A DNA stretch of 64,000 nt from a virus. Lineage: Duplodnaviria > Caudoviricetes. The notes beneath the pieces are model-generated. The model was not told where the DNA came from and ran no database searches. It was given only the letters and a program-made list of their open reading frames with translations. Below, one piece after another: positions 1 to 64,000 of this stretch. Each line of letters starts with the position of its first letter. Position 1 is the first letter of the stretch. The stretch lies in IMG/VR virus record IMGVR_UViG_3300035698_029580. One strand, 5' to 3'. The position numbers and the translations under genes were made by a program.

Positions 1-96
1 CAAGAATTCGGAGGGGGAGGTCATAAACAAGCAGCAGGTTACTCAGGTCCAAACCTTCCCTTTACCCTCCCTTCTCCTGGCTTCCTAGAAGATTAA
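1..96 (+). CDS. 3' end of DHH-family phosphoesterase (DHHA1 domain), partial
   Basis: Frame 1 reads QEFGGGGHKQAAGYSG...*, containing the DHHA1 GGGHxxAAG motif. Confidence 0.7.
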   Translation, partial: QEFGGGGHKQAAGYSGPNLPFTLPSPGFLED

Positions 97-150
97 TTTT
101 TCGAGAAAAATAATGTTTAATTGTGAATAATAACTCTATAAGGTGAAATT

Positions 151-459
151 ATGATTATTACTACTGTAAAAGAAGAAAAAATATGCGACCTCTGTAGAAA
201 AGAGGATGAACAAATAAAATCTAAATATCAATGCCAAATATGTAAAAAAGATGTTTGCTCCTATCATACTAAATCTTTTACCTTCTCCAAACCCACTGTA
301 AAAAAACAAATTAATCAAGATTATTCATGGGAAAATCAAAAATATATTATCTCCTGTGTTGATTGCTATAAAATTATAATGGAAAAATTTGATATATTAG
401 AAAAAAAATTAGAACAATTCTATGAAAAAGAATGTCTACCTCTACTTCCAAAGGATTAA
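151..459 (+). CDS. B-box-like Zn-finger/coiled-coil protein, paralog 1
   Basis: CDLC..CQICKKDVCSYH..CVDC followed by a helical tail. Confidence 0.75.
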   Translation: MIITTVKEEKICDLCRKEDEQIKSKYQCQICKKDVCSYHTKSFTFSKPTVKKQINQDYSWENQKYIISCVDCYKIIMEKFDILEKKLEQFYEKECLPLLPKD

Positions 460-559
460 CTAATGACAGTTGTTAATATAGAAGTGAAATAAAAAATGTA
501 CGAAAATAAGATAAATGAATTGTTCAATAAAAAATAATGTTCAAAGGGAGGATTAAATA

Positions 560-1408
560 ATGAAATGTAAAGCCTTTACTCTAGTAGAACTGTTAGTAGT
601 TATTGCTATTATGGCTGTTCTTATGAGTATCCTAATGCCCGCCCTATCACAAGCTAAATATCAAGCCATGAGAACACAATGCCTTGCCAATGTTAAAGCT
701 CAACATATGGCACAATATATGTATGCAACAGATTTTGAAGGAAAATTTGCCCCACATCCAGGTCCGGCTCCCTCATATGTCAGAGCCTATGGTAATAAAA
801 AAAATAATTGTATATATGGACTATTTAAAGATTCAGTACATATGGAACAATCACAAATCCTCTGGTGCCCCATCCTAGCATCAAGATTGTCCTGGTTCAT
901 AGGTACAGGTTGGGATAAAAGCCCTTTAACTTGTTTCCGTGAACTGGAAATGATAAATGAAATAAGCGACTCGTATGCTAATTGGAACTATGAACAAGAT
1001 CCAGATTTTAACCCCTCTCAAGATTATGACTATGAAACAGGACAAGGAAAATATGGATATGTGAGTATGTCATATCTCTGGTTCTCTAATTTTCAAAATG
1101 TTAATAATCCCAGCTGGTTCAAATTTGATTATAATGGAAGTCCAGTTAATACTACTCCCTGGCCTAAAAATCTCAGAGAAGCTAGAGAAGATTCTGCTAT
1201 GATTTCTCATTCTGTTACTCTTAATCCAACTATTATTGCTGATTATTCCCATAAAGGGGCTGGTTTCTCTTATGATATTCTGTCATTTGAAGATTATTCC
1301 GAAACAGCAGATACTCCCGTAGGCTATGGCGATGGACATACCGAAATGATACCTAGACCTGATGTTCTGCCAAGAGTAAATATCAATAATACTATCTATT
1401 TCTATTAA
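560..1408 (+). CDS. Prepilin-type N-terminal cleavage/methylation protein (PVC/Planctomycete DUF1559-like)
   Basis: AFTLVELLVVIAIMAVLMSILMPALSQAK..C..N; C-terminal GYGDGH motif; GGAGG RBS. Confidence 0.9.
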   Translation: MKCKAFTLVELLVVIAIMAVLMSILMPALSQAKYQAMRTQCLANVKAQHMAQYMYATDFEGKFAPHPGPAPSYVRAYGNKKNNCIYGLFKDSVHMEQSQILWCPILASRLSWFIGTGWDKSPLTCFRELEMINEISDSYANWNYEQDPDFNPSQDYDYETGQGKYGYVSMSYLWFSNFQNVNNPSWFKFDYNGSPVNTTPWPKNLREAREDSAMISHSVTLNPTIIADYSHKGAGFSYDILSFEDYSETADTPVGYGDGHTEMIPRPDVLPRVNINNTIYFY

Positions 1409-1533
1409 AATTCTTAATATTTTTTCCCGCGAAAATAATTAAATTCAAAAAATTTCCTATCAAAGTGAAAACTTTTCCACTATAAAGGAAATTAATTATG
1501 ATTAAATCAACTTCCGAATAAGGAGTAATTAAA

Positions 1534-1863
1534 ATGTCAAATACTAAAAAATGTGATTTCTGCGAAAAAGAAGCAATACATAAATGCGATATCTGTAAAA
1601 AAAATGTCTGCGAAAAACATATTAGTGAAAATCCCTATTATACTCATCCTACTCTTATCTGTAATTATTATAGCATACTATATAGACAAGAATCCACTAT
1701 AGCAGTTTGCTCAAAATGCGAAAAAGAAAATAAAGAATTAAAAAATGTACTAAAAGAAGAAAAAAAAATCCACCAAAGATATATTTCTACAATAAATGGT
1801 ATAATGAAAGTAATTAATAAAGAAACTCAACCTCTATGGAAAAAACTACTCAATAAGGAGTAA
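1534..1863 (+). CDS. B-box-like Zn-finger/coiled-coil protein, paralog 2
   Basis: CDFC..CDICKKNVCEKH..CSKC; AGGAG RBS. Confidence 0.8.
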   Translation: MSNTKKCDFCEKEAIHKCDICKKNVCEKHISENPYYTHPTLICNYYSILYRQESTIAVCSKCEKENKELKNVLKEEKKIHQRYISTINGIMKVINKETQPLWKKLLNKE

Positions 1864-1866
1864 TCA

Positions 1867-2244
1867 ATGTCCACCATTAAAGTAAATAAAATAATCTGCG
1901 ATTTCTGCCCTAAAAATAGCAAAACTCAGGCAGACGATAGGTGTTATGTCTGCGGTAATGATATGTGCCATAAACATAAACATTTTGTTAAATATTATTT
2001 TAATATGTATTGCGAACCATATATTATAATACATCAAAATAATGATTCATTTACTATTTGTCCCTCCTGCCACGAAAAAATGATAAAATATGATAATAAA
2101 TTAGACAAAAAAAGAAATAAAGTATTAGAAAAATATAAATCCCAATTATTAGAAATTATATACAAAATGAGTGAAGAAGTACAAAAAGAAAAAAATGAAT
2201 TGTGGGAATTATGTAAAAATCAAAAAAAGGTAAATAAACAATGA
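1867..2244 (+). CDS. B-box-like Zn-finger/coiled-coil protein, paralog 3
   Basis: CDFC..CYVCGNDMCHKH..CPSC. Confidence 0.8.
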   Translation: MSTIKVNKIICDFCPKNSKTQADDRCYVCGNDMCHKHKHFVKYYFNMYCEPYIIIHQNNDSFTICPSCHEKMIKYDNKLDKKRNKVLEKYKSQLLEIIYKMSEEVQKEKNELWELCKNQKKVNKQ

Positions 2245-2603
2245 CAACTATCTATAATCAAAAAAAATTGTGCGATATATGCCTAAATGAGGAAAAAGAA
2301 GTAATAGCAGATTCATCCTGCCATTTCTGTAATAATGATATCTGCGAAAAACATAATAAATCCTTCTCTACTCATAATCCATTCCTAATTAAATTCTATG
2401 AAATATCCTATAAAAGAAAACGTGTCTTCTGTCTATGTCCTAATTGCTTCAACCTCTTCAAAGAAAAAATTAATGATGTTATAATGAAAGAATTTAACCT
2501 TAAACAAAAATATATCTCTAAAATGGGAAATGACTTCAAAGAACTAAAAAATGAAACCGATGAACTATGGGAAAATCTATTAGAAAAACTCGATATTTTA
2601 TAA
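2241..2603 (+). CDS. B-box-like Zn-finger/coiled-coil protein, paralog 4
   Basis: CDIC..CHFCNNDICEKH..CPNC. Confidence 0.8.
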   Translation: MTTIYNQKKLCDICLNEEKEVIADSSCHFCNNDICEKHNKSFSTHNPFLIKFYEISYKRKRVFCLCPNCFNLFKEKINDVIMKEFNLKQKYISKMGNDFKELKNETDELWENLLEKLDIL

Positions 2604-2653
2604 CTTAATTTTTTCCGCGAAAATTAATAAAAATCCCCTAAAAGGATTAACCA

Positions 2654-3040
2654 ATGGCAATTGTTAAAGTAGATCAAACCATCTGCGATATCTGTAACGA
2701 AACAGGAACGAAAATAGGAATGAAAAATGCAGCAAGTGGAATATGCTGCGTCTGTAAAAAAGATATCTGCTATCACCATACATCTAAACATCTCCTCTAC
2801 TCCAATTTTATCCAATGCGAAAATTATAAAGTGATACGTAATATAATGAGATTGCCAATCCTCTGCGAAAATTGCTATGAACTCCTAATTGATAAAAAAT
2901 TGTATAAAATAAAAGAAAAAGAAGAACAAATATATGAAAAATATGAAAAACAACTAAATGAAATACTTAATCAAATCCATCAAGAATCTGAAGAAGTATG
3001 GGAAATACTATTGGAAAATCTTAATAATCCCATAACTTAA
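2654..3040 (+). CDS. B-box-like Zn-finger/coiled-coil protein, paralog 5
   Basis: CDIC..CCVCKKDICYHH..CENC. Confidence 0.8.
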   Translation: MAIVKVDQTICDICNETGTKIGMKNAASGICCVCKKDICYHHTSKHLLYSNFIQCENYKVIRNIMRLPILCENCYELLIDKKLYKIKEKEEQIYEKYEKQLNEILNQIHQESEEVWEILLENLNNPIT

Positions 3041-3167
3041 TATTTTTTTCGCGGAAAATTAAAGAATTCCTTAAAATAATAAATCCCCCTTATTAATAAA
3101 TAAATAAAGATTTTTAATCATTTAATTATATAAGTACATATATAAATAAATAAAGAAAGAATATAAT

Positions 3168-3536
3168 ATGTCAACTAAAATGATAAAACAAACCTTCTGC
3201 GATATCTGTAGTGAATTAGATATAAAACAATTAGCAAATAATAAATGCTCCATCTGTAAAAAAGATGTCTGCGATGATCATCTAAATCATAAAATTATAA
3301 ATCCAGTAAATCATAAAATTATAAATCCAGTAGTAAGAAATAGTATGCTATCTACTCATAATCCAGTTTTGTGCGATATATATAATGTAACCTGTATTAA
3401 TTCAATAAAACTATCCGTCTGCTCCAATTGCTCAAAAAATAGTGCCAATAATATAATCTATGAAGCACAATATAAAGAAATTCAAATACATATACATAAA
3501 AAATATATGACAAAACTAAATGAAATACTTAATTAA
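3168..3536 (+). CDS. B-box-like Zn-finger protein, paralog 6 (probably truncated by a premature TAA; homology continues to 3593)
   Basis: CDIC..CSICKKDVCDDH..CSNC; in-frame LYQEVERVWDNLL after the stop matches the paralog C-termini. Confidence 0.75.
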   Translation: MSTKMIKQTFCDICSELDIKQLANNKCSICKKDVCDDHLNHKIINPVNHKIINPVVRNSMLSTHNPVLCDIYNVTCINSIKLSVCSNCSKNSANNIIYEAQYKEIQIHIHKKYMTKLNEILN

Positions 3537-3639
3537 CTATATCAAGAAGTTGAAAGAGTATGGGATAATCTGTTAAATTTAAATGATATTTAAAAAATAA
3601 TCGTAATAACTATATAAGTACCTATTTAATAATATAACA

Positions 3640-3700
3640 TGCCCACCACTCCTCTTACTTGTCCCCTCCAGTAATGAGTACCTTTGGTGGGCCTTTTTTT
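3640..3700 (+). ncRNA. Conserved hairpin motif, copy 1 (small RNA or terminator)
   Basis: GCCCACC/GGTGGGC and ACTC/GAGT stems plus a T-tract; related copy at 45563. Confidence 0.5.
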
Positions 3701-4113
3701 TATCTCCTTCATCATAATTATACTTCTCATTACTATTCAATAAATCTATATATCATAATAAATCTATATAAATCCTTCCATTTTATATCTCATTATGATA
3801 TCATGGTTGTACCATTTATGCCTTTATTCATTAATAATACACTTCACCCCACTTTCTACCACTTCCCTCCCCTTTGTCCCATTTTAAAGAATTTTAATAA
3901 TTATTTATTATTATTAAGCAAATAACCGTCAAATAAGAAATACCCCCTTATGTAACTAAAATAATACTTTTTGTCCATTTAATCACTATTAAGCAAATAA
4001 TAGTCAAATGAACCTGTAAGGATTACTTAATAGTTCATTTGAGAATAAGTAAATATATGTAATCTTATTTATGTATAACACTGAAATACTGAAACTGTAG
4101 AGTATTAATTTAA

Positions 4114-4240
4114 TGGAGTATCATTTAATTGAGTTTAGTGAACTTAAGTGGAGTATCAACTCAAAGTATGTGGAGTATCATTTAATTGAGTTTAGTGAAC
4201 TTAAGTGGACTTTAGTGGAGTAGTGGACTTTAGTGGAGTA
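4114..4240. repeat. Direct repeats (iteron-like)
   Basis: 39-bp perfect repeat at 4114-4152 and 4171-4209; AGTGGACTTTAGTGGAGTA at 4204 and 4222; five TGGAGTA cores. Confidence 0.85.
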
Positions 4241-4681
4241 TCGGCAAACCTTTGTTCATTTATCTTTTTATTCATTAAAAATTTTTTATTTATTATATTT
4301 AAAACGTCTCACAATGCCCCAGGATCAATTTTATATTAGAAAGGTATCAACCTGCCTATTTGTCCTATATATTTAAACATAACAATAATACAGCACCAAA
4401 TTTACTAATCTAATTGGGTACTGGAACAGGGAATAATGAATTATAAATTAGCATTGATTTCTATAACACTGATTTTCATAACACTGATTTAAGGCACTGA
4501 CCTATAAAATAATTAAATATTAAAAAATTTTTATTTAAAAAGAAGGATTATTGAAAAATTATTACTAATTTTCTAAATAGAAAATTAGTAAAAAGGAAAT
4601 CACCTTTTAATTTTCTTATAAATTGTAATTAATTAATATTGGATAATTTTGAAATAAACTGAAAAAAATGTAAAAAAAGGG

Positions 4682-4709
4682 TTGCACTGTAATGAATATA
4701 TGATATAGT
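4682..4709 (+). promoter_or_regulatory. sigma70-like promoter
   Basis: TTGCAC-N16-TATAGT with TG extension. Confidence 0.4.
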
Positions 4710-4801
4710 AGGGTTGTTGGGAGTGGTATTCCCTCTGAGTCGCCGTAATTCTGTTTCTATGGCAGGAGAAGAGTTATCAGGAATACTAAATAGTCATTTT
4801 A

Positions 4802-4932
4802 TTTTCCAGCAAGAATTTCTTTTTATTTAGCACTGAATGCTGGAAAATTAAATTGATATAATTTTTCCAGCATTATTTTATTATTTGAGAATTTTAATGC
4901 TGGAAAATAAAAGTTTGATAATTTTTCCAGCA
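4802..4932. repeat. Alternating inverted cluster of TTTTCCAGCA, ~60-bp period
   Basis: Forward at 4802, 4863, 4923; reverse (TGCTGGAAAA) at 4838, 4898. Confidence 0.9.
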
Positions 4933-4955
4933 TTAAAATTTTAAGGATAATTAGA

Positions 4956-5156
4956 ATGAGTGAAAACTCTCGTATAGGTTTGTGGTGTTTGGCTGGTATT
5001 TTTGGTGAAATATTTTTATTATTTAGTGTGATATTTTGTTTTGGAAAGATGGGCACTTCGGACAGCCCTGGTTTTTGGTTTATTTTATATCTTATCATAT
5101 TTTTCATAGGTATGGTTCCTGTGTATGGGATTTGCATGGGCTGTTTAAGTGAGTGA
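4956..5156 (+). CDS. Small membrane protein
   Basis: Two hydrophobic segments; follows header motif and AGGA. Confidence 0.5.
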   Translation: MSENSRIGLWCLAGIFGEIFLLFSVIFCFGKMGTSDSPGFWFILYLIIFFIGMVPVYGICMGCLSE

Positions 5157-5380
5157 ATTAAATAGATAATTTTTCCAGCAAAGAGCAAGGAAGCTTTTCT
5201 TTTGATGATTATATTTTGTTTGCACTGATCCTCTTTTTTTGGGTGAATTTTCAATTAAAAATTTTTGAGGGACATTTCTGTAAACAATTTTTAGTGGGAA
5301 AAAGAATTAAAAGTGAAAATTTGATGTTATATTAAGAACATGTTTTTCAAATTTTTGTATCATTTTTAGGAGATGAACTA

Positions 5381-6001
5381 ATGACGGAGAAGAAAGAAAG
5401 TTATGAGTCTATCAAAAAAATTACTGAAAGACCCATTAAAGACAGAGTTGAAGTAAGAAATAAGAAAGGAAATTTACAAGTTCCTCGGCGTCATCATTTA
5501 ACAAAAGAAGAGTTAGACAAGATTATTGAGCAGAAGAAAACATTAAGTCCGATAGGTGGAGATGTGTTCATAAATCCTTATACTAGGAAAGGAATTTGCA
5601 GATTTACTGTAGATGCATTACATGAGTTAGGATTGAATGAATGGCATAATTTTATTGTAGTCAGGGATAAAATTGAAGAAACAATGTCTAAGGTAGATGA
5701 TCCTAAGGGTAATAATTTATGGGAAAAATTTGTAAATAGGAAACCTCGGTCATCAACTGGCAAAGATTATAATGGCAGGTTATTGGCTACTTTTAAGACT
5801 TTACAAAGGCTCAACAGTGATAATCCTTATGGATATAAATTGAGTCAGGTATGTGCATGCATTGACATTAGGGCTGATAATGGTACTTTTCAATATCGTT
5901 TAAACACAAAATTTGACAGTAGAGAAGAGGTTTTTCCCATAACTTTACCGAAAGGAAAAAGAGGCAGGAAACCCAAAAATCAAATTTCTGATACTAAATA
6001 G
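5381..6001 (+). CDS. Hypothetical basic protein with C-terminal AT-hook-like motif
   Basis: KGKRGRKPK; AGGAG RBS. Confidence 0.75.
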   Translation: MTEKKESYESIKKITERPIKDRVEVRNKKGNLQVPRRHHLTKEELDKIIEQKKTLSPIGGDVFINPYTRKGICRFTVDALHELGLNEWHNFIVVRDKIEETMSKVDDPKGNNLWEKFVNRKPRSSTGKDYNGRLLATFKTLQRLNSDNPYGYKLSQVCACIDIRADNGTFQYRLNTKFDSREEVFPITLPKGKRGRKPKNQISDTK

Positions 6002-6222
6002 CATTAGATTGGGTTGATTTTATGTAAGTAATGATTTTGCAAAGGTTTATGAGTAAATATTATTAGATTACAACAAATAAATTAGTAAATAACAGGGTTT
6101 TTTGTCATTTGAGCAGGCAGGATATTTGTGTTCCTGTCTGTTCTTTTTTATTTTCCAGCATTATAAGGGATAAGAGAATAGAGTGTGAGAAAAGTAGATT
6201 TTCAAATTGAGAGGCAATAATT

Positions 6223-6516
6223 ATGTTTTTGAAAGAAGTTGTTAACATTGATGAGGCAGTTGATTATTTGAATGAATTATTCAGAATTGATACTATAGCA
6301 ATAAGACATTTAGTTAATAATAGGATATTATGCAACACTGAATTAGCAAATCATCCTACATGTCAAGTTTGTAGATCTGCGATTGATGGTAGAGATAGGG
6401 TGGGTATTTTGGGAGTAATTAATGGCATGTTTGGGACATCACAAAATGGGAGGGGTACCATATGTGCTAATTTTGATGAGACGGGAGAATTACAGGGATT
6501 TTCACGTTTGGGATAA
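6223..6516 (+). CDS. Hypothetical protein
   Basis: ORF with header motif and GAGG RBS. Confidence 0.75.
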   Translation: MFLKEVVNIDEAVDYLNELFRIDTIAIRHLVNNRILCNTELANHPTCQVCRSAIDGRDRVGILGVINGMFGTSQNGRGTICANFDETGELQGFSRLG

Positions 6517-6623
6517 TTTTAGCACCGCGAAAAATTTTCCAGCAAAATATGGATTTTTCTATATAAGTGTGGTAAATTGAAAAAATGTTATTATTTTTTG
6601 GAAAAAATTATTAGGAGTCAGAC

Positions 6624-7349
6624 ATGGTTTCAGCAGTAGCATTAGATAGGATTATTAGTAATTTGTCAATTTTTGATGTCTCACAGAGCAAAATGAGATT
6701 AATTAATGATAAATTTCGTCAATCACGGTCGAAGAAAGCTATTCGTATTCGTGAATGGATTAACCAATATCTTCAAAATGGTATTTGGACTAACATAGAA
6801 TTGAAGAAAAAATATCCTGCTGTTTCTATTGTACATCTAGCGGCTGATGAACATGGTGGAATTGATGATGCTTATGTTTCCCAAATAGATTGGATTTCTA
6901 TTGCAGATGCTCAATCTGCTCCCTATTTTGTATTACCATCGGCCAATTGTGGGATAGGCTTGGTTTCTGCAGTATCCTCGACTGAATATAGAGGGAAATT
7001 TAAGGGATGGACATCTTCGTGTACCGAATATTTTTTGGTTGGTAGAAATGAAGCAGGAACATTTTTTGCCCATAGAGTAACACAATCCAATAGTGTGGAG
7101 GAGGCAATTAATTGGATTTGGGGAGGACGATCTAAGCAGATTGTTCGAAGACAGGGGGATATTGCAATTATTAAGGGATCTGGACCAAAGGGATTAGATA
7201 AATTACCTTTTGGGCATAATGTACAAGGCAATTATATTGTACATGATACTCATCCTCCAATTGCAATTCCTGGGAAGGGGGAAAGAATTATTATAGGTCG
7301 TAGGGCTGCTCAAAAGGGTCATGGAACATTTAGTCAAACAAGGGACTAA
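6624..7349 (+). CDS. Hypothetical protein
   Basis: 241-aa ORF; AGGAG RBS; flanked by identical 31-bp repeats (6514, 7366). Confidence 0.8.
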   Translation: MVSAVALDRIISNLSIFDVSQSKMRLINDKFRQSRSKKAIRIREWINQYLQNGIWTNIELKKKYPAVSIVHLAADEHGGIDDAYVSQIDWISIADAQSAPYFVLPSANCGIGLVSAVSSTEYRGKFKGWTSSCTEYFLVGRNEAGTFFAHRVTQSNSVEEAINWIWGGRSKQIVRRQGDIAIIKGSGPKGLDKLPFGHNVQGNYIVHDTHPPIAIPGKGERIIIGRRAAQKGHGTFSQTRD

Positions 7350-7454
7350 GATAACAAATTTTAAATAATTTTAGCACCGCGAAAAATTTTCCAGCATTAA
7401 AATAAGTAATATATAGTAGTAGTTAAAATATTTCATTGAAAGTGAGGTAATAAG

Positions 7455-9134
7455 ATGACTGTACAGACGAAAAATTTGGAAATGCATCCGAAACTTTTGT
7501 TGGATGTCATAAAAAGACAGGCTGGGACGTTGGAAAAGGCTGTTCTAGAAGGGGTTATGAACGCAATTGAGGCAGGTGCCAATAAGGTAGATATCAAGTT
7601 AGACCCTGACAATTCAGTTCTTTATATTTCTGATGATGGGCATGGGATTACTAGTGAGAAGGAAATTGAGCAATATTTTGCTACATTTGGAACACCTCAT
7701 GAGAAGTCAGAGAACAAGATTTGGGCTCAATTTCGAATGGGAAGAGGGCAATTATTTTCTTTTGGCAAAAATATTTGGGAAACATCTAATTTTAAGATGA
7801 AGGTTGATATTAAGAACTGGGGACTTGTATATAAATTAAAGAAAATAAAGGTTCCTGTTAATGGATGTAATATTAAGATTGAATTATATGAAAATCCTAT
7901 TGGTAAATGGAATTATCCTACTATAGATTCTTTTAAGGACAGAATTCAACATCACGTTCAATTTATGCCTCTTCCCATATATTTTAATGGGAAACAAATT
8001 AATACTCCTGCCACTGAAATACAATGGGATAAGGAAGATGAAAATGCTTATTATTCCTTTGGGCTTGGATTGGATATGAGTATTTATAATTTGGGTGCTT
8101 TTGTGACCAAATTGCCAGTTAGTCAGACGGGAGTGCCGGGGGTTGTTGTATCTAAGAAGCAATTAGGGGTGAATTTTGCTCGTAATGATATTCAGTCTAG
8201 TTGTCCTGTTTATAAGGAAATTCAGGAAGTTATTAGAGAAAATAGGATTAAAAAAACTAGAAGGAAGAGTGGACTTCGTTTGACTCATTATGAACGTCAA
8301 ACAACACTGACTGATATACGTGATGGAATTCAAAAATATGATGAAGTTAAGAATATTGGTTTATTGTTAACATCTTCTGGAAGATATATAACACTGGAAC
8401 AAATTCGTAAGAATAAGCAATTTTGGTGTTTTGCTCCTGAGGGAAATAGGATGGCTGATAATCTTATGGAGCAAGGTGCGGCACTGGTCTTTGAAGATGT
8501 TGTTTTGTCGAATTTGAATTATACTGGTGAGAGAAGGAATTTTTTCTCATGGTTATTGCAATATCAAGAAGATTTGGTTAGGGGATGGGATACTGTAGTT
8601 AAATTACATAGGGAATTTCAGGGTAAGGGTTCTTTGACGGATGGATTTTTGGAAAACTATATTACTTTAGCAGATCTTAAATTAAATATTGTAGAGAGAA
8701 GGGTATTAAAAGCCTTGAACAAAATGAGATATTGGAAAGATAGGATTATTACTATTGGAACAAGTGATAGTGCTAGGGCTTGGACTGATGGTAATTCTTT
8801 TATTACTCTTAATCGTAGTTTTATCAAGGGTTTATGTTTGTCTGATGCTGGGAATGTTGCTCAATTATTTGCTGTATTGGTTCATGAATTGGCACATGAT
8901 GATAGTACTATGGGTTCTCATATTCATGGAGAGGAATTTTATCGTAATTTTCATGAGATTTGTATGAGTAAGAGATGGGATACTAATCCATTAAGTGAAA
9001 TACGTTATTTTTCTCAAGTTATGCAAAATTTTCGGGTAGATGAAAAAATTCAAAAAATAAAGGAAAAAGAAGAAAAGGCTAAAGTTAAGAGAGACAAGAA
9101 GTTAGGTGTCGTAATGGCACAATCTTCTATTTAA
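7455..9134 (+). CDS. GHKL (HATPase_c) ATPase with C-terminal HEXXH metallopeptidase-like motif
   Basis: EGVMNAIEA, DDGHG, QFRMGRG; VLVHELAH..H. Confidence 0.8.
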   Translation: MTVQTKNLEMHPKLLLDVIKRQAGTLEKAVLEGVMNAIEAGANKVDIKLDPDNSVLYISDDGHGITSEKEIEQYFATFGTPHEKSENKIWAQFRMGRGQLFSFGKNIWETSNFKMKVDIKNWGLVYKLKKIKVPVNGCNIKIELYENPIGKWNYPTIDSFKDRIQHHVQFMPLPIYFNGKQINTPATEIQWDKEDENAYYSFGLGLDMSIYNLGAFVTKLPVSQTGVPGVVVSKKQLGVNFARNDIQSSCPVYKEIQEVIRENRIKKTRRKSGLRLTHYERQTTLTDIRDGIQKYDEVKNIGLLLTSSGRYITLEQIRKNKQFWCFAPEGNRMADNLMEQGAALVFEDVVLSNLNYTGERRNFFSWLLQYQEDLVRGWDTVVKLHREFQGKGSLTDGFLENYITLADLKLNIVERRVLKALNKMRYWKDRIITIGTSDSARAWTDGNSFITLNRSFIKGLCLSDAGNVAQLFAVLVHELAHDDSTMGSHIHGEEFYRNFHEICMSKRWDTNPLSEIRYFSQVMQNFRVDEKIQKIKEKEEKAKVKRDKKLGVVMAQSSI

Positions 9135-9162
9135 TTGACAAGTGATTAATTATTGGTATAAT
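9135..9162 (+). promoter_or_regulatory. sigma70 consensus promoter
   Basis: TTGACA-N16-TATAAT with TG extension. Confidence 0.7.
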
Positions 9163-9174
9163 AAGGGAATTAAA

Positions 9175-9468
9175 ATGATTAGAAAAATAATAAATATTTT
9201 TAGAAAGTCAAGAAAACCTACAGAAGTAATTGAATCTGTAGAAGTTGAAAAAGAAATTAAGTCTGGAGAAAATGAAGCTAAAAAGGCTTTTAGACCTATA
9301 GTAGATAATTTTGCAAAGAAAATTAAATCTATAGGAGAAGAATTTGAAAAGGAAATTAAATCTATAGAAGAAGAATTTGAAAAGGAAATTAAAGAAGAGG
9401 GGAAAAGAAAAAGAGAGATAATGTCTCAATGGTATGAGAATAATAAATTTAAAAAGGAAGGAAGTTAA
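9175..9468 (+). CDS. Hypothetical coiled-coil protein with 11-aa tandem repeat
   Basis: KEIKSI(G/E)EEFE repeats; start placed downstream of the promoter. Confidence 0.65.
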   Translation: MIRKIINIFRKSRKPTEVIESVEVEKEIKSGENEAKKAFRPIVDNFAKKIKSIGEEFEKEIKSIEEEFEKEIKEEGKRKREIMSQWYENNKFKKEGS

Positions 9469-9469
9469 G

Positions 9470-9745
9470 ATGCATATTTTGTTTTTAATTTTTCTTGCAC
9501 TGGTCTTATTTTTCGTGATATATCCGAAAATTAAAAAAAGTGATAAGGTTAATAAATATGCTAAAGAGTTGTTGGAAGATGTTCCAGTTACTAAAAGTGT
9601 AGATGAAAAGATTACTAATGTAGAGAAAGGAATTAATGATTTAGAAAATTATTCAGAAGAGAATAAGAAGAAGCAGAAAGAGTTAGGATTAGAAAGTGAA
9701 AAGATAGATAAGTTTATTGGAAAGGACTTAGAAAAAGATGAATAA
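9470..9745 (+). CDS. Membrane-anchored coiled-coil protein
   Basis: N-terminal TM helix; precedes SPFH gene. Confidence 0.7.
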   Translation: MHILFLIFLALVLFFVIYPKIKKSDKVNKYAKELLEDVPVTKSVDEKITNVEKGINDLENYSEENKKKQKELGLESEKIDKFIGKDLEKDE

Positions 9746-11060
9746 GAAGCAGATCGTTTGGATTTCGATTGCGGCAGTTATAGTGATAGGATTTATTATT
9801 CTTGTAGCAGGTGGTATTGGCAAGAACAATGATCAAAATTGGCAGGTTATTCAAAGTGTCGGTGGGGCAGTAGTTATTAGAGATAAAGCAGGATATTATC
9901 CCAAATGGTTTGCCACTGTTTGGACATATCCTCGATATGTTGAAGCCACTTATAATGATGATGCTAGTGAAGGTGAGAAACCTAAGGAATCTATTCGGGC
10001 AACGTTTAATGATGGTGGCACTGCTGATGTTTGTACTTATGTAAGAATTTCAACTCCTGTATTAGAGGATAAACGTAAGGAATTTCATCGTCAATTTAGT
10101 GGTAACGTTCAAAATGCAACAATTGCAGTTCGTAATCATATGATAAACTGCATTAAGGCTGCAGCTCCGCTGATGAGTGCCTCAGAAAACCAATCTGCCC
10201 GTAAAGCAGAATTTGCTCAAGTAATTGAGAATATGCTAAAAACTGGTTTGTATAAGATGAATAAGATTGAAAAGGAATTAAAAGATCGTACAGATGAGAA
10301 GGGTAATCCTATCACTGTTTATGCTACGGAAATTATTGTAGACGGAGATGGTAATCCTATTATTTCTCAAAGTTCTCCTTTGGAGGAATATGGTATTTGT
10401 GTTATTCAATTTTCTGTAACTGCTATTGAGTATGATGAAATAACTCGTGAACAATTTGCTGCTAAGAAACAGAGTTTTCTACGTGCAGAGAATTCTAAGG
10501 CAGAACGAGAAGAGATGGTTCAAGGGCGTCTGATGATCATAGAAAAAGGTTTGAAGGACAAGGCAGAAGTTGAAGCAACAGCTAATAAAGATAAGGCTAA
10601 GGCAATTATTGAGGCTGAGAAAAAAGTTGAGTTAGCAGAGAAGGCTAAGCAAGAGGCTGAAACTCAGGCTAATATGAGGCTTGAGGTTGCTAAGATTGCT
10701 AAGATGGAAGCTGAGACTAAGGCAAATCAGGAGTTAGAAGTTGCTAAGGTTGGGGCAATGGCTGCTGAACAGGAAGCCAAAGCCATTCAGATATTGGCAA
10801 TTGCTCAAGAGGAAAAGATTAAGAAGGCTGGAGCGATTACCGAGAAGGAAAGGGTCACTCTTCAGATTGCTGCCGACCGTGATGCTCAGGTTGCTAGTTT
10901 TTTAGCAAATGTTAAGACTCCTCAGATTGTATTTAATGGAGGATCTGAGGCAGGTGGAAGTAATTGGAAAGATACTCTGATGAATTTGTACCTTTTGAAG
11001 CAAATGAAGGCTCTTCCAAGTGATGATGTTGTGCCTGTAATGGAAGCAGCCACAAATTAA
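9738..11060 (+). CDS. SPFH/Band 7 (flotillin-like) membrane protein
   Basis: N-terminal TM, FNDGG motif, long A/E-rich coiled coil. Confidence 0.8.
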   Translation: MNKKQIVWISIAAVIVIGFIILVAGGIGKNNDQNWQVIQSVGGAVVIRDKAGYYPKWFATVWTYPRYVEATYNDDASEGEKPKESIRATFNDGGTADVCTYVRISTPVLEDKRKEFHRQFSGNVQNATIAVRNHMINCIKAAAPLMSASENQSARKAEFAQVIENMLKTGLYKMNKIEKELKDRTDEKGNPITVYATEIIVDGDGNPIISQSSPLEEYGICVIQFSVTAIEYDEITREQFAAKKQSFLRAENSKAEREEMVQGRLMIIEKGLKDKAEVEATANKDKAKAIIEAEKKVELAEKAKQEAETQANMRLEVAKIAKMEAETKANQELEVAKVGAMAAEQEAKAIQILAIAQEEKIKKAGAITEKERVTLQIAADRDAQVASFLANVKTPQIVFNGGSEAGGSNWKDTLMNLYLLKQMKALPSDDVVPVMEAATN

Positions 11061-11080
11061 ATAAGTTACTCACTTTCAAG

Positions 11081-11136
11081 CTCCCTCTTCTATCTAATTG
11101 TTACTGCCCTTACAATTGATAGAGAGGGAGTTTTTT
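11081..11136 (+). terminator. Intrinsic terminator abutting header motif
   Basis: CTCCCTCT/AGAGGGAG stem plus T-tract. Confidence 0.7.
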
Positions 11137-11208
11137 ATTTTCCAGCATTATATAATTTTTAATAATAACGTAGAAATTAATTATTACTTTATTGAAAGTG
11201 AGGTAAGA

Positions 11209-11979
11209 ATGAAGCCGAACGGAATTGTGATTTATGATGGACCGAGTAAGATTGATGGAAAGCCGATTATTTGTGTTGTTACAGGGCTTAGGGACAAAAC
11301 TGATAATGCTAAGACAGGCAGAGTTTTACAAAGTTGGATAATTCGTAAGGATATGACACCTGTTGACGCTTTAAAGACAGGTCAGGATTATAGTCTTTGT
11401 GGATCATGCAAACATCGTCATTTTCGGACGTGTTATGTTACGGTGCATATGGCACCCCAGTCTGTTTATGCTGCATATAAGAGGGGTGTTTATCCTCATA
11501 TTTCTGCAGAAAACAAGCAATTATTTGAAGGAAAAATTCTTAGGATAGGCAGTTATGGTGAGCCTACTGCTATTCCTTTTGAAGTTTGGGAAAATATCAT
11601 TAGTATAACTAATGGTCATACCAGTTATACTCATAGATGGAAGAAGTGTGATTCACGTTTTAAAGATATCTGTATGGCAAGTGTGGACACTTTAGCAGAG
11701 CTAAATGCTGCTCAGGCAAGGGGTTGGAGAACATTTAGGGTAAGGCTTGAAAATGAGCAAGTTATGCCTTATGAATTTGTATGTCCAGCTAGTAATGAGG
11801 CAGGTAATAAGACTAATTGTGCTAGTTGTAAGAACTGTCGTGGTGGTAGTTTAGAGCAAAATTCTAAGTGTCCTGTTATTATTGTTCATGGTAGTCCGAC
11901 TAAAATGGTATGTTATAAGAAGAAGATTAAATTATTCAGAGAAAAAAGGGCATATGCTAGGAATTTTCCAGCATTATAA
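11209..11979 (+). CDS. Cys-rich conserved phage protein (GP88-like, degenerate radical-SAM-like)
   Basis: NAKTG, CGSC..CY, LRIGSYGEP, YTH, C-terminal CPA..CASCKNC. Confidence 0.6.
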   Translation: MKPNGIVIYDGPSKIDGKPIICVVTGLRDKTDNAKTGRVLQSWIIRKDMTPVDALKTGQDYSLCGSCKHRHFRTCYVTVHMAPQSVYAAYKRGVYPHISAENKQLFEGKILRIGSYGEPTAIPFEVWENIISITNGHTSYTHRWKKCDSRFKDICMASVDTLAELNAAQARGWRTFRVRLENEQVMPYEFVCPASNEAGNKTNCASCKNCRGGSLEQNSKCPVIIVHGSPTKMVCYKKKIKLFREKRAYARNFPAL

Positions 11980-12016
11980 AAAATTATGTAATAAGATAAG
12001 AAAGAGGTAAAAAATT

Positions 12017-12319
12017 ATGAGTAAGATAAATGAAATAACAGGTCAATTACTTTTTAGGGATAGGGGATCTGCTAGTTCAGTTAAACCGAATGATGATAGA
12101 CAGTTATGGATGGTTACAGGTATTATAGCTGTACCTAACACTGAAATTGTTACTTCTCAATTAAAAGGTGAACATCAGTATGTAGTAACTGGGGATCAAC
12201 TTATCGAGGATAGTATTATACGATTAAATATTTTTCAAGGTTTAAATGTTGATAGGACTGAGATATCACGTGGGGCATATCCAGGACAATTATTGTGTTC
12301 TCCAATTTGGAAGATTTAA
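12017..12319 (+). CDS. Hypothetical protein
   Basis: ORF behind header motif, GAGG RBS. Confidence 0.7.
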   Translation: MSKINEITGQLLFRDRGSASSVKPNDDRQLWMVTGIIAVPNTEIVTSQLKGEHQYVVTGDQLIEDSIIRLNIFQGLNVDRTEISRGAYPGQLLCSPIWKI

Positions 12320-12349
12320 TTTTCCGGCAAAAAAGAAAGTGAGAAAAAG

Positions 12350-12853
12350 ATGAAGTATGAGGCAGAAATTGCAATTTTGATGCAAGATGGAAAATGGAAT
12401 GTAGATGTAGTAAAATTTTATTGTGCTACCATAAATGCTACTACTCCTGTAGAAATTGGAGAAGAAATTGAGAAAGCAGCATTGGAAAAATTTAGAAATA
12501 ATACGGATTTTATTGAATCTTTGTATAATTCTGGATGGAATGGTTGTGCCATTGTTTATTCATGGAAACAAATAAAAGATGATGGAGGAAGAGTTATTAA
12601 ACTTCCTTGTTATGATATAGTAGTTACATTAGATAGTGAGGTATCTGATCAAATTACTTCATCTTTACATAAAAATAGCACCGTTATGGAAGAGGAAGAT
12701 GTACAATATCAAGCTGCTATAGATGCTATTGAGTCAATTATAATGGCTCATGCTGTGGCAGGGGTAGACATAGAGACTCCTGCATATCTTGAGGGGATAG
12801 AGACAGCAGTAAATGCAATTGGTCAGAATTTTCCCATACCAGACGAAGATTAA
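12350..12853 (+). CDS. Hypothetical acidic protein
   Basis: ORF behind variant motif TTTTCCGGCA. Confidence 0.7.
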   Translation: MKYEAEIAILMQDGKWNVDVVKFYCATINATTPVEIGEEIEKAALEKFRNNTDFIESLYNSGWNGCAIVYSWKQIKDDGGRVIKLPCYDIVVTLDSEVSDQITSSLHKNSTVMEEEDVQYQAAIDAIESIIMAHAVAGVDIETPAYLEGIETAVNAIGQNFPIPDED

Positions 12854-12856
12854 ATT

Positions 12857-13048
12857 ATGTTTATTATTGTAACAGAAGATGAGAAGATAGCAATTTCTTA
12901 TTTAGGAAATAGAAGTTTTGATATTTGTGTTCAATCTTCTCCTTCTATAAAAATATGGAGAACTGAAAAAGATGCTTATAGATCTTTAAATAGATTGAAA
13001 AAAATGAGTCCTATGGGTTCTCGGATAATGAAAGTTAAAGAAAAATAA
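12857..13048 (+). CDS. Hypothetical protein
   Basis: Tightly packed co-oriented ORF. Confidence 0.55.
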   Translation: MFIIVTEDEKIAISYLGNRSFDICVQSSPSIKIWRTEKDAYRSLNRLKKMSPMGSRIMKVKEK

Positions 13049-13103
13049 ATAAAAGTGATAATATTTCCATTATAATACATTCAATTATATGAAAGGAAAT
13101 ATT

Positions 13104-13460
13104 ATGAGTGAAGAGAGAATTGACATGTACGGTATTTTAGATGACCCGAATATGACAATTGAGGTAGAAACATCAGATGGTTTATTGAAAAATATTTCTG
13201 GCTTTAATCGTTATATTATTTTCCAGGGTAGTCATGAGAAAAATACTAAAGGAAAAATTTACAAAGTAACAGAAGAGGGAACAAAATTTCAAGGTTATGT
13301 TGATTGTGATGAGGCTTTAAGTCTAATCAAAAAATGTAAAAGGGAGGATAGGGGAAGAGGTACAATTTTGTATGATGGAAGATGGAGATTATGGGATTGG
13401 GAGAAGGATGCAGAAAAAGTTATTAAGAAAAGGGTTAAAAAAGACGTAAAGAAAAGTTAA
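13104..13460 (+). CDS. Hypothetical protein
   Basis: ORF with AAGGA RBS. Confidence 0.7.
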   Translation: MSEERIDMYGILDDPNMTIEVETSDGLLKNISGFNRYIIFQGSHEKNTKGKIYKVTEEGTKFQGYVDCDEALSLIKKCKREDRGRGTILYDGRWRLWDWEKDAEKVIKKRVKKDVKKS

Positions 13461-13511
13461 TTTTCCAGCATTATAAAATTTGTGGCATTAAAATAAAAAC
13501 GGATCACTAAA

Positions 13512-13694
13512 ATGAAATTTAAATACACAAGAGTATTAGTTAGAACTATCGAAGTTAAATCGGAGTGGTATCCTAAAGGATCTACTAAGGAAGATATATT
13601 AAGAATTGAAAAAGAGAATGCAAATGATGATCCAGAGATGCTTTTTAGTACATGTGATGAAGATATAATTACAGTAGAAATTGTTGAAGAATAA
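13512..13694 (+). CDS. Hypothetical protein
   Basis: ORF behind header motif. Confidence 0.65.
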   Translation: MKFKYTRVLVRTIEVKSEWYPKGSTKEDILRIEKENANDDPEMLFSTCDEDIITVEIVEE

Positions 13695-13707
13695 GTGAGG
13701 ATTTCAG

Positions 13708-14667
13708 ATGTCGCATTTTACAGTATTGGTAATTGGACCTAAGAATGAAATAGAATTGGAAGAAGCTTTATATCCTTTTTGGGAATTGGATTTATCAGAA
13801 GAAGAGATGTTAAATGACCCAAGGGCTGTTTTTCAGATTGAAACAACTTCTGAGCAAGCTCAAGAAAAATATAATGCATTTGTAAAGAAATTACCTACTG
13901 CAAAACAAATTAGATATGCTTTTGATAATCTTTTGAGAAATGCAGATATTAATAGTATATCTCGTACACCACAACCTATTGATAAAGAAAAATTTGAGAA
14001 ATGGTGTGAAGATAATATTTTAGACCCTTATTGTGTGAAGGACAAGAGTACTATCACTAAGTTTCCAGATGTAGAAACATATATGAGGGAATATGAAGGA
14101 CAGAGGAAGGATGAGAAAGGTAATTGGGGTTGGTATAGAAATCCTCGATGTACTTGGGATTGGTATTTGGTGGGAGGTCGTTGGGCTGGATTTTTCAGAG
14201 TTAAAGAAGGTGCAGTAGGTGTACAAGGTCATCATCGAGCAAAGGATTTTGCTAATATAACAGGTGAAGTAGTAGAAGATTTAGCTAAGAATAGTGCTGA
14301 TATTGTGAAGGTGGGAGACATTGATTTTGAAGCCATGGAACAGGCTAATAAAGAAAAAAGGAAGAAGTGGTGGAAAGAGGCTTTTGAAAAGTATCCTAAT
14401 GATGCAAAAACGAGAAATTTAATTTTTTCTATTCAAGAAGATGATATTTTGGAGGAATATATTGCCAGGGAAAATAAATTTTCTACTTTTGCTGTTTTGA
14501 AGCAAGATGAAAATGGAGAATGGCAATGGTATGAGAGGGGAAAAATGGGTTTTTGGGGAATAGTATCAGATGAAAAAGAAGATGATAAGTGGGATGAGGA
14601 ATTTGAAAAGTTGATAAATGGTTTATACCAAGACACTGTTTTGACTTTGGTAGATTGTCATATTTGA
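13708..14667 (+). CDS. Conserved phage protein (MSHFTVLV / WDWY..GGRW family)
   Basis: MSHFTVLVIG, NP..WDWY.VGGRW, terminal LVDCHI. Confidence 0.75.
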   Translation: MSHFTVLVIGPKNEIELEEALYPFWELDLSEEEMLNDPRAVFQIETTSEQAQEKYNAFVKKLPTAKQIRYAFDNLLRNADINSISRTPQPIDKEKFEKWCEDNILDPYCVKDKSTITKFPDVETYMREYEGQRKDEKGNWGWYRNPRCTWDWYLVGGRWAGFFRVKEGAVGVQGHHRAKDFANITGEVVEDLAKNSADIVKVGDIDFEAMEQANKEKRKKWWKEAFEKYPNDAKTRNLIFSIQEDDILEEYIARENKFSTFAVLKQDENGEWQWYERGKMGFWGIVSDEKEDDKWDEEFEKLINGLYQDTVLTLVDCHI

Positions 14668-14678
14668 TAGGAGAAAAA

Positions 14679-15143
14679 ATGGCAGAATTAAAAATTATAA
14701 AAGGTGATGCCACTGATCCTAATTTGGCTGATGATGCTCGTATTTGTATTCCTCATGTATGTAATGACATAGGAGCATTTGGAGCCGGATTTGCTAAGGC
14801 ATTAGCAGATAAATGGCCTCGTGTGAGACGGGCATATATTGATGAAGGAGATTGGTTATTGGGTGCTAATATATATGCCAAGGCAACAGATAATATTGCT
14901 ATTTGTCATATGATAGCTCAGCATAATTTAATTGGTAAAGATAATCCTCATCCTTTGAGATATTTGGCACTGATTAGTTGTATGAAAAAAGTTGGTGTTA
15001 GGGTTAACGGACATAAAGGTACTATTCATTGTCCGTTATTTGGAAGTGGATTAGCTGGAGGTTCTAAGTTTGCTATTGTACAATTGATGAAAGAGATATG
15101 GGTAGAAAAGGGAATTGACGTAACGGTTTATGAATTACCATAA
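14679..15143 (+). CDS. Macro domain protein (Poa1p/DarG/TARG1-like)
   Basis: KGDAT, HVCND.G.FGAGFA, CP.FGSGLAGG. Confidence 0.85.
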   Translation: MAELKIIKGDATDPNLADDARICIPHVCNDIGAFGAGFAKALADKWPRVRRAYIDEGDWLLGANIYAKATDNIAICHMIAQHNLIGKDNPHPLRYLALISCMKKVGVRVNGHKGTIHCPLFGSGLAGGSKFAIVQLMKEIWVEKGIDVTVYELP

Positions 15144-15160
15144 TTTTGAGAGGTAAAAAA

Positions 15161-15460
15161 ATGAAAATGATGAAATTAATTCCAATTTTGGGAATTATTG
15201 GGGCAATTTTAATTGTATCTGTTTTAACAGTAATGATATGTATTAGTTATTTTGGTATGAGCAGAGAAGAGTCTCTTATTTCTTCTACTCCGGAAAATTC
15301 TTTTTCTTATTCAGGAATTTATACTAAAAGGGTTTATGGGCATGGTCATTTATCTGGAATTGGAGTAGATTGCATTCAAAATGATAAAGGTGAAATAACT
15401 AACATTATTGTTGTAAACAGTTATGGAATAACAATTTACAGGGATATTACTTTTGATTAA
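15161..15460 (+). CDS. Membrane-anchored hypothetical protein
   Basis: N-terminal TM; GAGG RBS. Confidence 0.65.
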   Translation: MKMMKLIPILGIIGAILIVSVLTVMICISYFGMSREESLISSTPENSFSYSGIYTKRVYGHGHLSGIGVDCIQNDKGEITNIIVVNSYGITIYRDITFD

Positions 15461-15512
15461 TAATTTTCCAGCATTATAAAATTTTTTGTAATAAAATAAA
15501 AACGGGAAAATT

Positions 15513-15791
15513 ATGATTTGTTTAAAGTGTGGATACTGTTGTAAATATTTAAGTGTGATAATAGTAGATGACCCTAAAAAAGGGATTGTTGAAGATAATC
15601 TTATTCACCATAGGGGTGACGGTACTCCGTGTAAACACTTGAGGGGAAGTAAGTTAGGAGAGTATTCTTGTGCTATTCATTCTGAACCGTGGTACAAAGA
15701 TACACCTTGTTTTGCTCATACTCAAGTAGAGCAAAAAAATAGTAAATGTAGAATGGGTGATTATTTATTTTCCAGCATTATAAAAAAATAA
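15513..15791 (+). CDS. YkgJ-like cysteine cluster protein
   Basis: CLKCGYCC..PCKHL..CAIH..C. Confidence 0.7.
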   Translation: MICLKCGYCCKYLSVIIVDDPKKGIVEDNLIHHRGDGTPCKHLRGSKLGEYSCAIHSEPWYKDTPCFAHTQVEQKNSKCRMGDYLFSSIIKK

Positions 15792-15817
15792 GTAATAAAA
15801 TAAAAAAGGAATTAAAA

Positions 15818-16051
15818 ATGGCAAAACGAAGAAATCCTATGACAGAACAAGAAACAGCAGATTTTGAAAAAAGGCTGTTGGAAATATGGAGGACTGTTTA
15901 TAATAAAGCTATAAATTCAGGTGCTTTTCCCGATGAGTATTTTGAGTTTGGCGACCATACTATGGCAGAAATTGCAGCTGTTGTTATGGGTGACGAATTC
16001 TCTTTTAATTCACAAGATAAGAAACTTTTGGATAACTTCAGAAAATTTTAG
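15818..16051 (+). CDS. Hypothetical protein
   Basis: ORF behind header motif. Confidence 0.7.
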   Translation: MAKRRNPMTEQETADFEKRLLEIWRTVYNKAINSGAFPDEYFEFGDHTMAEIAAVVMGDEFSFNSQDKKLLDNFRKF

Positions 16052-16062
16052 GAGTAATTAAA

Positions 16063-16572
16063 ATGGGTTGGTTACACACACAAGATGCTACTAAGAAAGA
16101 TGTTGTTGAAGATATTATTCATGGTTTCAGTTTTCGTAATGATACTAAAGACTTTACTTCCAAGTGTTTACGTCATTGTCTTAAAGGAAATGTACTTTGG
16201 CTTCTAGTAGAATATTCTTATGATAATGGAAAAATTGATAAGTGGATTGGTTGTTATCTGTTGAGAAGTGATAAAGGTTATGGGTATGGATATAAGGATA
16301 TGGATGAGTCCGTTCACCCTTATTATTATAGTTGTCCTTTGTCTTATCTTGAGTTGGCTCCTGTCGTTTGTGAAGAATGGAGGGAGGGAGTTAGAGAATA
16401 TCATCAGCAATTTGAGGTTGCAAAGACAGTTAAAGTTGGACAAAGGGTAAAATTGGTTGATGGTTGTGTAATTCCTGAAGTGGTTATTATGAGCAAAAAG
16501 CCTTTATTGGGAAGTTATGAGGGAAGTACTTATAGAGTTAAGAAAAAATTGATTGAGAGTATTATAGGATAA
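16063..16572 (+). CDS. DUF6927-like protein
   Basis: MGW..GYKDMDES.HPYYYSCP..WR. Confidence 0.65.
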   Translation: MGWLHTQDATKKDVVEDIIHGFSFRNDTKDFTSKCLRHCLKGNVLWLLVEYSYDNGKIDKWIGCYLLRSDKGYGYGYKDMDESVHPYYYSCPLSYLELAPVVCEEWREGVREYHQQFEVAKTVKVGQRVKLVDGCVIPEVVIMSKKPLLGSYEGSTYRVKKKLIESIIG

Positions 16573-16624
16573 TTTTCCAGCAAAATAAAAAAAATAGATA
16601 TACAAGTATAAAGTGAGAAAAAAA

Positions 16625-16810
16625 ATGGACAAAAAGAGTTTAGAAGAAATTTATCGAGAAAAGATTAGGATTTTGTTGTCTGCCTGTGTATCAGTATCCG
16701 GGGCTCACGCTCATATTGAAACGTGTGATATGCCTGGTTGGTTGGAAGAGGTGGAAGAGGCTATCAAAGAAGCAAGTAAGCCTATACCACAGGTCAAACC
16801 AAGAGCATAA
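16625..16810 (+). CDS. Hypothetical protein
   Basis: ORF behind header motif. Confidence 0.6.
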   Translation: MDKKSLEEIYREKIRILLSACVSVSGAHAHIETCDMPGWLEEVEEAIKEASKPIPQVKPRA

Positions 16811-16830
16811 TTTTACAGGAGAAAAAATTT

Positions 16831-18150
16831 ATGTCTAGTAAATCTGGTAGAAGTAAAAGGAAACGTATTAGAGATGGAAATAGTTGGACTAAAAAAGACA
16901 ATTCTATTAAGAAAGGTTCTGAAATGAAGAAGAATGCAAGTCCCGGTTTTAATGGTACTTCTGATGCAAATCATGGTTTTGTAGGCACTTCCAACGATGA
17001 GGATATTATAGTGCCTGCTCAATTGTGTACTCAAGGGGATAAGATAATGGTAATTGGTTCTCTTACCCATAAACAATTAGAGCAAATATCTGAAGCGGCT
17101 TATTATGAAGACCAAGAGGGTTATCAAAGACGATTTACAGAGAAGAGAAGTGAGGCATTCCAAGATTTTTTACTGAAGGGAGGAATTTCTCCTCCAAACA
17201 TAGTTTTGAATGACAGAGGAGGTAAATCTACTGAGTTTATTCCTATCAAGAAAAATTCTATTCAAGGAAATCTGAGATTTAAGAAAGGCAAAAAGGTTGG
17301 TATTGTTGATGGGCAAACCCGGGTAAAGGGTTTAGTTGATGCAGGTAATAATGGTTTAAAGGGAGTTTTTCAAATTTCTTTTTCTTTAATGAGTTTAAAG
17401 AATGAGATAGGAGAAGCTTCTCAATTCTGTACGATAAATGATAAACAAGCGGCTGTCAAGAAATCTCATCTAGCTGCTGTTTATGATTTAATTACACAAC
17501 AAGGGGGAGAGGATGAATTGTCTGACGAACAGATTAAACGAGGTATTATTTCTGATGCCTTACGGCAACTTCATTTAGATGAGAGCTCACCTTTTTATGA
17601 TATATTTAAATTGCCTGATGAATATCCGTATACAAATCAGCAAAAGAAAGATTTTCCAATATATGGACATAGACGTTGGGTTTCACAAGAATCTGTTATA
17701 AGTAGTTTGGTTAAAGGAGCTTATAACTGGTTGAATAATCGTCATTTTGTTCCGGACAATGATACGAAATATAGAGCTGATTATTTGGCACAAATTTTAA
17801 AGAATTATTATTCTGCTATTAAAGATATTATTCCTGATGCTTTTAATTATGGAAGGAATTATGTTGTTCTTAAAGGTGCGGGAGTTTATATTTTAACAGG
17901 TTTGCTTACTAAGTTTTTGGAATATATGAAAATAAAAGATATGTCTTTTAGTAAAAGGAATTTTGCCAAACTTTTGTCTAAGTGTGATTTGCTTCATGAA
18001 AAAGAAAAGTGGATGGGTTCTAATAAAAATCTTAAACAGAAGGCAGGTTGGATTGTAAAGAATCATGCTAATCAAGCTGCTTATAAGCCTTTGGTTGTTA
18101 AGATTTATAATTATACTATGAGAAATATAGAGGAAGAGAAACTAGTTTAA
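16831..18150 (+). CDS. DGQHR/DndB-like (ParB-related) domain protein
   Basis: GYQR, IVDGQTR, F..IN..Q. Confidence 0.8.
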   Translation: MSSKSGRSKRKRIRDGNSWTKKDNSIKKGSEMKKNASPGFNGTSDANHGFVGTSNDEDIIVPAQLCTQGDKIMVIGSLTHKQLEQISEAAYYEDQEGYQRRFTEKRSEAFQDFLLKGGISPPNIVLNDRGGKSTEFIPIKKNSIQGNLRFKKGKKVGIVDGQTRVKGLVDAGNNGLKGVFQISFSLMSLKNEIGEASQFCTINDKQAAVKKSHLAAVYDLITQQGGEDELSDEQIKRGIISDALRQLHLDESSPFYDIFKLPDEYPYTNQQKKDFPIYGHRRWVSQESVISSLVKGAYNWLNNRHFVPDNDTKYRADYLAQILKNYYSAIKDIIPDAFNYGRNYVVLKGAGVYILTGLLTKFLEYMKIKDMSFSKRNFAKLLSKCDLLHEKEKWMGSNKNLKQKAGWIVKNHANQAAYKPLVVKIYNYTMRNIEEEKLV

Positions 18151-18167
18151 GTTTTTTTGTTTTGCTT

Positions 18168-18201
18168 AAACCGCCAGAATATTATTTTCTGGCGGTTTTT
18201 T
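18168..18201 (+). terminator. Intrinsic terminator
   Basis: AAACCGCCAGAA/TTCTGGCGGTTT plus T-tract. Confidence 0.8.
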
Positions 18202-18278
18202 ATTTTCTATAAAAAAATTTTCTTCAAAAGTGAAAAAATGGTCGATATAATAAGACTATTAACTTTTGAGGAAAATAA

Positions 18279-18998
18279 ATGATAAATACAATTATTCAGG
18301 GAGACTGCAAGATACTGTTTCCCGAAATTTCAAAAAAATATAAAATAGATTTAATTTTAACAGATCCTCCATATAACATAAATTTCAAAGGGTATGATGT
18401 TTATAAAGATAATTTATCGGAAGATGAATATATATCATTACTTTCTATGTTCAAGGGTTATCCTTGTTGCCTTATTCATTATCCTGAAGAAACTACAAAA
18501 TATGTCGTTCCAGCTTTAGGTACAGATATTACCAAAAAAATAGTTTGGTGTTATGATTCTAATGCTTTTACACCAGACCATAATCCAAGACTTTTTCGTG
18601 ATATTTCCATTTATAATAAGGTACCTGACTTTACTAGAATTAAGAGACCTTATAAATGGCCGAATGATCCAAGAACTCAAAAAAAAATTAGAGATGGTAG
18701 TGAAGGTAGGAAGTTAGCTGATTGGTGGGATGATATAACTGTAGTCAGGAATGTTCATAAGGAGAAAACAGAACATCCTTGTCAAATTCCAGTTAAGATA
18801 TTTGAGAGATTATTATTGTTATTGACTAATGAAGGTGATTTGATAGTTGACCCATTTATAGGTTCTGGTAGTGTGGCATTGGCTTGTCTTTGGACTAACA
18901 GGCGTTATATAGGCATCGAACTTTCTGAGAAGTATGTAGAAATATCTAACAAGAGGATTGAGGCATGGGAGAGCAAGCATATTGATATATTTGGGTAG
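18279..18998 (+). CDS. Site-specific DNA methyltransferase (N4-C/N6-A, beta class)
   Basis: TDPPY then HP.Q.P and DPFIGSGS. Confidence 0.9.
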   Translation: MINTIIQGDCKILFPEISKKYKIDLILTDPPYNINFKGYDVYKDNLSEDEYISLLSMFKGYPCCLIHYPEETTKYVVPALGTDITKKIVWCYDSNAFTPDHNPRLFRDISIYNKVPDFTRIKRPYKWPNDPRTQKKIRDGSEGRKLADWWDDITVVRNVHKEKTEHPCQIPVKIFERLLLLLTNEGDLIVDPFIGSGSVALACLWTNRRYIGIELSEKYVEISNKRIEAWESKHIDIFG

Positions 18999-19172
18999 GT
19001 GAGTCTTCTTGTGATGCCCATAAAAGGGCTCAGAATGGCTCAGGATCAATTTTTTCTTCTTATAAGGCGTTTTATACGTCTTTTTTTTATTTATAGGAAA
19101 AATTTATTTTCCAGCATTATAATTTTATTTGTAATAAAATAAAAAACCATTAAAATTGAAAGAATTGAAAAG

Positions 19173-19394
19173 ATGAGATTCACTTGTTCTGAATGTTGTT
19201 GTCATAAGGTCTATTTTGTAGAAGATGTTAGAGCATATAGGATTACATCTGTTTCTGTCAATGATTATGGTGTTGAACAGAGGGACAATTATTCTGATTT
19301 AGAAGCTGTAGAAAATCCTAAAGACGATTGGTATGAGTGTGGTGATTGCAGAAAAATATTTACAAAAGAAGAATTCCAAAAATGTATTATTTAA
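19173..19394 (+). CDS. Zn-ribbon protein (related to 33725..33988)
   Basis: FTCSEC..YECGDC. Confidence 0.65.
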   Translation: MRFTCSECCCHKVYFVEDVRAYRITSVSVNDYGVEQRDNYSDLEAVENPKDDWYECGDCRKIFTKEEFQKCII

Positions 19395-19471
19395 TAAATT
19401 TTAAATAATTTTCCAGCAAAATAATTTTATTTGGATTAAAATAAAAACCATTAAAATGAGAGGTAACAAAG

Positions 19472-19942
19472 ATGAGTACAAGATGTCAAGTTAAAGTATT
19501 GGGAGACAATGACTTAGAGAATGTTATGCTTTATCATCATTGTGATGGATATCTTTCGAATATGTTACCTATTATTTATAGGGCATATAAATATGGTATA
19601 AAACCTAAGGCTCTCTCTCCAGGTGGGGAAAAGTATGATATGAGTTGGAAATCTCGTAGAGCTGGTCATTGTGCTTCATTTCTTTGTCATATGGATCCTT
19701 TGGAATTTCAACCTGAGTCAGGTTTTGATTTACATGGTGACATTGAATATTATTATGTTATTTATGTATATGGGAATTTATCTGAGTGGAGACTTAGGGT
19801 ATATGTTCCTAAGAAGGATATTTTTTGGGATGATCCTTGTTTGGAAAATATGAATTTGTTAATTGGAGAACATTCTATTTCTGATTTAGTTAACTCTAAG
19901 GGCAAATTGAGAAAGAAAATAAGGGAGTTAGTTGGAAGTTAA
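19472..19942 (+). CDS. Conserved phage protein (MSTR..YxHxDGY family)
   Basis: MSTRC, LYHHCDGY, HGDIEYYY. Confidence 0.7.
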   Translation: MSTRCQVKVLGDNDLENVMLYHHCDGYLSNMLPIIYRAYKYGIKPKALSPGGEKYDMSWKSRRAGHCASFLCHMDPLEFQPESGFDLHGDIEYYYVIYVYGNLSEWRLRVYVPKKDIFWDDPCLENMNLLIGEHSISDLVNSKGKLRKKIRELVGS

Positions 19943-20019
19943 TAATTTTCCAGCAAAATAATTTTTTATGTATAGAATTGTAGTTACTAAATAATGTTTT
20001 TTGATGAAGGAGTTTTGAG

Positions 20020-20832
20020 ATGTTTATTTTGCATTGTGGAGCAAAGGCGGCGACGGTTGATGAGGTAAATAAGGCTCCTTGTCCTAAGGGGACAAAGAGT
20101 TGGACCCCTGTTCCTCATGGTCAATTCATAGAGATGGTAAAGGGTGCTGCTGGTAATGCTGGTTTTGAGATTGGTGAGGAACAGTATGGCTTGTATGATG
20201 ATGCCAGTCGGTTATTCGGAGTGGTTGGAATCAAGGGACAAGATCATTTTGGTGGGCAGGTTCAATTGATGATGGGTATTCGTAATGGTAATGATAAGCA
20301 AATTGCTGCCGGTGTTTGTGCTGGGAGTCGAGTGTTTGTTTGTGACAATTTGTCTTTTTTGGCATATACAGATCAGTCGTTGAATGGTGAGCCTGTTTTT
20401 ATGCAACGAAAGCATACTCGTTATGCTATTGATGGTATTCCTCCCATGTTGGAACAGGCAATGGCAAGAATATTGGAACTTAAAGATTATCAAGAGAAAT
20501 TTTTTGAGAAGTTGGCAACTGTGACGTTGAAAAATAGAGATGTTAACGATGCCATTATGCGTGCAGCAAAAGCAGAGGCTATTCCGTGGACTCATGTTCG
20601 TCATGTTCGGGAACAGTGGGATTTGCAACAACGTATGCCGGAAAATGAGGAAGAAGAGGCAAGGTGGCATGAGGAATTTCATGTTGATAATGCTTGGAGT
20701 CTCTATAACTGTTTCACTGAAGTTGCAAAGGGTTATTTGGGTCAAAATACTATGAAGGCTTCAGATAGAAGCATTGTGGCCAATGGATTTTTCCGTGATA
20801 GATTTTGTGGAAAAAACTTTAGTAAGAATTAA
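20020..20832 (+). CDS. DUF932 family protein
   Basis: PVPH, RLFG, GIRN.ND, G.RVFVCDNL, W.LYN.FTE. Confidence 0.75.
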   Translation: MFILHCGAKAATVDEVNKAPCPKGTKSWTPVPHGQFIEMVKGAAGNAGFEIGEEQYGLYDDASRLFGVVGIKGQDHFGGQVQLMMGIRNGNDKQIAAGVCAGSRVFVCDNLSFLAYTDQSLNGEPVFMQRKHTRYAIDGIPPMLEQAMARILELKDYQEKFFEKLATVTLKNRDVNDAIMRAAKAEAIPWTHVRHVREQWDLQQRMPENEEEEARWHEEFHVDNAWSLYNCFTEVAKGYLGQNTMKASDRSIVANGFFRDRFCGKNFSKN

Positions 20833-20849
20833 GGGGGGACTCGATTGGG

Positions 20850-20881
20850 TGGAGGAGTATCAAAAGTGCTCCTCCATTTTT
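20850..20881 (+). terminator. Intrinsic terminator
   Basis: TGGAGGAGTAT/GTGCTCCTCCA plus T-tract. Confidence 0.7.
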
Positions 20882-20896
20882 ATTTAGGAATAAATT

Positions 20897-21769
20897 ATGA
20901 AGGTATCAACATTATCTATTGTTTGCGGCACTGATGCTTGTAATGCTTCTTGTCCTTATTGTATTTCTAAGATAACAGGGACAGAGGATATTCCCAAGAC
21001 ACCTGCCATTAACTATACTCGTCTTAAAAAAGCTTGTCAACTGGCAGAAAATAGTGGTGCTACCACTGTTTTATTGACTGGAAAGGGTGAGCCTACTCTT
21101 TATATGGACCAAATTCTTGAATTTTTATCTTCTCTACAAAATTTTAATATTCCTATTGTTGAATTACAGACTAATGGGATAATATTATCTAAAAATCAAG
21201 ATACTTATTTGAGAGAATTAAGGAGAGGTAGATTAGATACAATTTGTTTATCTATTGTTCACTGGGATGAGGAGAAAAATGCAGAGATATTTACTAATGG
21301 TGATAAAGAAAAATATATAGAAAATTTATGTAAATTTATTCTTGAAATACATCAAGTTGGTTTGAATGTACGTTTAAGTTGTATTATGTTAAATGGGTAT
21401 ATTGATTCTTTTGATAAAGTTTTACATTTATTAAAGTTTGCTAAGGCTAATAAAGTTGAGCAGGTTACTATTCGTCCAGTTTATATTCCCGTAGATTCAG
21501 ATAAGAATTTGAAAGTAAAAAAATATTGTGAACGTTTGTTAATGGATAATGTTTTGGTTAAGGAAATTCATCATGATATAAAATCTTTATCAACAAAGAT
21601 ACTTGATTTGCCTCATGGTGGAGTGGTATATGATTTTGATGGGCAGAACCTTTGCTTTGCTAATTGTTTAACAGAGAGCACCGACCCAGAGGACATGAGA
21701 CAATTTATTTATTTTCCTGATGGTCATTTGAGATATTCTTGGCAGTATCCGGGAGCCATTTTGTTTTAG
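20897..21769 (+). CDS. Radical SAM protein
   Basis: CNASCPYC, TGKGEPTL, ELQTNG. Confidence 0.9.
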   Translation: MKVSTLSIVCGTDACNASCPYCISKITGTEDIPKTPAINYTRLKKACQLAENSGATTVLLTGKGEPTLYMDQILEFLSSLQNFNIPIVELQTNGIILSKNQDTYLRELRRGRLDTICLSIVHWDEEKNAEIFTNGDKEKYIENLCKFILEIHQVGLNVRLSCIMLNGYIDSFDKVLHLLKFAKANKVEQVTIRPVYIPVDSDKNLKVKKYCERLLMDNVLVKEIHHDIKSLSTKILDLPHGGVVYDFDGQNLCFANCLTESTDPEDMRQFIYFPDGHLRYSWQYPGAILF

Positions 21770-21820
21770 AAATTTTCCAGCATTATAAAAAATTTATTAT
21801 TAAAATAAAAAAGGAAAAAA

Positions 21821-22105
21821 ATGATAGGTAAAACTTTATATAAAGCTAAGATAGTAGATGGTGAAATCACCATGAGCTTTTATACAATTATTGGGGAGAG
21901 AGGCAAACAATATAAATTTACTGAAGGTGTAAGAGGTGTAAGGGGTTGTTTCAAGAGTGATGTTGGAGTTGTTTTCTTTTTGACTAAAAAAGAGGCAATG
22001 GATTATCTTATTGAAGAGATTAAACATAGCATAAAGATGGGAGAAAATTATCTGAAAAAAACAAGGTCTCTTCTTGATGATGCTTTGAATTTTCCAGCAA
22101 AATAA
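21821..22105 (+). CDS. Hypothetical protein
   Basis: Cassette ORF; ends inside next motif (NFPAK). Confidence 0.7.
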   Translation: MIGKTLYKAKIVDGEITMSFYTIIGERGKQYKFTEGVRGVRGCFKSDVGVVFFLTKKEAMDYLIEEIKHSIKMGENYLKKTRSLLDDALNFPAK

Positions 22106-22125
22106 TTTTTTGTCGAATAAAACAA

Positions 22126-22260
22126 ATGGAAAAGAAAAAAATAAAAATTAAATTAAAAACAAATTTACCAAGGATGAAAATGCCTCCTTCTGGTAAAGTT
22201 TTCAAGGATAAGAAAAAAGAAGAAAATAGGACTCGTTGTAGAAGGAAAAATGATGAATGA
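22126..22260 (+). CDS. Small basic protein (44 aa)
   Basis: MEKKKIK..PPSGKVFKDKKK; behind header motif; below ORF-track cutoff. Confidence 0.5.
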   Translation: MEKKKIKIKLKTNLPRMKMPPSGKVFKDKKKEENRTRCRRKNDE

Positions 22261-22513
22261 TGAACAAAAAGAAAAGTTAGAACAAGAAATTAGATGTCAT
22301 AAAGCAATGAAGAAAGGTGTAGAAGTTCGTATTTCAGATTTAGAAAAGAAAATTAACAGGTTGAAAGATATGGTAAAAACTGCTTATGAAGAGGGATTTC
22401 TTGATGGGTGGGAATCTGCTATTGAAAGTGGTACAACTCAATTGACAGATGCTAAAAAGGCACAATTCTGGCAAAATTCAGGGAGCCGTCAGATTCTTAT
22501 AATAAGTTATTAA
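22250..22513 (+). CDS. Hypothetical protein
   Basis: Coupled ORF ending at header motif. Confidence 0.65.
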   Translation: MMNDEQKEKLEQEIRCHKAMKKGVEVRISDLEKKINRLKDMVKTAYEEGFLDGWESAIESGTTQLTDAKKAQFWQNSGSRQILIISY

Positions 22514-22563
22514 TTTTCCAGCATTATTTATTTTTTTCTATTAAAATAAAAAAGGAAAAAATT

Positions 22564-22950
22564 ATGAAAATTGAATTGGTAGGAATTAACATTCTAAGGA
22601 TTACTAGAGAAACTAATGATCCTAAGTTTTATGGTGTGCAAAATGCTGCTGGGGAAAGCAATTTTCTCTATTTTCTGAAAAAAGAATTAAATAAACGTTT
22701 TCCTACTGCTCATTTTATTAAGAAGCGTATGGCAAAAGATGGTCATTTGGTTGATGATATGCAACAGTATATTAGAACCAAAGATGGTAATATTATGATT
22801 TATAATGGGCATTGGCAAATTGAAGGGATTGAGGTAGACTGGAATAAGGGTTGTGCTCGTTTGTTAGTTGACGGAGATGAAAATACAATTAGAGAAACTT
22901 TCAAAGAGATTAAATATAAGGGCAATTCTTTAGAAGTTATTTATGGTTGA
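22564..22950 (+). CDS. Hypothetical phage protein
   Basis: Cassette ORF; KKRMAKDGHLVDD. Confidence 0.75.
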   Translation: MKIELVGINILRITRETNDPKFYGVQNAAGESNFLYFLKKELNKRFPTAHFIKKRMAKDGHLVDDMQQYIRTKDGNIMIYNGHWQIEGIEVDWNKGCARLLVDGDENTIRETFKEIKYKGNSLEVIYG

Positions 22951-22957
22951 ATGAAAT

Positions 22958-23164
22958 ATGTTAAGATATAATGAACCAAATTATTTTCCTCCAGGGGTCA
23001 TTGAGTTAAATGGTGGCTTTGCCATTGTCTGTCAAAATATAATCAATGATGATGATGTTATATATTGGAGTGGTGTCGAATGGGACGAGCCACGTTTGGC
23101 TAAGATGTATAAATCTGAAAAAGAAGCACTGAAAATTCTTAATGAACATTTTCCAGCAAATTAA
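22958..23164 (+). CDS. Hypothetical protein
   Basis: Ends inside motif (HFPAN). Confidence 0.6.
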   Translation: MLRYNEPNYFPPGVIELNGGFAIVCQNIINDDDVIYWSGVEWDEPRLAKMYKSEKEALKILNEHFPAN

Positions 23165-23200
23165 AAGTTTTCCTATTAAAATAAAAACGGAGAAAAACAG

Positions 23201-23494
23201 ATGATTATTCCTGACGAAAAAATCAAACAGTTGCAGATTGCACTTCAAGATGGAGATATGAAAGGTAGTGTTGAATGTTATGAGACTGCCTTAGATTTAC
23301 ACCATATAATTGCCTCAGATATGGTAGAATTGATTTCGGGTGTTATGGTTCCTTCTGCTGTCAAAGAAGTTATTCATAATTATTTAATAAATAACCAAAA
23401 AATTAGAGCTATTAAGGCATATCGTTGTTATAATAAGGAAGCTAATCTTAAAATAGGATTAGATATTATTGAGGAATATAGCAAAAATATGTAA
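23201..23494 (+). CDS. Hypothetical protein
   Basis: Cassette ORF; KIRAIKAYR (L7/L12 C-terminal-like motif). Confidence 0.65.
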   Translation: MIIPDEKIKQLQIALQDGDMKGSVECYETALDLHHIIASDMVELISGVMVPSAVKEVIHNYLINNQKIRAIKAYRCYNKEANLKIGLDIIEEYSKNM

Positions 23495-23583
23495 TTCTTT
23501 TGGCGGGCGAATTATTATCCATTTAGGAATAATTCGTCTGTCTTTATTTTCCAGCAAATTAAAAGTTTTCCTATTAAGTTATT

Positions 23584-23859
23584 ATGAGTAAGATAATTAG
23601 ATCATTTGAGTGTGGGTGTGTAACACTGGAGGGAGGCAGGAGAATACTTTGCCCGTCTTGTGCTGTCGGTAAAAAAGGTGCTGAAGATTTTATTAGTGAT
23701 CGTCTAAGAGAAGATTATAATACTATTTTAATTGCCGCAAAAAATATTTGTTATCGTATAAAAGTTGCAAAAACTGGCAGACATAGTTTTGATGAATTCT
23801 TAGAAAAAGGTGGCTGCGAAGAATTAAATAGAATTATTGAAGAAGTTGCTAGAAGATGA
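23584..23859 (+). CDS. Zn-ribbon hypothetical protein
   Basis: CGC..CPSC. Confidence 0.6.
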   Translation: MSKIIRSFECGCVTLEGGRRILCPSCAVGKKGAEDFISDRLREDYNTILIAAKNICYRIKVAKTGRHSFDEFLEKGGCEELNRIIEEVARR

Positions 23860-24788
23860 AACAAGAAACAATTCTACAAGAACAAATAGAAAATCCTCAT
23901 TATTTGGTAGTGGCTGGAAGTCGTCTATATGGCACTGTTAGACCAGAATCAGATGATGACAAAAGGGGATTTCTTATTCCTCCATTTGATTATCTACTGG
24001 GTATTAAATCATTTCAGGAGGGTTCTCTTCCAGGTCAAGATTATAAGGTTTTTTCCTTACACCGTTTTCTAAAATTGTGTTTGGGAGGAGATCCTCTTTG
24101 TACAGAAATGTTGTTTGTGTCTGGAGATAAAGTTCTCAAGACTTCTTTTTATGCTCAAAAAATTATTGGAATTAGAGATAAGATTGTTAGTCAGAGAATG
24201 TGCAATAGAGTAATTGGATATAGTTATAGTGAGTGGAGAAAAGCATTTGGTCAAAAATTAGAAATTGATAAGAGAACAAAAACAGAAGATGATGTTATAA
24301 ATGATATTCGTAATCTGTTTGCTCCTGATAAAGAAGATATGGATGAAGTTATTAAAATCCTATTTTCTAAACATCCCAGGAAGATTGTTGCTGCTACCAG
24401 AAAATTAGGTGCTAAGAGAAAAGAGCAGATGGAGAAATATGGATATTGTGTCAGTTCAGCTACTCATTCTATCAGGCTTTTAGGTCAATTATATGAGATA
24501 TTGACAGAGGGGAAGATGACATTTCCTCGTCCTAATGCTGATATTTTGAAGGAAATTAGAACAGGGAAGATGTCTAAAGATGAATTAGAAGATATTTATA
24601 ATGATATTTTGAGACAGGTAGAAGAAGCTAAGTTGAGTACTGACCTAAGGTTAAAGCCAGATGAAAATTTTGTTTGGGACACTTATAGAAATATAATTGT
24701 TGATTTTTTCAAAGATGATGAGTATTGTAAAAAGTTAATGTCTTCTGAATATAGGATTAATAGTGATAGTTCAAGATATTATTTTTAA
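23856..24788 (+). CDS. Pol-beta superfamily nucleotidyltransferase (Nuc-transf/RlaP-like)
   Basis: VAGSRLYG..ESDDDKRG, HSIRLL, L.EIR.G. Confidence 0.85.
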   Translation: MKQETILQEQIENPHYLVVAGSRLYGTVRPESDDDKRGFLIPPFDYLLGIKSFQEGSLPGQDYKVFSLHRFLKLCLGGDPLCTEMLFVSGDKVLKTSFYAQKIIGIRDKIVSQRMCNRVIGYSYSEWRKAFGQKLEIDKRTKTEDDVINDIRNLFAPDKEDMDEVIKILFSKHPRKIVAATRKLGAKRKEQMEKYGYCVSSATHSIRLLGQLYEILTEGKMTFPRPNADILKEIRTGKMSKDELEDIYNDILRQVEEAKLSTDLRLKPDENFVWDTYRNIIVDFFKDDEYCKKLMSSEYRINSDSSRYYF

Positions 24789-24846
24789 TTTTCCAGCATT
24801 ATAAAATAATATCCTATATAATAGGAATTGACAAGTGAATAGAGTT

Positions 24847-25035
24847 GAGATTGTGGCGGAATTGGTAGACGCATCGGTCAGTAGGTAAGAGGGACGTGCC
24901 TCCTATAGGAAACGCAGGGCGAACATCCTCTTTTAATGTGGATACAGAAGTCGTGCTACACCGCTTATGACACTAGTGGAGTGGTGTCATAAGGCCATTA
25001 GCCGAGCCGTGCAGGTTCGAGTCCTGTCAATCTCA
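24847..25035 (+). ncRNA. tRNA-like RNA A; anticodon loop replaced by 122-nt structured insert
   Basis: Acceptor GAGATTG/CAATCTC; D-arm GCGGAATTGGTAGACGC; stem TCGGT/GCCGA; T-arm GCAGG-TTCGAGT-CCTGT. Confidence 0.85.
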
Positions 25036-25084
25036 ACTCTATTTTTTATTTTCCAGCATTATAATTTTATTAGGAATAAGACAA

Positions 25085-25420
25085 ATGGCAACAACAAAAA
25101 AACAATTAAAAGAATTATTTAAACATAATACGGAAAAATCGTATAAGATATATATGAGAAATGACGGAGATGGATGGATTGACTGTTATGGTATTAGTAT
25201 TTTACTTTTTATAGAAAATCTTTTTATTCCAGATGAAATTAAAAATTGTTATAGCAAAGCGATGAATAAAAATTGTATTATTTTGGCAAATTTTACGGGG
25301 AAAAATTCTTTATTGGCTAGAGAAGAAAATTCAAATTGTAGTATTCGTGCCAACAAATCTTTTGAAAAATATAAAAGATGGCTTCATCAAATTTTAGAAA
25401 TAAAAACCTTGAAAGGATGA
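25085..25420 (+). CDS. Hypothetical protein
   Basis: Cassette ORF. Confidence 0.65.
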   Translation: MATTKKQLKELFKHNTEKSYKIYMRNDGDGWIDCYGISILLFIENLFIPDEIKNCYSKAMNKNCIILANFTGKNSLLAREENSNCSIRANKSFEKYKRWLHQILEIKTLKG

Positions 25421-25424
25421 AAAA

Positions 25425-25826
25425 ATGTTTATTTTTGTTATTATTTGCATTGTCATTATGGTCATGAATGTTTTGTTTATGATTTATTTGAACTGGAACA
25501 AAAAACATCAAGAAAAATATAATAAAACAGTTGATAGGTTGATGGAGAACTATAAAACAACCATAGAGCACTATAAAACAGCCATTGAAAAATATAAAGA
25601 ACTATTAAAAATTCGTGAAGAAATTTTTGAAAATAATAAATCTCTTGCGAAAATTAGTAAAGAAATGATTGAAAATTATGAAAAAGTTGTAGAGACATAT
25701 AAAAATGTCTGTAAGTGTGCTTTGGCAGATTTAGAAGGTGTGATGTATTTGATAGAGCCAGATGGAGAAAGGGAACATCCTGCCTGGAAAACTATTGAAG
25801 AGTTGAGAGAAGTTATTAAACTGTAG
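25425..25826 (+). CDS. Membrane-anchored coiled-coil protein
   Basis: N-terminal TM; ExYK heptad repeats. Confidence 0.7.
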   Translation: MFIFVIICIVIMVMNVLFMIYLNWNKKHQEKYNKTVDRLMENYKTTIEHYKTAIEKYKELLKIREEIFENNKSLAKISKEMIENYEKVVETYKNVCKCALADLEGVMYLIEPDGEREHPAWKTIEELREVIKL

Positions 25827-25962
25827 GGTATTAAAAATTGAATGTTTTTTGTGTCAGTTGATTGACACTCAGATCCCCTTGAGAAGAGAAGTAAAATTCT
25901 CTTCTTTTCTTTTTTCCAGCATTATTATTTTTTCTTCATTAAAATAAAAAAGGAAAAATAAG

Positions 25963-26373
25963 ATGATAACACAAGTAGCAACAATTTTTAATGGCAAATA
26001 TACACTGAAAAATCCTGCCACCGGCCAACATAAAACCTTCAAAATTCACACGAAACAACGGGGAAATCTCAAAGGAAAGCGTATTCTGTCCATTTTAAGT
26101 GGACCAGATAATATGAATAGTTATCAAGGGTTTGCTTTTGTAAATGATGATGGTATAAAGGTTTGGAGCAAATATTGTACTAAGAACTCTGTTCGGCAAA
26201 AATATGCTAATATTCTTTGGGACGTTCTAACTAACTATGAGAACAGTAGTTATGTAGAAAAAGGATTACAGTTGTTCAAAGAGGCTCGTTGTATTCGTTG
26301 TAATCGGACTTTGACTCATCCTGAGAGTATTGAGTTAGGAATTGGTCCTGAGTGTGCCGGTAAAATTATGTAA
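25963..26373 (+). CDS. DUF6011 domain protein
   Basis: CIRCNRTLTHPESIELGIGPECA. Confidence 0.8.
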   Translation: MITQVATIFNGKYTLKNPATGQHKTFKIHTKQRGNLKGKRILSILSGPDNMNSYQGFAFVNDDGIKVWSKYCTKNSVRQKYANILWDVLTNYENSSYVEKGLQLFKEARCIRCNRTLTHPESIELGIGPECAGKIM

Positions 26374-26376
26374 TTT

Positions 26377-26405
26377 TTGACTTTACCTATATTTTGAGGT
26401 ATAAT
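26377..26405 (+). promoter_or_regulatory. sigma70 promoter
   Basis: TTGACT-N17-TATAAT. Confidence 0.7.
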
Positions 26406-26444
26406 AATAAGGTAATTATGCCACAAAAACAGAGGTGAAAAGTC

Positions 26445-26645
26445 ATGGCAAAGAAAGTAGCAAGAAAAAAAACAGAGGACAAACAAGAGGTACAGGCAAA
26501 AATGGTGTGTGAGAAGGTATTTGAGGCTTCTCGTAGATGGACTTCAAAGGATGAGTTGAAGATACCCGTATTAAGAGAAATACGGTCTGCAGCGGCTCAA
26601 TGTTTGGGTCATAGTACCAGGAAGCCTAAGAGAGTATTTCATTGA
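26445..26645 (+). CDS. Small basic protein
   Basis: Own sigma70 promoter, GAGG RBS and terminator (26665-26701). Confidence 0.7.
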   Translation: MAKKVARKKTEDKQEVQAKMVCEKVFEASRRWTSKDELKIPVLREIRSAAAQCLGHSTRKPKRVFH

Positions 26646-26752
26646 TTAGTTTTTCTTTTATGCAGATGCCCAGTTAAATTCATTTAATTGGGCATTTTTT
26701 TATTTTCCAGCATTATAAAAATTTTTGTATTAAAATAAAAAAGGAGAAAAAA

Positions 26753-26929
26753 ATGAAAAAAGTAAAGGTTGAATTAAAATTGGTAGTAGAAATTTCAGCA
26801 GAAGATGAGAATGTCTCAATATCTAAGGTAGTTAACAAGTTGTGGTGTGATTTGCCCGATGATTGTGGTGCTCAAGTAGAAGATATTAGTATTAAATCAC
26901 AAAAAATAGTGGAGAGGATATATGAATAA
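26753..26929 (+). CDS. Hypothetical protein (58 aa)
   Basis: MKKVKVELKLVVEI..; header motif and AGGAG. Confidence 0.6.
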   Translation: MKKVKVELKLVVEISAEDENVSISKVVNKLWCDLPDDCGAQVEDISIKSQKIVERIYE

Positions 26930-27332
26930 TTTTAATAAAGTAACAGTTGGATTTGTTATTCAGCATTTTGTAGATGGTCCAAATGGCAAGTTTATTTGTA
27001 ATCGTCAAGAATTCGTAGCTGGAGATGAAGTTTCCCATGAAGATACAATGGGAGAGGTTCTTGACCCAATTCCTGATTATAAATATCAAACTTTTGATAT
27101 GGTACAACCAGATTATGTTCTTAAAAAGGGTGATATTGTAAAACTTGTAAAATTGGATTGTAAAATTAATATACCATACACTTTAGAAAAGTATATTGGC
27201 CTATGGGCTGTAGTGATTAAACCTGGAACTGGTGAAAATGTCAATTCAATGATTAGGATAAAATTTAAAGATGGTAATCAATATTCTTTTTGGCCAGAAG
27301 AATTAGAATTGATTACTAAGAATGAAAAATAA
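26922..27332 (+). CDS. Two-domain hypothetical protein (fusion of 27582-like and 27944-like modules)
   Basis: N half matches 27582..27893; C half matches 27944..28156. Confidence 0.8.
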   Translation: MNNFNKVTVGFVIQHFVDGPNGKFICNRQEFVAGDEVSHEDTMGEVLDPIPDYKYQTFDMVQPDYVLKKGDIVKLVKLDCKINIPYTLEKYIGLWAVVIKPGTGENVNSMIRIKFKDGNQYSFWPEELELITKNEK

Positions 27333-27531
27333 GATGATACCTATAGTATGCAATTGTTCTCCTGTACTTGATAAGTATGAAAACATGTTGTTTCCAGTTT
27401 GGCAAACAGAATTGATTTGCAGGCCACAAGCAGGAGATTATATTTTATCAATAGATGGTCATGAAGCAAAAATAACCAAGATTTTGCATTGTAAAAAGGG
27501 TTTGATTTTGAATTTAGATGTCGTAGGATAA
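27322..27531 (+). CDS. Hypothetical protein
   Basis: Coupled ORF ending at motif. Confidence 0.6.
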   Translation: MKNKMIPIVCNCSPVLDKYENMLFPVWQTELICRPQAGDYILSIDGHEAKITKILHCKKGLILNLDVVG

Positions 27532-27581
27532 TTTTCCAGCATTATTATTTTTTTATTATTAAAATAAAAACGGAGAAAATT

Positions 27582-27893
27582 ATGGAATTTAATAAAGTGA
27601 CAGTTGGTTTTGTTGTTCAGCATTTTGTAGAAGGTCCGAATGGCAAGTCTATTTGTGATAAGCAAGAATTTGTGGCTGGAGACGATTGTTCTTATGAAGA
27701 TGCTGAGACAGGGGAAATTCTTTCTGATTTGCCAGATTATAAATATCAACCTTATGATATGGTACAACGTAGTTTTAACTGTCATTATTGTGGTATTGAA
27801 GCAGAAGGTGAATCTTTTTCAATAGGAGAAATAGAATTTTGTAGTGAAAAGTGTCTTTGTACTTGGAAGGCTAGTAACGAAAATTATGAATAA
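27582..27893 (+). CDS. Hypothetical protein with C-terminal TRASH-like Zn finger
   Basis: CHYCG..FCSEKC. Confidence 0.75.
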   Translation: MEFNKVTVGFVVQHFVEGPNGKSICDKQEFVAGDDCSYEDAETGEILSDLPDYKYQPYDMVQRSFNCHYCGIEAEGESFSIGEIEFCSEKCLCTWKASNENYE

Positions 27894-27943
27894 TTTTCCA
27901 GCAAAATAATTTTTCTGTCATTAAAATAAAAAAGGAAAAAATT

Positions 27944-28156
27944 ATGACAGAACATATTTTTCAAAAAAATGATAGTGTAAGATTGAAAGAGTTGATTGAT
28001 GGACTTGGACGACATCCCCTTGATAAATATATTGGCCAAAAAGGTGTAATAATTAAACCGGGAACAGGGAAAACTCTGGAAACAATGATTATTGTTAAAT
28101 TTGATAATGGTAAAGAAGATGCTTTTTGGCCAGAGGAGTTAGAGTCAATTTTATAA
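27944..28156 (+). CDS. Small SH3-like barrel protein
   Basis: F.K.D.V..YIG.KG.I..V.F..F.PEELE. Confidence 0.65.
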   Translation: MTEHIFQKNDSVRLKELIDGLGRHPLDKYIGQKGVIIKPGTGKTLETMIIVKFDNGKEDAFWPEELESIL

Positions 28157-28209
28157 TAATTTTCCAGCATTAAAATTTTTCTGCCATTAAAATAAAAAAG
28201 GGAAAAATT

Positions 28210-28488
28210 ATGACAGAACATATTTTTCAAATGACAATTAAACAGGCTCTTCAGGCAGTAATTGATAATTGTCCTAATCCCTATGCTAAACAGTATGTCG
28301 AGGTTATTCGTCGATCCTATGAAGAATATGGACAGCATGGGGTAAAGGTACAAATTCTTTATGTATTATCAAATATTCTTGATATTGACAAAGAAGAAGA
28401 GGCAGATTTATACTGGGAAGATTGTGAATTAAAAACAAAGGTCATTGAGACTTTTCAAAATTATCAAGAGGGTGATTGGAAACCATGA
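28210..28488 (+). CDS. Hypothetical protein
   Basis: Cassette ORF; same first 7 codons as 27944. Confidence 0.7.
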   Translation: MTEHIFQMTIKQALQAVIDNCPNPYAKQYVEVIRRSYEEYGQHGVKVQILYVLSNILDIDKEEEADLYWEDCELKTKVIETFQNYQEGDWKP

Positions 28489-28790
28489 AGTTATTTGTAG
28501 ATGACATTAGGGATGCTCCTGATAATTCTTGGGTTATAGCTAGAAATTTTGATAGTGTAATCGAGATATTGCAACATAGTCCAGTTTCTATTATTAGTCT
28601 TGATCATGATTTAGGCACTGACCAAAGTGGTTATGATATTGCTAAATGGATTGAGAAAAAAGTTTTTTGTGATGGATTATATCCTATTCCTGAGATTTTG
28701 TGTCATTCTCAAAATCCTGTAGGAAAGAAAAATATTCTTGCTGTTAATGAGGCTATTCAGAAGCATTTTAATAATTTTCCAGCAAAATAA
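28485..28790 (+). CDS. Cyclic-phosphate processing receiver-like (cREC) domain protein
   Basis: LFVDDIR.P, ISLDHDLG, GYDIAKW, HSQNPVG. Confidence 0.8.
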   Translation: MKLFVDDIRDAPDNSWVIARNFDSVIEILQHSPVSIISLDHDLGTDQSGYDIAKWIEKKVFCDGLYPIPEILCHSQNPVGKKNILAVNEAIQKHFNNFPAK

Positions 28791-28824
28791 TTTTTCTCCC
28801 ATTAAAATAAAAAAGGAAAAAATT

Positions 28825-29109
28825 ATGAATAATAAATCAAAAACTTTGGAGGAGATGGAAAAAATAGCGGAAGAGTGTGAAATAAAAGACAAGAGAGTGT
28901 CTAATTATTTTCGTTTGCAAGATTTTTCTAGGCCACAGGAAATTCCTGTTTCTCCTCCTAAATTAAAACCAATTAAACCTATGCCCAAGAAAACCCAACC
29001 TTTGAATTCTAAGTGTAATTGTGGTAGTGGTAAAAAATATAAGAAATGTTGTTTTTCTGGAAAAGAGAGATATAATAAAGTGAATAGAATTAAGACTGTG
29101 GCGGAATAG
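28825..29109 (+). CDS. SEC-C motif protein
   Basis: NSKCNCGSGKKYKKCC. Confidence 0.8.
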   Translation: MNNKSKTLEEMEKIAEECEIKDKRVSNYFRLQDFSRPQEIPVSPPKLKPIKPMPKKTQPLNSKCNCGSGKKYKKCCFSGKERYNKVNRIKTVAE

Positions 29110-37339: not shown

Positions 37340-37588
37340 ATGAAAACGTTGGATTATGACACACAGGGAGAACGAGCGGCTTTTAGAGTCACCAAAGATA
37401 TTCCTGTTGGGACATGGGTTCGTACTGCATGGGACTCCCCTGATCTAATGGACGGCATTCTCGTGGAAAATGAAAAAGACAGTGAATCTTACGTCGATGT
37501 CTTTTTTCCTTCTGGACTTCAGAGAATATCCAGAACACAAATTATTGGGACCGGGAATATGGTAGAAGCAAAAAACACAGGACTTTAA
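37340..37588 (+). CDS. Hypothetical protein
   Basis: Cassette ORF; AAGGAG. Confidence 0.7.
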   Translation: MKTLDYDTQGERAAFRVTKDIPVGTWVRTAWDSPDLMDGILVENEKDSESYVDVFFPSGLQRISRTQIIGTGNMVEAKNTGL

Positions 37589-37719
37589 TTTATAGAAAAG
37601 TAATTTTCCTATATGGGGTGGTAAGAGTTGTCAGATTTATCACTTCATTACATTTTCCAGCATTATATGTTTTTATAGTATATAGTGTAAGGAAAACAAA
37701 AAACAGAAAGGAAAAACAA

Positions 37720-37941
37720 ATGATAACAGTAAAACAATGTGTTGAGAATAAACTTAGAGCGTGTAATCCTTGTTCTTATCTGTCAATTAGAGAGGAAGTG
37801 AATTTGCAACAAACAGAATTTGATGATAATCAATTAGTAGATATTGATATATTTATTGAGCGTGCCATCAAAGAACTTATCAATGACAAGATTGCGGATT
37901 GTGTCGTTGGCGATAACGAATTTGTTTTGGATTTGCATTGA
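37720..37941 (+). CDS. Hypothetical protein
   Basis: Start reassigned to the ATG after header and RBS. Confidence 0.65.
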   Translation: MITVKQCVENKLRACNPCSYLSIREEVNLQQTEFDDNQLVDIDIFIERAIKELINDKIADCVVGDNEFVLDLH

Positions 37942-38023
37942 TAATTTTCCAGCATTATATGTTTTTATAGTATATAGTGTAAGGAAAACAAAACAAAAAA
38001 ACAAAAAACAGAAAGGGAAAAAC

Positions 38024-38221
38024 ATGCTAGCAGCAACGTATAAGACAAAGAAAGATTTAAAAGCAAGTATTGGCAAGTCACTAAGGTTCGTCGAGACAAG
38101 TATGTTTGGGGTTGAATATAAAGACACTGGTAAGTTTGCGGTGGTAGGACCGGCTCCTTATGATAGGAAATGGTATGCCGAAGTGACAATGGCAGACGGA
38201 GTTATTGTCAAGGTTAAGTAA
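38024..38221 (+). CDS. Conserved small phage protein
   Basis: YKTKKDLK.SIG..L...ETS.FG.EY..RKWYA.V. Confidence 0.7.
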   Translation: MLAATYKTKKDLKASIGKSLRFVETSMFGVEYKDTGKFAVVGPAPYDRKWYAEVTMADGVIVKVK

Positions 38222-38246
38222 TAAATGACTTTTCTGTTTTGTTTGG

Positions 38247-38285
38247 TAGGACGACGGGTTTACTCCCCCGTCGTCCTATTTTTTT
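38247..38285 (+). terminator. Intrinsic terminator running into header motif
   Basis: TAGGACGACGGG/CCCGTCGTCCTA; paralog at 38947. Confidence 0.8.
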
Positions 38286-38348
38286 CCAGCATTATATATT
38301 TTTATAGTATATAGTGTAAAGAAAACAAAAACAGGAAGGAAAAAACAA

Positions 38349-38921
38349 ATGACAAAAACACAAACTGAAAAAACCACGAAAATCCATCCTATTGCAACAG
38401 TCACTCCTACTCAATTGGTGGGTGAGTTACTGAAAATGGATGGGACTGGGACCAGCTTCGAGGGCATGGATTGCAAAGTTTTAGTCAAAATGAATAAGAC
38501 GGCAAAACGTGATGGAGTAAAATTTGAAAATCCTTATTTTGGTAAGGTTTATAAGTGCTATTCTGTTAGCACAATATCCAATGCCAATTATGAGAGAGCC
38601 GTCAACCGTCAACGTGAGAGAGAGGGCAAAGAAACTGATTTTGAGGCTCTTCCGAGAGTCTGGGGCGAAAGGGTTGGCAAAAGTCCTGTTATTCAACATA
38701 AAGGGCAATTCTACTTTGCCATACATGTTAAGACTCTCACCACAGACGTAACATATGAGGACGTAAACGGCAATGCCGTCGAGAAAGAAAGTATTGTTCA
38801 GTTTCTTCCCAAGAAGTCATCAAGTCGTCAAGGTGTCGAGAATGAGATTATTGTTAGGACGTATAAGATTGAGTCAATTCTCCAAATGAGAATGAAGGGT
38901 GGAACGTATATAGTAAAGTAG
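38349..38921 (+). CDS. Hypothetical protein, paralog of 33031..33615
   Basis: See paralog. Confidence 0.8.
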   Translation: MTKTQTEKTTKIHPIATVTPTQLVGELLKMDGTGTSFEGMDCKVLVKMNKTAKRDGVKFENPYFGKVYKCYSVSTISNANYERAVNRQREREGKETDFEALPRVWGERVGKSPVIQHKGQFYFAIHVKTLTTDVTYEDVNGNAVEKESIVQFLPKKSSSRQGVENEIIVRTYKIESILQMRMKGGTYIVK

Positions 38922-38946
38922 TAAATGATGCTCCTGTTTGGGTTGG

Positions 38947-38984
38947 TAGGACGGCAGGTTGAGGTAGCCTGTCGTCCTATTTTT
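38947..38984 (+). terminator. Intrinsic terminator ending the cassette array
   Basis: TAGGACGGCAGG/CCTGTCGTCCTA plus T-tract. Confidence 0.8.
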
Positions 38985-39151
38985 ACAAGGTTAAACTGGA
39001 CATAATTGATATAATATAAATAGGACATATAATATAGAAGATGTATTAGATATAGTGGATATAAAAAGTGTAATAAGCACACCCACACCCCTCTGCACCT
39101 AGTTCCAGAAGAATTTTATTTTATGGGGGTACCCTAAATATCTGTCTTTAT

Positions 39152-39310
39152 TTATAGAAAATTTTTCACATCAAATCTTTTTAACAATTATTATTAATGG
39201 TTATTTTTCCCTTTATATTTCAAATAAAAAAATTTTGCATAAATAAACACTTAAAATTTGTTTATATATTATAGAAAAATTTTCACATCAGATCTTTTTA
39301 ACAAATATTA
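39152..39310. repeat. ~42-bp imperfect direct repeat
   Basis: TTATAGAAAAWTTTTCACATCARATCTTTTTAACAAWTATTA at 39152 and 39269. Confidence 0.75.
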
Positions 39311-39376
39311 CTTAAGGAATTTAATTATTTTCGATATAGGGATATGGGCACATATTAATAACAAGGAGAAAAAGAG

Positions 39377-39754
39377 ATGGGACAAGAGTCATATGGTTAT
39401 GAGTTAATATTGGATTTACATGGATGTAATATTAGCACATTTAACAGGAAGAGTTTAACAGATTATTTTAAGAAGTTATGTGAAGCAATAGAGATGGAGA
39501 GATGTGATTTACATTTTTGGGATGATATATATTTACCGGATGGGGAGGAATACACTTTACCACATTTGAAGGGTGTTTCAGCTGTTCAATTTATAATGAC
39601 AAGTAATATTACTATTCACACTTTGGAATTACTAAAAACTGTTTTTATCAACATATTTTCTTGTAAGGGATTTGACAAGGAAGTAGCACAGAAGATTACG
39701 GAAGAGTGGTTTTGTTCATCTGACAGCAATAGTTTATTTATTGAGAGGAATTAG
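39377..39754 (+). CDS. S-adenosylmethionine decarboxylase proenzyme (SpeH-type)
   Basis: G.ELILDL.GC, GVS...I.TS.ITIHT, NIFSCK.FD. Confidence 0.8.
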   Translation: MGQESYGYELILDLHGCNISTFNRKSLTDYFKKLCEAIEMERCDLHFWDDIYLPDGEEYTLPHLKGVSAVQFIMTSNITIHTLELLKTVFINIFSCKGFDKEVAQKITEEWFCSSDSNSLFIERN

Positions 39755-39954
39755 GTATTTCAAATGGATACCTTAGAATTCGTCAAATAATCACAAACAA
39801 TTTTTCACTTCAAATATTTTAACATTTATTATTTAAGGCACATTTTGGTTAATGAGAATATTTTACAAATTAAGAGGGAAAACGAGAAAAAATGGGTAAA
39901 AGGAAGGGGAGATAAATAAATTTTATTTTCCGCGAAAAAATAAAGGATAAAAAA

Positions 39955-41595
39955 ATGGGAATAAAGAGTAACAGTCAAGAGAAACAGACTTGGACAGCTA
40001 AAAATAAAAGTAGAAAAATAATAAACATAGGAGATTTACCAAAGGTTCCTAGTTTTGATCCAGGTGGGACTCATGATTTACTAAGATACTATGACAAAGA
40101 GACAATTAACAGATCAAACAATTTATCTAGTTTGATGAAGGCTGGATTCATAAAATTAATTAAGAAGACAAATGGTAGTAGAGAAGAAACTTTTGATCCT
40201 ACTTCAGTAAATTCAGTAGAAGGAGACGAAATTACTGTAATACAAACCTTAACATCTTCTCTATCAAACAATGTTTCTACTCTTATGTCTGCACCAACTG
40301 CTTTAGGGATTCAGTCAAAACAAATCACTAATCGTCCTATTAGTGTAACTTATACTAGTCCCTGTGATAATACTAGTGAGTGGAGGGGCACTGGTTATTC
40401 CACTGTAGCCTACGACACAGACAACTATATATGTTTTGATGATGCAACAGTCAAGAGATCCATTAAGAATACCAAAGATACAACACATGGAGTAAACATT
40501 ATGGGATTCGACTTGGATCCAGTATTCAATCCAGTAAAAGACATCACTAACAATCATATTCTTATTCGTTATTATTTACACGAAGGCACTGGCTCTTCGG
40601 ACTATCGTGGTATTGACTACATCGTGCTGCAATTAGCGGACGCCGACGGCGACCGGCTGCAATTCAAGATCTATAAAACATCGTCCGCTACGTGGGCCTA
40701 TACTGAAGGCCCCGGATGGCATACTTGGGTAGGTATACCCGAGATCGCTTATAGCGAAAGCGGCACCTTCAATCCGACAACCCTAACTGACATTACTTTA
40801 ACTGCCACGGCCAAGGCAACGTATGGAGGTATTGCTGACACTGACATGGACTTTTCTATCACATATGACGAGGTTACTTTTTTTCCTCCTCCATCAAAGG
40901 CAACTGTGATGTGGAGACTTGACGATGGAATTGTTTACAACTTGGGTTCTAAACACAGTCAATTTGATATGGCAAGTTATTTATCTACAAAGGGTATGCG
41001 AGGCACAATTGGAATAAATGGAGAAACCGTTGGAACGACAGAAGGTAGTGGAGGAACATTAAAAACTTATTTAACTCTTGATCAATTGAAGATTTTACAA
41101 GGGCAGGGGCATCTTATTTCTAATCATGGATGGTGGAGACATAATGACGGTGACCACAAGAACTTTTTAGATTTAAGCGAATCTGGAATACAAGATTCTT
41201 TTGATAGAAATGCTGATTGGATGATTGTTAATGGATTTACAGAGGGAGCAAGGATTCTTATTGTTCCACAGGATGTTTATCCATCTAAGGCTGATACTGC
41301 TTTACGGGGCAGAACAGATTTTGTATGGTTAGTAAAAGATAAAGGTGGAGAATATGGAGGAGGCAGTGAATATTATCCATATTTTATGAATGGATTTTTA
41401 GCAGATGGAGTAACAAGTGCTAATCTTGACATATCTTATGGTCTAGTAGAGGGATGCAAAGGTGTTTGGTGTCCTTATTGGCATAGTGAACCATCTACTA
41501 TTGCTAATTATTATGATCACGTTGACACTATTGCTGCAGATTATGCAGCAGGAAATATTAATGTTATTACTCCTATGGATATGATGTACAAATAA
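39955..41595 (+). CDS. Probable virion-associated protein with C-terminal polysaccharide deacetylase (NodB-like) domain
   Basis: RLDDG, RGT, L...GH.ISNHG..H; N-terminal module shared with 62275..62907. Confidence 0.7.
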   Translation: MGIKSNSQEKQTWTAKNKSRKIINIGDLPKVPSFDPGGTHDLLRYYDKETINRSNNLSSLMKAGFIKLIKKTNGSREETFDPTSVNSVEGDEITVIQTLTSSLSNNVSTLMSAPTALGIQSKQITNRPISVTYTSPCDNTSEWRGTGYSTVAYDTDNYICFDDATVKRSIKNTKDTTHGVNIMGFDLDPVFNPVKDITNNHILIRYYLHEGTGSSDYRGIDYIVLQLADADGDRLQFKIYKTSSATWAYTEGPGWHTWVGIPEIAYSESGTFNPTTLTDITLTATAKATYGGIADTDMDFSITYDEVTFFPPPSKATVMWRLDDGIVYNLGSKHSQFDMASYLSTKGMRGTIGINGETVGTTEGSGGTLKTYLTLDQLKILQGQGHLISNHGWWRHNDGDHKNFLDLSESGIQDSFDRNADWMIVNGFTEGARILIVPQDVYPSKADTALRGRTDFVWLVKDKGGEYGGGSEYYPYFMNGFLADGVTSANLDISYGLVEGCKGVWCPYWHSEPSTIANYYDHVDTIAADYAAGNINVITPMDMMYK

Positions 41596-41629
41596 CAGAA
41601 ATGAAATAAATTTAACAAAGGACAAATAA

Positions 41630-41983
41630 ATGACATATGAGGAATTATATAATAAATTAGATACTTTTGCAACTAATCAGGGATATACTATTGATCAAAT
41701 TAGAAATGTAACTTGGAAACAAGTTTCAACAAGATTTAACAATTTTACTATTGATGGTATTTTATGGGAGAGAGTAAGAGATGATTATTGTCGAGCAAAA
41801 CTTGATAAAGAAACAGAAATTACTTTTGATCAATTTAAGACAATGATGAGTGATACTGCCAATATAATCAAAGATAATTTTCCTAATGTAGAATATGAGA
41901 AGGGTAAAAGAGAAAATTTAAGATTTTTCACTATTTGGTTAGATGGTAAGCCTATAGTAGAAGAACTGGAGGAGGTGTCATAA
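41630..41983 (+). CDS. Hypothetical protein
   Basis: Packed ORF in structural cluster. Confidence 0.7.
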   Translation: MTYEELYNKLDTFATNQGYTIDQIRNVTWKQVSTRFNNFTIDGILWERVRDDYCRAKLDKETEITFDQFKTMMSDTANIIKDNFPNVEYEKGKRENLRFFTIWLDGKPIVEELEEVS

Positions 41984-41984
41984 A

Positions 41985-43553
41985 ATGGCTACTTGTTTTG
42001 CAACAGAACCAACAGTATTTTTTGTAGGTGGTCAAGGAACCAAAGCTGGGCATGCAACTCCAGGAGGAGCAACATTAGATTGGTTTGAAGAAAAAGGAAC
42101 TAGTTCTGCTGGATTTGATTTATCAGATATAATGGATGCTAATGGTGGTCCAATAAACAATCTGGGAGCTTGGCAATTGTGGACAGCAGCAACAAAGGTA
42201 ATGACTCGTTTTGCACCAGCTAATTTTAATGGAGCAGAAATTGGCATGATAGCTTATCTTGCTGATCCAGTGACTGGGCATATAACGACAGGTCGTTATA
42301 AAATAACAGCAATTACTACATCGGGTGATACTGTTACAAGTATAACTTTTGCAGATATGTTAATAGGAATAGATTATGATGGAACAAATATTGCAACTGC
42401 AACAGTTTGCATAGGTGGAGCATTTGCTTCGATGAATGCTGCTATTGGTTCTTCTAGTCCACTTCTTGCAACTTCTTATGATGTACATGTGCATGATAAT
42501 TTAGATGAAGCAGCAATGGCAGAAATAGTATTAGGAGTTACTGGAGCATTATCAGTAAATTCTGCTTTAAGATATTGGGGATTTAATGAGAGTCCAGGAG
42601 ACAGAATGCCAGGAGGGTTATATGAAGGGACGTGGACAAGTAAAGTAGCAGGAGCAAACACATTATTAGATCCAGATGCACGTGATAATATTATGTTTTA
42701 TTGTATATTTTTTCAAAATGATGATGTTAATGATGGTACAATTGAGCCAGGAACTTCCACGGATGAAATGAATGGTTGGCTTTTCCAACATTGTAAGATT
42801 GAGGATATCCAGGGTGACGGATCCATACATTATGGGATATGGAATCCTCTTTTATGTTATGATACTATTTTTAAAAATGTAGGTTCTGCTTCAATAGTTC
42901 CTTCATCAAGTGGAACAGGCACTATCTGTGGGTCAATAACACTTATAGATTGTTACTTTGAACTAAACAGACCTACTACAGCAGGTACCGCCGCCACAAA
43001 TGATGATCATTTTTTAATTTTTGTAAATTGTAAAACGGACAGTAACGCTTATGGTACCTATGGTTTCAACAATGGAGGTGATTTTGGAACTATAATACTA
43101 AATTGTTCTAATATGTTTGCGGATAATCCTCCAGGGCAAAATTCTACTATTACACGATTGAATGATTCAAAAGGTTGGGTAGCAATAATCCGTAGTTTAG
43201 TAAATTTAACTGACTCAAATGATGATCAGATGCTTGCATGGATACGTCAAGATAACGGAGGAACACTAGCGACAGTTGCTGATTGTAATGCTTATCCAGA
43301 TGCTACAGGGGTTGCTGCTCCATATTTATGTCAAAGACACTTAGATGCTGTTTCCCCCGCTGCTATTTATGAGATAAACAATTGGTGGTGGCAAAATGAA
43401 AATTATTGTCGTCAAATAGAAAATGATTTAGATACTGATGGACACACTCAAAATAGAATATTAAAAAGAGGAGCTGATGAAAATCTTGCAATAGGTACTC
43501 AGCTTCCTTTAAACTTTAGCAATCCGCTTTTTGGTGGAACGGTGGTGAGATAA
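41985..43553 (+). CDS. Probable virion/tail protein with beta-helix-like region
   Basis: G/T/D/N-rich; repeated I.NC/DC turns; GGAGG RBS. Confidence 0.55.
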   Translation: MATCFATEPTVFFVGGQGTKAGHATPGGATLDWFEEKGTSSAGFDLSDIMDANGGPINNLGAWQLWTAATKVMTRFAPANFNGAEIGMIAYLADPVTGHITTGRYKITAITTSGDTVTSITFADMLIGIDYDGTNIATATVCIGGAFASMNAAIGSSSPLLATSYDVHVHDNLDEAAMAEIVLGVTGALSVNSALRYWGFNESPGDRMPGGLYEGTWTSKVAGANTLLDPDARDNIMFYCIFFQNDDVNDGTIEPGTSTDEMNGWLFQHCKIEDIQGDGSIHYGIWNPLLCYDTIFKNVGSASIVPSSSGTGTICGSITLIDCYFELNRPTTAGTAATNDDHFLIFVNCKTDSNAYGTYGFNNGGDFGTIILNCSNMFADNPPGQNSTITRLNDSKGWVAIIRSLVNLTDSNDDQMLAWIRQDNGGTLATVADCNAYPDATGVAAPYLCQRHLDAVSPAAIYEINNWWWQNENYCRQIENDLDTDGHTQNRILKRGADENLAIGTQLPLNFSNPLFGGTVVR

Positions 43554-44332
43554 TGTCATATATTGGTAGTTGGAAAATAGATGACAATTTAACTTTTTAT
43601 GTTAATACTCATAGAGTAGATACAGGAGAAGCAACTGATGCAGATGCTGTACCTACATATCGTTTTTATGAAGATGAAGCAGCATTAGGGCTTAATGGTA
43701 GTATGGCATTATTAGATGCTGCTAATACGGTTGGATTTTATTCAGAACAGGTAACATTATCAGCAGCAAATGGTTTTGAGAAAGGTAAATGTTATAGTGT
43801 ATACATAACAACTACAGTTGATGGAGTGACAGGTACAATAAACCATAATCTTCAAATAGAAGCAGAAGTGGACTCAAATAGTTTAAATCCAACATCTATA
43901 GTAGCCAGTGTATCTGGTAACGTAGACGGTAATGTAACTGGAACTGTTGCTAGTGTTGTAGGTAACGTAGATGGTAGTGTAGCTTCTGTTGTAGGAGCTG
44001 TGGGTAGTGTAACTGGAGCTGTCGGGAGTGTAACAGGTGCTGTTGGTTCAGTAGCTGGAAATGTAGATGGTAGTGTAGCTTCTGTTGTAGGTGCTGTGGG
44101 AAGTGTAACTGGAGCTGTCGGTTCAGTAGCTGGAAATGTAGACGGTAATGTAACTGGAACTGTTGCTAGTGTTGTAGGTAACGTAGATGGTAGTGTAACA
44201 GGAAGTGTTGGATCATTAGCTGCTCAATCTCAAATAGATATAAGGACTGCTATAGGAATGGCATTAGCCAATTTAGATACTCAGATATCTAATATTCCCG
44301 ATGGAAGCAAATGGTATAACAAAAATGGATAA
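43553..44332 (+). CDS. Probable virion fibre protein with (GSVxGxV) repeats
   Basis: Low-complexity G/S/V repeats over ~100 aa. Confidence 0.6.
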   Translation: MSYIGSWKIDDNLTFYVNTHRVDTGEATDADAVPTYRFYEDEAALGLNGSMALLDAANTVGFYSEQVTLSAANGFEKGKCYSVYITTTVDGVTGTINHNLQIEAEVDSNSLNPTSIVASVSGNVDGNVTGTVASVVGNVDGSVASVVGAVGSVTGAVGSVTGAVGSVAGNVDGSVASVVGAVGSVTGAVGSVAGNVDGNVTGTVASVVGNVDGSVTGSVGSLAAQSQIDIRTAIGMALANLDTQISNIPDGSKWYNKNG

Positions 44333-44390
44333 AAGATTTTTTATTATTTCCTCGAAAATTTATTTTTAAAAAAAGAAATATTAAAACAAT

Positions 44391-45491
44391 ATGGCAAATT
44401 CTAATAGAAAATTATGGTTACATTTTGACGGGACTAATGGCAGTACGTCTGTAATTGATTCTTCTCCAACAACTAAGACAATAAGTTCTGCTGGAGCATT
44501 TGAGTTAGATACTTCTCAGAAGAAATTTGGAGTATCAAGTGGATATTTTACAACAGCGGCTGATATATTAACGGTAACTGACCATAGTGATTTTGCCCTT
44601 GGTGAGACATGGACAATAGAGCTTTGGGTGCTATCTTTTGAAACCCCATCAGCGGACATAAGATTTTGGCGGCAATCAGTAGATGGTACGCATATTTTCT
44701 TATTTCAGTATTTACAGAGCACAGAGAAGTTACGCATATTGTTTCGTAATGGGGCTATAGATAGCGATTTTAGCTCAGACATATCCGTTTCTTTTATTGG
44801 TGGGTGGCATCATGTAGCAGCGACGTTTGACGGTGTGACGTGTCGCCTGTTTTTTGACGGAGCAATGATAGGTTCACTAGTTGCAGACTATACTATGGTA
44901 GACTTTGCGGTAAATCCCACTATTAATTTCAATGGAATTTTACGAGGCTGGATAGACGAAGTTACTTTATGGAATATTTGTAAATATCCTTCTAGTGAAA
45001 CAGATAAAATAGAATCTTTTGGAGGAAGAGATATAGCATTTGAACCAGATACCAATTGTATTAGTGGAGCATATAGTTTTTCTACTTTTTCTAATACTTC
45101 TGATAAATTATTTATTGGAGGAATACCTTTGACTCTTTCAGAGAATGATTTGGGATATGCAATAAATGTTATTGTAGGATCTTCTATTCAAAATTATTCA
45201 GACAGGGAGATATTAGCAGGTTGGGAGGGCAGTTTAGTTAGTATATCTCAGATGGAGGAGAGAAGATATTTAAATATTTATTTAGATTATGATATGGAAG
45301 AATTAGTGGATGCGATTATTTTTAATGGAATGCCTTTGGTTAGAAATGCAAAAGATAGATTAATATTTGTTTATAGTGGATATTTATTAAGTAATGTAGA
45401 TGAGTTTGCTGAATCTAGTATAGGAGGAGTTCCTGTTGCTGTAGGTAGAGTAGGTGATAATTGGTATTTAATAGTAAACAATCCAAACTAA
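44391..45491 (+). CDS. LamG/concanavalin A-like domain protein
   Basis: LHFDG..DSS, WTIELW, WHHVAATFDG...LFFDG, GWIDEV. Confidence 0.85.
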   Translation: MANSNRKLWLHFDGTNGSTSVIDSSPTTKTISSAGAFELDTSQKKFGVSSGYFTTAADILTVTDHSDFALGETWTIELWVLSFETPSADIRFWRQSVDGTHIFLFQYLQSTEKLRILFRNGAIDSDFSSDISVSFIGGWHHVAATFDGVTCRLFFDGAMIGSLVADYTMVDFAVNPTINFNGILRGWIDEVTLWNICKYPSSETDKIESFGGRDIAFEPDTNCISGAYSFSTFSNTSDKLFIGGIPLTLSENDLGYAINVIVGSSIQNYSDREILAGWEGSLVSISQMEERRYLNIYLDYDMEELVDAIIFNGMPLVRNAKDRLIFVYSGYLLSNVDEFAESSIGGVPVAVGRVGDNWYLIVNNPN

Positions 45492-45562
45492 AATAATTTT
45501 TAAATTTCCGCGAAAAAAAATTTGTTGAAATTTCAATAAAATAACATATAGTATAAGTAACG

Positions 45563-45608
45563 TGCCCGCCACGCCTCTTAACAATGCGTATCTTTGGTGG
45601 GCATTTTT
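45563..45608 (+). ncRNA. Conserved hairpin motif, copy 2
   Basis: GCCCGCC/GGTGGGC and ACGC/GCGT stems, T-tract; TTGAAA..TATAGT upstream. Confidence 0.5.
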
Positions 45609-45711
45609 ATTAATAGAAAAATTAAATTATATATTTTATGCTTGCTATTTTTAAATATATTGTTATATTTAGGTTTTTGAACAAGAAATATAAAAGTTTT
45701 ATTGAAAGGAC

Positions 45712-46062
45712 TTGAAAATGTTATTATTTGAGAAAGAAATTGAGATTCCCCGTCAAAACAGTGATATTTCTCTTCTTAAATATTTTCGAGAACAAATTTT
45801 ATCTTTTATTCCTAAATATCAAATTCCTATACGTTTTGCAATAACATCAAGTAATGATGAAAAATATCATTGTGAACATGGAATGTTTGAAGGCTGGTGT
45901 TTCTTTACCTTCAGTCAGAAGACCATTATCTTTTGCAAAAATATCTCAAAGAAATTTTTAAAAAAGATTAATTTTTTTAAACCTAAAATATTTGATTTTT
46001 TATCAATTATGGGGTTTTTGAGAATTTTCCAGCATTATATATATTATTACATATGGTTATGA
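45712..46062 (+). CDS. Hypothetical protein, possibly truncated
   Basis: AAGGA RBS; 3' half low-complexity and overlaps the next header. Confidence 0.4.
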   Translation: MKMLLFEKEIEIPRQNSDISLLKYFREQILSFIPKYQIPIRFAITSSNDEKYHCEHGMFEGWCFFTFSQKTIIFCKNISKKFLKKINFFKPKIFDFLSIMGFLRIFQHYIYYYIWL

Positions 46063-46134
46063 TCTGTGGTATTTTTATAGAAAAGTGAAAATACTAAGGT
46101 ATAATATGAATCATATAGAAAGGATAAGGAAGTT

Positions 46135-46542
46135 ATGACTAAATATAGTGCATTAAAGAGGTTACGACAGATTAAGGGTTTTAAAAAATATGAAAAATTG
46201 GACCAAAGATGCATTGATGTAGCAAAAAAAATATTCACTAATAATTTAATAGATGAAGACCCAAGTATTATTATGCAATGTAGTTTAGAGGGAATAGATA
46301 TTGTAAAAACAATAAATAAGAGTTTACATGGTGTACATATAAAGATTGAAAGTTCTGGTGAGGTAAGTTTAATTCCTGGTTTAATTTTTTTAGTAAGAGC
46401 ATTTAGTGAGCCAATAATAGAAAGAGCATCAGATGCATCTATAATTAAGATTTGTGAAGCATTTCGTTTTGAGTGTAATTATGTTGATAATAACAAAGAA
46501 GAAATTCTTGATGAATTCAGGAAGATGTTAGACGGCATTTAG
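46135..46542 (+). CDS. Hypothetical protein
   Basis: AAGGA RBS. Confidence 0.7.
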   Translation: MTKYSALKRLRQIKGFKKYEKLDQRCIDVAKKIFTNNLIDEDPSIIMQCSLEGIDIVKTINKSLHGVHIKIESSGEVSLIPGLIFLVRAFSEPIIERASDASIIKICEAFRFECNYVDNNKEEILDEFRKMLDGI

Positions 46543-46569
46543 AAAGTAATTTTTAAGAAAGGAAGTATT

Positions 46570-46959
46570 ATGTTAAGATTTTGGATTAAAATTTTATTGT
46601 TTGTTGGATGGTTGGTGTTTTGTGTTTATATTTTTAATGTTCGTTTGAACTCTAATATTAATAGACAAAGAGAGTATATTGGTCAACTTGAATATCAAGT
46701 ATCAGCATTATCATATGGGATGGAGATAATTCCAGGAGAAATTAAAAATGATGTTTTTATAGCATCTGTTAAGAAGAATTATCCATCTATTGAGAAATAT
46801 CCAGTAGTATTTAAGGTATTAACAGGTATCGTAGTAGAAGATCCAAATGAACCTATAGTTTGGGAACCTATTCCTCTTATGAATTCTTTTTTGAATGGGG
46901 CTAGTATAAAAGAAGGAGATGAAAAATATTTTACATATAATGAGGAAGGAAATAAGTAA
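46570..46959 (+). CDS. Membrane-anchored hypothetical protein
   Basis: N-terminal TM. Confidence 0.7.
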   Translation: MLRFWIKILLFVGWLVFCVYIFNVRLNSNINRQREYIGQLEYQVSALSYGMEIIPGEIKNDVFIASVKKNYPSIEKYPVVFKVLTGIVVEDPNEPIVWEPIPLMNSFLNGASIKEGDEKYFTYNEEGNK

Positions 46960-47939
46960 TGCAATTAGCGATATCACAGAATAGTTGTCATTATAAATTT
47001 TTTGTTAGATTAAAGAAATTTTGGGGAGTGGAAACTGATTTCAAAAGGGTTTCTCTATGTCATTATGCTCACGTTTTATTTTGGGTTGCTTTAGGTACTG
47101 TTTTATTATTGCCAATTTTTTTAATAGGTTGGTTATGGATTAAAGCATTAAGAATGTTTTATGCATTGGCAACATCTATTCAATTAAAAAATGGAAGTAA
47201 AGAAATATCTGAAGGGGGGCATATTCAAACATATATACAGGACTGTTCAGAAAAAATTTCTAAATCTCCTGCTGCAGGTCTTTTAGGATCATTTTGTGGA
47301 GCATTTCTTTTTCTTTGGGTAATATCTATTATTTTTGCAGCAATATTTTTTGGAATATGGGGACTTATTGTGAACATAGGTAAAGTACCTATGGTCTTGG
47401 CTGCTTTTGTTATGGTATTGTCTATTATTACAACATACTTATGTATAATTATTGGGTTGATATTAACTTTAATAGGAACGGGTATAGCAATAGGTGCAAC
47501 TTGGTTATGGACATTTTTAACTGGTGCTGGTATTTTTATTACTTATTTATTGGGAAGTGCTATTGTTGTTGGATTTGTTTTTTACTTTTTATTTTCTAGG
47601 TGTCCTAAAATAACGAACTATTTTACTTTTCGTTATAATGGATTTGAGACTGCAATTAAGAAAAGGAAAGAAAGAAGAAGTCAGATAATAGAGGACAAAA
47701 AAAAGATTGAGTCACAGGTTCCTGTTTGTCCTAACAAATATTTTAAGTTTTTACATAGAACATTTAGTAAACTTATTAATTTATTTTCTGGTACTTTTAA
47801 AAGAACAAAGGGTCAGACTTATGAAGTATTGGGAATATTTCCTACTATATGGTTATTATTAAAAAGTGCCAAGGATGGAGTTTGCCCTATAGTAGAGATT
47901 ATTGATGACAGTGAAAAAGCAGTAGAGATAAAAGAATGA
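46959..47939 (+). CDS. Multi-pass membrane protein
   Basis: Several TM helices; SLC.Y and terminal K..VCP motifs. Confidence 0.75.
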   Translation: MQLAISQNSCHYKFFVRLKKFWGVETDFKRVSLCHYAHVLFWVALGTVLLLPIFLIGWLWIKALRMFYALATSIQLKNGSKEISEGGHIQTYIQDCSEKISKSPAAGLLGSFCGAFLFLWVISIIFAAIFFGIWGLIVNIGKVPMVLAAFVMVLSIITTYLCIIIGLILTLIGTGIAIGATWLWTFLTGAGIFITYLLGSAIVVGFVFYFLFSRCPKITNYFTFRYNGFETAIKKRKERRSQIIEDKKKIESQVPVCPNKYFKFLHRTFSKLINLFSGTFKRTKGQTYEVLGIFPTIWLLLKSAKDGVCPIVEIIDDSEKAVEIKE

Positions 47940-48193
47940 TTAATAATTTATTAATTTTATGGATTGTAGCAGGATTGATAGGATTTGTTCTAAGGCTTTT
48001 TAATAAAGGGACTTATCCTGCTAAAAAATATCTTTGGACATTAGTAATATTTACTCATATTCTTTTTGGGTTTATAGGATTGTTATATGGGTATATTTGT
48101 TATTCTTCAAGATGTAGACAATCCAAAGACGAGATAAGACATAAGTACGACTTTGCCAAAATGAAAGATGGTGTTCGGGGCAAATACACTTAA
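47936..48193 (+). CDS. Small membrane protein
   Basis: Two TM segments. Confidence 0.6.
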   Translation: MINNLLILWIVAGLIGFVLRLFNKGTYPAKKYLWTLVIFTHILFGFIGLLYGYICYSSRCRQSKDEIRHKYDFAKMKDGVRGKYT

Positions 48194-48361
48194 CATTTAA
48201 GATTTTAATAGTTTGATATAAGCATCTTTTTAGGTTTGTAGCCATTGCCTAATTAGGTGCTTTTTTTTGGTCAGAAATATCAAGGTTATATTTAATTTTT
48301 GTCGAAATAAAAGTGGTTAGGAGAAATAAATTTGGGGAAAAGACCAAAAAAGGAGAAAAAG

Positions 48362-49666
48362 ATGGCAACTTATTATGTAGATCCTATCAATGGTAATGAT
48401 TCTAATTCTGGAAGTTCAAGTAGTCCATGGCAGAATCCTTTTATTGTTTTTACTCGTATAAATGCTGGTGACACATTAATCTTAAGACAAGGAGTATATA
48501 CTACTTCTAACTCATGGACATGGAAAGAATATCATGGTGGTACTCAGGATAATCCTGTAAAGATTATTGGAGATGGCAATGTTAAAATTGACAAGAATGA
48601 TATAAATCCCAATGCTTCTTGTTTAAATTTATCGGGTCAGGGACAGCCTATTTATGCTAGTTTTGATAACATTAGTTTTAGTGGAGGATATTATGCCGGT
48701 AGAATAGGTTTATCTTTTGTTGATTTTCGCAATTGTAATTTTTTAAATGCAGGTTACGATGGGTTTAAAGTAATAGGATCTATTGATTTAAACAATGATT
48801 GGAACGTTAATTATGGTAATTTAACAAACTGTCAGATTAGTGGTTTTAATGAAAGTGGAATAGACATAACTGGTGGAGACAACTGGCGTATAAAAGATGT
48901 ATTAATACATAACAACAGGACACTTTTTCCAGGAAAAATAAATGGATTTCTTTGCAAGAACAATGCTAAAAATCTTATTGTAGATAACATTACTATTAGG
49001 GATCTCACTCAAGTTGCTCAAGGAGCATTTGTTCTTGGAGGTTCATGTGATTGTAGTAATATAAATAGATATGAAATAGAGGATCCATCAGTAGATGGAT
49101 TAACTATTGAGAATGTAACGGTTACGGGTCAACATTTAATAGGGATTTGGGCAGCTAAAAATGTATATATAAAAAACACTATTTTAAGAAATTGTCAAGC
49201 AAATTATGGAATTTGGGGTATTTACGAATCTAACAAGCCAGATAATGTAAATATTACCATAGAAGAACCTGTGATAGAAACTTGTAATTTTAATACATTT
49301 TTGAAAGATGACAAAAATATAATTAATATAGTGCCTGTGCCAGTTGACCCACCAGTAGACCCAGATCCACCAGTAGACCCAGATCCTTGTTCGGAGTGCA
49401 ATGAGAAAGTAGATGCTCTTACTACTGTTGTAGAAAATCTTATTATTGAGATAAATGACATTACTATTTCTCAGGATGCTTTAGTTAGTCGTGTTAATTC
49501 AATGGACTTAAAAATCCAAGAAATGGATGCTAAAATAACAGACATGTCTAGTGAACAGGACACTATGAATAATAAGTTGAATGCTTTGAAGACAGAGGTG
49601 GATACTAAAGCAGATGAAAATCATGGTCATTCTGCCGAAACTCAGATTGGTCCGGCTACGGAATAA
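48362..49666 (+). CDS. Right-handed beta-helix (pectin-lyase-like) protein with Pro-rich linker and coiled coil
   Basis: TYYVD...GNDSN.GS...PW, GD.L.L..G.Y, PVDPPVDPDP. Confidence 0.75.
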   Translation: MATYYVDPINGNDSNSGSSSSPWQNPFIVFTRINAGDTLILRQGVYTTSNSWTWKEYHGGTQDNPVKIIGDGNVKIDKNDINPNASCLNLSGQGQPIYASFDNISFSGGYYAGRIGLSFVDFRNCNFLNAGYDGFKVIGSIDLNNDWNVNYGNLTNCQISGFNESGIDITGGDNWRIKDVLIHNNRTLFPGKINGFLCKNNAKNLIVDNITIRDLTQVAQGAFVLGGSCDCSNINRYEIEDPSVDGLTIENVTVTGQHLIGIWAAKNVYIKNTILRNCQANYGIWGIYESNKPDNVNITIEEPVIETCNFNTFLKDDKNIINIVPVPVDPPVDPDPPVDPDPCSECNEKVDALTTVVENLIIEINDITISQDALVSRVNSMDLKIQEMDAKITDMSSEQDTMNNKLNALKTEVDTKADENHGHSAETQIGPATE

Positions 49667-49738
49667 ATGTAACACTCCCCAAGGCAAGTCATGGGGTTTT
49701 CTCAGACATCCATTATAACAAAAACAATAATTATTTTT

Positions 49739-49768
49739 AAAGAGGCACCTTTTAGGTGCCTCTTTTTT
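49739..49768 (+). terminator. Bidirectional-type terminator
   Basis: AAAGAGGCACCT/AGGTGCCTCTTT. Confidence 0.8.
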
Positions 49769-49845
49769 ATAGCAAAGAAGATATTAATTTTTTGTCGAAA
49801 TAAATATGTAAAGAATAAATGTAAGGAAAGAAATTAAATATAAAT

Positions 49846-51264
49846 ATGCACAATAAAATATTTACTAAGAAAAAGGATCAGTTTGTCATAAGGACTCTTG
49901 GGGCTGATGATGTTGATTTATTGGTTGAATTTTTAAGTCTTCTTTCTTCGGAGAGTAAAAGATGGTATAGTCCTCACCAGTTTGATAGAGAAACAGTTAT
50001 TTCTGTTTGTCTCAAAAACAATAGTAATGAAAATATGAATGTTGTGGTGACTCATAAAGATAAAATAGTTGGTTATTGTACTGTTTTTTTTGGTTTAAGA
50101 GAGTGGGACAATAAAAGATATGATGGGACATTGAGTAATAATGAGATTGGAACTATAGCCCCATGTGTTTCAGATGATTTTCAACATCGTGGAATAGGTA
50201 GTGAAATGTTAAAGTACATAATAGAGATGTGTACTGATATAGGAAAAAAGAAGTTAATATTATGGAGTGGTGTGGTTGTTGAAAACAAAAAAGCAGTAGA
50301 TTTTTATGAAAAATTGGGATTTGAGACATATCGTCGTTGGCATCATGAGATACAACATGTTGATTGTTTAGATATGTATTTTAATTTAGAGCCTGACGAA
50401 TCAAGAGAGAATCATTGTAATACTAATATAATGGTTTTAGGTGCTGCTGGTTCTCTAGGGTCTAATTTATCTCAAAAATTATTGTTCAAGGGTTACAGAA
50501 TCACGGCTGTAGATTTTAATGAAAATGAATTAATGTATTTAAGAAGAACATTTGGTATTCCTTGTCATTTACTTAATATTTGTAATACAAAAGAATTGAT
50601 AAGATTAATAGATATTAACAATATTGATGCTGTTATTAATTGTGCTGCTTATAAGCATGTAGAGTGGTGTGAATCTAATGTAATAGATGCTGTTGAAACC
50701 AATATGATGGTAAATTTACGTTTAATGTCTCATTTAAAAGAAATAAAAGAAAAAACAGGCAAAAATAAAAAGTTTGTATTTATTAGTACCGACAAGGCTA
50801 TATCTCCCAAGAACATATATGCATTGACTAAACAGTTTAGTGACTATACAATTAATTTATATGGACACAAATTAGTAAGAGGGGTAAATTTTCTTAATTC
50901 TAAAGGAAGTGTATTGAACATTTGGGATTCTCAAAGAATAAAGAATAAACCTTTTACTCTGGTAAAACAGAATTGTCTTAGATATTTTATAACTATTTCA
51001 GAGATGACTAATTTAGTAACAGAAGCTTTGGAAGACAATACAAATAAAGTAGAATTTACTCCTTCAGTGATATATTTATTGTCTATTAAAAAATTATTTG
51101 AAGCATATATTCTTTACCATGAGATAGAGGATTATAAGTTAACAGAATTTGATTTACCTTCAAATGAAAAGGAAGTAGAGGATTTAGATTTTAGTCCTAT
51201 TATTACTGAGCTTTCTGAGACCCAAGAAATTGTATCTTTGTTGAATCGTACTTATGCTGGTTAA
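49846..51264 (+). CDS. GNAT acetyltransferase fused to CapD/PseB-type NDP-sugar dehydratase
   Basis: FQHRGIGS..AVDFYEKLGF; GAAGSLG, AAYKHV, ISTDKA..P.N.Y..TK. Confidence 0.8.
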   Translation: MHNKIFTKKKDQFVIRTLGADDVDLLVEFLSLLSSESKRWYSPHQFDRETVISVCLKNNSNENMNVVVTHKDKIVGYCTVFFGLREWDNKRYDGTLSNNEIGTIAPCVSDDFQHRGIGSEMLKYIIEMCTDIGKKKLILWSGVVVENKKAVDFYEKLGFETYRRWHHEIQHVDCLDMYFNLEPDESRENHCNTNIMVLGAAGSLGSNLSQKLLFKGYRITAVDFNENELMYLRRTFGIPCHLLNICNTKELIRLIDINNIDAVINCAAYKHVEWCESNVIDAVETNMMVNLRLMSHLKEIKEKTGKNKKFVFISTDKAISPKNIYALTKQFSDYTINLYGHKLVRGVNFLNSKGSVLNIWDSQRIKNKPFTLVKQNCLRYFITISEMTNLVTEALEDNTNKVEFTPSVIYLLSIKKLFEAYILYHEIEDYKLTEFDLPSNEKEVEDLDFSPIITELSETQEIVSLLNRTYAG

Positions 51265-51281
51265 TTTTATATAGGAAAAAT

Positions 51282-52325
51282 ATGACTGATTTTTTTTCAA
51301 ATTTATTGTCGAGCAAACAGTTGCCTTATATTATTGCTGAGGCTGGTGTTAATCATAATGGTGATTTAGAGATAGCTTTAGATCTTTTAAAGCAAGCTGT
51401 ATTGGCAGGGGTGGATTGTATTAAATTTCAGGCGTTTTCGGCTGATGAATTAATTACTAAAGATACTAAAAAAATAGAATATCAAAAACAAACAGGAAGA
51501 AAAAATGAGACTCAGTACGAGATGTTAAAAAGACTAGAATTAACTAAATCAGAATTTGTTCAGATTAAAAAGCAAGCAGATAAATTAGGAATAGATTTTC
51601 TTGTGACACCTTTTTCTGTTTCATGGGCTAAATTTTTACATGAAATTGGAGTGTGGGGATATAAAGTTGGTTCTGGCAATTTAAATGCTATATATTTATT
51701 AGAATATTTAGCAGAAACACATTTACCAATTATAGTCTCAACAGGAATGTCTTCTCTTTCTGAAATAGATTGGATGTTGGACATATTCAAAAGAAAAAAT
51801 AGTAATGATATATCTATTTTACAATGTACTAGTTTATATCCTGCTCATTTTCCACAGTTAAATTTACATGCTATAAATGCTTTAAGAGAGCACACAAAAT
51901 TACCTGTAGGTTTTTCAGATCATACTTCTGATGTAAGGACAGGGGGATTAGCAGTTGCAGCAGGAGCAGTTATTTTAGAAAAACATTTTACTTTAAGTCG
52001 TAATATGGAAGGACCAGATCATAAATCAAGTACAGGTCCAAGAGGAATGAAAGATTATGTTGATTTTTCTAGAGCAGCTTATTCTGCTTTAGGCAATGGG
52101 AAAAAAAATATTTTTGAAGAAGAATTAATTATTAAAAATTTAGTAAGTTTTAGTTTATCGGCTGCCGTAGATATAGAAGCACATAGTTTAATAAAATTGG
52201 ATATGCTTACAGAAAAAAGACCTGCTTCTGGTATTTCTCCTATAAACAGAGAAAAAATCTTAGGGAAAAAAACTAAAGAATTTATTCCTAAGGGACAAAT
52301 CATTGAGTGGAATATGTTTAAATAG
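51282..52325 (+). CDS. neuB: NeuB/LegI-family nonulosonic acid synthase with SAF domain
   Basis: IIAEAGVNHNGD, KFQ, KVGSG, STGM, GFSDHT, EKHFTL..GPDH, KRP.SGI. Confidence 0.9.
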   Translation: MTDFFSNLLSSKQLPYIIAEAGVNHNGDLEIALDLLKQAVLAGVDCIKFQAFSADELITKDTKKIEYQKQTGRKNETQYEMLKRLELTKSEFVQIKKQADKLGIDFLVTPFSVSWAKFLHEIGVWGYKVGSGNLNAIYLLEYLAETHLPIIVSTGMSSLSEIDWMLDIFKRKNSNDISILQCTSLYPAHFPQLNLHAINALREHTKLPVGFSDHTSDVRTGGLAVAAGAVILEKHFTLSRNMEGPDHKSSTGPRGMKDYVDFSRAAYSALGNGKKNIFEEELIIKNLVSFSLSAAVDIEAHSLIKLDMLTEKRPASGISPINREKILGKKTKEFIPKGQIIEWNMFK

Positions 52326-52420
52326 TCATCTTTCTTTTATTTTCCAGCATTATACTCATTTTTCCTATAAGTTAGTGGAAAAGTGCTAAATAACTGGTAA
52401 TATGTTTAGAAAGGTGGTTT

Positions 52421-52837
52421 ATGTCAAAATTTCAATTAAAATTGCATGTAGAGATTAGAAGAAGAAATGAGTGGGAACACTATGATTTTATAAGTTGTTT
52501 CATGGAACAAAATACGTTTAAACATCTTTTAGCTCCTAATTTTACTTCAAAAAAAATATTTTATTTAAATAATTTTATATTTAAATTGGTTAAGGGGCTA
52601 CCTATAAGTGCAAATAGAAAGACATTGGACCATTTTTTTTCTGAAAAAGATAGTTCAATTTATTGTAGTTATATAGGTGGTAAACAAATTGAAGAATTTA
52701 ATTATCATTTAAAAAATAAAGAATTAGACAATGATGATTTATTGGAATTTTTTAATAATTTAATTGAAAAAAAGAAAAATATTGATGATTTTCAAGATAT
52801 GAGGTATGTTTTCTGGCTTATCTTAGACAGCAAATAA
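52421..52837 (+). CDS. Hypothetical protein
   Basis: Behind header motif; R.VFW terminus. Confidence 0.65.
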   Translation: MSKFQLKLHVEIRRRNEWEHYDFISCFMEQNTFKHLLAPNFTSKKIFYLNNFIFKLVKGLPISANRKTLDHFFSEKDSSIYCSYIGGKQIEEFNYHLKNKELDNDDLLEFFNNLIEKKKNIDDFQDMRYVFWLILDSK

Positions 52838-52983
52838 TTAGTAAATTATTTTTCAAGGATTATTGTTTTTTAGGTGGTATTTTAATACTTCTAAAGAAAA
52901 AATTATATCATCGGCACGATAGACCAAAAGAGAACTACAAGATATATGTAGTGTCTCTCTGCCGTTCAAAATAAGGAAAATTA

Positions 52984-53487
52984 ATGAAACAAAATAGACT
53001 GGGTAACATAATTTTAACAGATATAATGATAAATAATATTGTTGAGAGAATATGCCGTAAAATAGAATATTGTTATTTATATCAAAAAGAAGTTATTTTT
53101 ATAATTTTGAATGGAGCCAAAAAATTTGCCGATGACATGAAAAAATATATGAACAACATAAATAAATATAATTTTATTTATGTAGATACTGAGGAAGATT
53201 TTGATAAAAATAGTTATTATTTAAACGGTAAATTTGTTTTAATTATAGAAGATATTTGTAATTCTGGGAAAAAATTAAATAATTATGTTAACAAGGCACA
53301 TTTATGTAAATGTTTAGACATAAAAACTTGTGTATTTATAAAAAGGGACAAAGATACAGTTGAAAATTTATTACTTGATTTTGTAGGAGTAATAGTTAGG
53401 GAAAAAGGTTTTTTAGCTGGTTATGGTTTAAAATCTGAGAATATTTGTGAAGAACTACCTTGTGTTGTGACTGTGGACAAGAATTAA
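52984..53487 (+). CDS. Hypoxanthine PRTase-like (type I phosphoribosyltransferase)
   Basis: ILNGA..F..D, VLIIEDICNSG, FLAGYGL. Confidence 0.75.
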   Translation: MKQNRLGNIILTDIMINNIVERICRKIEYCYLYQKEVIFIILNGAKKFADDMKKYMNNINKYNFIYVDTEEDFDKNSYYLNGKFVLIIEDICNSGKKLNNYVNKAHLCKCLDIKTCVFIKRDKDTVENLLLDFVGVIVREKGFLAGYGLKSENICEELPCVVTVDKN

Positions 53488-53732
53488 TTAAATTCAAAAA
53501 GAGTTTGTCCTGGAATATCTTTGATTTCTTCTTTTTTGGGTTCATCTTGTTCTGTTTTATAAACAGCGTATTCTTTACTAATTATTAATTCTAGATTGAA
53601 TTTCATTTCGCAATTATTGCAAATATAGTCTGCTGAATCATAGTTATTATCTAAATCATCATATATTGTTTGATATAGTTCTTCTGATATTTCTTCATCA
53701 CAGTAGGGGCAATAGATATAGCAATCTTCCAT
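53484..53732 (-). CDS. Zn-ribbon protein
   Basis: CPYC..CNNC; GGAG RBS. Confidence 0.7.
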   Translation of the reverse strand: MEDCYIYCPYCDEEISEELYQTIYDDLDNNYDSADYICNNCEMKFNLELIISKEYAVYKTEQDEPKKEEIKDIPGQTLFEFN

Positions 53733-53852
53733 TTTAATTTCTCCAAAAAATATATTCTTATTATATCATTATATGGTTATTTTTAAAATAGTAAAGGAAA
53801 AAACCTTTAAAAATAGAAATAACTGTAAGGATTGCCCTATAAAGGAAGAATT

Positions 53853-55679
53853 ATGGTTAAACTAGAACAAGGTACTCATACTACTAATAATATGCCTATT
53901 GTTTATCTCTCTGGGCAAACATATCCTATTCGCAAGTATTTAGGTCGGGCTGGGATAGGATTTACTTGGTATGGAGCTAGAAAAATTTGGTGGATGTACA
54001 AAGAAAAATTTAATAATGATAAATTAGAACAATTGAAAAAATTAGGGGTGGATGTATCAGGGTATAATACTTCTTCAATTGCTCCAGAAGGTGCCCCAGA
54101 TGCTCCAGAAGGCAATAAAGTTGTTCCGGAGGGCAATCAGACTATTCCAAAAATAAATCCTTCACAAGAAGAACCTGTGCCTGAAGTAACAAATAAGACA
54201 GATATTGATGAACGCATTGGAAATTCTTATGATCGTGTTCCTGGTGAAAGGTACATGGGATTTAAAGTTAAAACTAACATTTATTCTACTGAATTTAATT
54301 TAAATTTAGAAGGACAAGAAGTTCCTGTAAAAGTTGTATTTGATAGGTCGTACATAAAGGGTAGGCGTAAAATACCAAAATATAGATATAATTTGTTTTA
54401 TAATGGCAATCCTGCATGGAGAGGATCTGTCAATGCTCCTGGTCCTTGGGGAAGTTACAATGAAGATAAGTTGGCATTAGAAATTCCTGAAAAAATTCAA
54501 TCATGGTTGGATAATAATCCCAAGCAGAGTATATCTAGAAATCTTAAATATTTAATTTTAGAAGGAGAAAGAGAACCTGAGTTAACAAAATGGTTAGAAG
54601 AATTTGGTGATATTTATAACGATGAAAAAGCTAAAGAATTTTGGGAACAAAAATTTCCAAAGAAATATATTCATTTAGATGACCCGAGTTATGAAGGTGA
54701 TTATTCTATTAGATTTTCAGATATGGGAGGGGCAATTTACGCATATACTGATATTAATCATGAACTATCTCCTCATTCTCAACATATTTTACGTATACAC
54801 GTAGAACCTCAAGTTCATACTTTTGAAGATTTAAATAAGTTTATAGACGAACAAATAAAAGAGAATAACGAAGAAATACAATCTAAATATTTGAAATATT
54901 TAAAATCTTTTCCATATAAAGAAGAAGAAGAAGAACAGAGTCGAGGACAAATGGATAAAGTAGTTTCTATGATAGGGAAAAATTATGATATTCAATTTTT
55001 CAAAAATAAACTCATAGAATTGGGATATATTCGTCCAAGTAAGAAAGTAAAAAAAGAGTTAAGAACACCAGGATTTGTGCCTCAAGAAGAGATTAAGTGG
55101 GTTTTAGAAAGCAAAAAAATAGTAAATGATGCGTACGCATATACTCAAAGTCCAGATCAATTTTATAGCACAATAGCATATTGGTTACATAGGAAAGTAA
55201 AAAATATTTCTTCTTGGACGGATATGATGCTTAATGATGCTATAAGACATTGGTATAATTTAGCAAAAAGATATGGTTATAATATTAGTGAAGAAAATGT
55301 AGAAAATTATTTTAATAGAATAGCAAGTGAACTTTATAAAGATTTGTTTTACAAAGAACCTCCTAAAACTGTATGGGAAAATTATAAAGATTTTTATGAA
55401 GGAGGACAAGGAAATCAATCAAGACGCAATACTGTTTCTAAAGAAAAATCTTTGGAGGACTTTATTAATTTTGCTATTTCTCTGGGAGTAGATAGATTAT
55501 CAGTCTTATCAAATCCTAAATCTGTATATAGACAATTATCTTTAAAATTACATCCTGATTTAAATCCTAATGACCCAGAAGCAGAGCAAAAATTTATAAG
55601 GCTAAGTGAGTTATATAATAAATTGCCAACTGAGGTAATTAGAGCAAATAATTGGTATGGAAGAATAAAAAGGTCTTAA
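53853..55679 (+). CDS. Large protein with C-terminal DnaJ J-domain
   Basis: YRQLSLKLHPDLNP..AEQKF..L...Y. Confidence 0.75.
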   Translation: MVKLEQGTHTTNNMPIVYLSGQTYPIRKYLGRAGIGFTWYGARKIWWMYKEKFNNDKLEQLKKLGVDVSGYNTSSIAPEGAPDAPEGNKVVPEGNQTIPKINPSQEEPVPEVTNKTDIDERIGNSYDRVPGERYMGFKVKTNIYSTEFNLNLEGQEVPVKVVFDRSYIKGRRKIPKYRYNLFYNGNPAWRGSVNAPGPWGSYNEDKLALEIPEKIQSWLDNNPKQSISRNLKYLILEGEREPELTKWLEEFGDIYNDEKAKEFWEQKFPKKYIHLDDPSYEGDYSIRFSDMGGAIYAYTDINHELSPHSQHILRIHVEPQVHTFEDLNKFIDEQIKENNEEIQSKYLKYLKSFPYKEEEEEQSRGQMDKVVSMIGKNYDIQFFKNKLIELGYIRPSKKVKKELRTPGFVPQEEIKWVLESKKIVNDAYAYTQSPDQFYSTIAYWLHRKVKNISSWTDMMLNDAIRHWYNLAKRYGYNISEENVENYFNRIASELYKDLFYKEPPKTVWENYKDFYEGGQGNQSRRNTVSKEKSLEDFINFAISLGVDRLSVLSNPKSVYRQLSLKLHPDLNPNDPEAEQKFIRLSELYNKLPTEVIRANNWYGRIKRS

Positions 55680-55681
55680 AA

Positions 55682-57049
55682 ATGGGTTGGTATTCTTTAA
55701 AAAAAATATCTCAAGACACATTAGGAGCAGAACCTCTTGAAGAGAAATTTGAAATAGCAGAAGAATATATTCCTTATTTGAAAAAAAAATTAGATAAATT
55801 ACAAAAAAGAGCTTTAAAATTAGAAGTAGAACCACCCCAAATGATGTTGTCTGAACCATATAAAAAGAAATTTAAAGGAAGAACAAAGGAAGCACCTGAC
55901 TATGAGGTTGTGTTCAGAATTGTAACTATAAGTGGCAAAGCTCCGGTTTTAGGAGGATGGCAATTAGCTGGAAGAGTAGTTCATACTCCAGAAGGTAATA
56001 TGTTAAGAACCGCTCCTGGTATCACTGTTCCTGATATTTACAGAACAAATCCACCTATATGTGAACATTGCTGTCAGAACAGACAAAGAAATGATACCTT
56101 TTTAGTTGTTAATGAAAAGGGAGAATATAAACAAGTTGGTAGTTCTTGTTTGGCAGATTTCTTAGGTCATCCAGATCCAAAACAATATGCTAATTATGCT
56201 CAATATCTTTCGGAATTTAGAGAATTAGCTTTTGGATATGAAGGTAAAGATATTAATGATGAAATGGAAGGTTGGGGAAGACAAGGACAAATAACTTTTG
56301 CACCTGTGTCTATTGTTTCTTTAGCCTTAGCTCTTGTTAAAAAAGGTGGTTATCTTTCTAGAACAAAAGCAGATGAATTGTCATTGTCAGGACGACCTGT
56401 TTCTTCAACGGCTGATACTATGACTCAATTTTTATTTCCTAGTCCTAGTTTTGATCCATGGAAAGAATATAATATAACGATTACAGATCAAGATAGAGAG
56501 TTAGCAGAAAAAATAATTGAATGGGCTATAGAACAAGGTAATAAACCAAATCCTTCTCAATATATGTGGAATTTATCTGTGGCTGCTAGAGGTTCTGCTT
56601 CAACAAGAGAACTTGGAATATTAGCTAGTGCTGTTCCCTCTTATCATAGAATGATGGAGAAGAAATTAGAAATAGAAGAAAAGAAAAAAAGCGGAGAATT
56701 AAAAGAAAGTAATTTTATCGGGGAAAAAGGAGATAAAATAATTGCTAAAGTAAAATTTACAGGACAATCAACTTCTGATGGGAATTATGGAACTACTTTT
56801 ATAAGTAGATTTATAGATACTAATGGTAATCGTTTTACATGGTTTGCCAGTAATCAATTACCGGATATAGAAGAAAATGGAGAATTTAAACAAATAGATC
56901 CTGGTATGGAGTTTGTTATCTTTGGAACAGTAAAAGATCATAATACATGGAAGGATATGAGATCTACTATTTTAACTCGTTGTAAAATTCTTACTGATGA
57001 AAAACAAATAAAAAATTATAACAAAAAGGCTACTATTAGTTTATTATGA
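55682..57049 (+). CDS. Conserved phage protein (Zn site plus C-terminal OB-fold-like domain) with WY..SQ leader
   Basis: CEHC...R.R..KQVGSSCL.DF; GTVKDH..T.LTR.K. Confidence 0.7.
   Translation: MGWYSLKKISQDTLGAEPLEEKFEIAEEYIPYLKKKLDKLQKRALKLEVEPPQMMLSEPYKKKFKGRTKEAPDYEVVFRIVTISGKAPVLGGWQLAGRVVHTPEGNMLRTAPGITVPDIYRTNPPICEHCCQNRQRNDTFLVVNEKGEYKQVGSSCLADFLGHPDPKQYANYAQYLSEFRELAFGYEGKDINDEMEGWGRQGQITFAPVSIVSLALALVKKGGYLSRTKADELSLSGRPVSSTADTMTQFLFPSPSFDPWKEYNITITDQDRELAEKIIEWAIEQGNKPNPSQYMWNLSVAARGSASTRELGILASAVPSYHRMMEKKLEIEEKKKSGELKESNFIGEKGDKIIAKVKFTGQSTSDGNYGTTFISRFIDTNGNRFTWFASNQLPDIEENGEFKQIDPGMEFVIFGTVKDHNTWKDMRSTILTRCKILTDEKQIKNYNKKATISLL

Positions 57050-64000: not shown

Follow-up and report, generated by a model that had tools for sequence, protein, structure and literature searches.

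In the 64-kb window analyzed here, which is the whole of a 64,000-nucleotide stretch of DNA from a virus of the Caudoviricetes, a row of small gene units is punctuated by a short header that recurs on one strand. The array (6151-38921, on the + strand, as are all features below unless stated otherwise) holds 48 exact headers and two truncated, degenerate ones, and behind each comes a unit of one to five small genes or a structured RNA. The reading that we favor, and to which we give about an even chance of being correct, is that each header is a promoter belonging to a class specific to the phage, and that it doubles, passively, as a point of recombination.

A header repeated on one strand

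At the core of the header is the ten-nucleotide sequence TTTTCCAGCA (the 10-mer). The window contains 54 exact copies, 52 on the + strand and 2 on the − strand; if one mismatch is allowed, the count rises to 64, versus 8.3 ± 3.1 in shuffled sequences. Exactly 48 of the exact copies lie between 6151 and 38291, all on the + strand and co-oriented with every gene, and the number expected by chance is far below one. An earlier note on this DNA had accurately put the number at about 48 from 6151 onward. The 10-mer is identical in all 54 of these copies and, without exception, in the headers of the related genomes considered below. Across the array, the headers are spaced at a median of 453 nt. They are most dense at 27532-38291, where 27 headers, mostly of single-gene units, follow one another at a median of 376 nt (mean 413), in keeping with the one per 300-400 bp that had been estimated for 27-38 kb.

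The motif had been said to begin at the preceding stop codon or in the T-tract of a terminator. This was borne out: the triplet 5′ of the 10-mer is TAA in 22 of 48 cases; in 10 it is TTA, with which a T-run ends. At 25912, 26703, 30683, 36464, 36743, 36997, 38282 and other sites, a terminator hairpin has its end in the motif's own TTTT. By a loose test, to which 21% of random sites also respond positively, an upstream hairpin is present at 20 of the 48 headers. About 10-14 of the 48 have a strong terminator that merges with the TTTT, and the remainder directly follow a stop codon; overall, about one third of the header copies adjoin a terminator hairpin.

The units had been described as holding one to three small genes or a non-coding RNA. 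The small genes and the structured RNAs without an ORF stand, of course, but the upper limit must be raised to about five genes. Among the RNA-only units, one (24789-25048) consists of a header, a long structured RNA with a closing helix of 16 bp, and a T-run that leads into the next header; another (36743-36996) ends in a 13-bp terminator hairpin that adjoins the next header. A Pfam match was obtained for only 5 of 44 small proteins of the window, none of them to a known anti-defense family. No tRNA genes were found in the window or in related loci.

Anatomy of the header

A second box at a fixed distance downstream, also claimed earlier, is readily observed. TAnnnT lies exactly at offsets 28-33 of the header in 42 of 48 cases (the chance at a single site is 3.8%), as TAAAAT in 29 and as TATAGT or TACAGT in 4; in four of the six others, it is displaced by 1-3 nt. 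The box is kept also in headers with unrelated spacer and leader, as TAGAGT, TATAGT, TAAGAT, TAGGTT or TATAAT. Its position is thus set by the 10-mer, not by the ATG; the first ATG lies mostly anywhere between offsets 48 and 72 (mode 50-51).

The proposal that the header is a promoter, of an anatomy other than that of standard sigma-70 promoters, is favored by this arrangement: an invariant box in the place of the −35 element, a −10-like TAnnnT, co-orientation with the genes, a position ahead of RNA-only units, and frequent placement behind a terminator. Specifically, the invariant TTTTCCAGCA together with the WWATAA that follows it would take the place of a −35 element, with a sigma-70-type −10 box (TAnnnT) exactly 18 nt further on. 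The start of transcription would be close to offset 40, and in many headers at a C-then-purine step. The usual start context is C-then-purine 7 nt after the −10 box, and several standard headers have C at offset 39 and a purine at offset 40. The leaders would then be very short; on them would lie the AAGGA ribosome site or the beginning of a structured RNA. In the commonest header, where the GGA of the ribosome site is at offsets 40-42, a start near offset 40 would leave virtually nothing of the mRNA ahead of that site.

The reader of such a promoter would presumably be the host core polymerase, working with a sigma factor or a sigma-remodeling activator supplied by the phage, as at T4 middle promoters. 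We infer a phage-supplied factor because the 10-mer is unlike a host-type −35 element and never varies. T4 middle promoters join a MotA box (TGCTTtA), centered at −30, to a sigma-70 −10 element, the sigma factor being appropriated by MotA and AsiA. The headers resemble them in that a phage-specific box stands where the −35 element would be, joined to a sigma-70-type −10 box, and in that dozens of such promoters precede what would be early and middle genes. However, the box has a different sequence and lies further upstream (−40 to −25 from the putative start), and Pfam scans of the window proteins found no sigma factor and no MotA-like or AsiA-like protein.

Might the main sigma factor of the host be sufficient? 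Here, the header would be an ordinary early promoter, and the 10-mer an upstream element homogenized through gene conversion. The −10-like box is indeed of the sigma-70 type. Further, the 10-mer contains TTTCCA, which matches TTGACA at four of six positions and is listed at 30684 by a consensus promoter scan, and the promoter repeats of T4-like phages, to which we return below, are host-type (PMC2839356). With TTTCCA, however, the spacer would be 21 nt; no −35 match is found at 16-18 nt from the box, where CCAGCA (18 nt) agrees with TTGACA at only two of six positions. Moreover, the invariance of the 10-mer, in 54 copies and in relatives, is stricter than a −35 element requires. We therefore hold this explanation to be decidedly improbable.

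We regard it as extremely unlikely that the motif acts in RNA rather than as a promoter, for instance by marking where long polycistronic transcripts are processed or by binding a protein in the leader. Such a role would suit a motif that separates almost every gene from the next, on the coding strand, with no terminator at many junctions, and the inverted copies described below could pair as RNA stems of 10-18 bp. But units behind strong terminators would still require a promoter, and a fixed distance to TAnnnT across a freely varying spacer is the signature of a bipartite element in DNA. Further, no RNA structure is conserved in the header, and hairpin potential is absent (the mean MFE over 60 nt is −5.2, versus −4.0 for shuffles); an Rfam search of the window gave no match.

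Short headers and the possible sites of initiation

Five short headers (4923, 12320, 25049, the 30198 family, and position 87 of the related locus L064) have their ribosome site at offsets 19-26 and their ATG at offsets 30-37. In one of the degenerate copies (12320-12352), TTTTCCGGCA, with one mismatch, leads straight to the ribosome site and to an ATG at offset 30, with neither spacer nor TAnnnT. The short header at 25049-25087 comes right after a strong terminator, and has AGGA at offsets 23-26 and ATG at offset 36. The short header at 30198-30234 has its ribosome site within the spacer, and the ATG follows at offset 34. In the relatives, an Arg codon of this gene has changed from AGA to CGT; because the change keeps the amino acid, this start is probably translated. 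In the other degenerate copy (32165-32339), TTTTCCAGTA, again with one mismatch, is followed by eight A and then by an RNA unit that has a paralog in the unit at 31869 and begins at offset 18 with no −10 box.

The ribosome sites and ATGs of the short headers fall upstream of a start at offset 40, even where the header follows a strong terminator. They suit better a compact promoter, TAA-TTTTCCAGCA-TTATA, read by a phage polymerase of the T7 kind or by another non-sigma enzyme and starting near offset 15. The conserved ATTAAAATAAAAA-GGA block would then be a 5′ leader, and recombination would proceed as in the favored reading. The T7 promoter has CACTATA and then G. The header offers an AT-rich block, a specificity block, and then CATTATA plus a purine. 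Like a T7-type promoter, it has about 19 nt of uninterrupted, almost unvarying sequence (the 10-mer plus WWATAA fits here), which ends in (C)A(T/C)TATA plus a purine and directly follows stop codons or terminators. A wholly invariant 10-mer is, of course, like the promoters of single-subunit polymerases. The ribosome sites at 19-26 in the five short headers, and the RNA at offset 18, need starts before about offset 18, and the standard header would gain an ordinary leader of about 35 nt. Also, crossovers fall at the 10-mer plus TTA or TTATA, the sole part common to all header types.

What the compact promoter leaves unexplained is the TAnnnT at 28-33, found in 42 of 48 headers, in unrelated headers, and at 90% identity in orthologs; a T7-like promoter has no such second box 18 nt downstream. 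There are, in addition, about 75 copies here versus about 17 in T7, and no polymerase gene is present in the window, whose longest ORF is no more than 615 aa. We judge the compact promoter unlikely. The start would be near offset 40 if the promoter is of the sigma type, and near offset 15 if it is compact and T7-like.

A further group of copies bears on this choice. At 4802-4932, five copies of the 10-mer lie on alternating strands, arranged as a 60-bp tandem unit that has perfect inverted arms of 13-18 nt. The copies of this hub have no TAnnnT at offset 28 and adjoin an AT-rich non-coding region with iteron-like repeats. Facing copies beside such a region recall promoter-primed replication origins, as the compact promoter might lead one to expect. 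A strong host-type promoter at about 4682 was also considered and was dropped; its −35 element matches at only three of six positions and it is missing from the promoter scan.

A more ambitious proposal, and in our view quite an unlikely one, makes the 10-mer the site of a single new sigma-like or polymerase-associated phage factor that would switch on about 75 cassettes. The factor would be titrated or autoregulated at the hub, which might also be a replication origin, and bound or transcribed sites would be preferred for crossovers. Were this so, one signal would couple expression to cassette exchange.

Turnover of units among relatives

The promoter reading, in its favored form, also makes the header a joint. 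Relatives of the window were available as syntenic metagenomic contigs, 70-90% identical (the L-numbered loci). In 22 orthologous header pairs, identity is 100% in the 10-mer, 90% at offsets 28-33, 86% at offsets 34-39, and 62% in the spacer; the 10-mer is 100% identical even where the genomes compared disagree at 10-30% of their other positions. By this comparison, the header is conserved under selection.

The earlier note had held the header to be the boundary of a cassette, and had proposed that related genomes be compared for indels that end at the motif. The comparison upholds the claim. Relatives differ by units that extend from header to header, crossovers map onto the 10-mer, and 48 of 59 ends of homology blocks fall within a header window versus a null of 15%, although selection for intact promoter-plus-gene units would, even alone, favor breakpoints at headers. 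Many units occur in one genome only, by both DNA and protein comparison.

Three near-identical strain pairs each differ by one whole unit, with the crossover confined, in two of them, to 13-19 nt that include the 10-mer. Between L064 and L001, the difference is an exact 377-nt unit in flanks 99.9-100% identical (crossover window 19 nt); between L033 and L045, a 349-nt unit (13 nt); and between L005 and L045, a 377-nt unit. The window itself joins in such variation. A slot at 29745-30197 has three states, holding a 453-nt unit in the window, another unit of 349 nt in L033, and nothing in L045, with flanks conserved up to the 10-mer. At 33676-34158, two units are missing in L001 as a header-to-header indel; their headers are the same to offset 39 and then differ. 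Tandem duplicate units at 35245-36094 encode 122-aa paralogs, 74% identical, of which L020 has one.

Headers and genes are also combined freely. Near-identical headers stand before unrelated genes, as in the four units at 37270-38330, whose headers belong to one sub-family (box TATAGT or TACAGT; 34-36 of 36 positions identical over offsets 10-45) and two of which are missing from L095. Conversely, the gene at 37048-37269 and its ortholog in L094 (93% identical in amino acids) have headers of different types.

A simple mechanism might produce all of this. The same 10-50 nt return about every 400 nt in one orientation, and would offer a substrate for short-homology recombination or for slippage during replication. 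Either event between copies would delete, duplicate, insert or reorder whole units, with each unit keeping its own promoter. Not every breakpoint is at the 10-mer. Some junctions lie at header offsets of about 30-40, one extends over a duplicated header of 65 nt, and others are at gene boundaries that have no header (as between L035 and L031) or inside a gene (window position 25566). Since the junctions are spread over the header and over header-less boundaries, they point to homology-driven exchange, not to cleavage at a single point.

These junctions speak in the same way against a dedicated system of site-specific recombination or nicking, an integron-like exchanger whose core site would be the 10-mer, with any promoter role secondary. 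Crossover windows of just 13-19 nt that always include the 10-mer, several three-state slots, and a hub of inverted copies that could be an assembly site would all fit such a system. However, the header has no hairpin potential, and no integrase, transposase or other recombinase domain was found among the approximately 90 window proteins scanned. We consider it very unlikely. One candidate recombinase was examined and rejected: the protein encoded at 55652-57049, whose counterpart in the Tunturiibacter phage Tunturi_5 is called "RecT-like," has no Pfam or PDB sequence match, and its structure model, a confident one (pLDDT 83), gives only weak, partial matches to OB-folds of the RPA or SSB type.

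Comparison with known systems

"Integron-like" was the earlier description of this array, and it is the part that the analysis does not bear out. There is a likeness: in both, small genes, most of them of unknown function, are lined up in one direction, and relatives differ in the presence or absence of whole units. But integron cassettes are promoterless, share a common promoter, and carry on the 3′ side an attC, whose imperfect inverted repeats form a hairpin, whereas every unit here begins, on its 5′ side, with its own promoter-like header. AttC-like hairpins in the header were rejected on the folding energies given above, and the IntI tyrosine recombinase, which in integrons lies next to the array, has no counterpart among the approximately 90 window proteins scanned. 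With no header hairpin, cassettes that have their own promoters, and no integrase seen in the window, the term is unsupported.

The likeness to PeSLs, which had also been suggested, is apt (PMC2839356). PeSLs are promoter-early stem-loop mobile regulatory cassettes, described in the T4-type phages RB49/phi1, T4/PST and KVP40/nt-1 (Arbiol et al., 2010, PMC2839356; Comeau et al., 2014, PMC4122927). In both cases, some 50 repeated intergenic motifs, promoters in the PeSLs and putative promoters here, occupy hyperplastic regions (here 48 copies in 33 kb, among small genes mostly without a Pfam match). They fill the interval between the preceding stop codon and the ribosome site of a small ORFan gene, appear often to have a terminator hairpin alongside, and bound the indels and replacements between related phages, here with exceptions at header-less boundaries. 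A gene that moves would bring its own promoter. PeSLs are further marked by excised mini-circles, each with one chimeric motif. There are also differences. PeSL promoters fit host sigma-70 at both −35 and −10, whereas here an invariant, unrelated 10-mer replaces the −35 element and only the −10-like box is shared. No more than about one copy in three is accompanied by the stem-loop. The homology at crossovers is as short as 13-19 nt, versus about 100 bp in PeSLs. Finally, the phage here is an uncultured giant with no DNA-level relative among deposited phages.

Thus, we read the header as a passive crossover point of short homology, a variant of the T4-type PeSL, and not as a mobile-gene system of a new kind. 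The PeSL principle, that repeated promoters are the joints of gene shuffling, would in this way reach beyond T4-like phages, to an uncultured giant phage unrelated to them, and would work with a start signal that is not of the host type and with crossover tracts of 13-19 nt. An invariant 10-mer predicts a new phage transcription factor or polymerase specificity that might be identified.

Distribution of the motif

A DNA search of deposited phages found no match, and the relatives that they offer at the protein level are only about 27% identical. A scan of IMG/VR with the long pattern found no match, and a 16-mer only single chance matches; a scan of reference genomes found none, and the motif is absent from L116, a 17-kb locus of a distant relative. 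A literature search for the 10-mer returned unrelated primers only. The header may serve as a marker by which the accessory cassettes of this phage lineage are delimited and compared in metagenomes. Within the window, it is not confined to the array. A solitary copy of the 10-mer follows GATAAT at 5171-5180, with no downstream box; another header copy (46025-46034) stands before the gene at 46135-46542; and a third (52340-52349), with TAAGTT at offsets 28-33, stands before the gene at 52421-52837.

Organization of the header array

The 10-mer TTTTCCAGCA is present in 54 exact copies in the window, 52 of these on the + strand. When one mismatch is allowed, 64 matches are found, against 8.3 ± 3.1 in dinucleotide-preserving shuffles. 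Between 6151 and 38291 the + strand holds 48 exact copies, with a median spacing of 453 nt overall that narrows to 376 nt among the 27 lying past 27 kb. The earlier note had described an array of some 48 headers, and its account of their number, box and spacing is accurate. The array extends beyond the range given there, with extra copies at 4802-4932 and single copies at 5171, 46025 and 52340. Copies having one mismatch, lacking both spacer and box, stand at unit boundaries at 12320 and 32165.

A position matrix built on the 48 copies gives the layout of the header, with offsets counted from the first base of the 10-mer. Directly before the 10-mer comes TAA or the end of a T-run. The 10-mer itself, invariant at offsets 0-9, is followed by WWATAA at offsets 10-15, then by a variable, T-rich spacer, and then by a TAnnnT box whose T28, A29 and T33 are each found in 45 of 48 copies. 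On the 3' side of the box lie AAAAA, one variable base, and GGA; the first start codon is mostly at offset 48-72 (mode 50-51). TAnnnT stands at exactly offset 28-33 in 42 of the 48 copies, where chance would give 3.8% per site, and in four of the other six the box is displaced by 1-3 nt. A second TTTTCC is frequent in the spacer, 16-27 nt after headers such as those at 23149, 29277, 34699, 35675 and 36464. Lying about 19-20 nt (two helical turns) after the first, and weakly conserved, it might be a second half-site for a header-reading factor.

Evidence for a promoter

The header is bipartite: the 10-mer and TAnnnT are held at a fixed distance while the intervening spacer varies, and the distance of the box is constant relative to the 10-mer, not to the ATG. 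The box is retained in otherwise unrelated headers, as TAGAGT (6151, 36743), TATAAT (24789), TAGGTT (32960) or TAAGTT (52340), and the unusual headers of relatives retain it as well. Across 22 orthologous header pairs, window against related contigs, identity is 100% in the 10-mer, 76% at offsets 10-15, 62% in the spacer, 90% in the box and 86% in the next six bases. This profile is that of selection acting on two DNA elements.

Headers also stand ahead of units that contain no ORF, where a strongly folded RNA ends in a T-run (24789, 31869, 33992, 36743). This, in turn, means that the signal acts in transcription, not in translation. Further, the motif supplies the TTTT in which a terminator hairpin directly ends at 25912, 26703, 30683, 36464, 36743, 36997 and 38282. 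A looser test for upstream hairpins is positive at 20 of 48 headers but also flags 21% of random sites, so that roughly 10-14 are convincing. Transcription of a gene behind such a terminator must, of course, start afresh, and the header is the sole conserved element that could direct it.

Judged from its sequence, the 10-mer is no host-type -35. Its CCAGCA matches TTGACA at two of six positions with an 18-nt spacer; TTTCCA matches at four of six, but the spacer would then be 21 nt. Because the 10-mer is fully invariant, even across genomes that have diverged by 10-30%, it points to a putative dedicated reader.

Where would transcription begin? Under a sigma-type model, the -10 would be the box at offsets 28-33 and the start would fall near offset 40. 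We give this model an even chance. A C39 followed by a purine in several headers fits it. Counting against it, such a start would, in the commonest header, put the ribosome site (GGA, 40-42) at the very first bases of the mRNA. Also against it are five short headers (4923, 12320, 25049, the 30198 family, and position 87 of the related contig L064), which carry a well-spaced ribosome site within the spacer (offset 19-26) and an ATG at offset 30-37. The short-header start of the 30198 family is probably translated, because an exchange of AGA for CGT between genomes keeps the arginine.

These five headers, of which that at 25049 lies directly behind a strong terminator, and the RNA at 32165, which begins at offset 18, would fit a compact promoter instead. 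Here, an AT-rich block, TTTCCAGCA, and TTATA followed by A would direct a start near offset 15, an arrangement reminiscent of T7-type promoters, where G comes after CACTATA. The compact promoter gives no account of the fixed TAnnnT box, however, and we regard it as unlikely.

A hub of inverted copies

At 4802-4932, five copies of the 10-mer alternate in strand within a 60-bp tandem unit, whose inverted arms match perfectly over as many as 18 nt. The box is found at offset 28 in none of the three + strand copies here. A hexamer, TATAAT or GATAAT, stands immediately before the copies at 4863, 4923 and 5171. Adjoining the hub on its left are about 900 nt of AT-rich non-coding DNA (3900-4800) with no convincing ORF and with iteron-like repeats; direct repeats in it include a 39-nt unit in two copies (4114, 4171) and a 22-nt unit in five (4136-4242). 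This region could serve as an origin of replication or lie at a genome end. Speculatively, the factor that reads the 10-mer may bind to, or be titrated at, the hub, or the hub may act as a promoter-primed origin.

Turnover of cassettes among relatives

In one metagenome scan for the header, multi-copy contigs came only from the sample series Ga0307375-79. They share 70-90% identity and, over 11.6-39 kb, synteny with the window. Compared unit by unit, at both the DNA and protein level, conserved units alternate with units present in one genome only. Relatives carry four extra units between window units 28775 and 29277, four between 34159 and 35245, and two between 36743 and 36997, while two foreign units replace window 15146-15767. 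Window units at 33676-34158 and 37270-37944 are missing from relatives, and 35245 and 35675 are a tandem duplication. Order is also swapped once: a conserved RNA (29097-29280), which follows the SEC-C-motif gene in the window, lies ahead of it in a relative (L114 4054-4235) and has its own header there. This RNA is structured, with a 16-bp closing helix, and is 97.8% identical between the two, where neighbouring genes are 70-90% identical; the 5' strand of the helix in the L114 copy is that of the RNA at 24789.

Homology blocks end inside a header window of at least one genome at 48 of 59 distinct ends, against 15% for random positions in a one-genome control. The slot after unit 29277 exists in three states: the window has a unit of 453 nt, the relative L033 a different one of 349 nt, and the relative L045 no unit at all. 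Conservation of the left flank reaches to the 10-mer, and the spacer goes with the downstream gene. The claim that the header is also a cassette boundary is supported by these block ends and by three near-identical strain pairs that differ by whole units at headers. L064 and L001, with flanks 99.9-100% identical, are set apart by exactly one 377-nt unit; at the junction the alignments overlap by 19 nt, made up of the 10-mer, TTATA and four bases flanking them. Between L033 and L045 the difference is one 349-nt unit, with an overlap of 13 nt; between L005 and L045 it is one 377-nt unit, and here a header of about 65 nt is duplicated. Each event could be a loss or a gain.

Headers also move independently of units. 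Those at 33676 and 33992 are identical through offset 39 and divergent beyond; four at 37270-38282 are identical at 34-36 of 36 positions over offsets 10-45, ahead of unrelated genes. Gene 37048-37269 stands behind another header type in L094, where its product is 93% identical in amino acids. One header is complete in L064 through 16 nt that are absent from the window between 34395 and 34414.

The exchange fits recombination or slippage between header repeats, which would lead to the gain and loss of units, since junctions are clean and scarless and the crossover tracts fall on the only shared sequence. Not every breakpoint lies at a header. L035 and L031, whose downstream parts are 99.8% identical, part at a gene boundary that has no header; the unit of one relative starts at 25566, within window ORF 25425-25826; and a hybrid of two window paralogs is one gene in a relative. 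Selection for intact promoter-plus-gene units would, of course, enrich header breakpoints under any mechanism.

Comparison with known systems

The closest known system is that of the promoter-early stem-loop cassettes (PeSLs) of T4-type phages. These are about 50 composite repeats of promoter and terminator in hyperplastic regions. Each lies after the stop codon of one gene and ahead of the ribosome site of the next, and most indels that distinguish RB49 from phi1 have such repeats as their borders (PMC2839356, PMC4122927). The analogy drawn by the earlier note holds in that the array works like PeSLs; it fails in that a host-consensus promoter, a defining feature of PeSLs, is absent from the header. 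Further, only a minority of headers have a stem-loop, and the homology available for crossover is much shorter. What reads the invariant 10-mer is the testable question that the array raises.

The term "integron-like" does not suit the mechanism of the array: its cassettes have their own promoter, the header shows no fold (60-nt MFE -5.2, against -4.0 for shuffles), and no integrase or other recombinase domain was found among the window proteins scanned. The protein at 55652-57049, annotated as RecT-like in the distant Tunturiibacter phage Tunturi_5, was considered as a recombinase and rejected; neither Pfam nor PDB sequences gave a match, and its confident model resembles OB-fold ssDNA-binding domains alone, and these weakly. 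It has 465 aa, with Cys137, Cys140 and Cys166 conserved, and a relative 91% identical in ENA metagenomes. Motif scans found the header family in neither IMG/VR nor reference genomes, and it is therefore private to this lineage.

Gene content of the window

The window has a G+C content of about 31%, with nearly all genes on the + strand. Megablast against deposited phages gave no match, and at the protein level the matches to phages, among them crAss-like SPFH proteins and a Tunturiibacter phage of 308 kb, go no higher than about 27% identity. The array encodes mostly ORFans; five of 44 small proteins have a Pfam match (cREC_REC, DUF7417, DUF2958, SEC-C, DUF4446). Larger array genes encode a GHKL ATPase, a DndB-like protein, a DNA methyltransferase, a radical SAM enzyme and an RlaP-type nucleotidyltransferase. 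None of the array annotations points to the anti-defence or host-takeover functions that had been proposed. The RlaP-type gene (23856-24788) and that for the small cREC_REC protein, a cyclic-phosphate-processing receiver domain, lie amid tRNA-like RNA units, and the two proteins suggest an RNA-repair theme for part of the cargo.

Paralogous genes at 33031-33615 and 38349-38921 (69% aa identical) flank the densest 5 kb of the array; in L001, a copy of this paralog is joined directly to unit 34159. At 151-3536, six tandem paralogous genes encode proteins of about 100-130 aa with mutual identities of 24-34%, the GC skew is opposite to that of the remainder of the window, and a neighbouring 282-aa ORF (560-1408) has a type IV pilin-like N-terminus. 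Finally, at 49846-52325, a gene for a NeuB-family synthase comes after one for a GNAT acetyltransferase fused to a nucleotide-sugar dehydratase/epimerase; the two are phage-borne genes for a sialic-acid-like sugar.

Follow-up and report, generated by a model that had tools for sequence, protein, structure and literature searches.

Bacteriophages carry tRNAs, Y RNAs and a few stable RNAs without an explained function, such as rnaC and rnaD of phage T4. The former (species 1) comprises 139 nt and the latter (species 2) 119 nt, and both were fetched and folded for the present comparison. YrlA-type Y RNAs are found in phages that carry Ro60 and RNA-repair genes, and some of them are cut by RNase P and receive CCA (PMC4201824). 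Engineered 'tRNA scaffold' RNAs with the topology described below accumulate stably in E. coli, and in these molecules the tRNA frame confers correct folding and nuclease protection (PMC3753655).

The RNA described here, RNA A, is a stand-alone RNA gene of 206 bases (24838-25043, + strand). It lies in a stretch of 64 kb, the whole of which was analysed and is referred to as the window. The source of the window is an uncultured phage; the sequence is an AT-rich, phage-like contig (31.7% G+C) with densely packed genes. With a probability of about 0.6, RNA A is a free-standing non-coding RNA of the phage that combines a tRNA-Leu frame with sealed ends, a cargo of 122 nt and a function like that of a tRNA scaffold.

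RNA A was identified in four independent metagenome assemblies with no differences within the RNA, and is therefore not an assembly artefact. So far it has been found in one phage lineage only. Blastn and megablast against 50,697 phage records gave no match to RNA A nor to the 20 kb around it. The scan of IMG/VR gave 0 matches to three RNA-specific patterns, and the search of the same collection for an RlaP-based locus found none. The IMG/VR scan with the 16-nt promoter motif returned single chance-like matches only, so that no related phage was recognised there.

Architecture and fold of RNA A

The features of RNA A and of its flanks are collected in Table 1. According to the preliminary description, a perfect 16-bp helix closes the RNA, lengthens the acceptor stem by 9 bp and surrounds a tRNA body with a 122-nt insert and a canonical T loop (TTCGAGT). 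All of this is borne out by the sequence, where every arm of the tRNA can be read. The two 16-nt arms of the helix are 100% complementary and lie 174 nt apart. Perfect inverted repeats of at least 16 nt separated by more than 100 nt occur only twice in the 64 kb, as this pair and as the pair at 29083-29098/29262-29277. Within the 9-bp extension, the terminal A-U pair forms with a probability of 0.54 and the remaining eight pairs with 0.93-1.0.

Table 1. Features of the RNA A locus, with positions in the window.
Feature	Position	Strand	Remarks
Promoter-like region	24789..24822	+	TTTTCCAGCA at 24789-24798 and -10-like TATAAT at 24817-24822; promoter function and start site predicted
Leader 11-mer AAGTGAATAGA	24833..24843	+	Common to all four tRNA-shaped cassettes
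5' strand of the 9-bp acceptor-helix extension, AATAGAGTT	24838..24846	+	Perfect complement of 25035-25043
Acceptor stem, 5' strand GAGATTG	24847..24853	+	7 bp with CAATCTC 25028-25034
U8 G9, D arm GCGG-AATTGGTAGA-CGC (24856-24872) and A26	24854..24873	+	Identical to bacterial tRNA-Leu
Anticodon stem, 5' strand TCGGT	24874..24878	+	5 bp with GCCGA 25001-25005
Cargo domain, 122 nt, in place of the anticodon loop	24879..25000	+	Three hairpins and stem extension
Anticodon stem, 3' strand GCCGA, and 5-nt variable loop GCCGT	25001..25010	+	U48 pairable with A15
T arm GCAGG-TTCGAGT-CCTGT	25011..25027	+	T loop canonical; GGTTCGAGTCC exact match at 25014-25024
Acceptor 3' strand CAATCTC, discriminator A73 (25035) and extension 3' strand	25028..25043	+	Complement of 24838-24853
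T-run into the next promoter motif, TTTTCCAGCATTATAA	25042..25064	+	T-run overlaps the last two helix bases
Orphan ORF, 111 aa	25085..25420	+	Part of the ~0.7-kb insertion, by comparison with related phages, that also brought RNA A

Folding agreed with the cloverleaf. The fold constrained to it has -74.4 kcal/mol against -76.6 kcal/mol for the minimum free energy structure, a cost of 2.2 kcal/mol, and the whole RNA has z = -4.1 with respect to shuffled sequences. The cargo is formed by an extension of the anticodon stem (AGU/AUU and GG/CC), by AAGAGG (24887-24892) paired with CCTCTT (24927-24932), by TGTGG (24937-24941) paired with CTACA (24956-24960), and by a perfect hairpin of 10-12 bp (24964-24993). 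When the anticodon-arm domain was folded alone, the pairing probabilities were 0.65-1.0 for the anticodon stem, ~0.9 for AGU/AUU and ~1.0 for the hairpin at 24964-24993, with lower values for AAGAGG/CCUCUU (~0.6) and UGUGG/CUACA (~0.64). The hairpins first noticed beyond the anticodon stem are thus recovered; the anticodon stem (about 1.0), the AGU/AUU extension and the last hairpin are near-certain, and the other two hairpins stand at about 0.6. No RNA A ortholog with sequence differences was identified by blastn of phage records, by the IMG/VR pattern scans or by the metagenome scan, so that the support for the cargo fold is purely thermodynamic. Screening the window for antisense partners or targets of the cargo gave nothing above chance, and the cargo hairpin has no match in 185,579 genomes.

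The elements of the tRNA L-shape are complete in RNA A, comprising the equivalents of U8, A14, A15-U48, G18G19 and T54-Psi55-C56-R57-A58. T31 and G39 are separated by 122 nt, and there is neither a 7-nt anticodon loop with U33 nor a readable anticodon. The sequence encodes no CCA, and pairing with the leader takes up A73 together with the 8 nt that follow it. The earlier view that this is not a working tRNA is well supported, since an RNA with no anticodon loop reads no codon, and a 3' strand paired up to the T-run leaves no free CCA end in the RNA as transcribed. Default ARAGORN identified no tRNA and no tmRNA; with introns allowed, it called a tRNA body at RNA A, at 31918-32065 and at 32192-32336. 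Rfam gave no match at the gathering threshold in the whole window and chance-level matches only at E up to 10 in 24700-25150.

Paralogous cassettes and their genomic setting

RNA A is one of four paralogous cassettes in the window, the others being B (29083-29277), C (31911-32075) and D (32185-32345). Exact copies of AAGTGAATAGA are found only at 24834, 29079, 31907 and 32181, each directly 5' of a tRNA-shaped cassette. The distance from this 11-mer to the -10-like hexamer differs among the copies, and the 11-mer probably spans the transcription start.

The frame of B is like that of A and comprises a 16-bp closing helix, TG-GCGGAAT...GTAGACGC and an identical T stem (GCAGG/CCTGT). The closing helices of A and B differ at three pairs, with both strands altered in each case (G-C to A-U at two of them, U-A to C-G at one). 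In a metagenomic B ortholog, present in two sibling samples (L002 and L122), the 5' strand is of the A type and the 3' strand of the B type; this places G·U or U·G at exactly the same three pairs, and 100% of cells are paired. In the slid-register control pairing falls to 32-48%, and in the shuffle control the covariation of the three sequences is not significant (143 of 500 reach it). The three compensatory pairs between A and B, along with the G·U intermediates in the relative, indicate that the paired form of the helix matters, and the helix appears to be under selection. The interior of B is ~97-98% identical to that of its ortholog whereas the flanking genes are 71-88% identical (DNA). 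This higher conservation argues for purifying selection on the RNA or for a recent exchange of the cassette.

A comparison of the A interior with the B interior scores 25 against 21.9 +/- 4.1 for shuffles; a hairpin common to both was considered and dropped because this similarity is not significant. A and B have one frame in common and carry different cargo. B lacks G18G19, its D loop being occupied by a hairpin of ~45 nt, and has lost the T loop, which is an 8-nt non-canonical TATAGAAT. Any property common to A and B can therefore do without the tRNA elbow.

C and D are tRNA-shaped, with inserts of 74 nt and 68 nt respectively in the ARAGORN intron model, and have no long closing arms. They are clearly paralogous to one another, compensatory changes being present in the anticodon stem and in the T stem, and are arranged in tandem with a spacer of ~110 nt that contains three hairpins. 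Since D itself lacks a complete promoter, the two may be co-transcribed and in need of processing. A fifth tRNA-like RNA, E, was identified in L002 (3687-3795) behind the leader GTGAATAAA and is absent from the corresponding place in the window. It contains a 10-bp closing helix (GTTTGAGCCT/AGGCTCAAAC) and a canonical T arm (GTGGG-TTCAAAC-CCCAC); its D loop lacks GG, and a proper anticodon loop is missing. A U at -1 and a 7-bp acceptor are shared by all five paralogs read. The metagenome scan with a degenerate 5' end recovered only the B ortholog, in the two sibling samples, and three chance matches. For the 188-aa gene downstream of D, five loci that carry its relatives were read, and none of them has a tRNA-shaped RNA.

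The gene upstream of RNA A (23856-24788) encodes an RlaP nucleotidyltransferase, a member of a family that, in tRNA repair, extends damaged 3' ends of RNA by one or two nucleotides (bioRxiv 10.64898/2025.12.29.696909; PMC7824862). In the closest relatives, L001 and L002, RlaP is 84-87% identical and the next gene lies ~60 nt after it. Synteny with these relatives is broken between 24804 and 25566-25573, where the window has ~0.7 kb extra after RlaP, comprising RNA A, the orphan 111-aa ORF and the start of the next ORF. For the orphan ORF no homologs, no Pfam family and no atlas lead were found, and its AlphaFold pLDDT is 38. The next ORF (133 aa, 25425-25826) is the counterpart of an 86-aa gene in the relatives (L001 2192-2452, L002 1199-1459); its first ~47 codons fall within the inserted segment, so that its true start may lie within the ORF. 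In L002 the B ortholog and RNA E are on the opposite side of a SEC-C-motif gene with respect to B in the window. A functional link between RNA A and RlaP on the grounds of adjacency was rejected, the adjacency not being kept in the relatives. The cassettes are thus shuffled one by one, plausibly through recombination between promoter repeats, and the position of RNA A next to RlaP is incidental. The order of the cassettes is variable among the related phages.

The motif TTTTCCAGCA with an A/T-rich -10-like element is located ahead of nearly every gene, with more than 50 copies in the window. Many cassettes end in a G+C-rich hairpin and a T-run abutting the next TTTTCCAGCA promoter copy, and this junction of hairpin, T-run and promoter was identified at no fewer than, that is at least, eight cassette ends besides RNA A. 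A highly regular grammar, TTTTCCAGCA(T/A)... then ATTAAAATAAAAA and a Shine-Dalgarno sequence, is found window-wide (e.g. 13456-37057). At 4797-4940 copies of the promoter motif on opposite strands form an 18-nt perfect palindromic pair (AATTTTAATGCTGGAAAA / TTTTCCAGCATTAAAATT), which may be a switch point of divergent transcription. A variant, TTTTCCAGCATTATAT(A/G)TTTTTATAGTATA(C/T)AGTGTAAGGAAAAC, is present in four tandem copies preceding small ORFs (37267-38358) and is a second promoter class with a long conserved leader.

Other elements of the window are the following. The intergenic segment at 34020-34160 is promoter-led and without an ORF; its ends are pairable (AAGAGAGG... / ...CCTTCCTCTT) and are followed by a T-run and then by the next promoter. 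This segment may be another non-coding RNA, with no obvious tRNA features. The region 212-3292 contains at least five paralogous genes with a common Cys-rich block (C-x2-C-KK-D-x-C... H), one of which (560-1408) has a pilin-type methylation motif (PF07963) at its N-terminus. In-frame tandem repeats with periods of 21, 75 and 99 nt are located at 43927-44238 within an ORF of 259 aa, the product of which contains a Gly/Val/Ser-rich repeat and is probably a fibre or decoration protein.

Origin of the tRNA body and alternative explanations

The 24-mer GATTGTGGCGGAATTGGTAGACGC of RNA A has 10 exact matches in 185,579 species genomes, and the six loci checked are all tRNA-Leu genes. In these six genes the acceptor is GCGATTG/CAATCGC with A73, from which the acceptor of RNA A differs by one compensatory change (C2-G71 to A2-U71). 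The tRNA part of RNA A, judging from these matches, derives from a tRNA-Leu. The determinants of E. coli-type LeuRS are A73, A15-U48, G18G19, A20a, G18:U55, G19-C56 and U54:A58 (PMC9976931). Every one of those listed is present in RNA A; what is missing for a LeuRS substrate is a free CCA end.

The retention of this set raises one sharp hypothesis open to a simple charging assay. RNase P would cut at U(-1)/G1, a 3' nuclease would trim the RNA to A73, CCA would be added, and LeuRS would charge an RNA of ~189 nt for a non-decoding use, e.g. to sequester LeuRS or to supply a transferase with Leu. The full identity set (A73, A15-U48, G18G19/A20a and the T-loop pairs) agrees with this course of events, as do the U at -1 and the 7-bp acceptor in five of the five paralogs read. 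We consider it unlikely, however: CCA is not encoded, and U(-1) is paired with A73 in a seamless helix, a pairing that disfavours or shifts cleavage by bacterial RNase P. Moreover, the extension itself is maintained by compensatory change, the Leu determinants are lost in paralog B, and in A they could reflect mere recent descent from a tRNA-Leu gene. Slightly less likely still is a more specific proposal, in which RNA A would be trimmed at G24847/A25035, CCA-bearing and leucylated by the host LeuRS, within a modular display of 'tRNA frame plus swappable cargo' where A and B would be two loads. If true, the phage would make an anticodon-less Leu-tRNA that acts outside decoding, as a LeuRS sink or as an amino-acid donor for non-ribosomal transfer. 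Descent from tRNA-Leu could also mean decay, as phage genomes contain many tRNA fragments. RNA A would then be an insertion-disrupted relic, kept only for its terminator ends between two cassettes and with no function as an RNA. The missing anticodon loop fits such a relic, as do the position of the cassette as an insertion relative to the relatives and the failure to find an RNA A ortholog in other lineages (phage records, IMG/VR and metagenome scan). It is difficult to reconcile with a promoter motif of its own and a family-specific leader, with invariant tRNA core positions that are all intact and stems that are perfect, with four paralogs showing compensatory stem changes, with a paralog B more conserved than the neighbouring genes, and with a highly structured insert (z = -4.1 for the whole RNA). 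Decay is accordingly given a low probability, similar to that of charging by LeuRS.

Y RNAs mimic tRNA, and a rearranged Y-RNA-like molecule could tether phage Ro60/TROVE or RNA-repair enzymes (RlaP) to a tRNA-shaped module. The RlaP gene is immediately upstream, and GGCGAA in the cargo (24918-24923) has six of the seven fixed letters of the Ro60 motif GNCGAAN0-1G (PMC4201824). That motif is nevertheless incomplete (GGCGAA-CA, 24918-24925), internal and missing from B, C and D, with none in the closing helix, and a GNCGAA hexamer occurs by chance in about one in ten such inserts. The adjacency of RlaP is not conserved, since in L001 and L002 RlaP is followed by another gene and the B ortholog is elsewhere. 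The Rfam YrlA model (RF02553) gave no match at the gathering threshold or at E up to 10, and the topology is opposite to that of YrlA, RNA A ending in the acceptor helix and not in a Ro-binding stem. No TROVE domain was identified in the ORFs searched around RNA A. A Ro60 partner is thus improbable, and an identity as a YrlA-type Y RNA was ruled out by model, motif and topology. Two further explanations are far less probable. In one of them RNA A is a functional tRNA from which 122 nt are removed, as a group I intron, at a bulge-helix-bulge, or by cleavage and a phage ligase. The insert is in the anticodon loop, the usual site of tRNA introns, the phage encodes RNA-repair enzymes, and ARAGORN proposes a tRNA when introns are allowed; that model, however, requires a distorted anticodon stem and an aberrant variable region, and sets a Met anticodon in a Leu-type body. 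At E up to 10, Rfam matched neither group I introns nor other ribozymes, and an insert of 122 nt is much smaller than known group I introns. There is no bulge-helix-bulge (3-nt bulges, 4-bp helix), the junction helix being interrupted only by a single mismatch and a 1-nt bulge. When 24879-24885 and 24994-25000 are inspected, no excision gives a 7-nt loop with U33 and purine 37, and the extended ends are paired and without CCA. In the other, the 16-bp arms are not an RNA helix but the terminal inverted repeats of a small MITE-like mobile element. Perfect inverted repeats do border a unit of ~200 bp, the positions of the cassettes differ among related phages, and arms that co-vary in two copies are also expected from a shared transposase site. 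Yet the flanks (AAGTG and TTTTA) have no target-site duplication, the inserted segment is ~0.7 kb and is bounded by promoter repeats rather than by the 16-bp arms, and the three arm differences of the L002 ortholog are all G·U-compatible. The interior, besides, is a tRNA cloverleaf with promoter and T-run, and the long arms are missing from C and D. Both explanations are very improbable.

Two other identities were discarded. A retron ncRNA, suggested by the a1/a2-like closing repeat, was set aside, as none of the ORFs searched was recognised as a reverse transcriptase and a tRNA cloverleaf forms the interior. A tmRNA was ruled out by the lack of an ARAGORN call, by G-C instead of G3·U70 at position 3-70 and by the lack of a tag ORF.

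Proposed role and comparison with known systems

The 16-bp helix is followed by TTTTTTATTTT and is in the same place as the classical terminators of the neighbouring cassettes, although its 174-nt interior is beyond the definition of the terminator scanner, which made no call. Since the helix occupies the place of the terminator hairpin before the T-run and promoter, the simplest role of the 9-bp extension would be that of terminator stem and end clamp. It is possible that the extension deliberately blocks RNase P and RNase Z, and, as first proposed, it might attract RNase III. Such blocking would be compatible with the U(-1)-A73 pair in a seamless helix, but is unneeded to explain the helix.

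As a natural scaffold, RNA A would be transcribed from its own copy of the phage promoter, with a start within a few bases of 24833-24838, and transcription would end at the U-run after 25043. The 16-bp helix, formed by the 7-bp acceptor and the 9-bp leader/trailer, would act as terminator stem and would clamp both ends against 5'-end-dependent and 3' exonucleolytic decay. The tRNA frame would fold into a stable L-shaped molecule, resist nucleases and be recognised by tRNA-elbow-binding factors. The variable cargo, which sits on the extended anticodon stem and is different in A and B, would be the part meeting a specific partner. On the features of the sequence, RNA A most likely acts as a stable tRNA look-alike or carrier and not as a decoder.

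The scaffold reading is favoured by a helix that is unique, with that of its paralog, in 64 kb and kept through double changes between A and B; by a D arm and acceptor that match tRNA-Leu exactly or with one compensatory pair, at a cloverleaf cost of only 2.2 kcal/mol; and by the promoter upstream and the T-run and next promoter downstream, a junction like that of the protein-gene cassettes. Against it, an intrinsic terminator helix closing a multi-branched 'loop' of 174 nt is unusual, the three-sequence covariation is not significant, B is without the elbow, and no partner or target was found in the search of the cargo against the window. If RNA A and its paralogs are natural tRNA scaffolds, they would point to a general phage route to stable RNAs or to decoys of tRNA-binding factors, and would provide defined baits for Ro60, RlaP, LeuRS, RNase P and host tRNA-targeting defences.

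With respect to known systems, RNA A appears to be a new variant among phage tRNA mimics, real, selected and non-decoding. It shares with bacterial tRNA-Leu (type II) identical positions 8-26 and D arm, a near-identical acceptor, A73, A15-U48 and a canonical T loop, and differs in having no anticodon loop, a variable region of 5 nt instead of a long one, no CCA and paired ends. tmRNA also contains a tRNA-like acceptor/T-arm module, with a long helix to a large structured domain in place of the anticodon arm; RNA A has no ARAGORN tmRNA call, no G3·U70, no CCA and no tag frame, and its D arm is complete. YrlA-type Y RNAs (RF02553; Chen et al. 2014, PMC4201824) are likewise non-coding RNAs with a tRNA-like D/T/acceptor module. 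In YrlA, however, the molecule ends in the Ro60-binding stem and the acceptor-like stem is capped, the opposite of RNA A, which in addition has no Rfam match, lacks a complete GNCGAAN0-1G towards the 5' end, and has no Ro60 gene recognised within 4 kb among the ORFs searched.

The nearest published phage RNA in kind is T4 rnaC. Like RNA A, rnaC and rnaD are phage-encoded stable RNAs, and rnaC has a canonical T arm (CCGGG-UUCGAAU-CCCGG), paired 5' and 3' ends and long hairpins inside. Its short closing stem contains two U·U mismatches, and there is no evident D arm with GG, whereas RNA A has a 16-bp clamp and a full Leu-type D arm. The T4 RNAs are located inside a tRNA operon whereas RNA A stands alone with its own promoter, and no sequence similarity was seen. 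RNA A and its paralogs combine a complete tRNA frame, sealed ends and interchangeable structured domains at the anticodon position. A comparable frame with an insert is found in the engineered tRNA scaffold (Ponchon and Dardel; PMC3753655), in which the acceptor, D and T arms are kept and a helix-closed structured insert replaces the anticodon stem-loop. The engineered molecules are processed to normal tRNA ends with CCA, whereas RNA A is natural and has a 9-bp leader/trailer extension, a T-run and no free ends; the likeness is best regarded as an analogy of mechanism and not of family.
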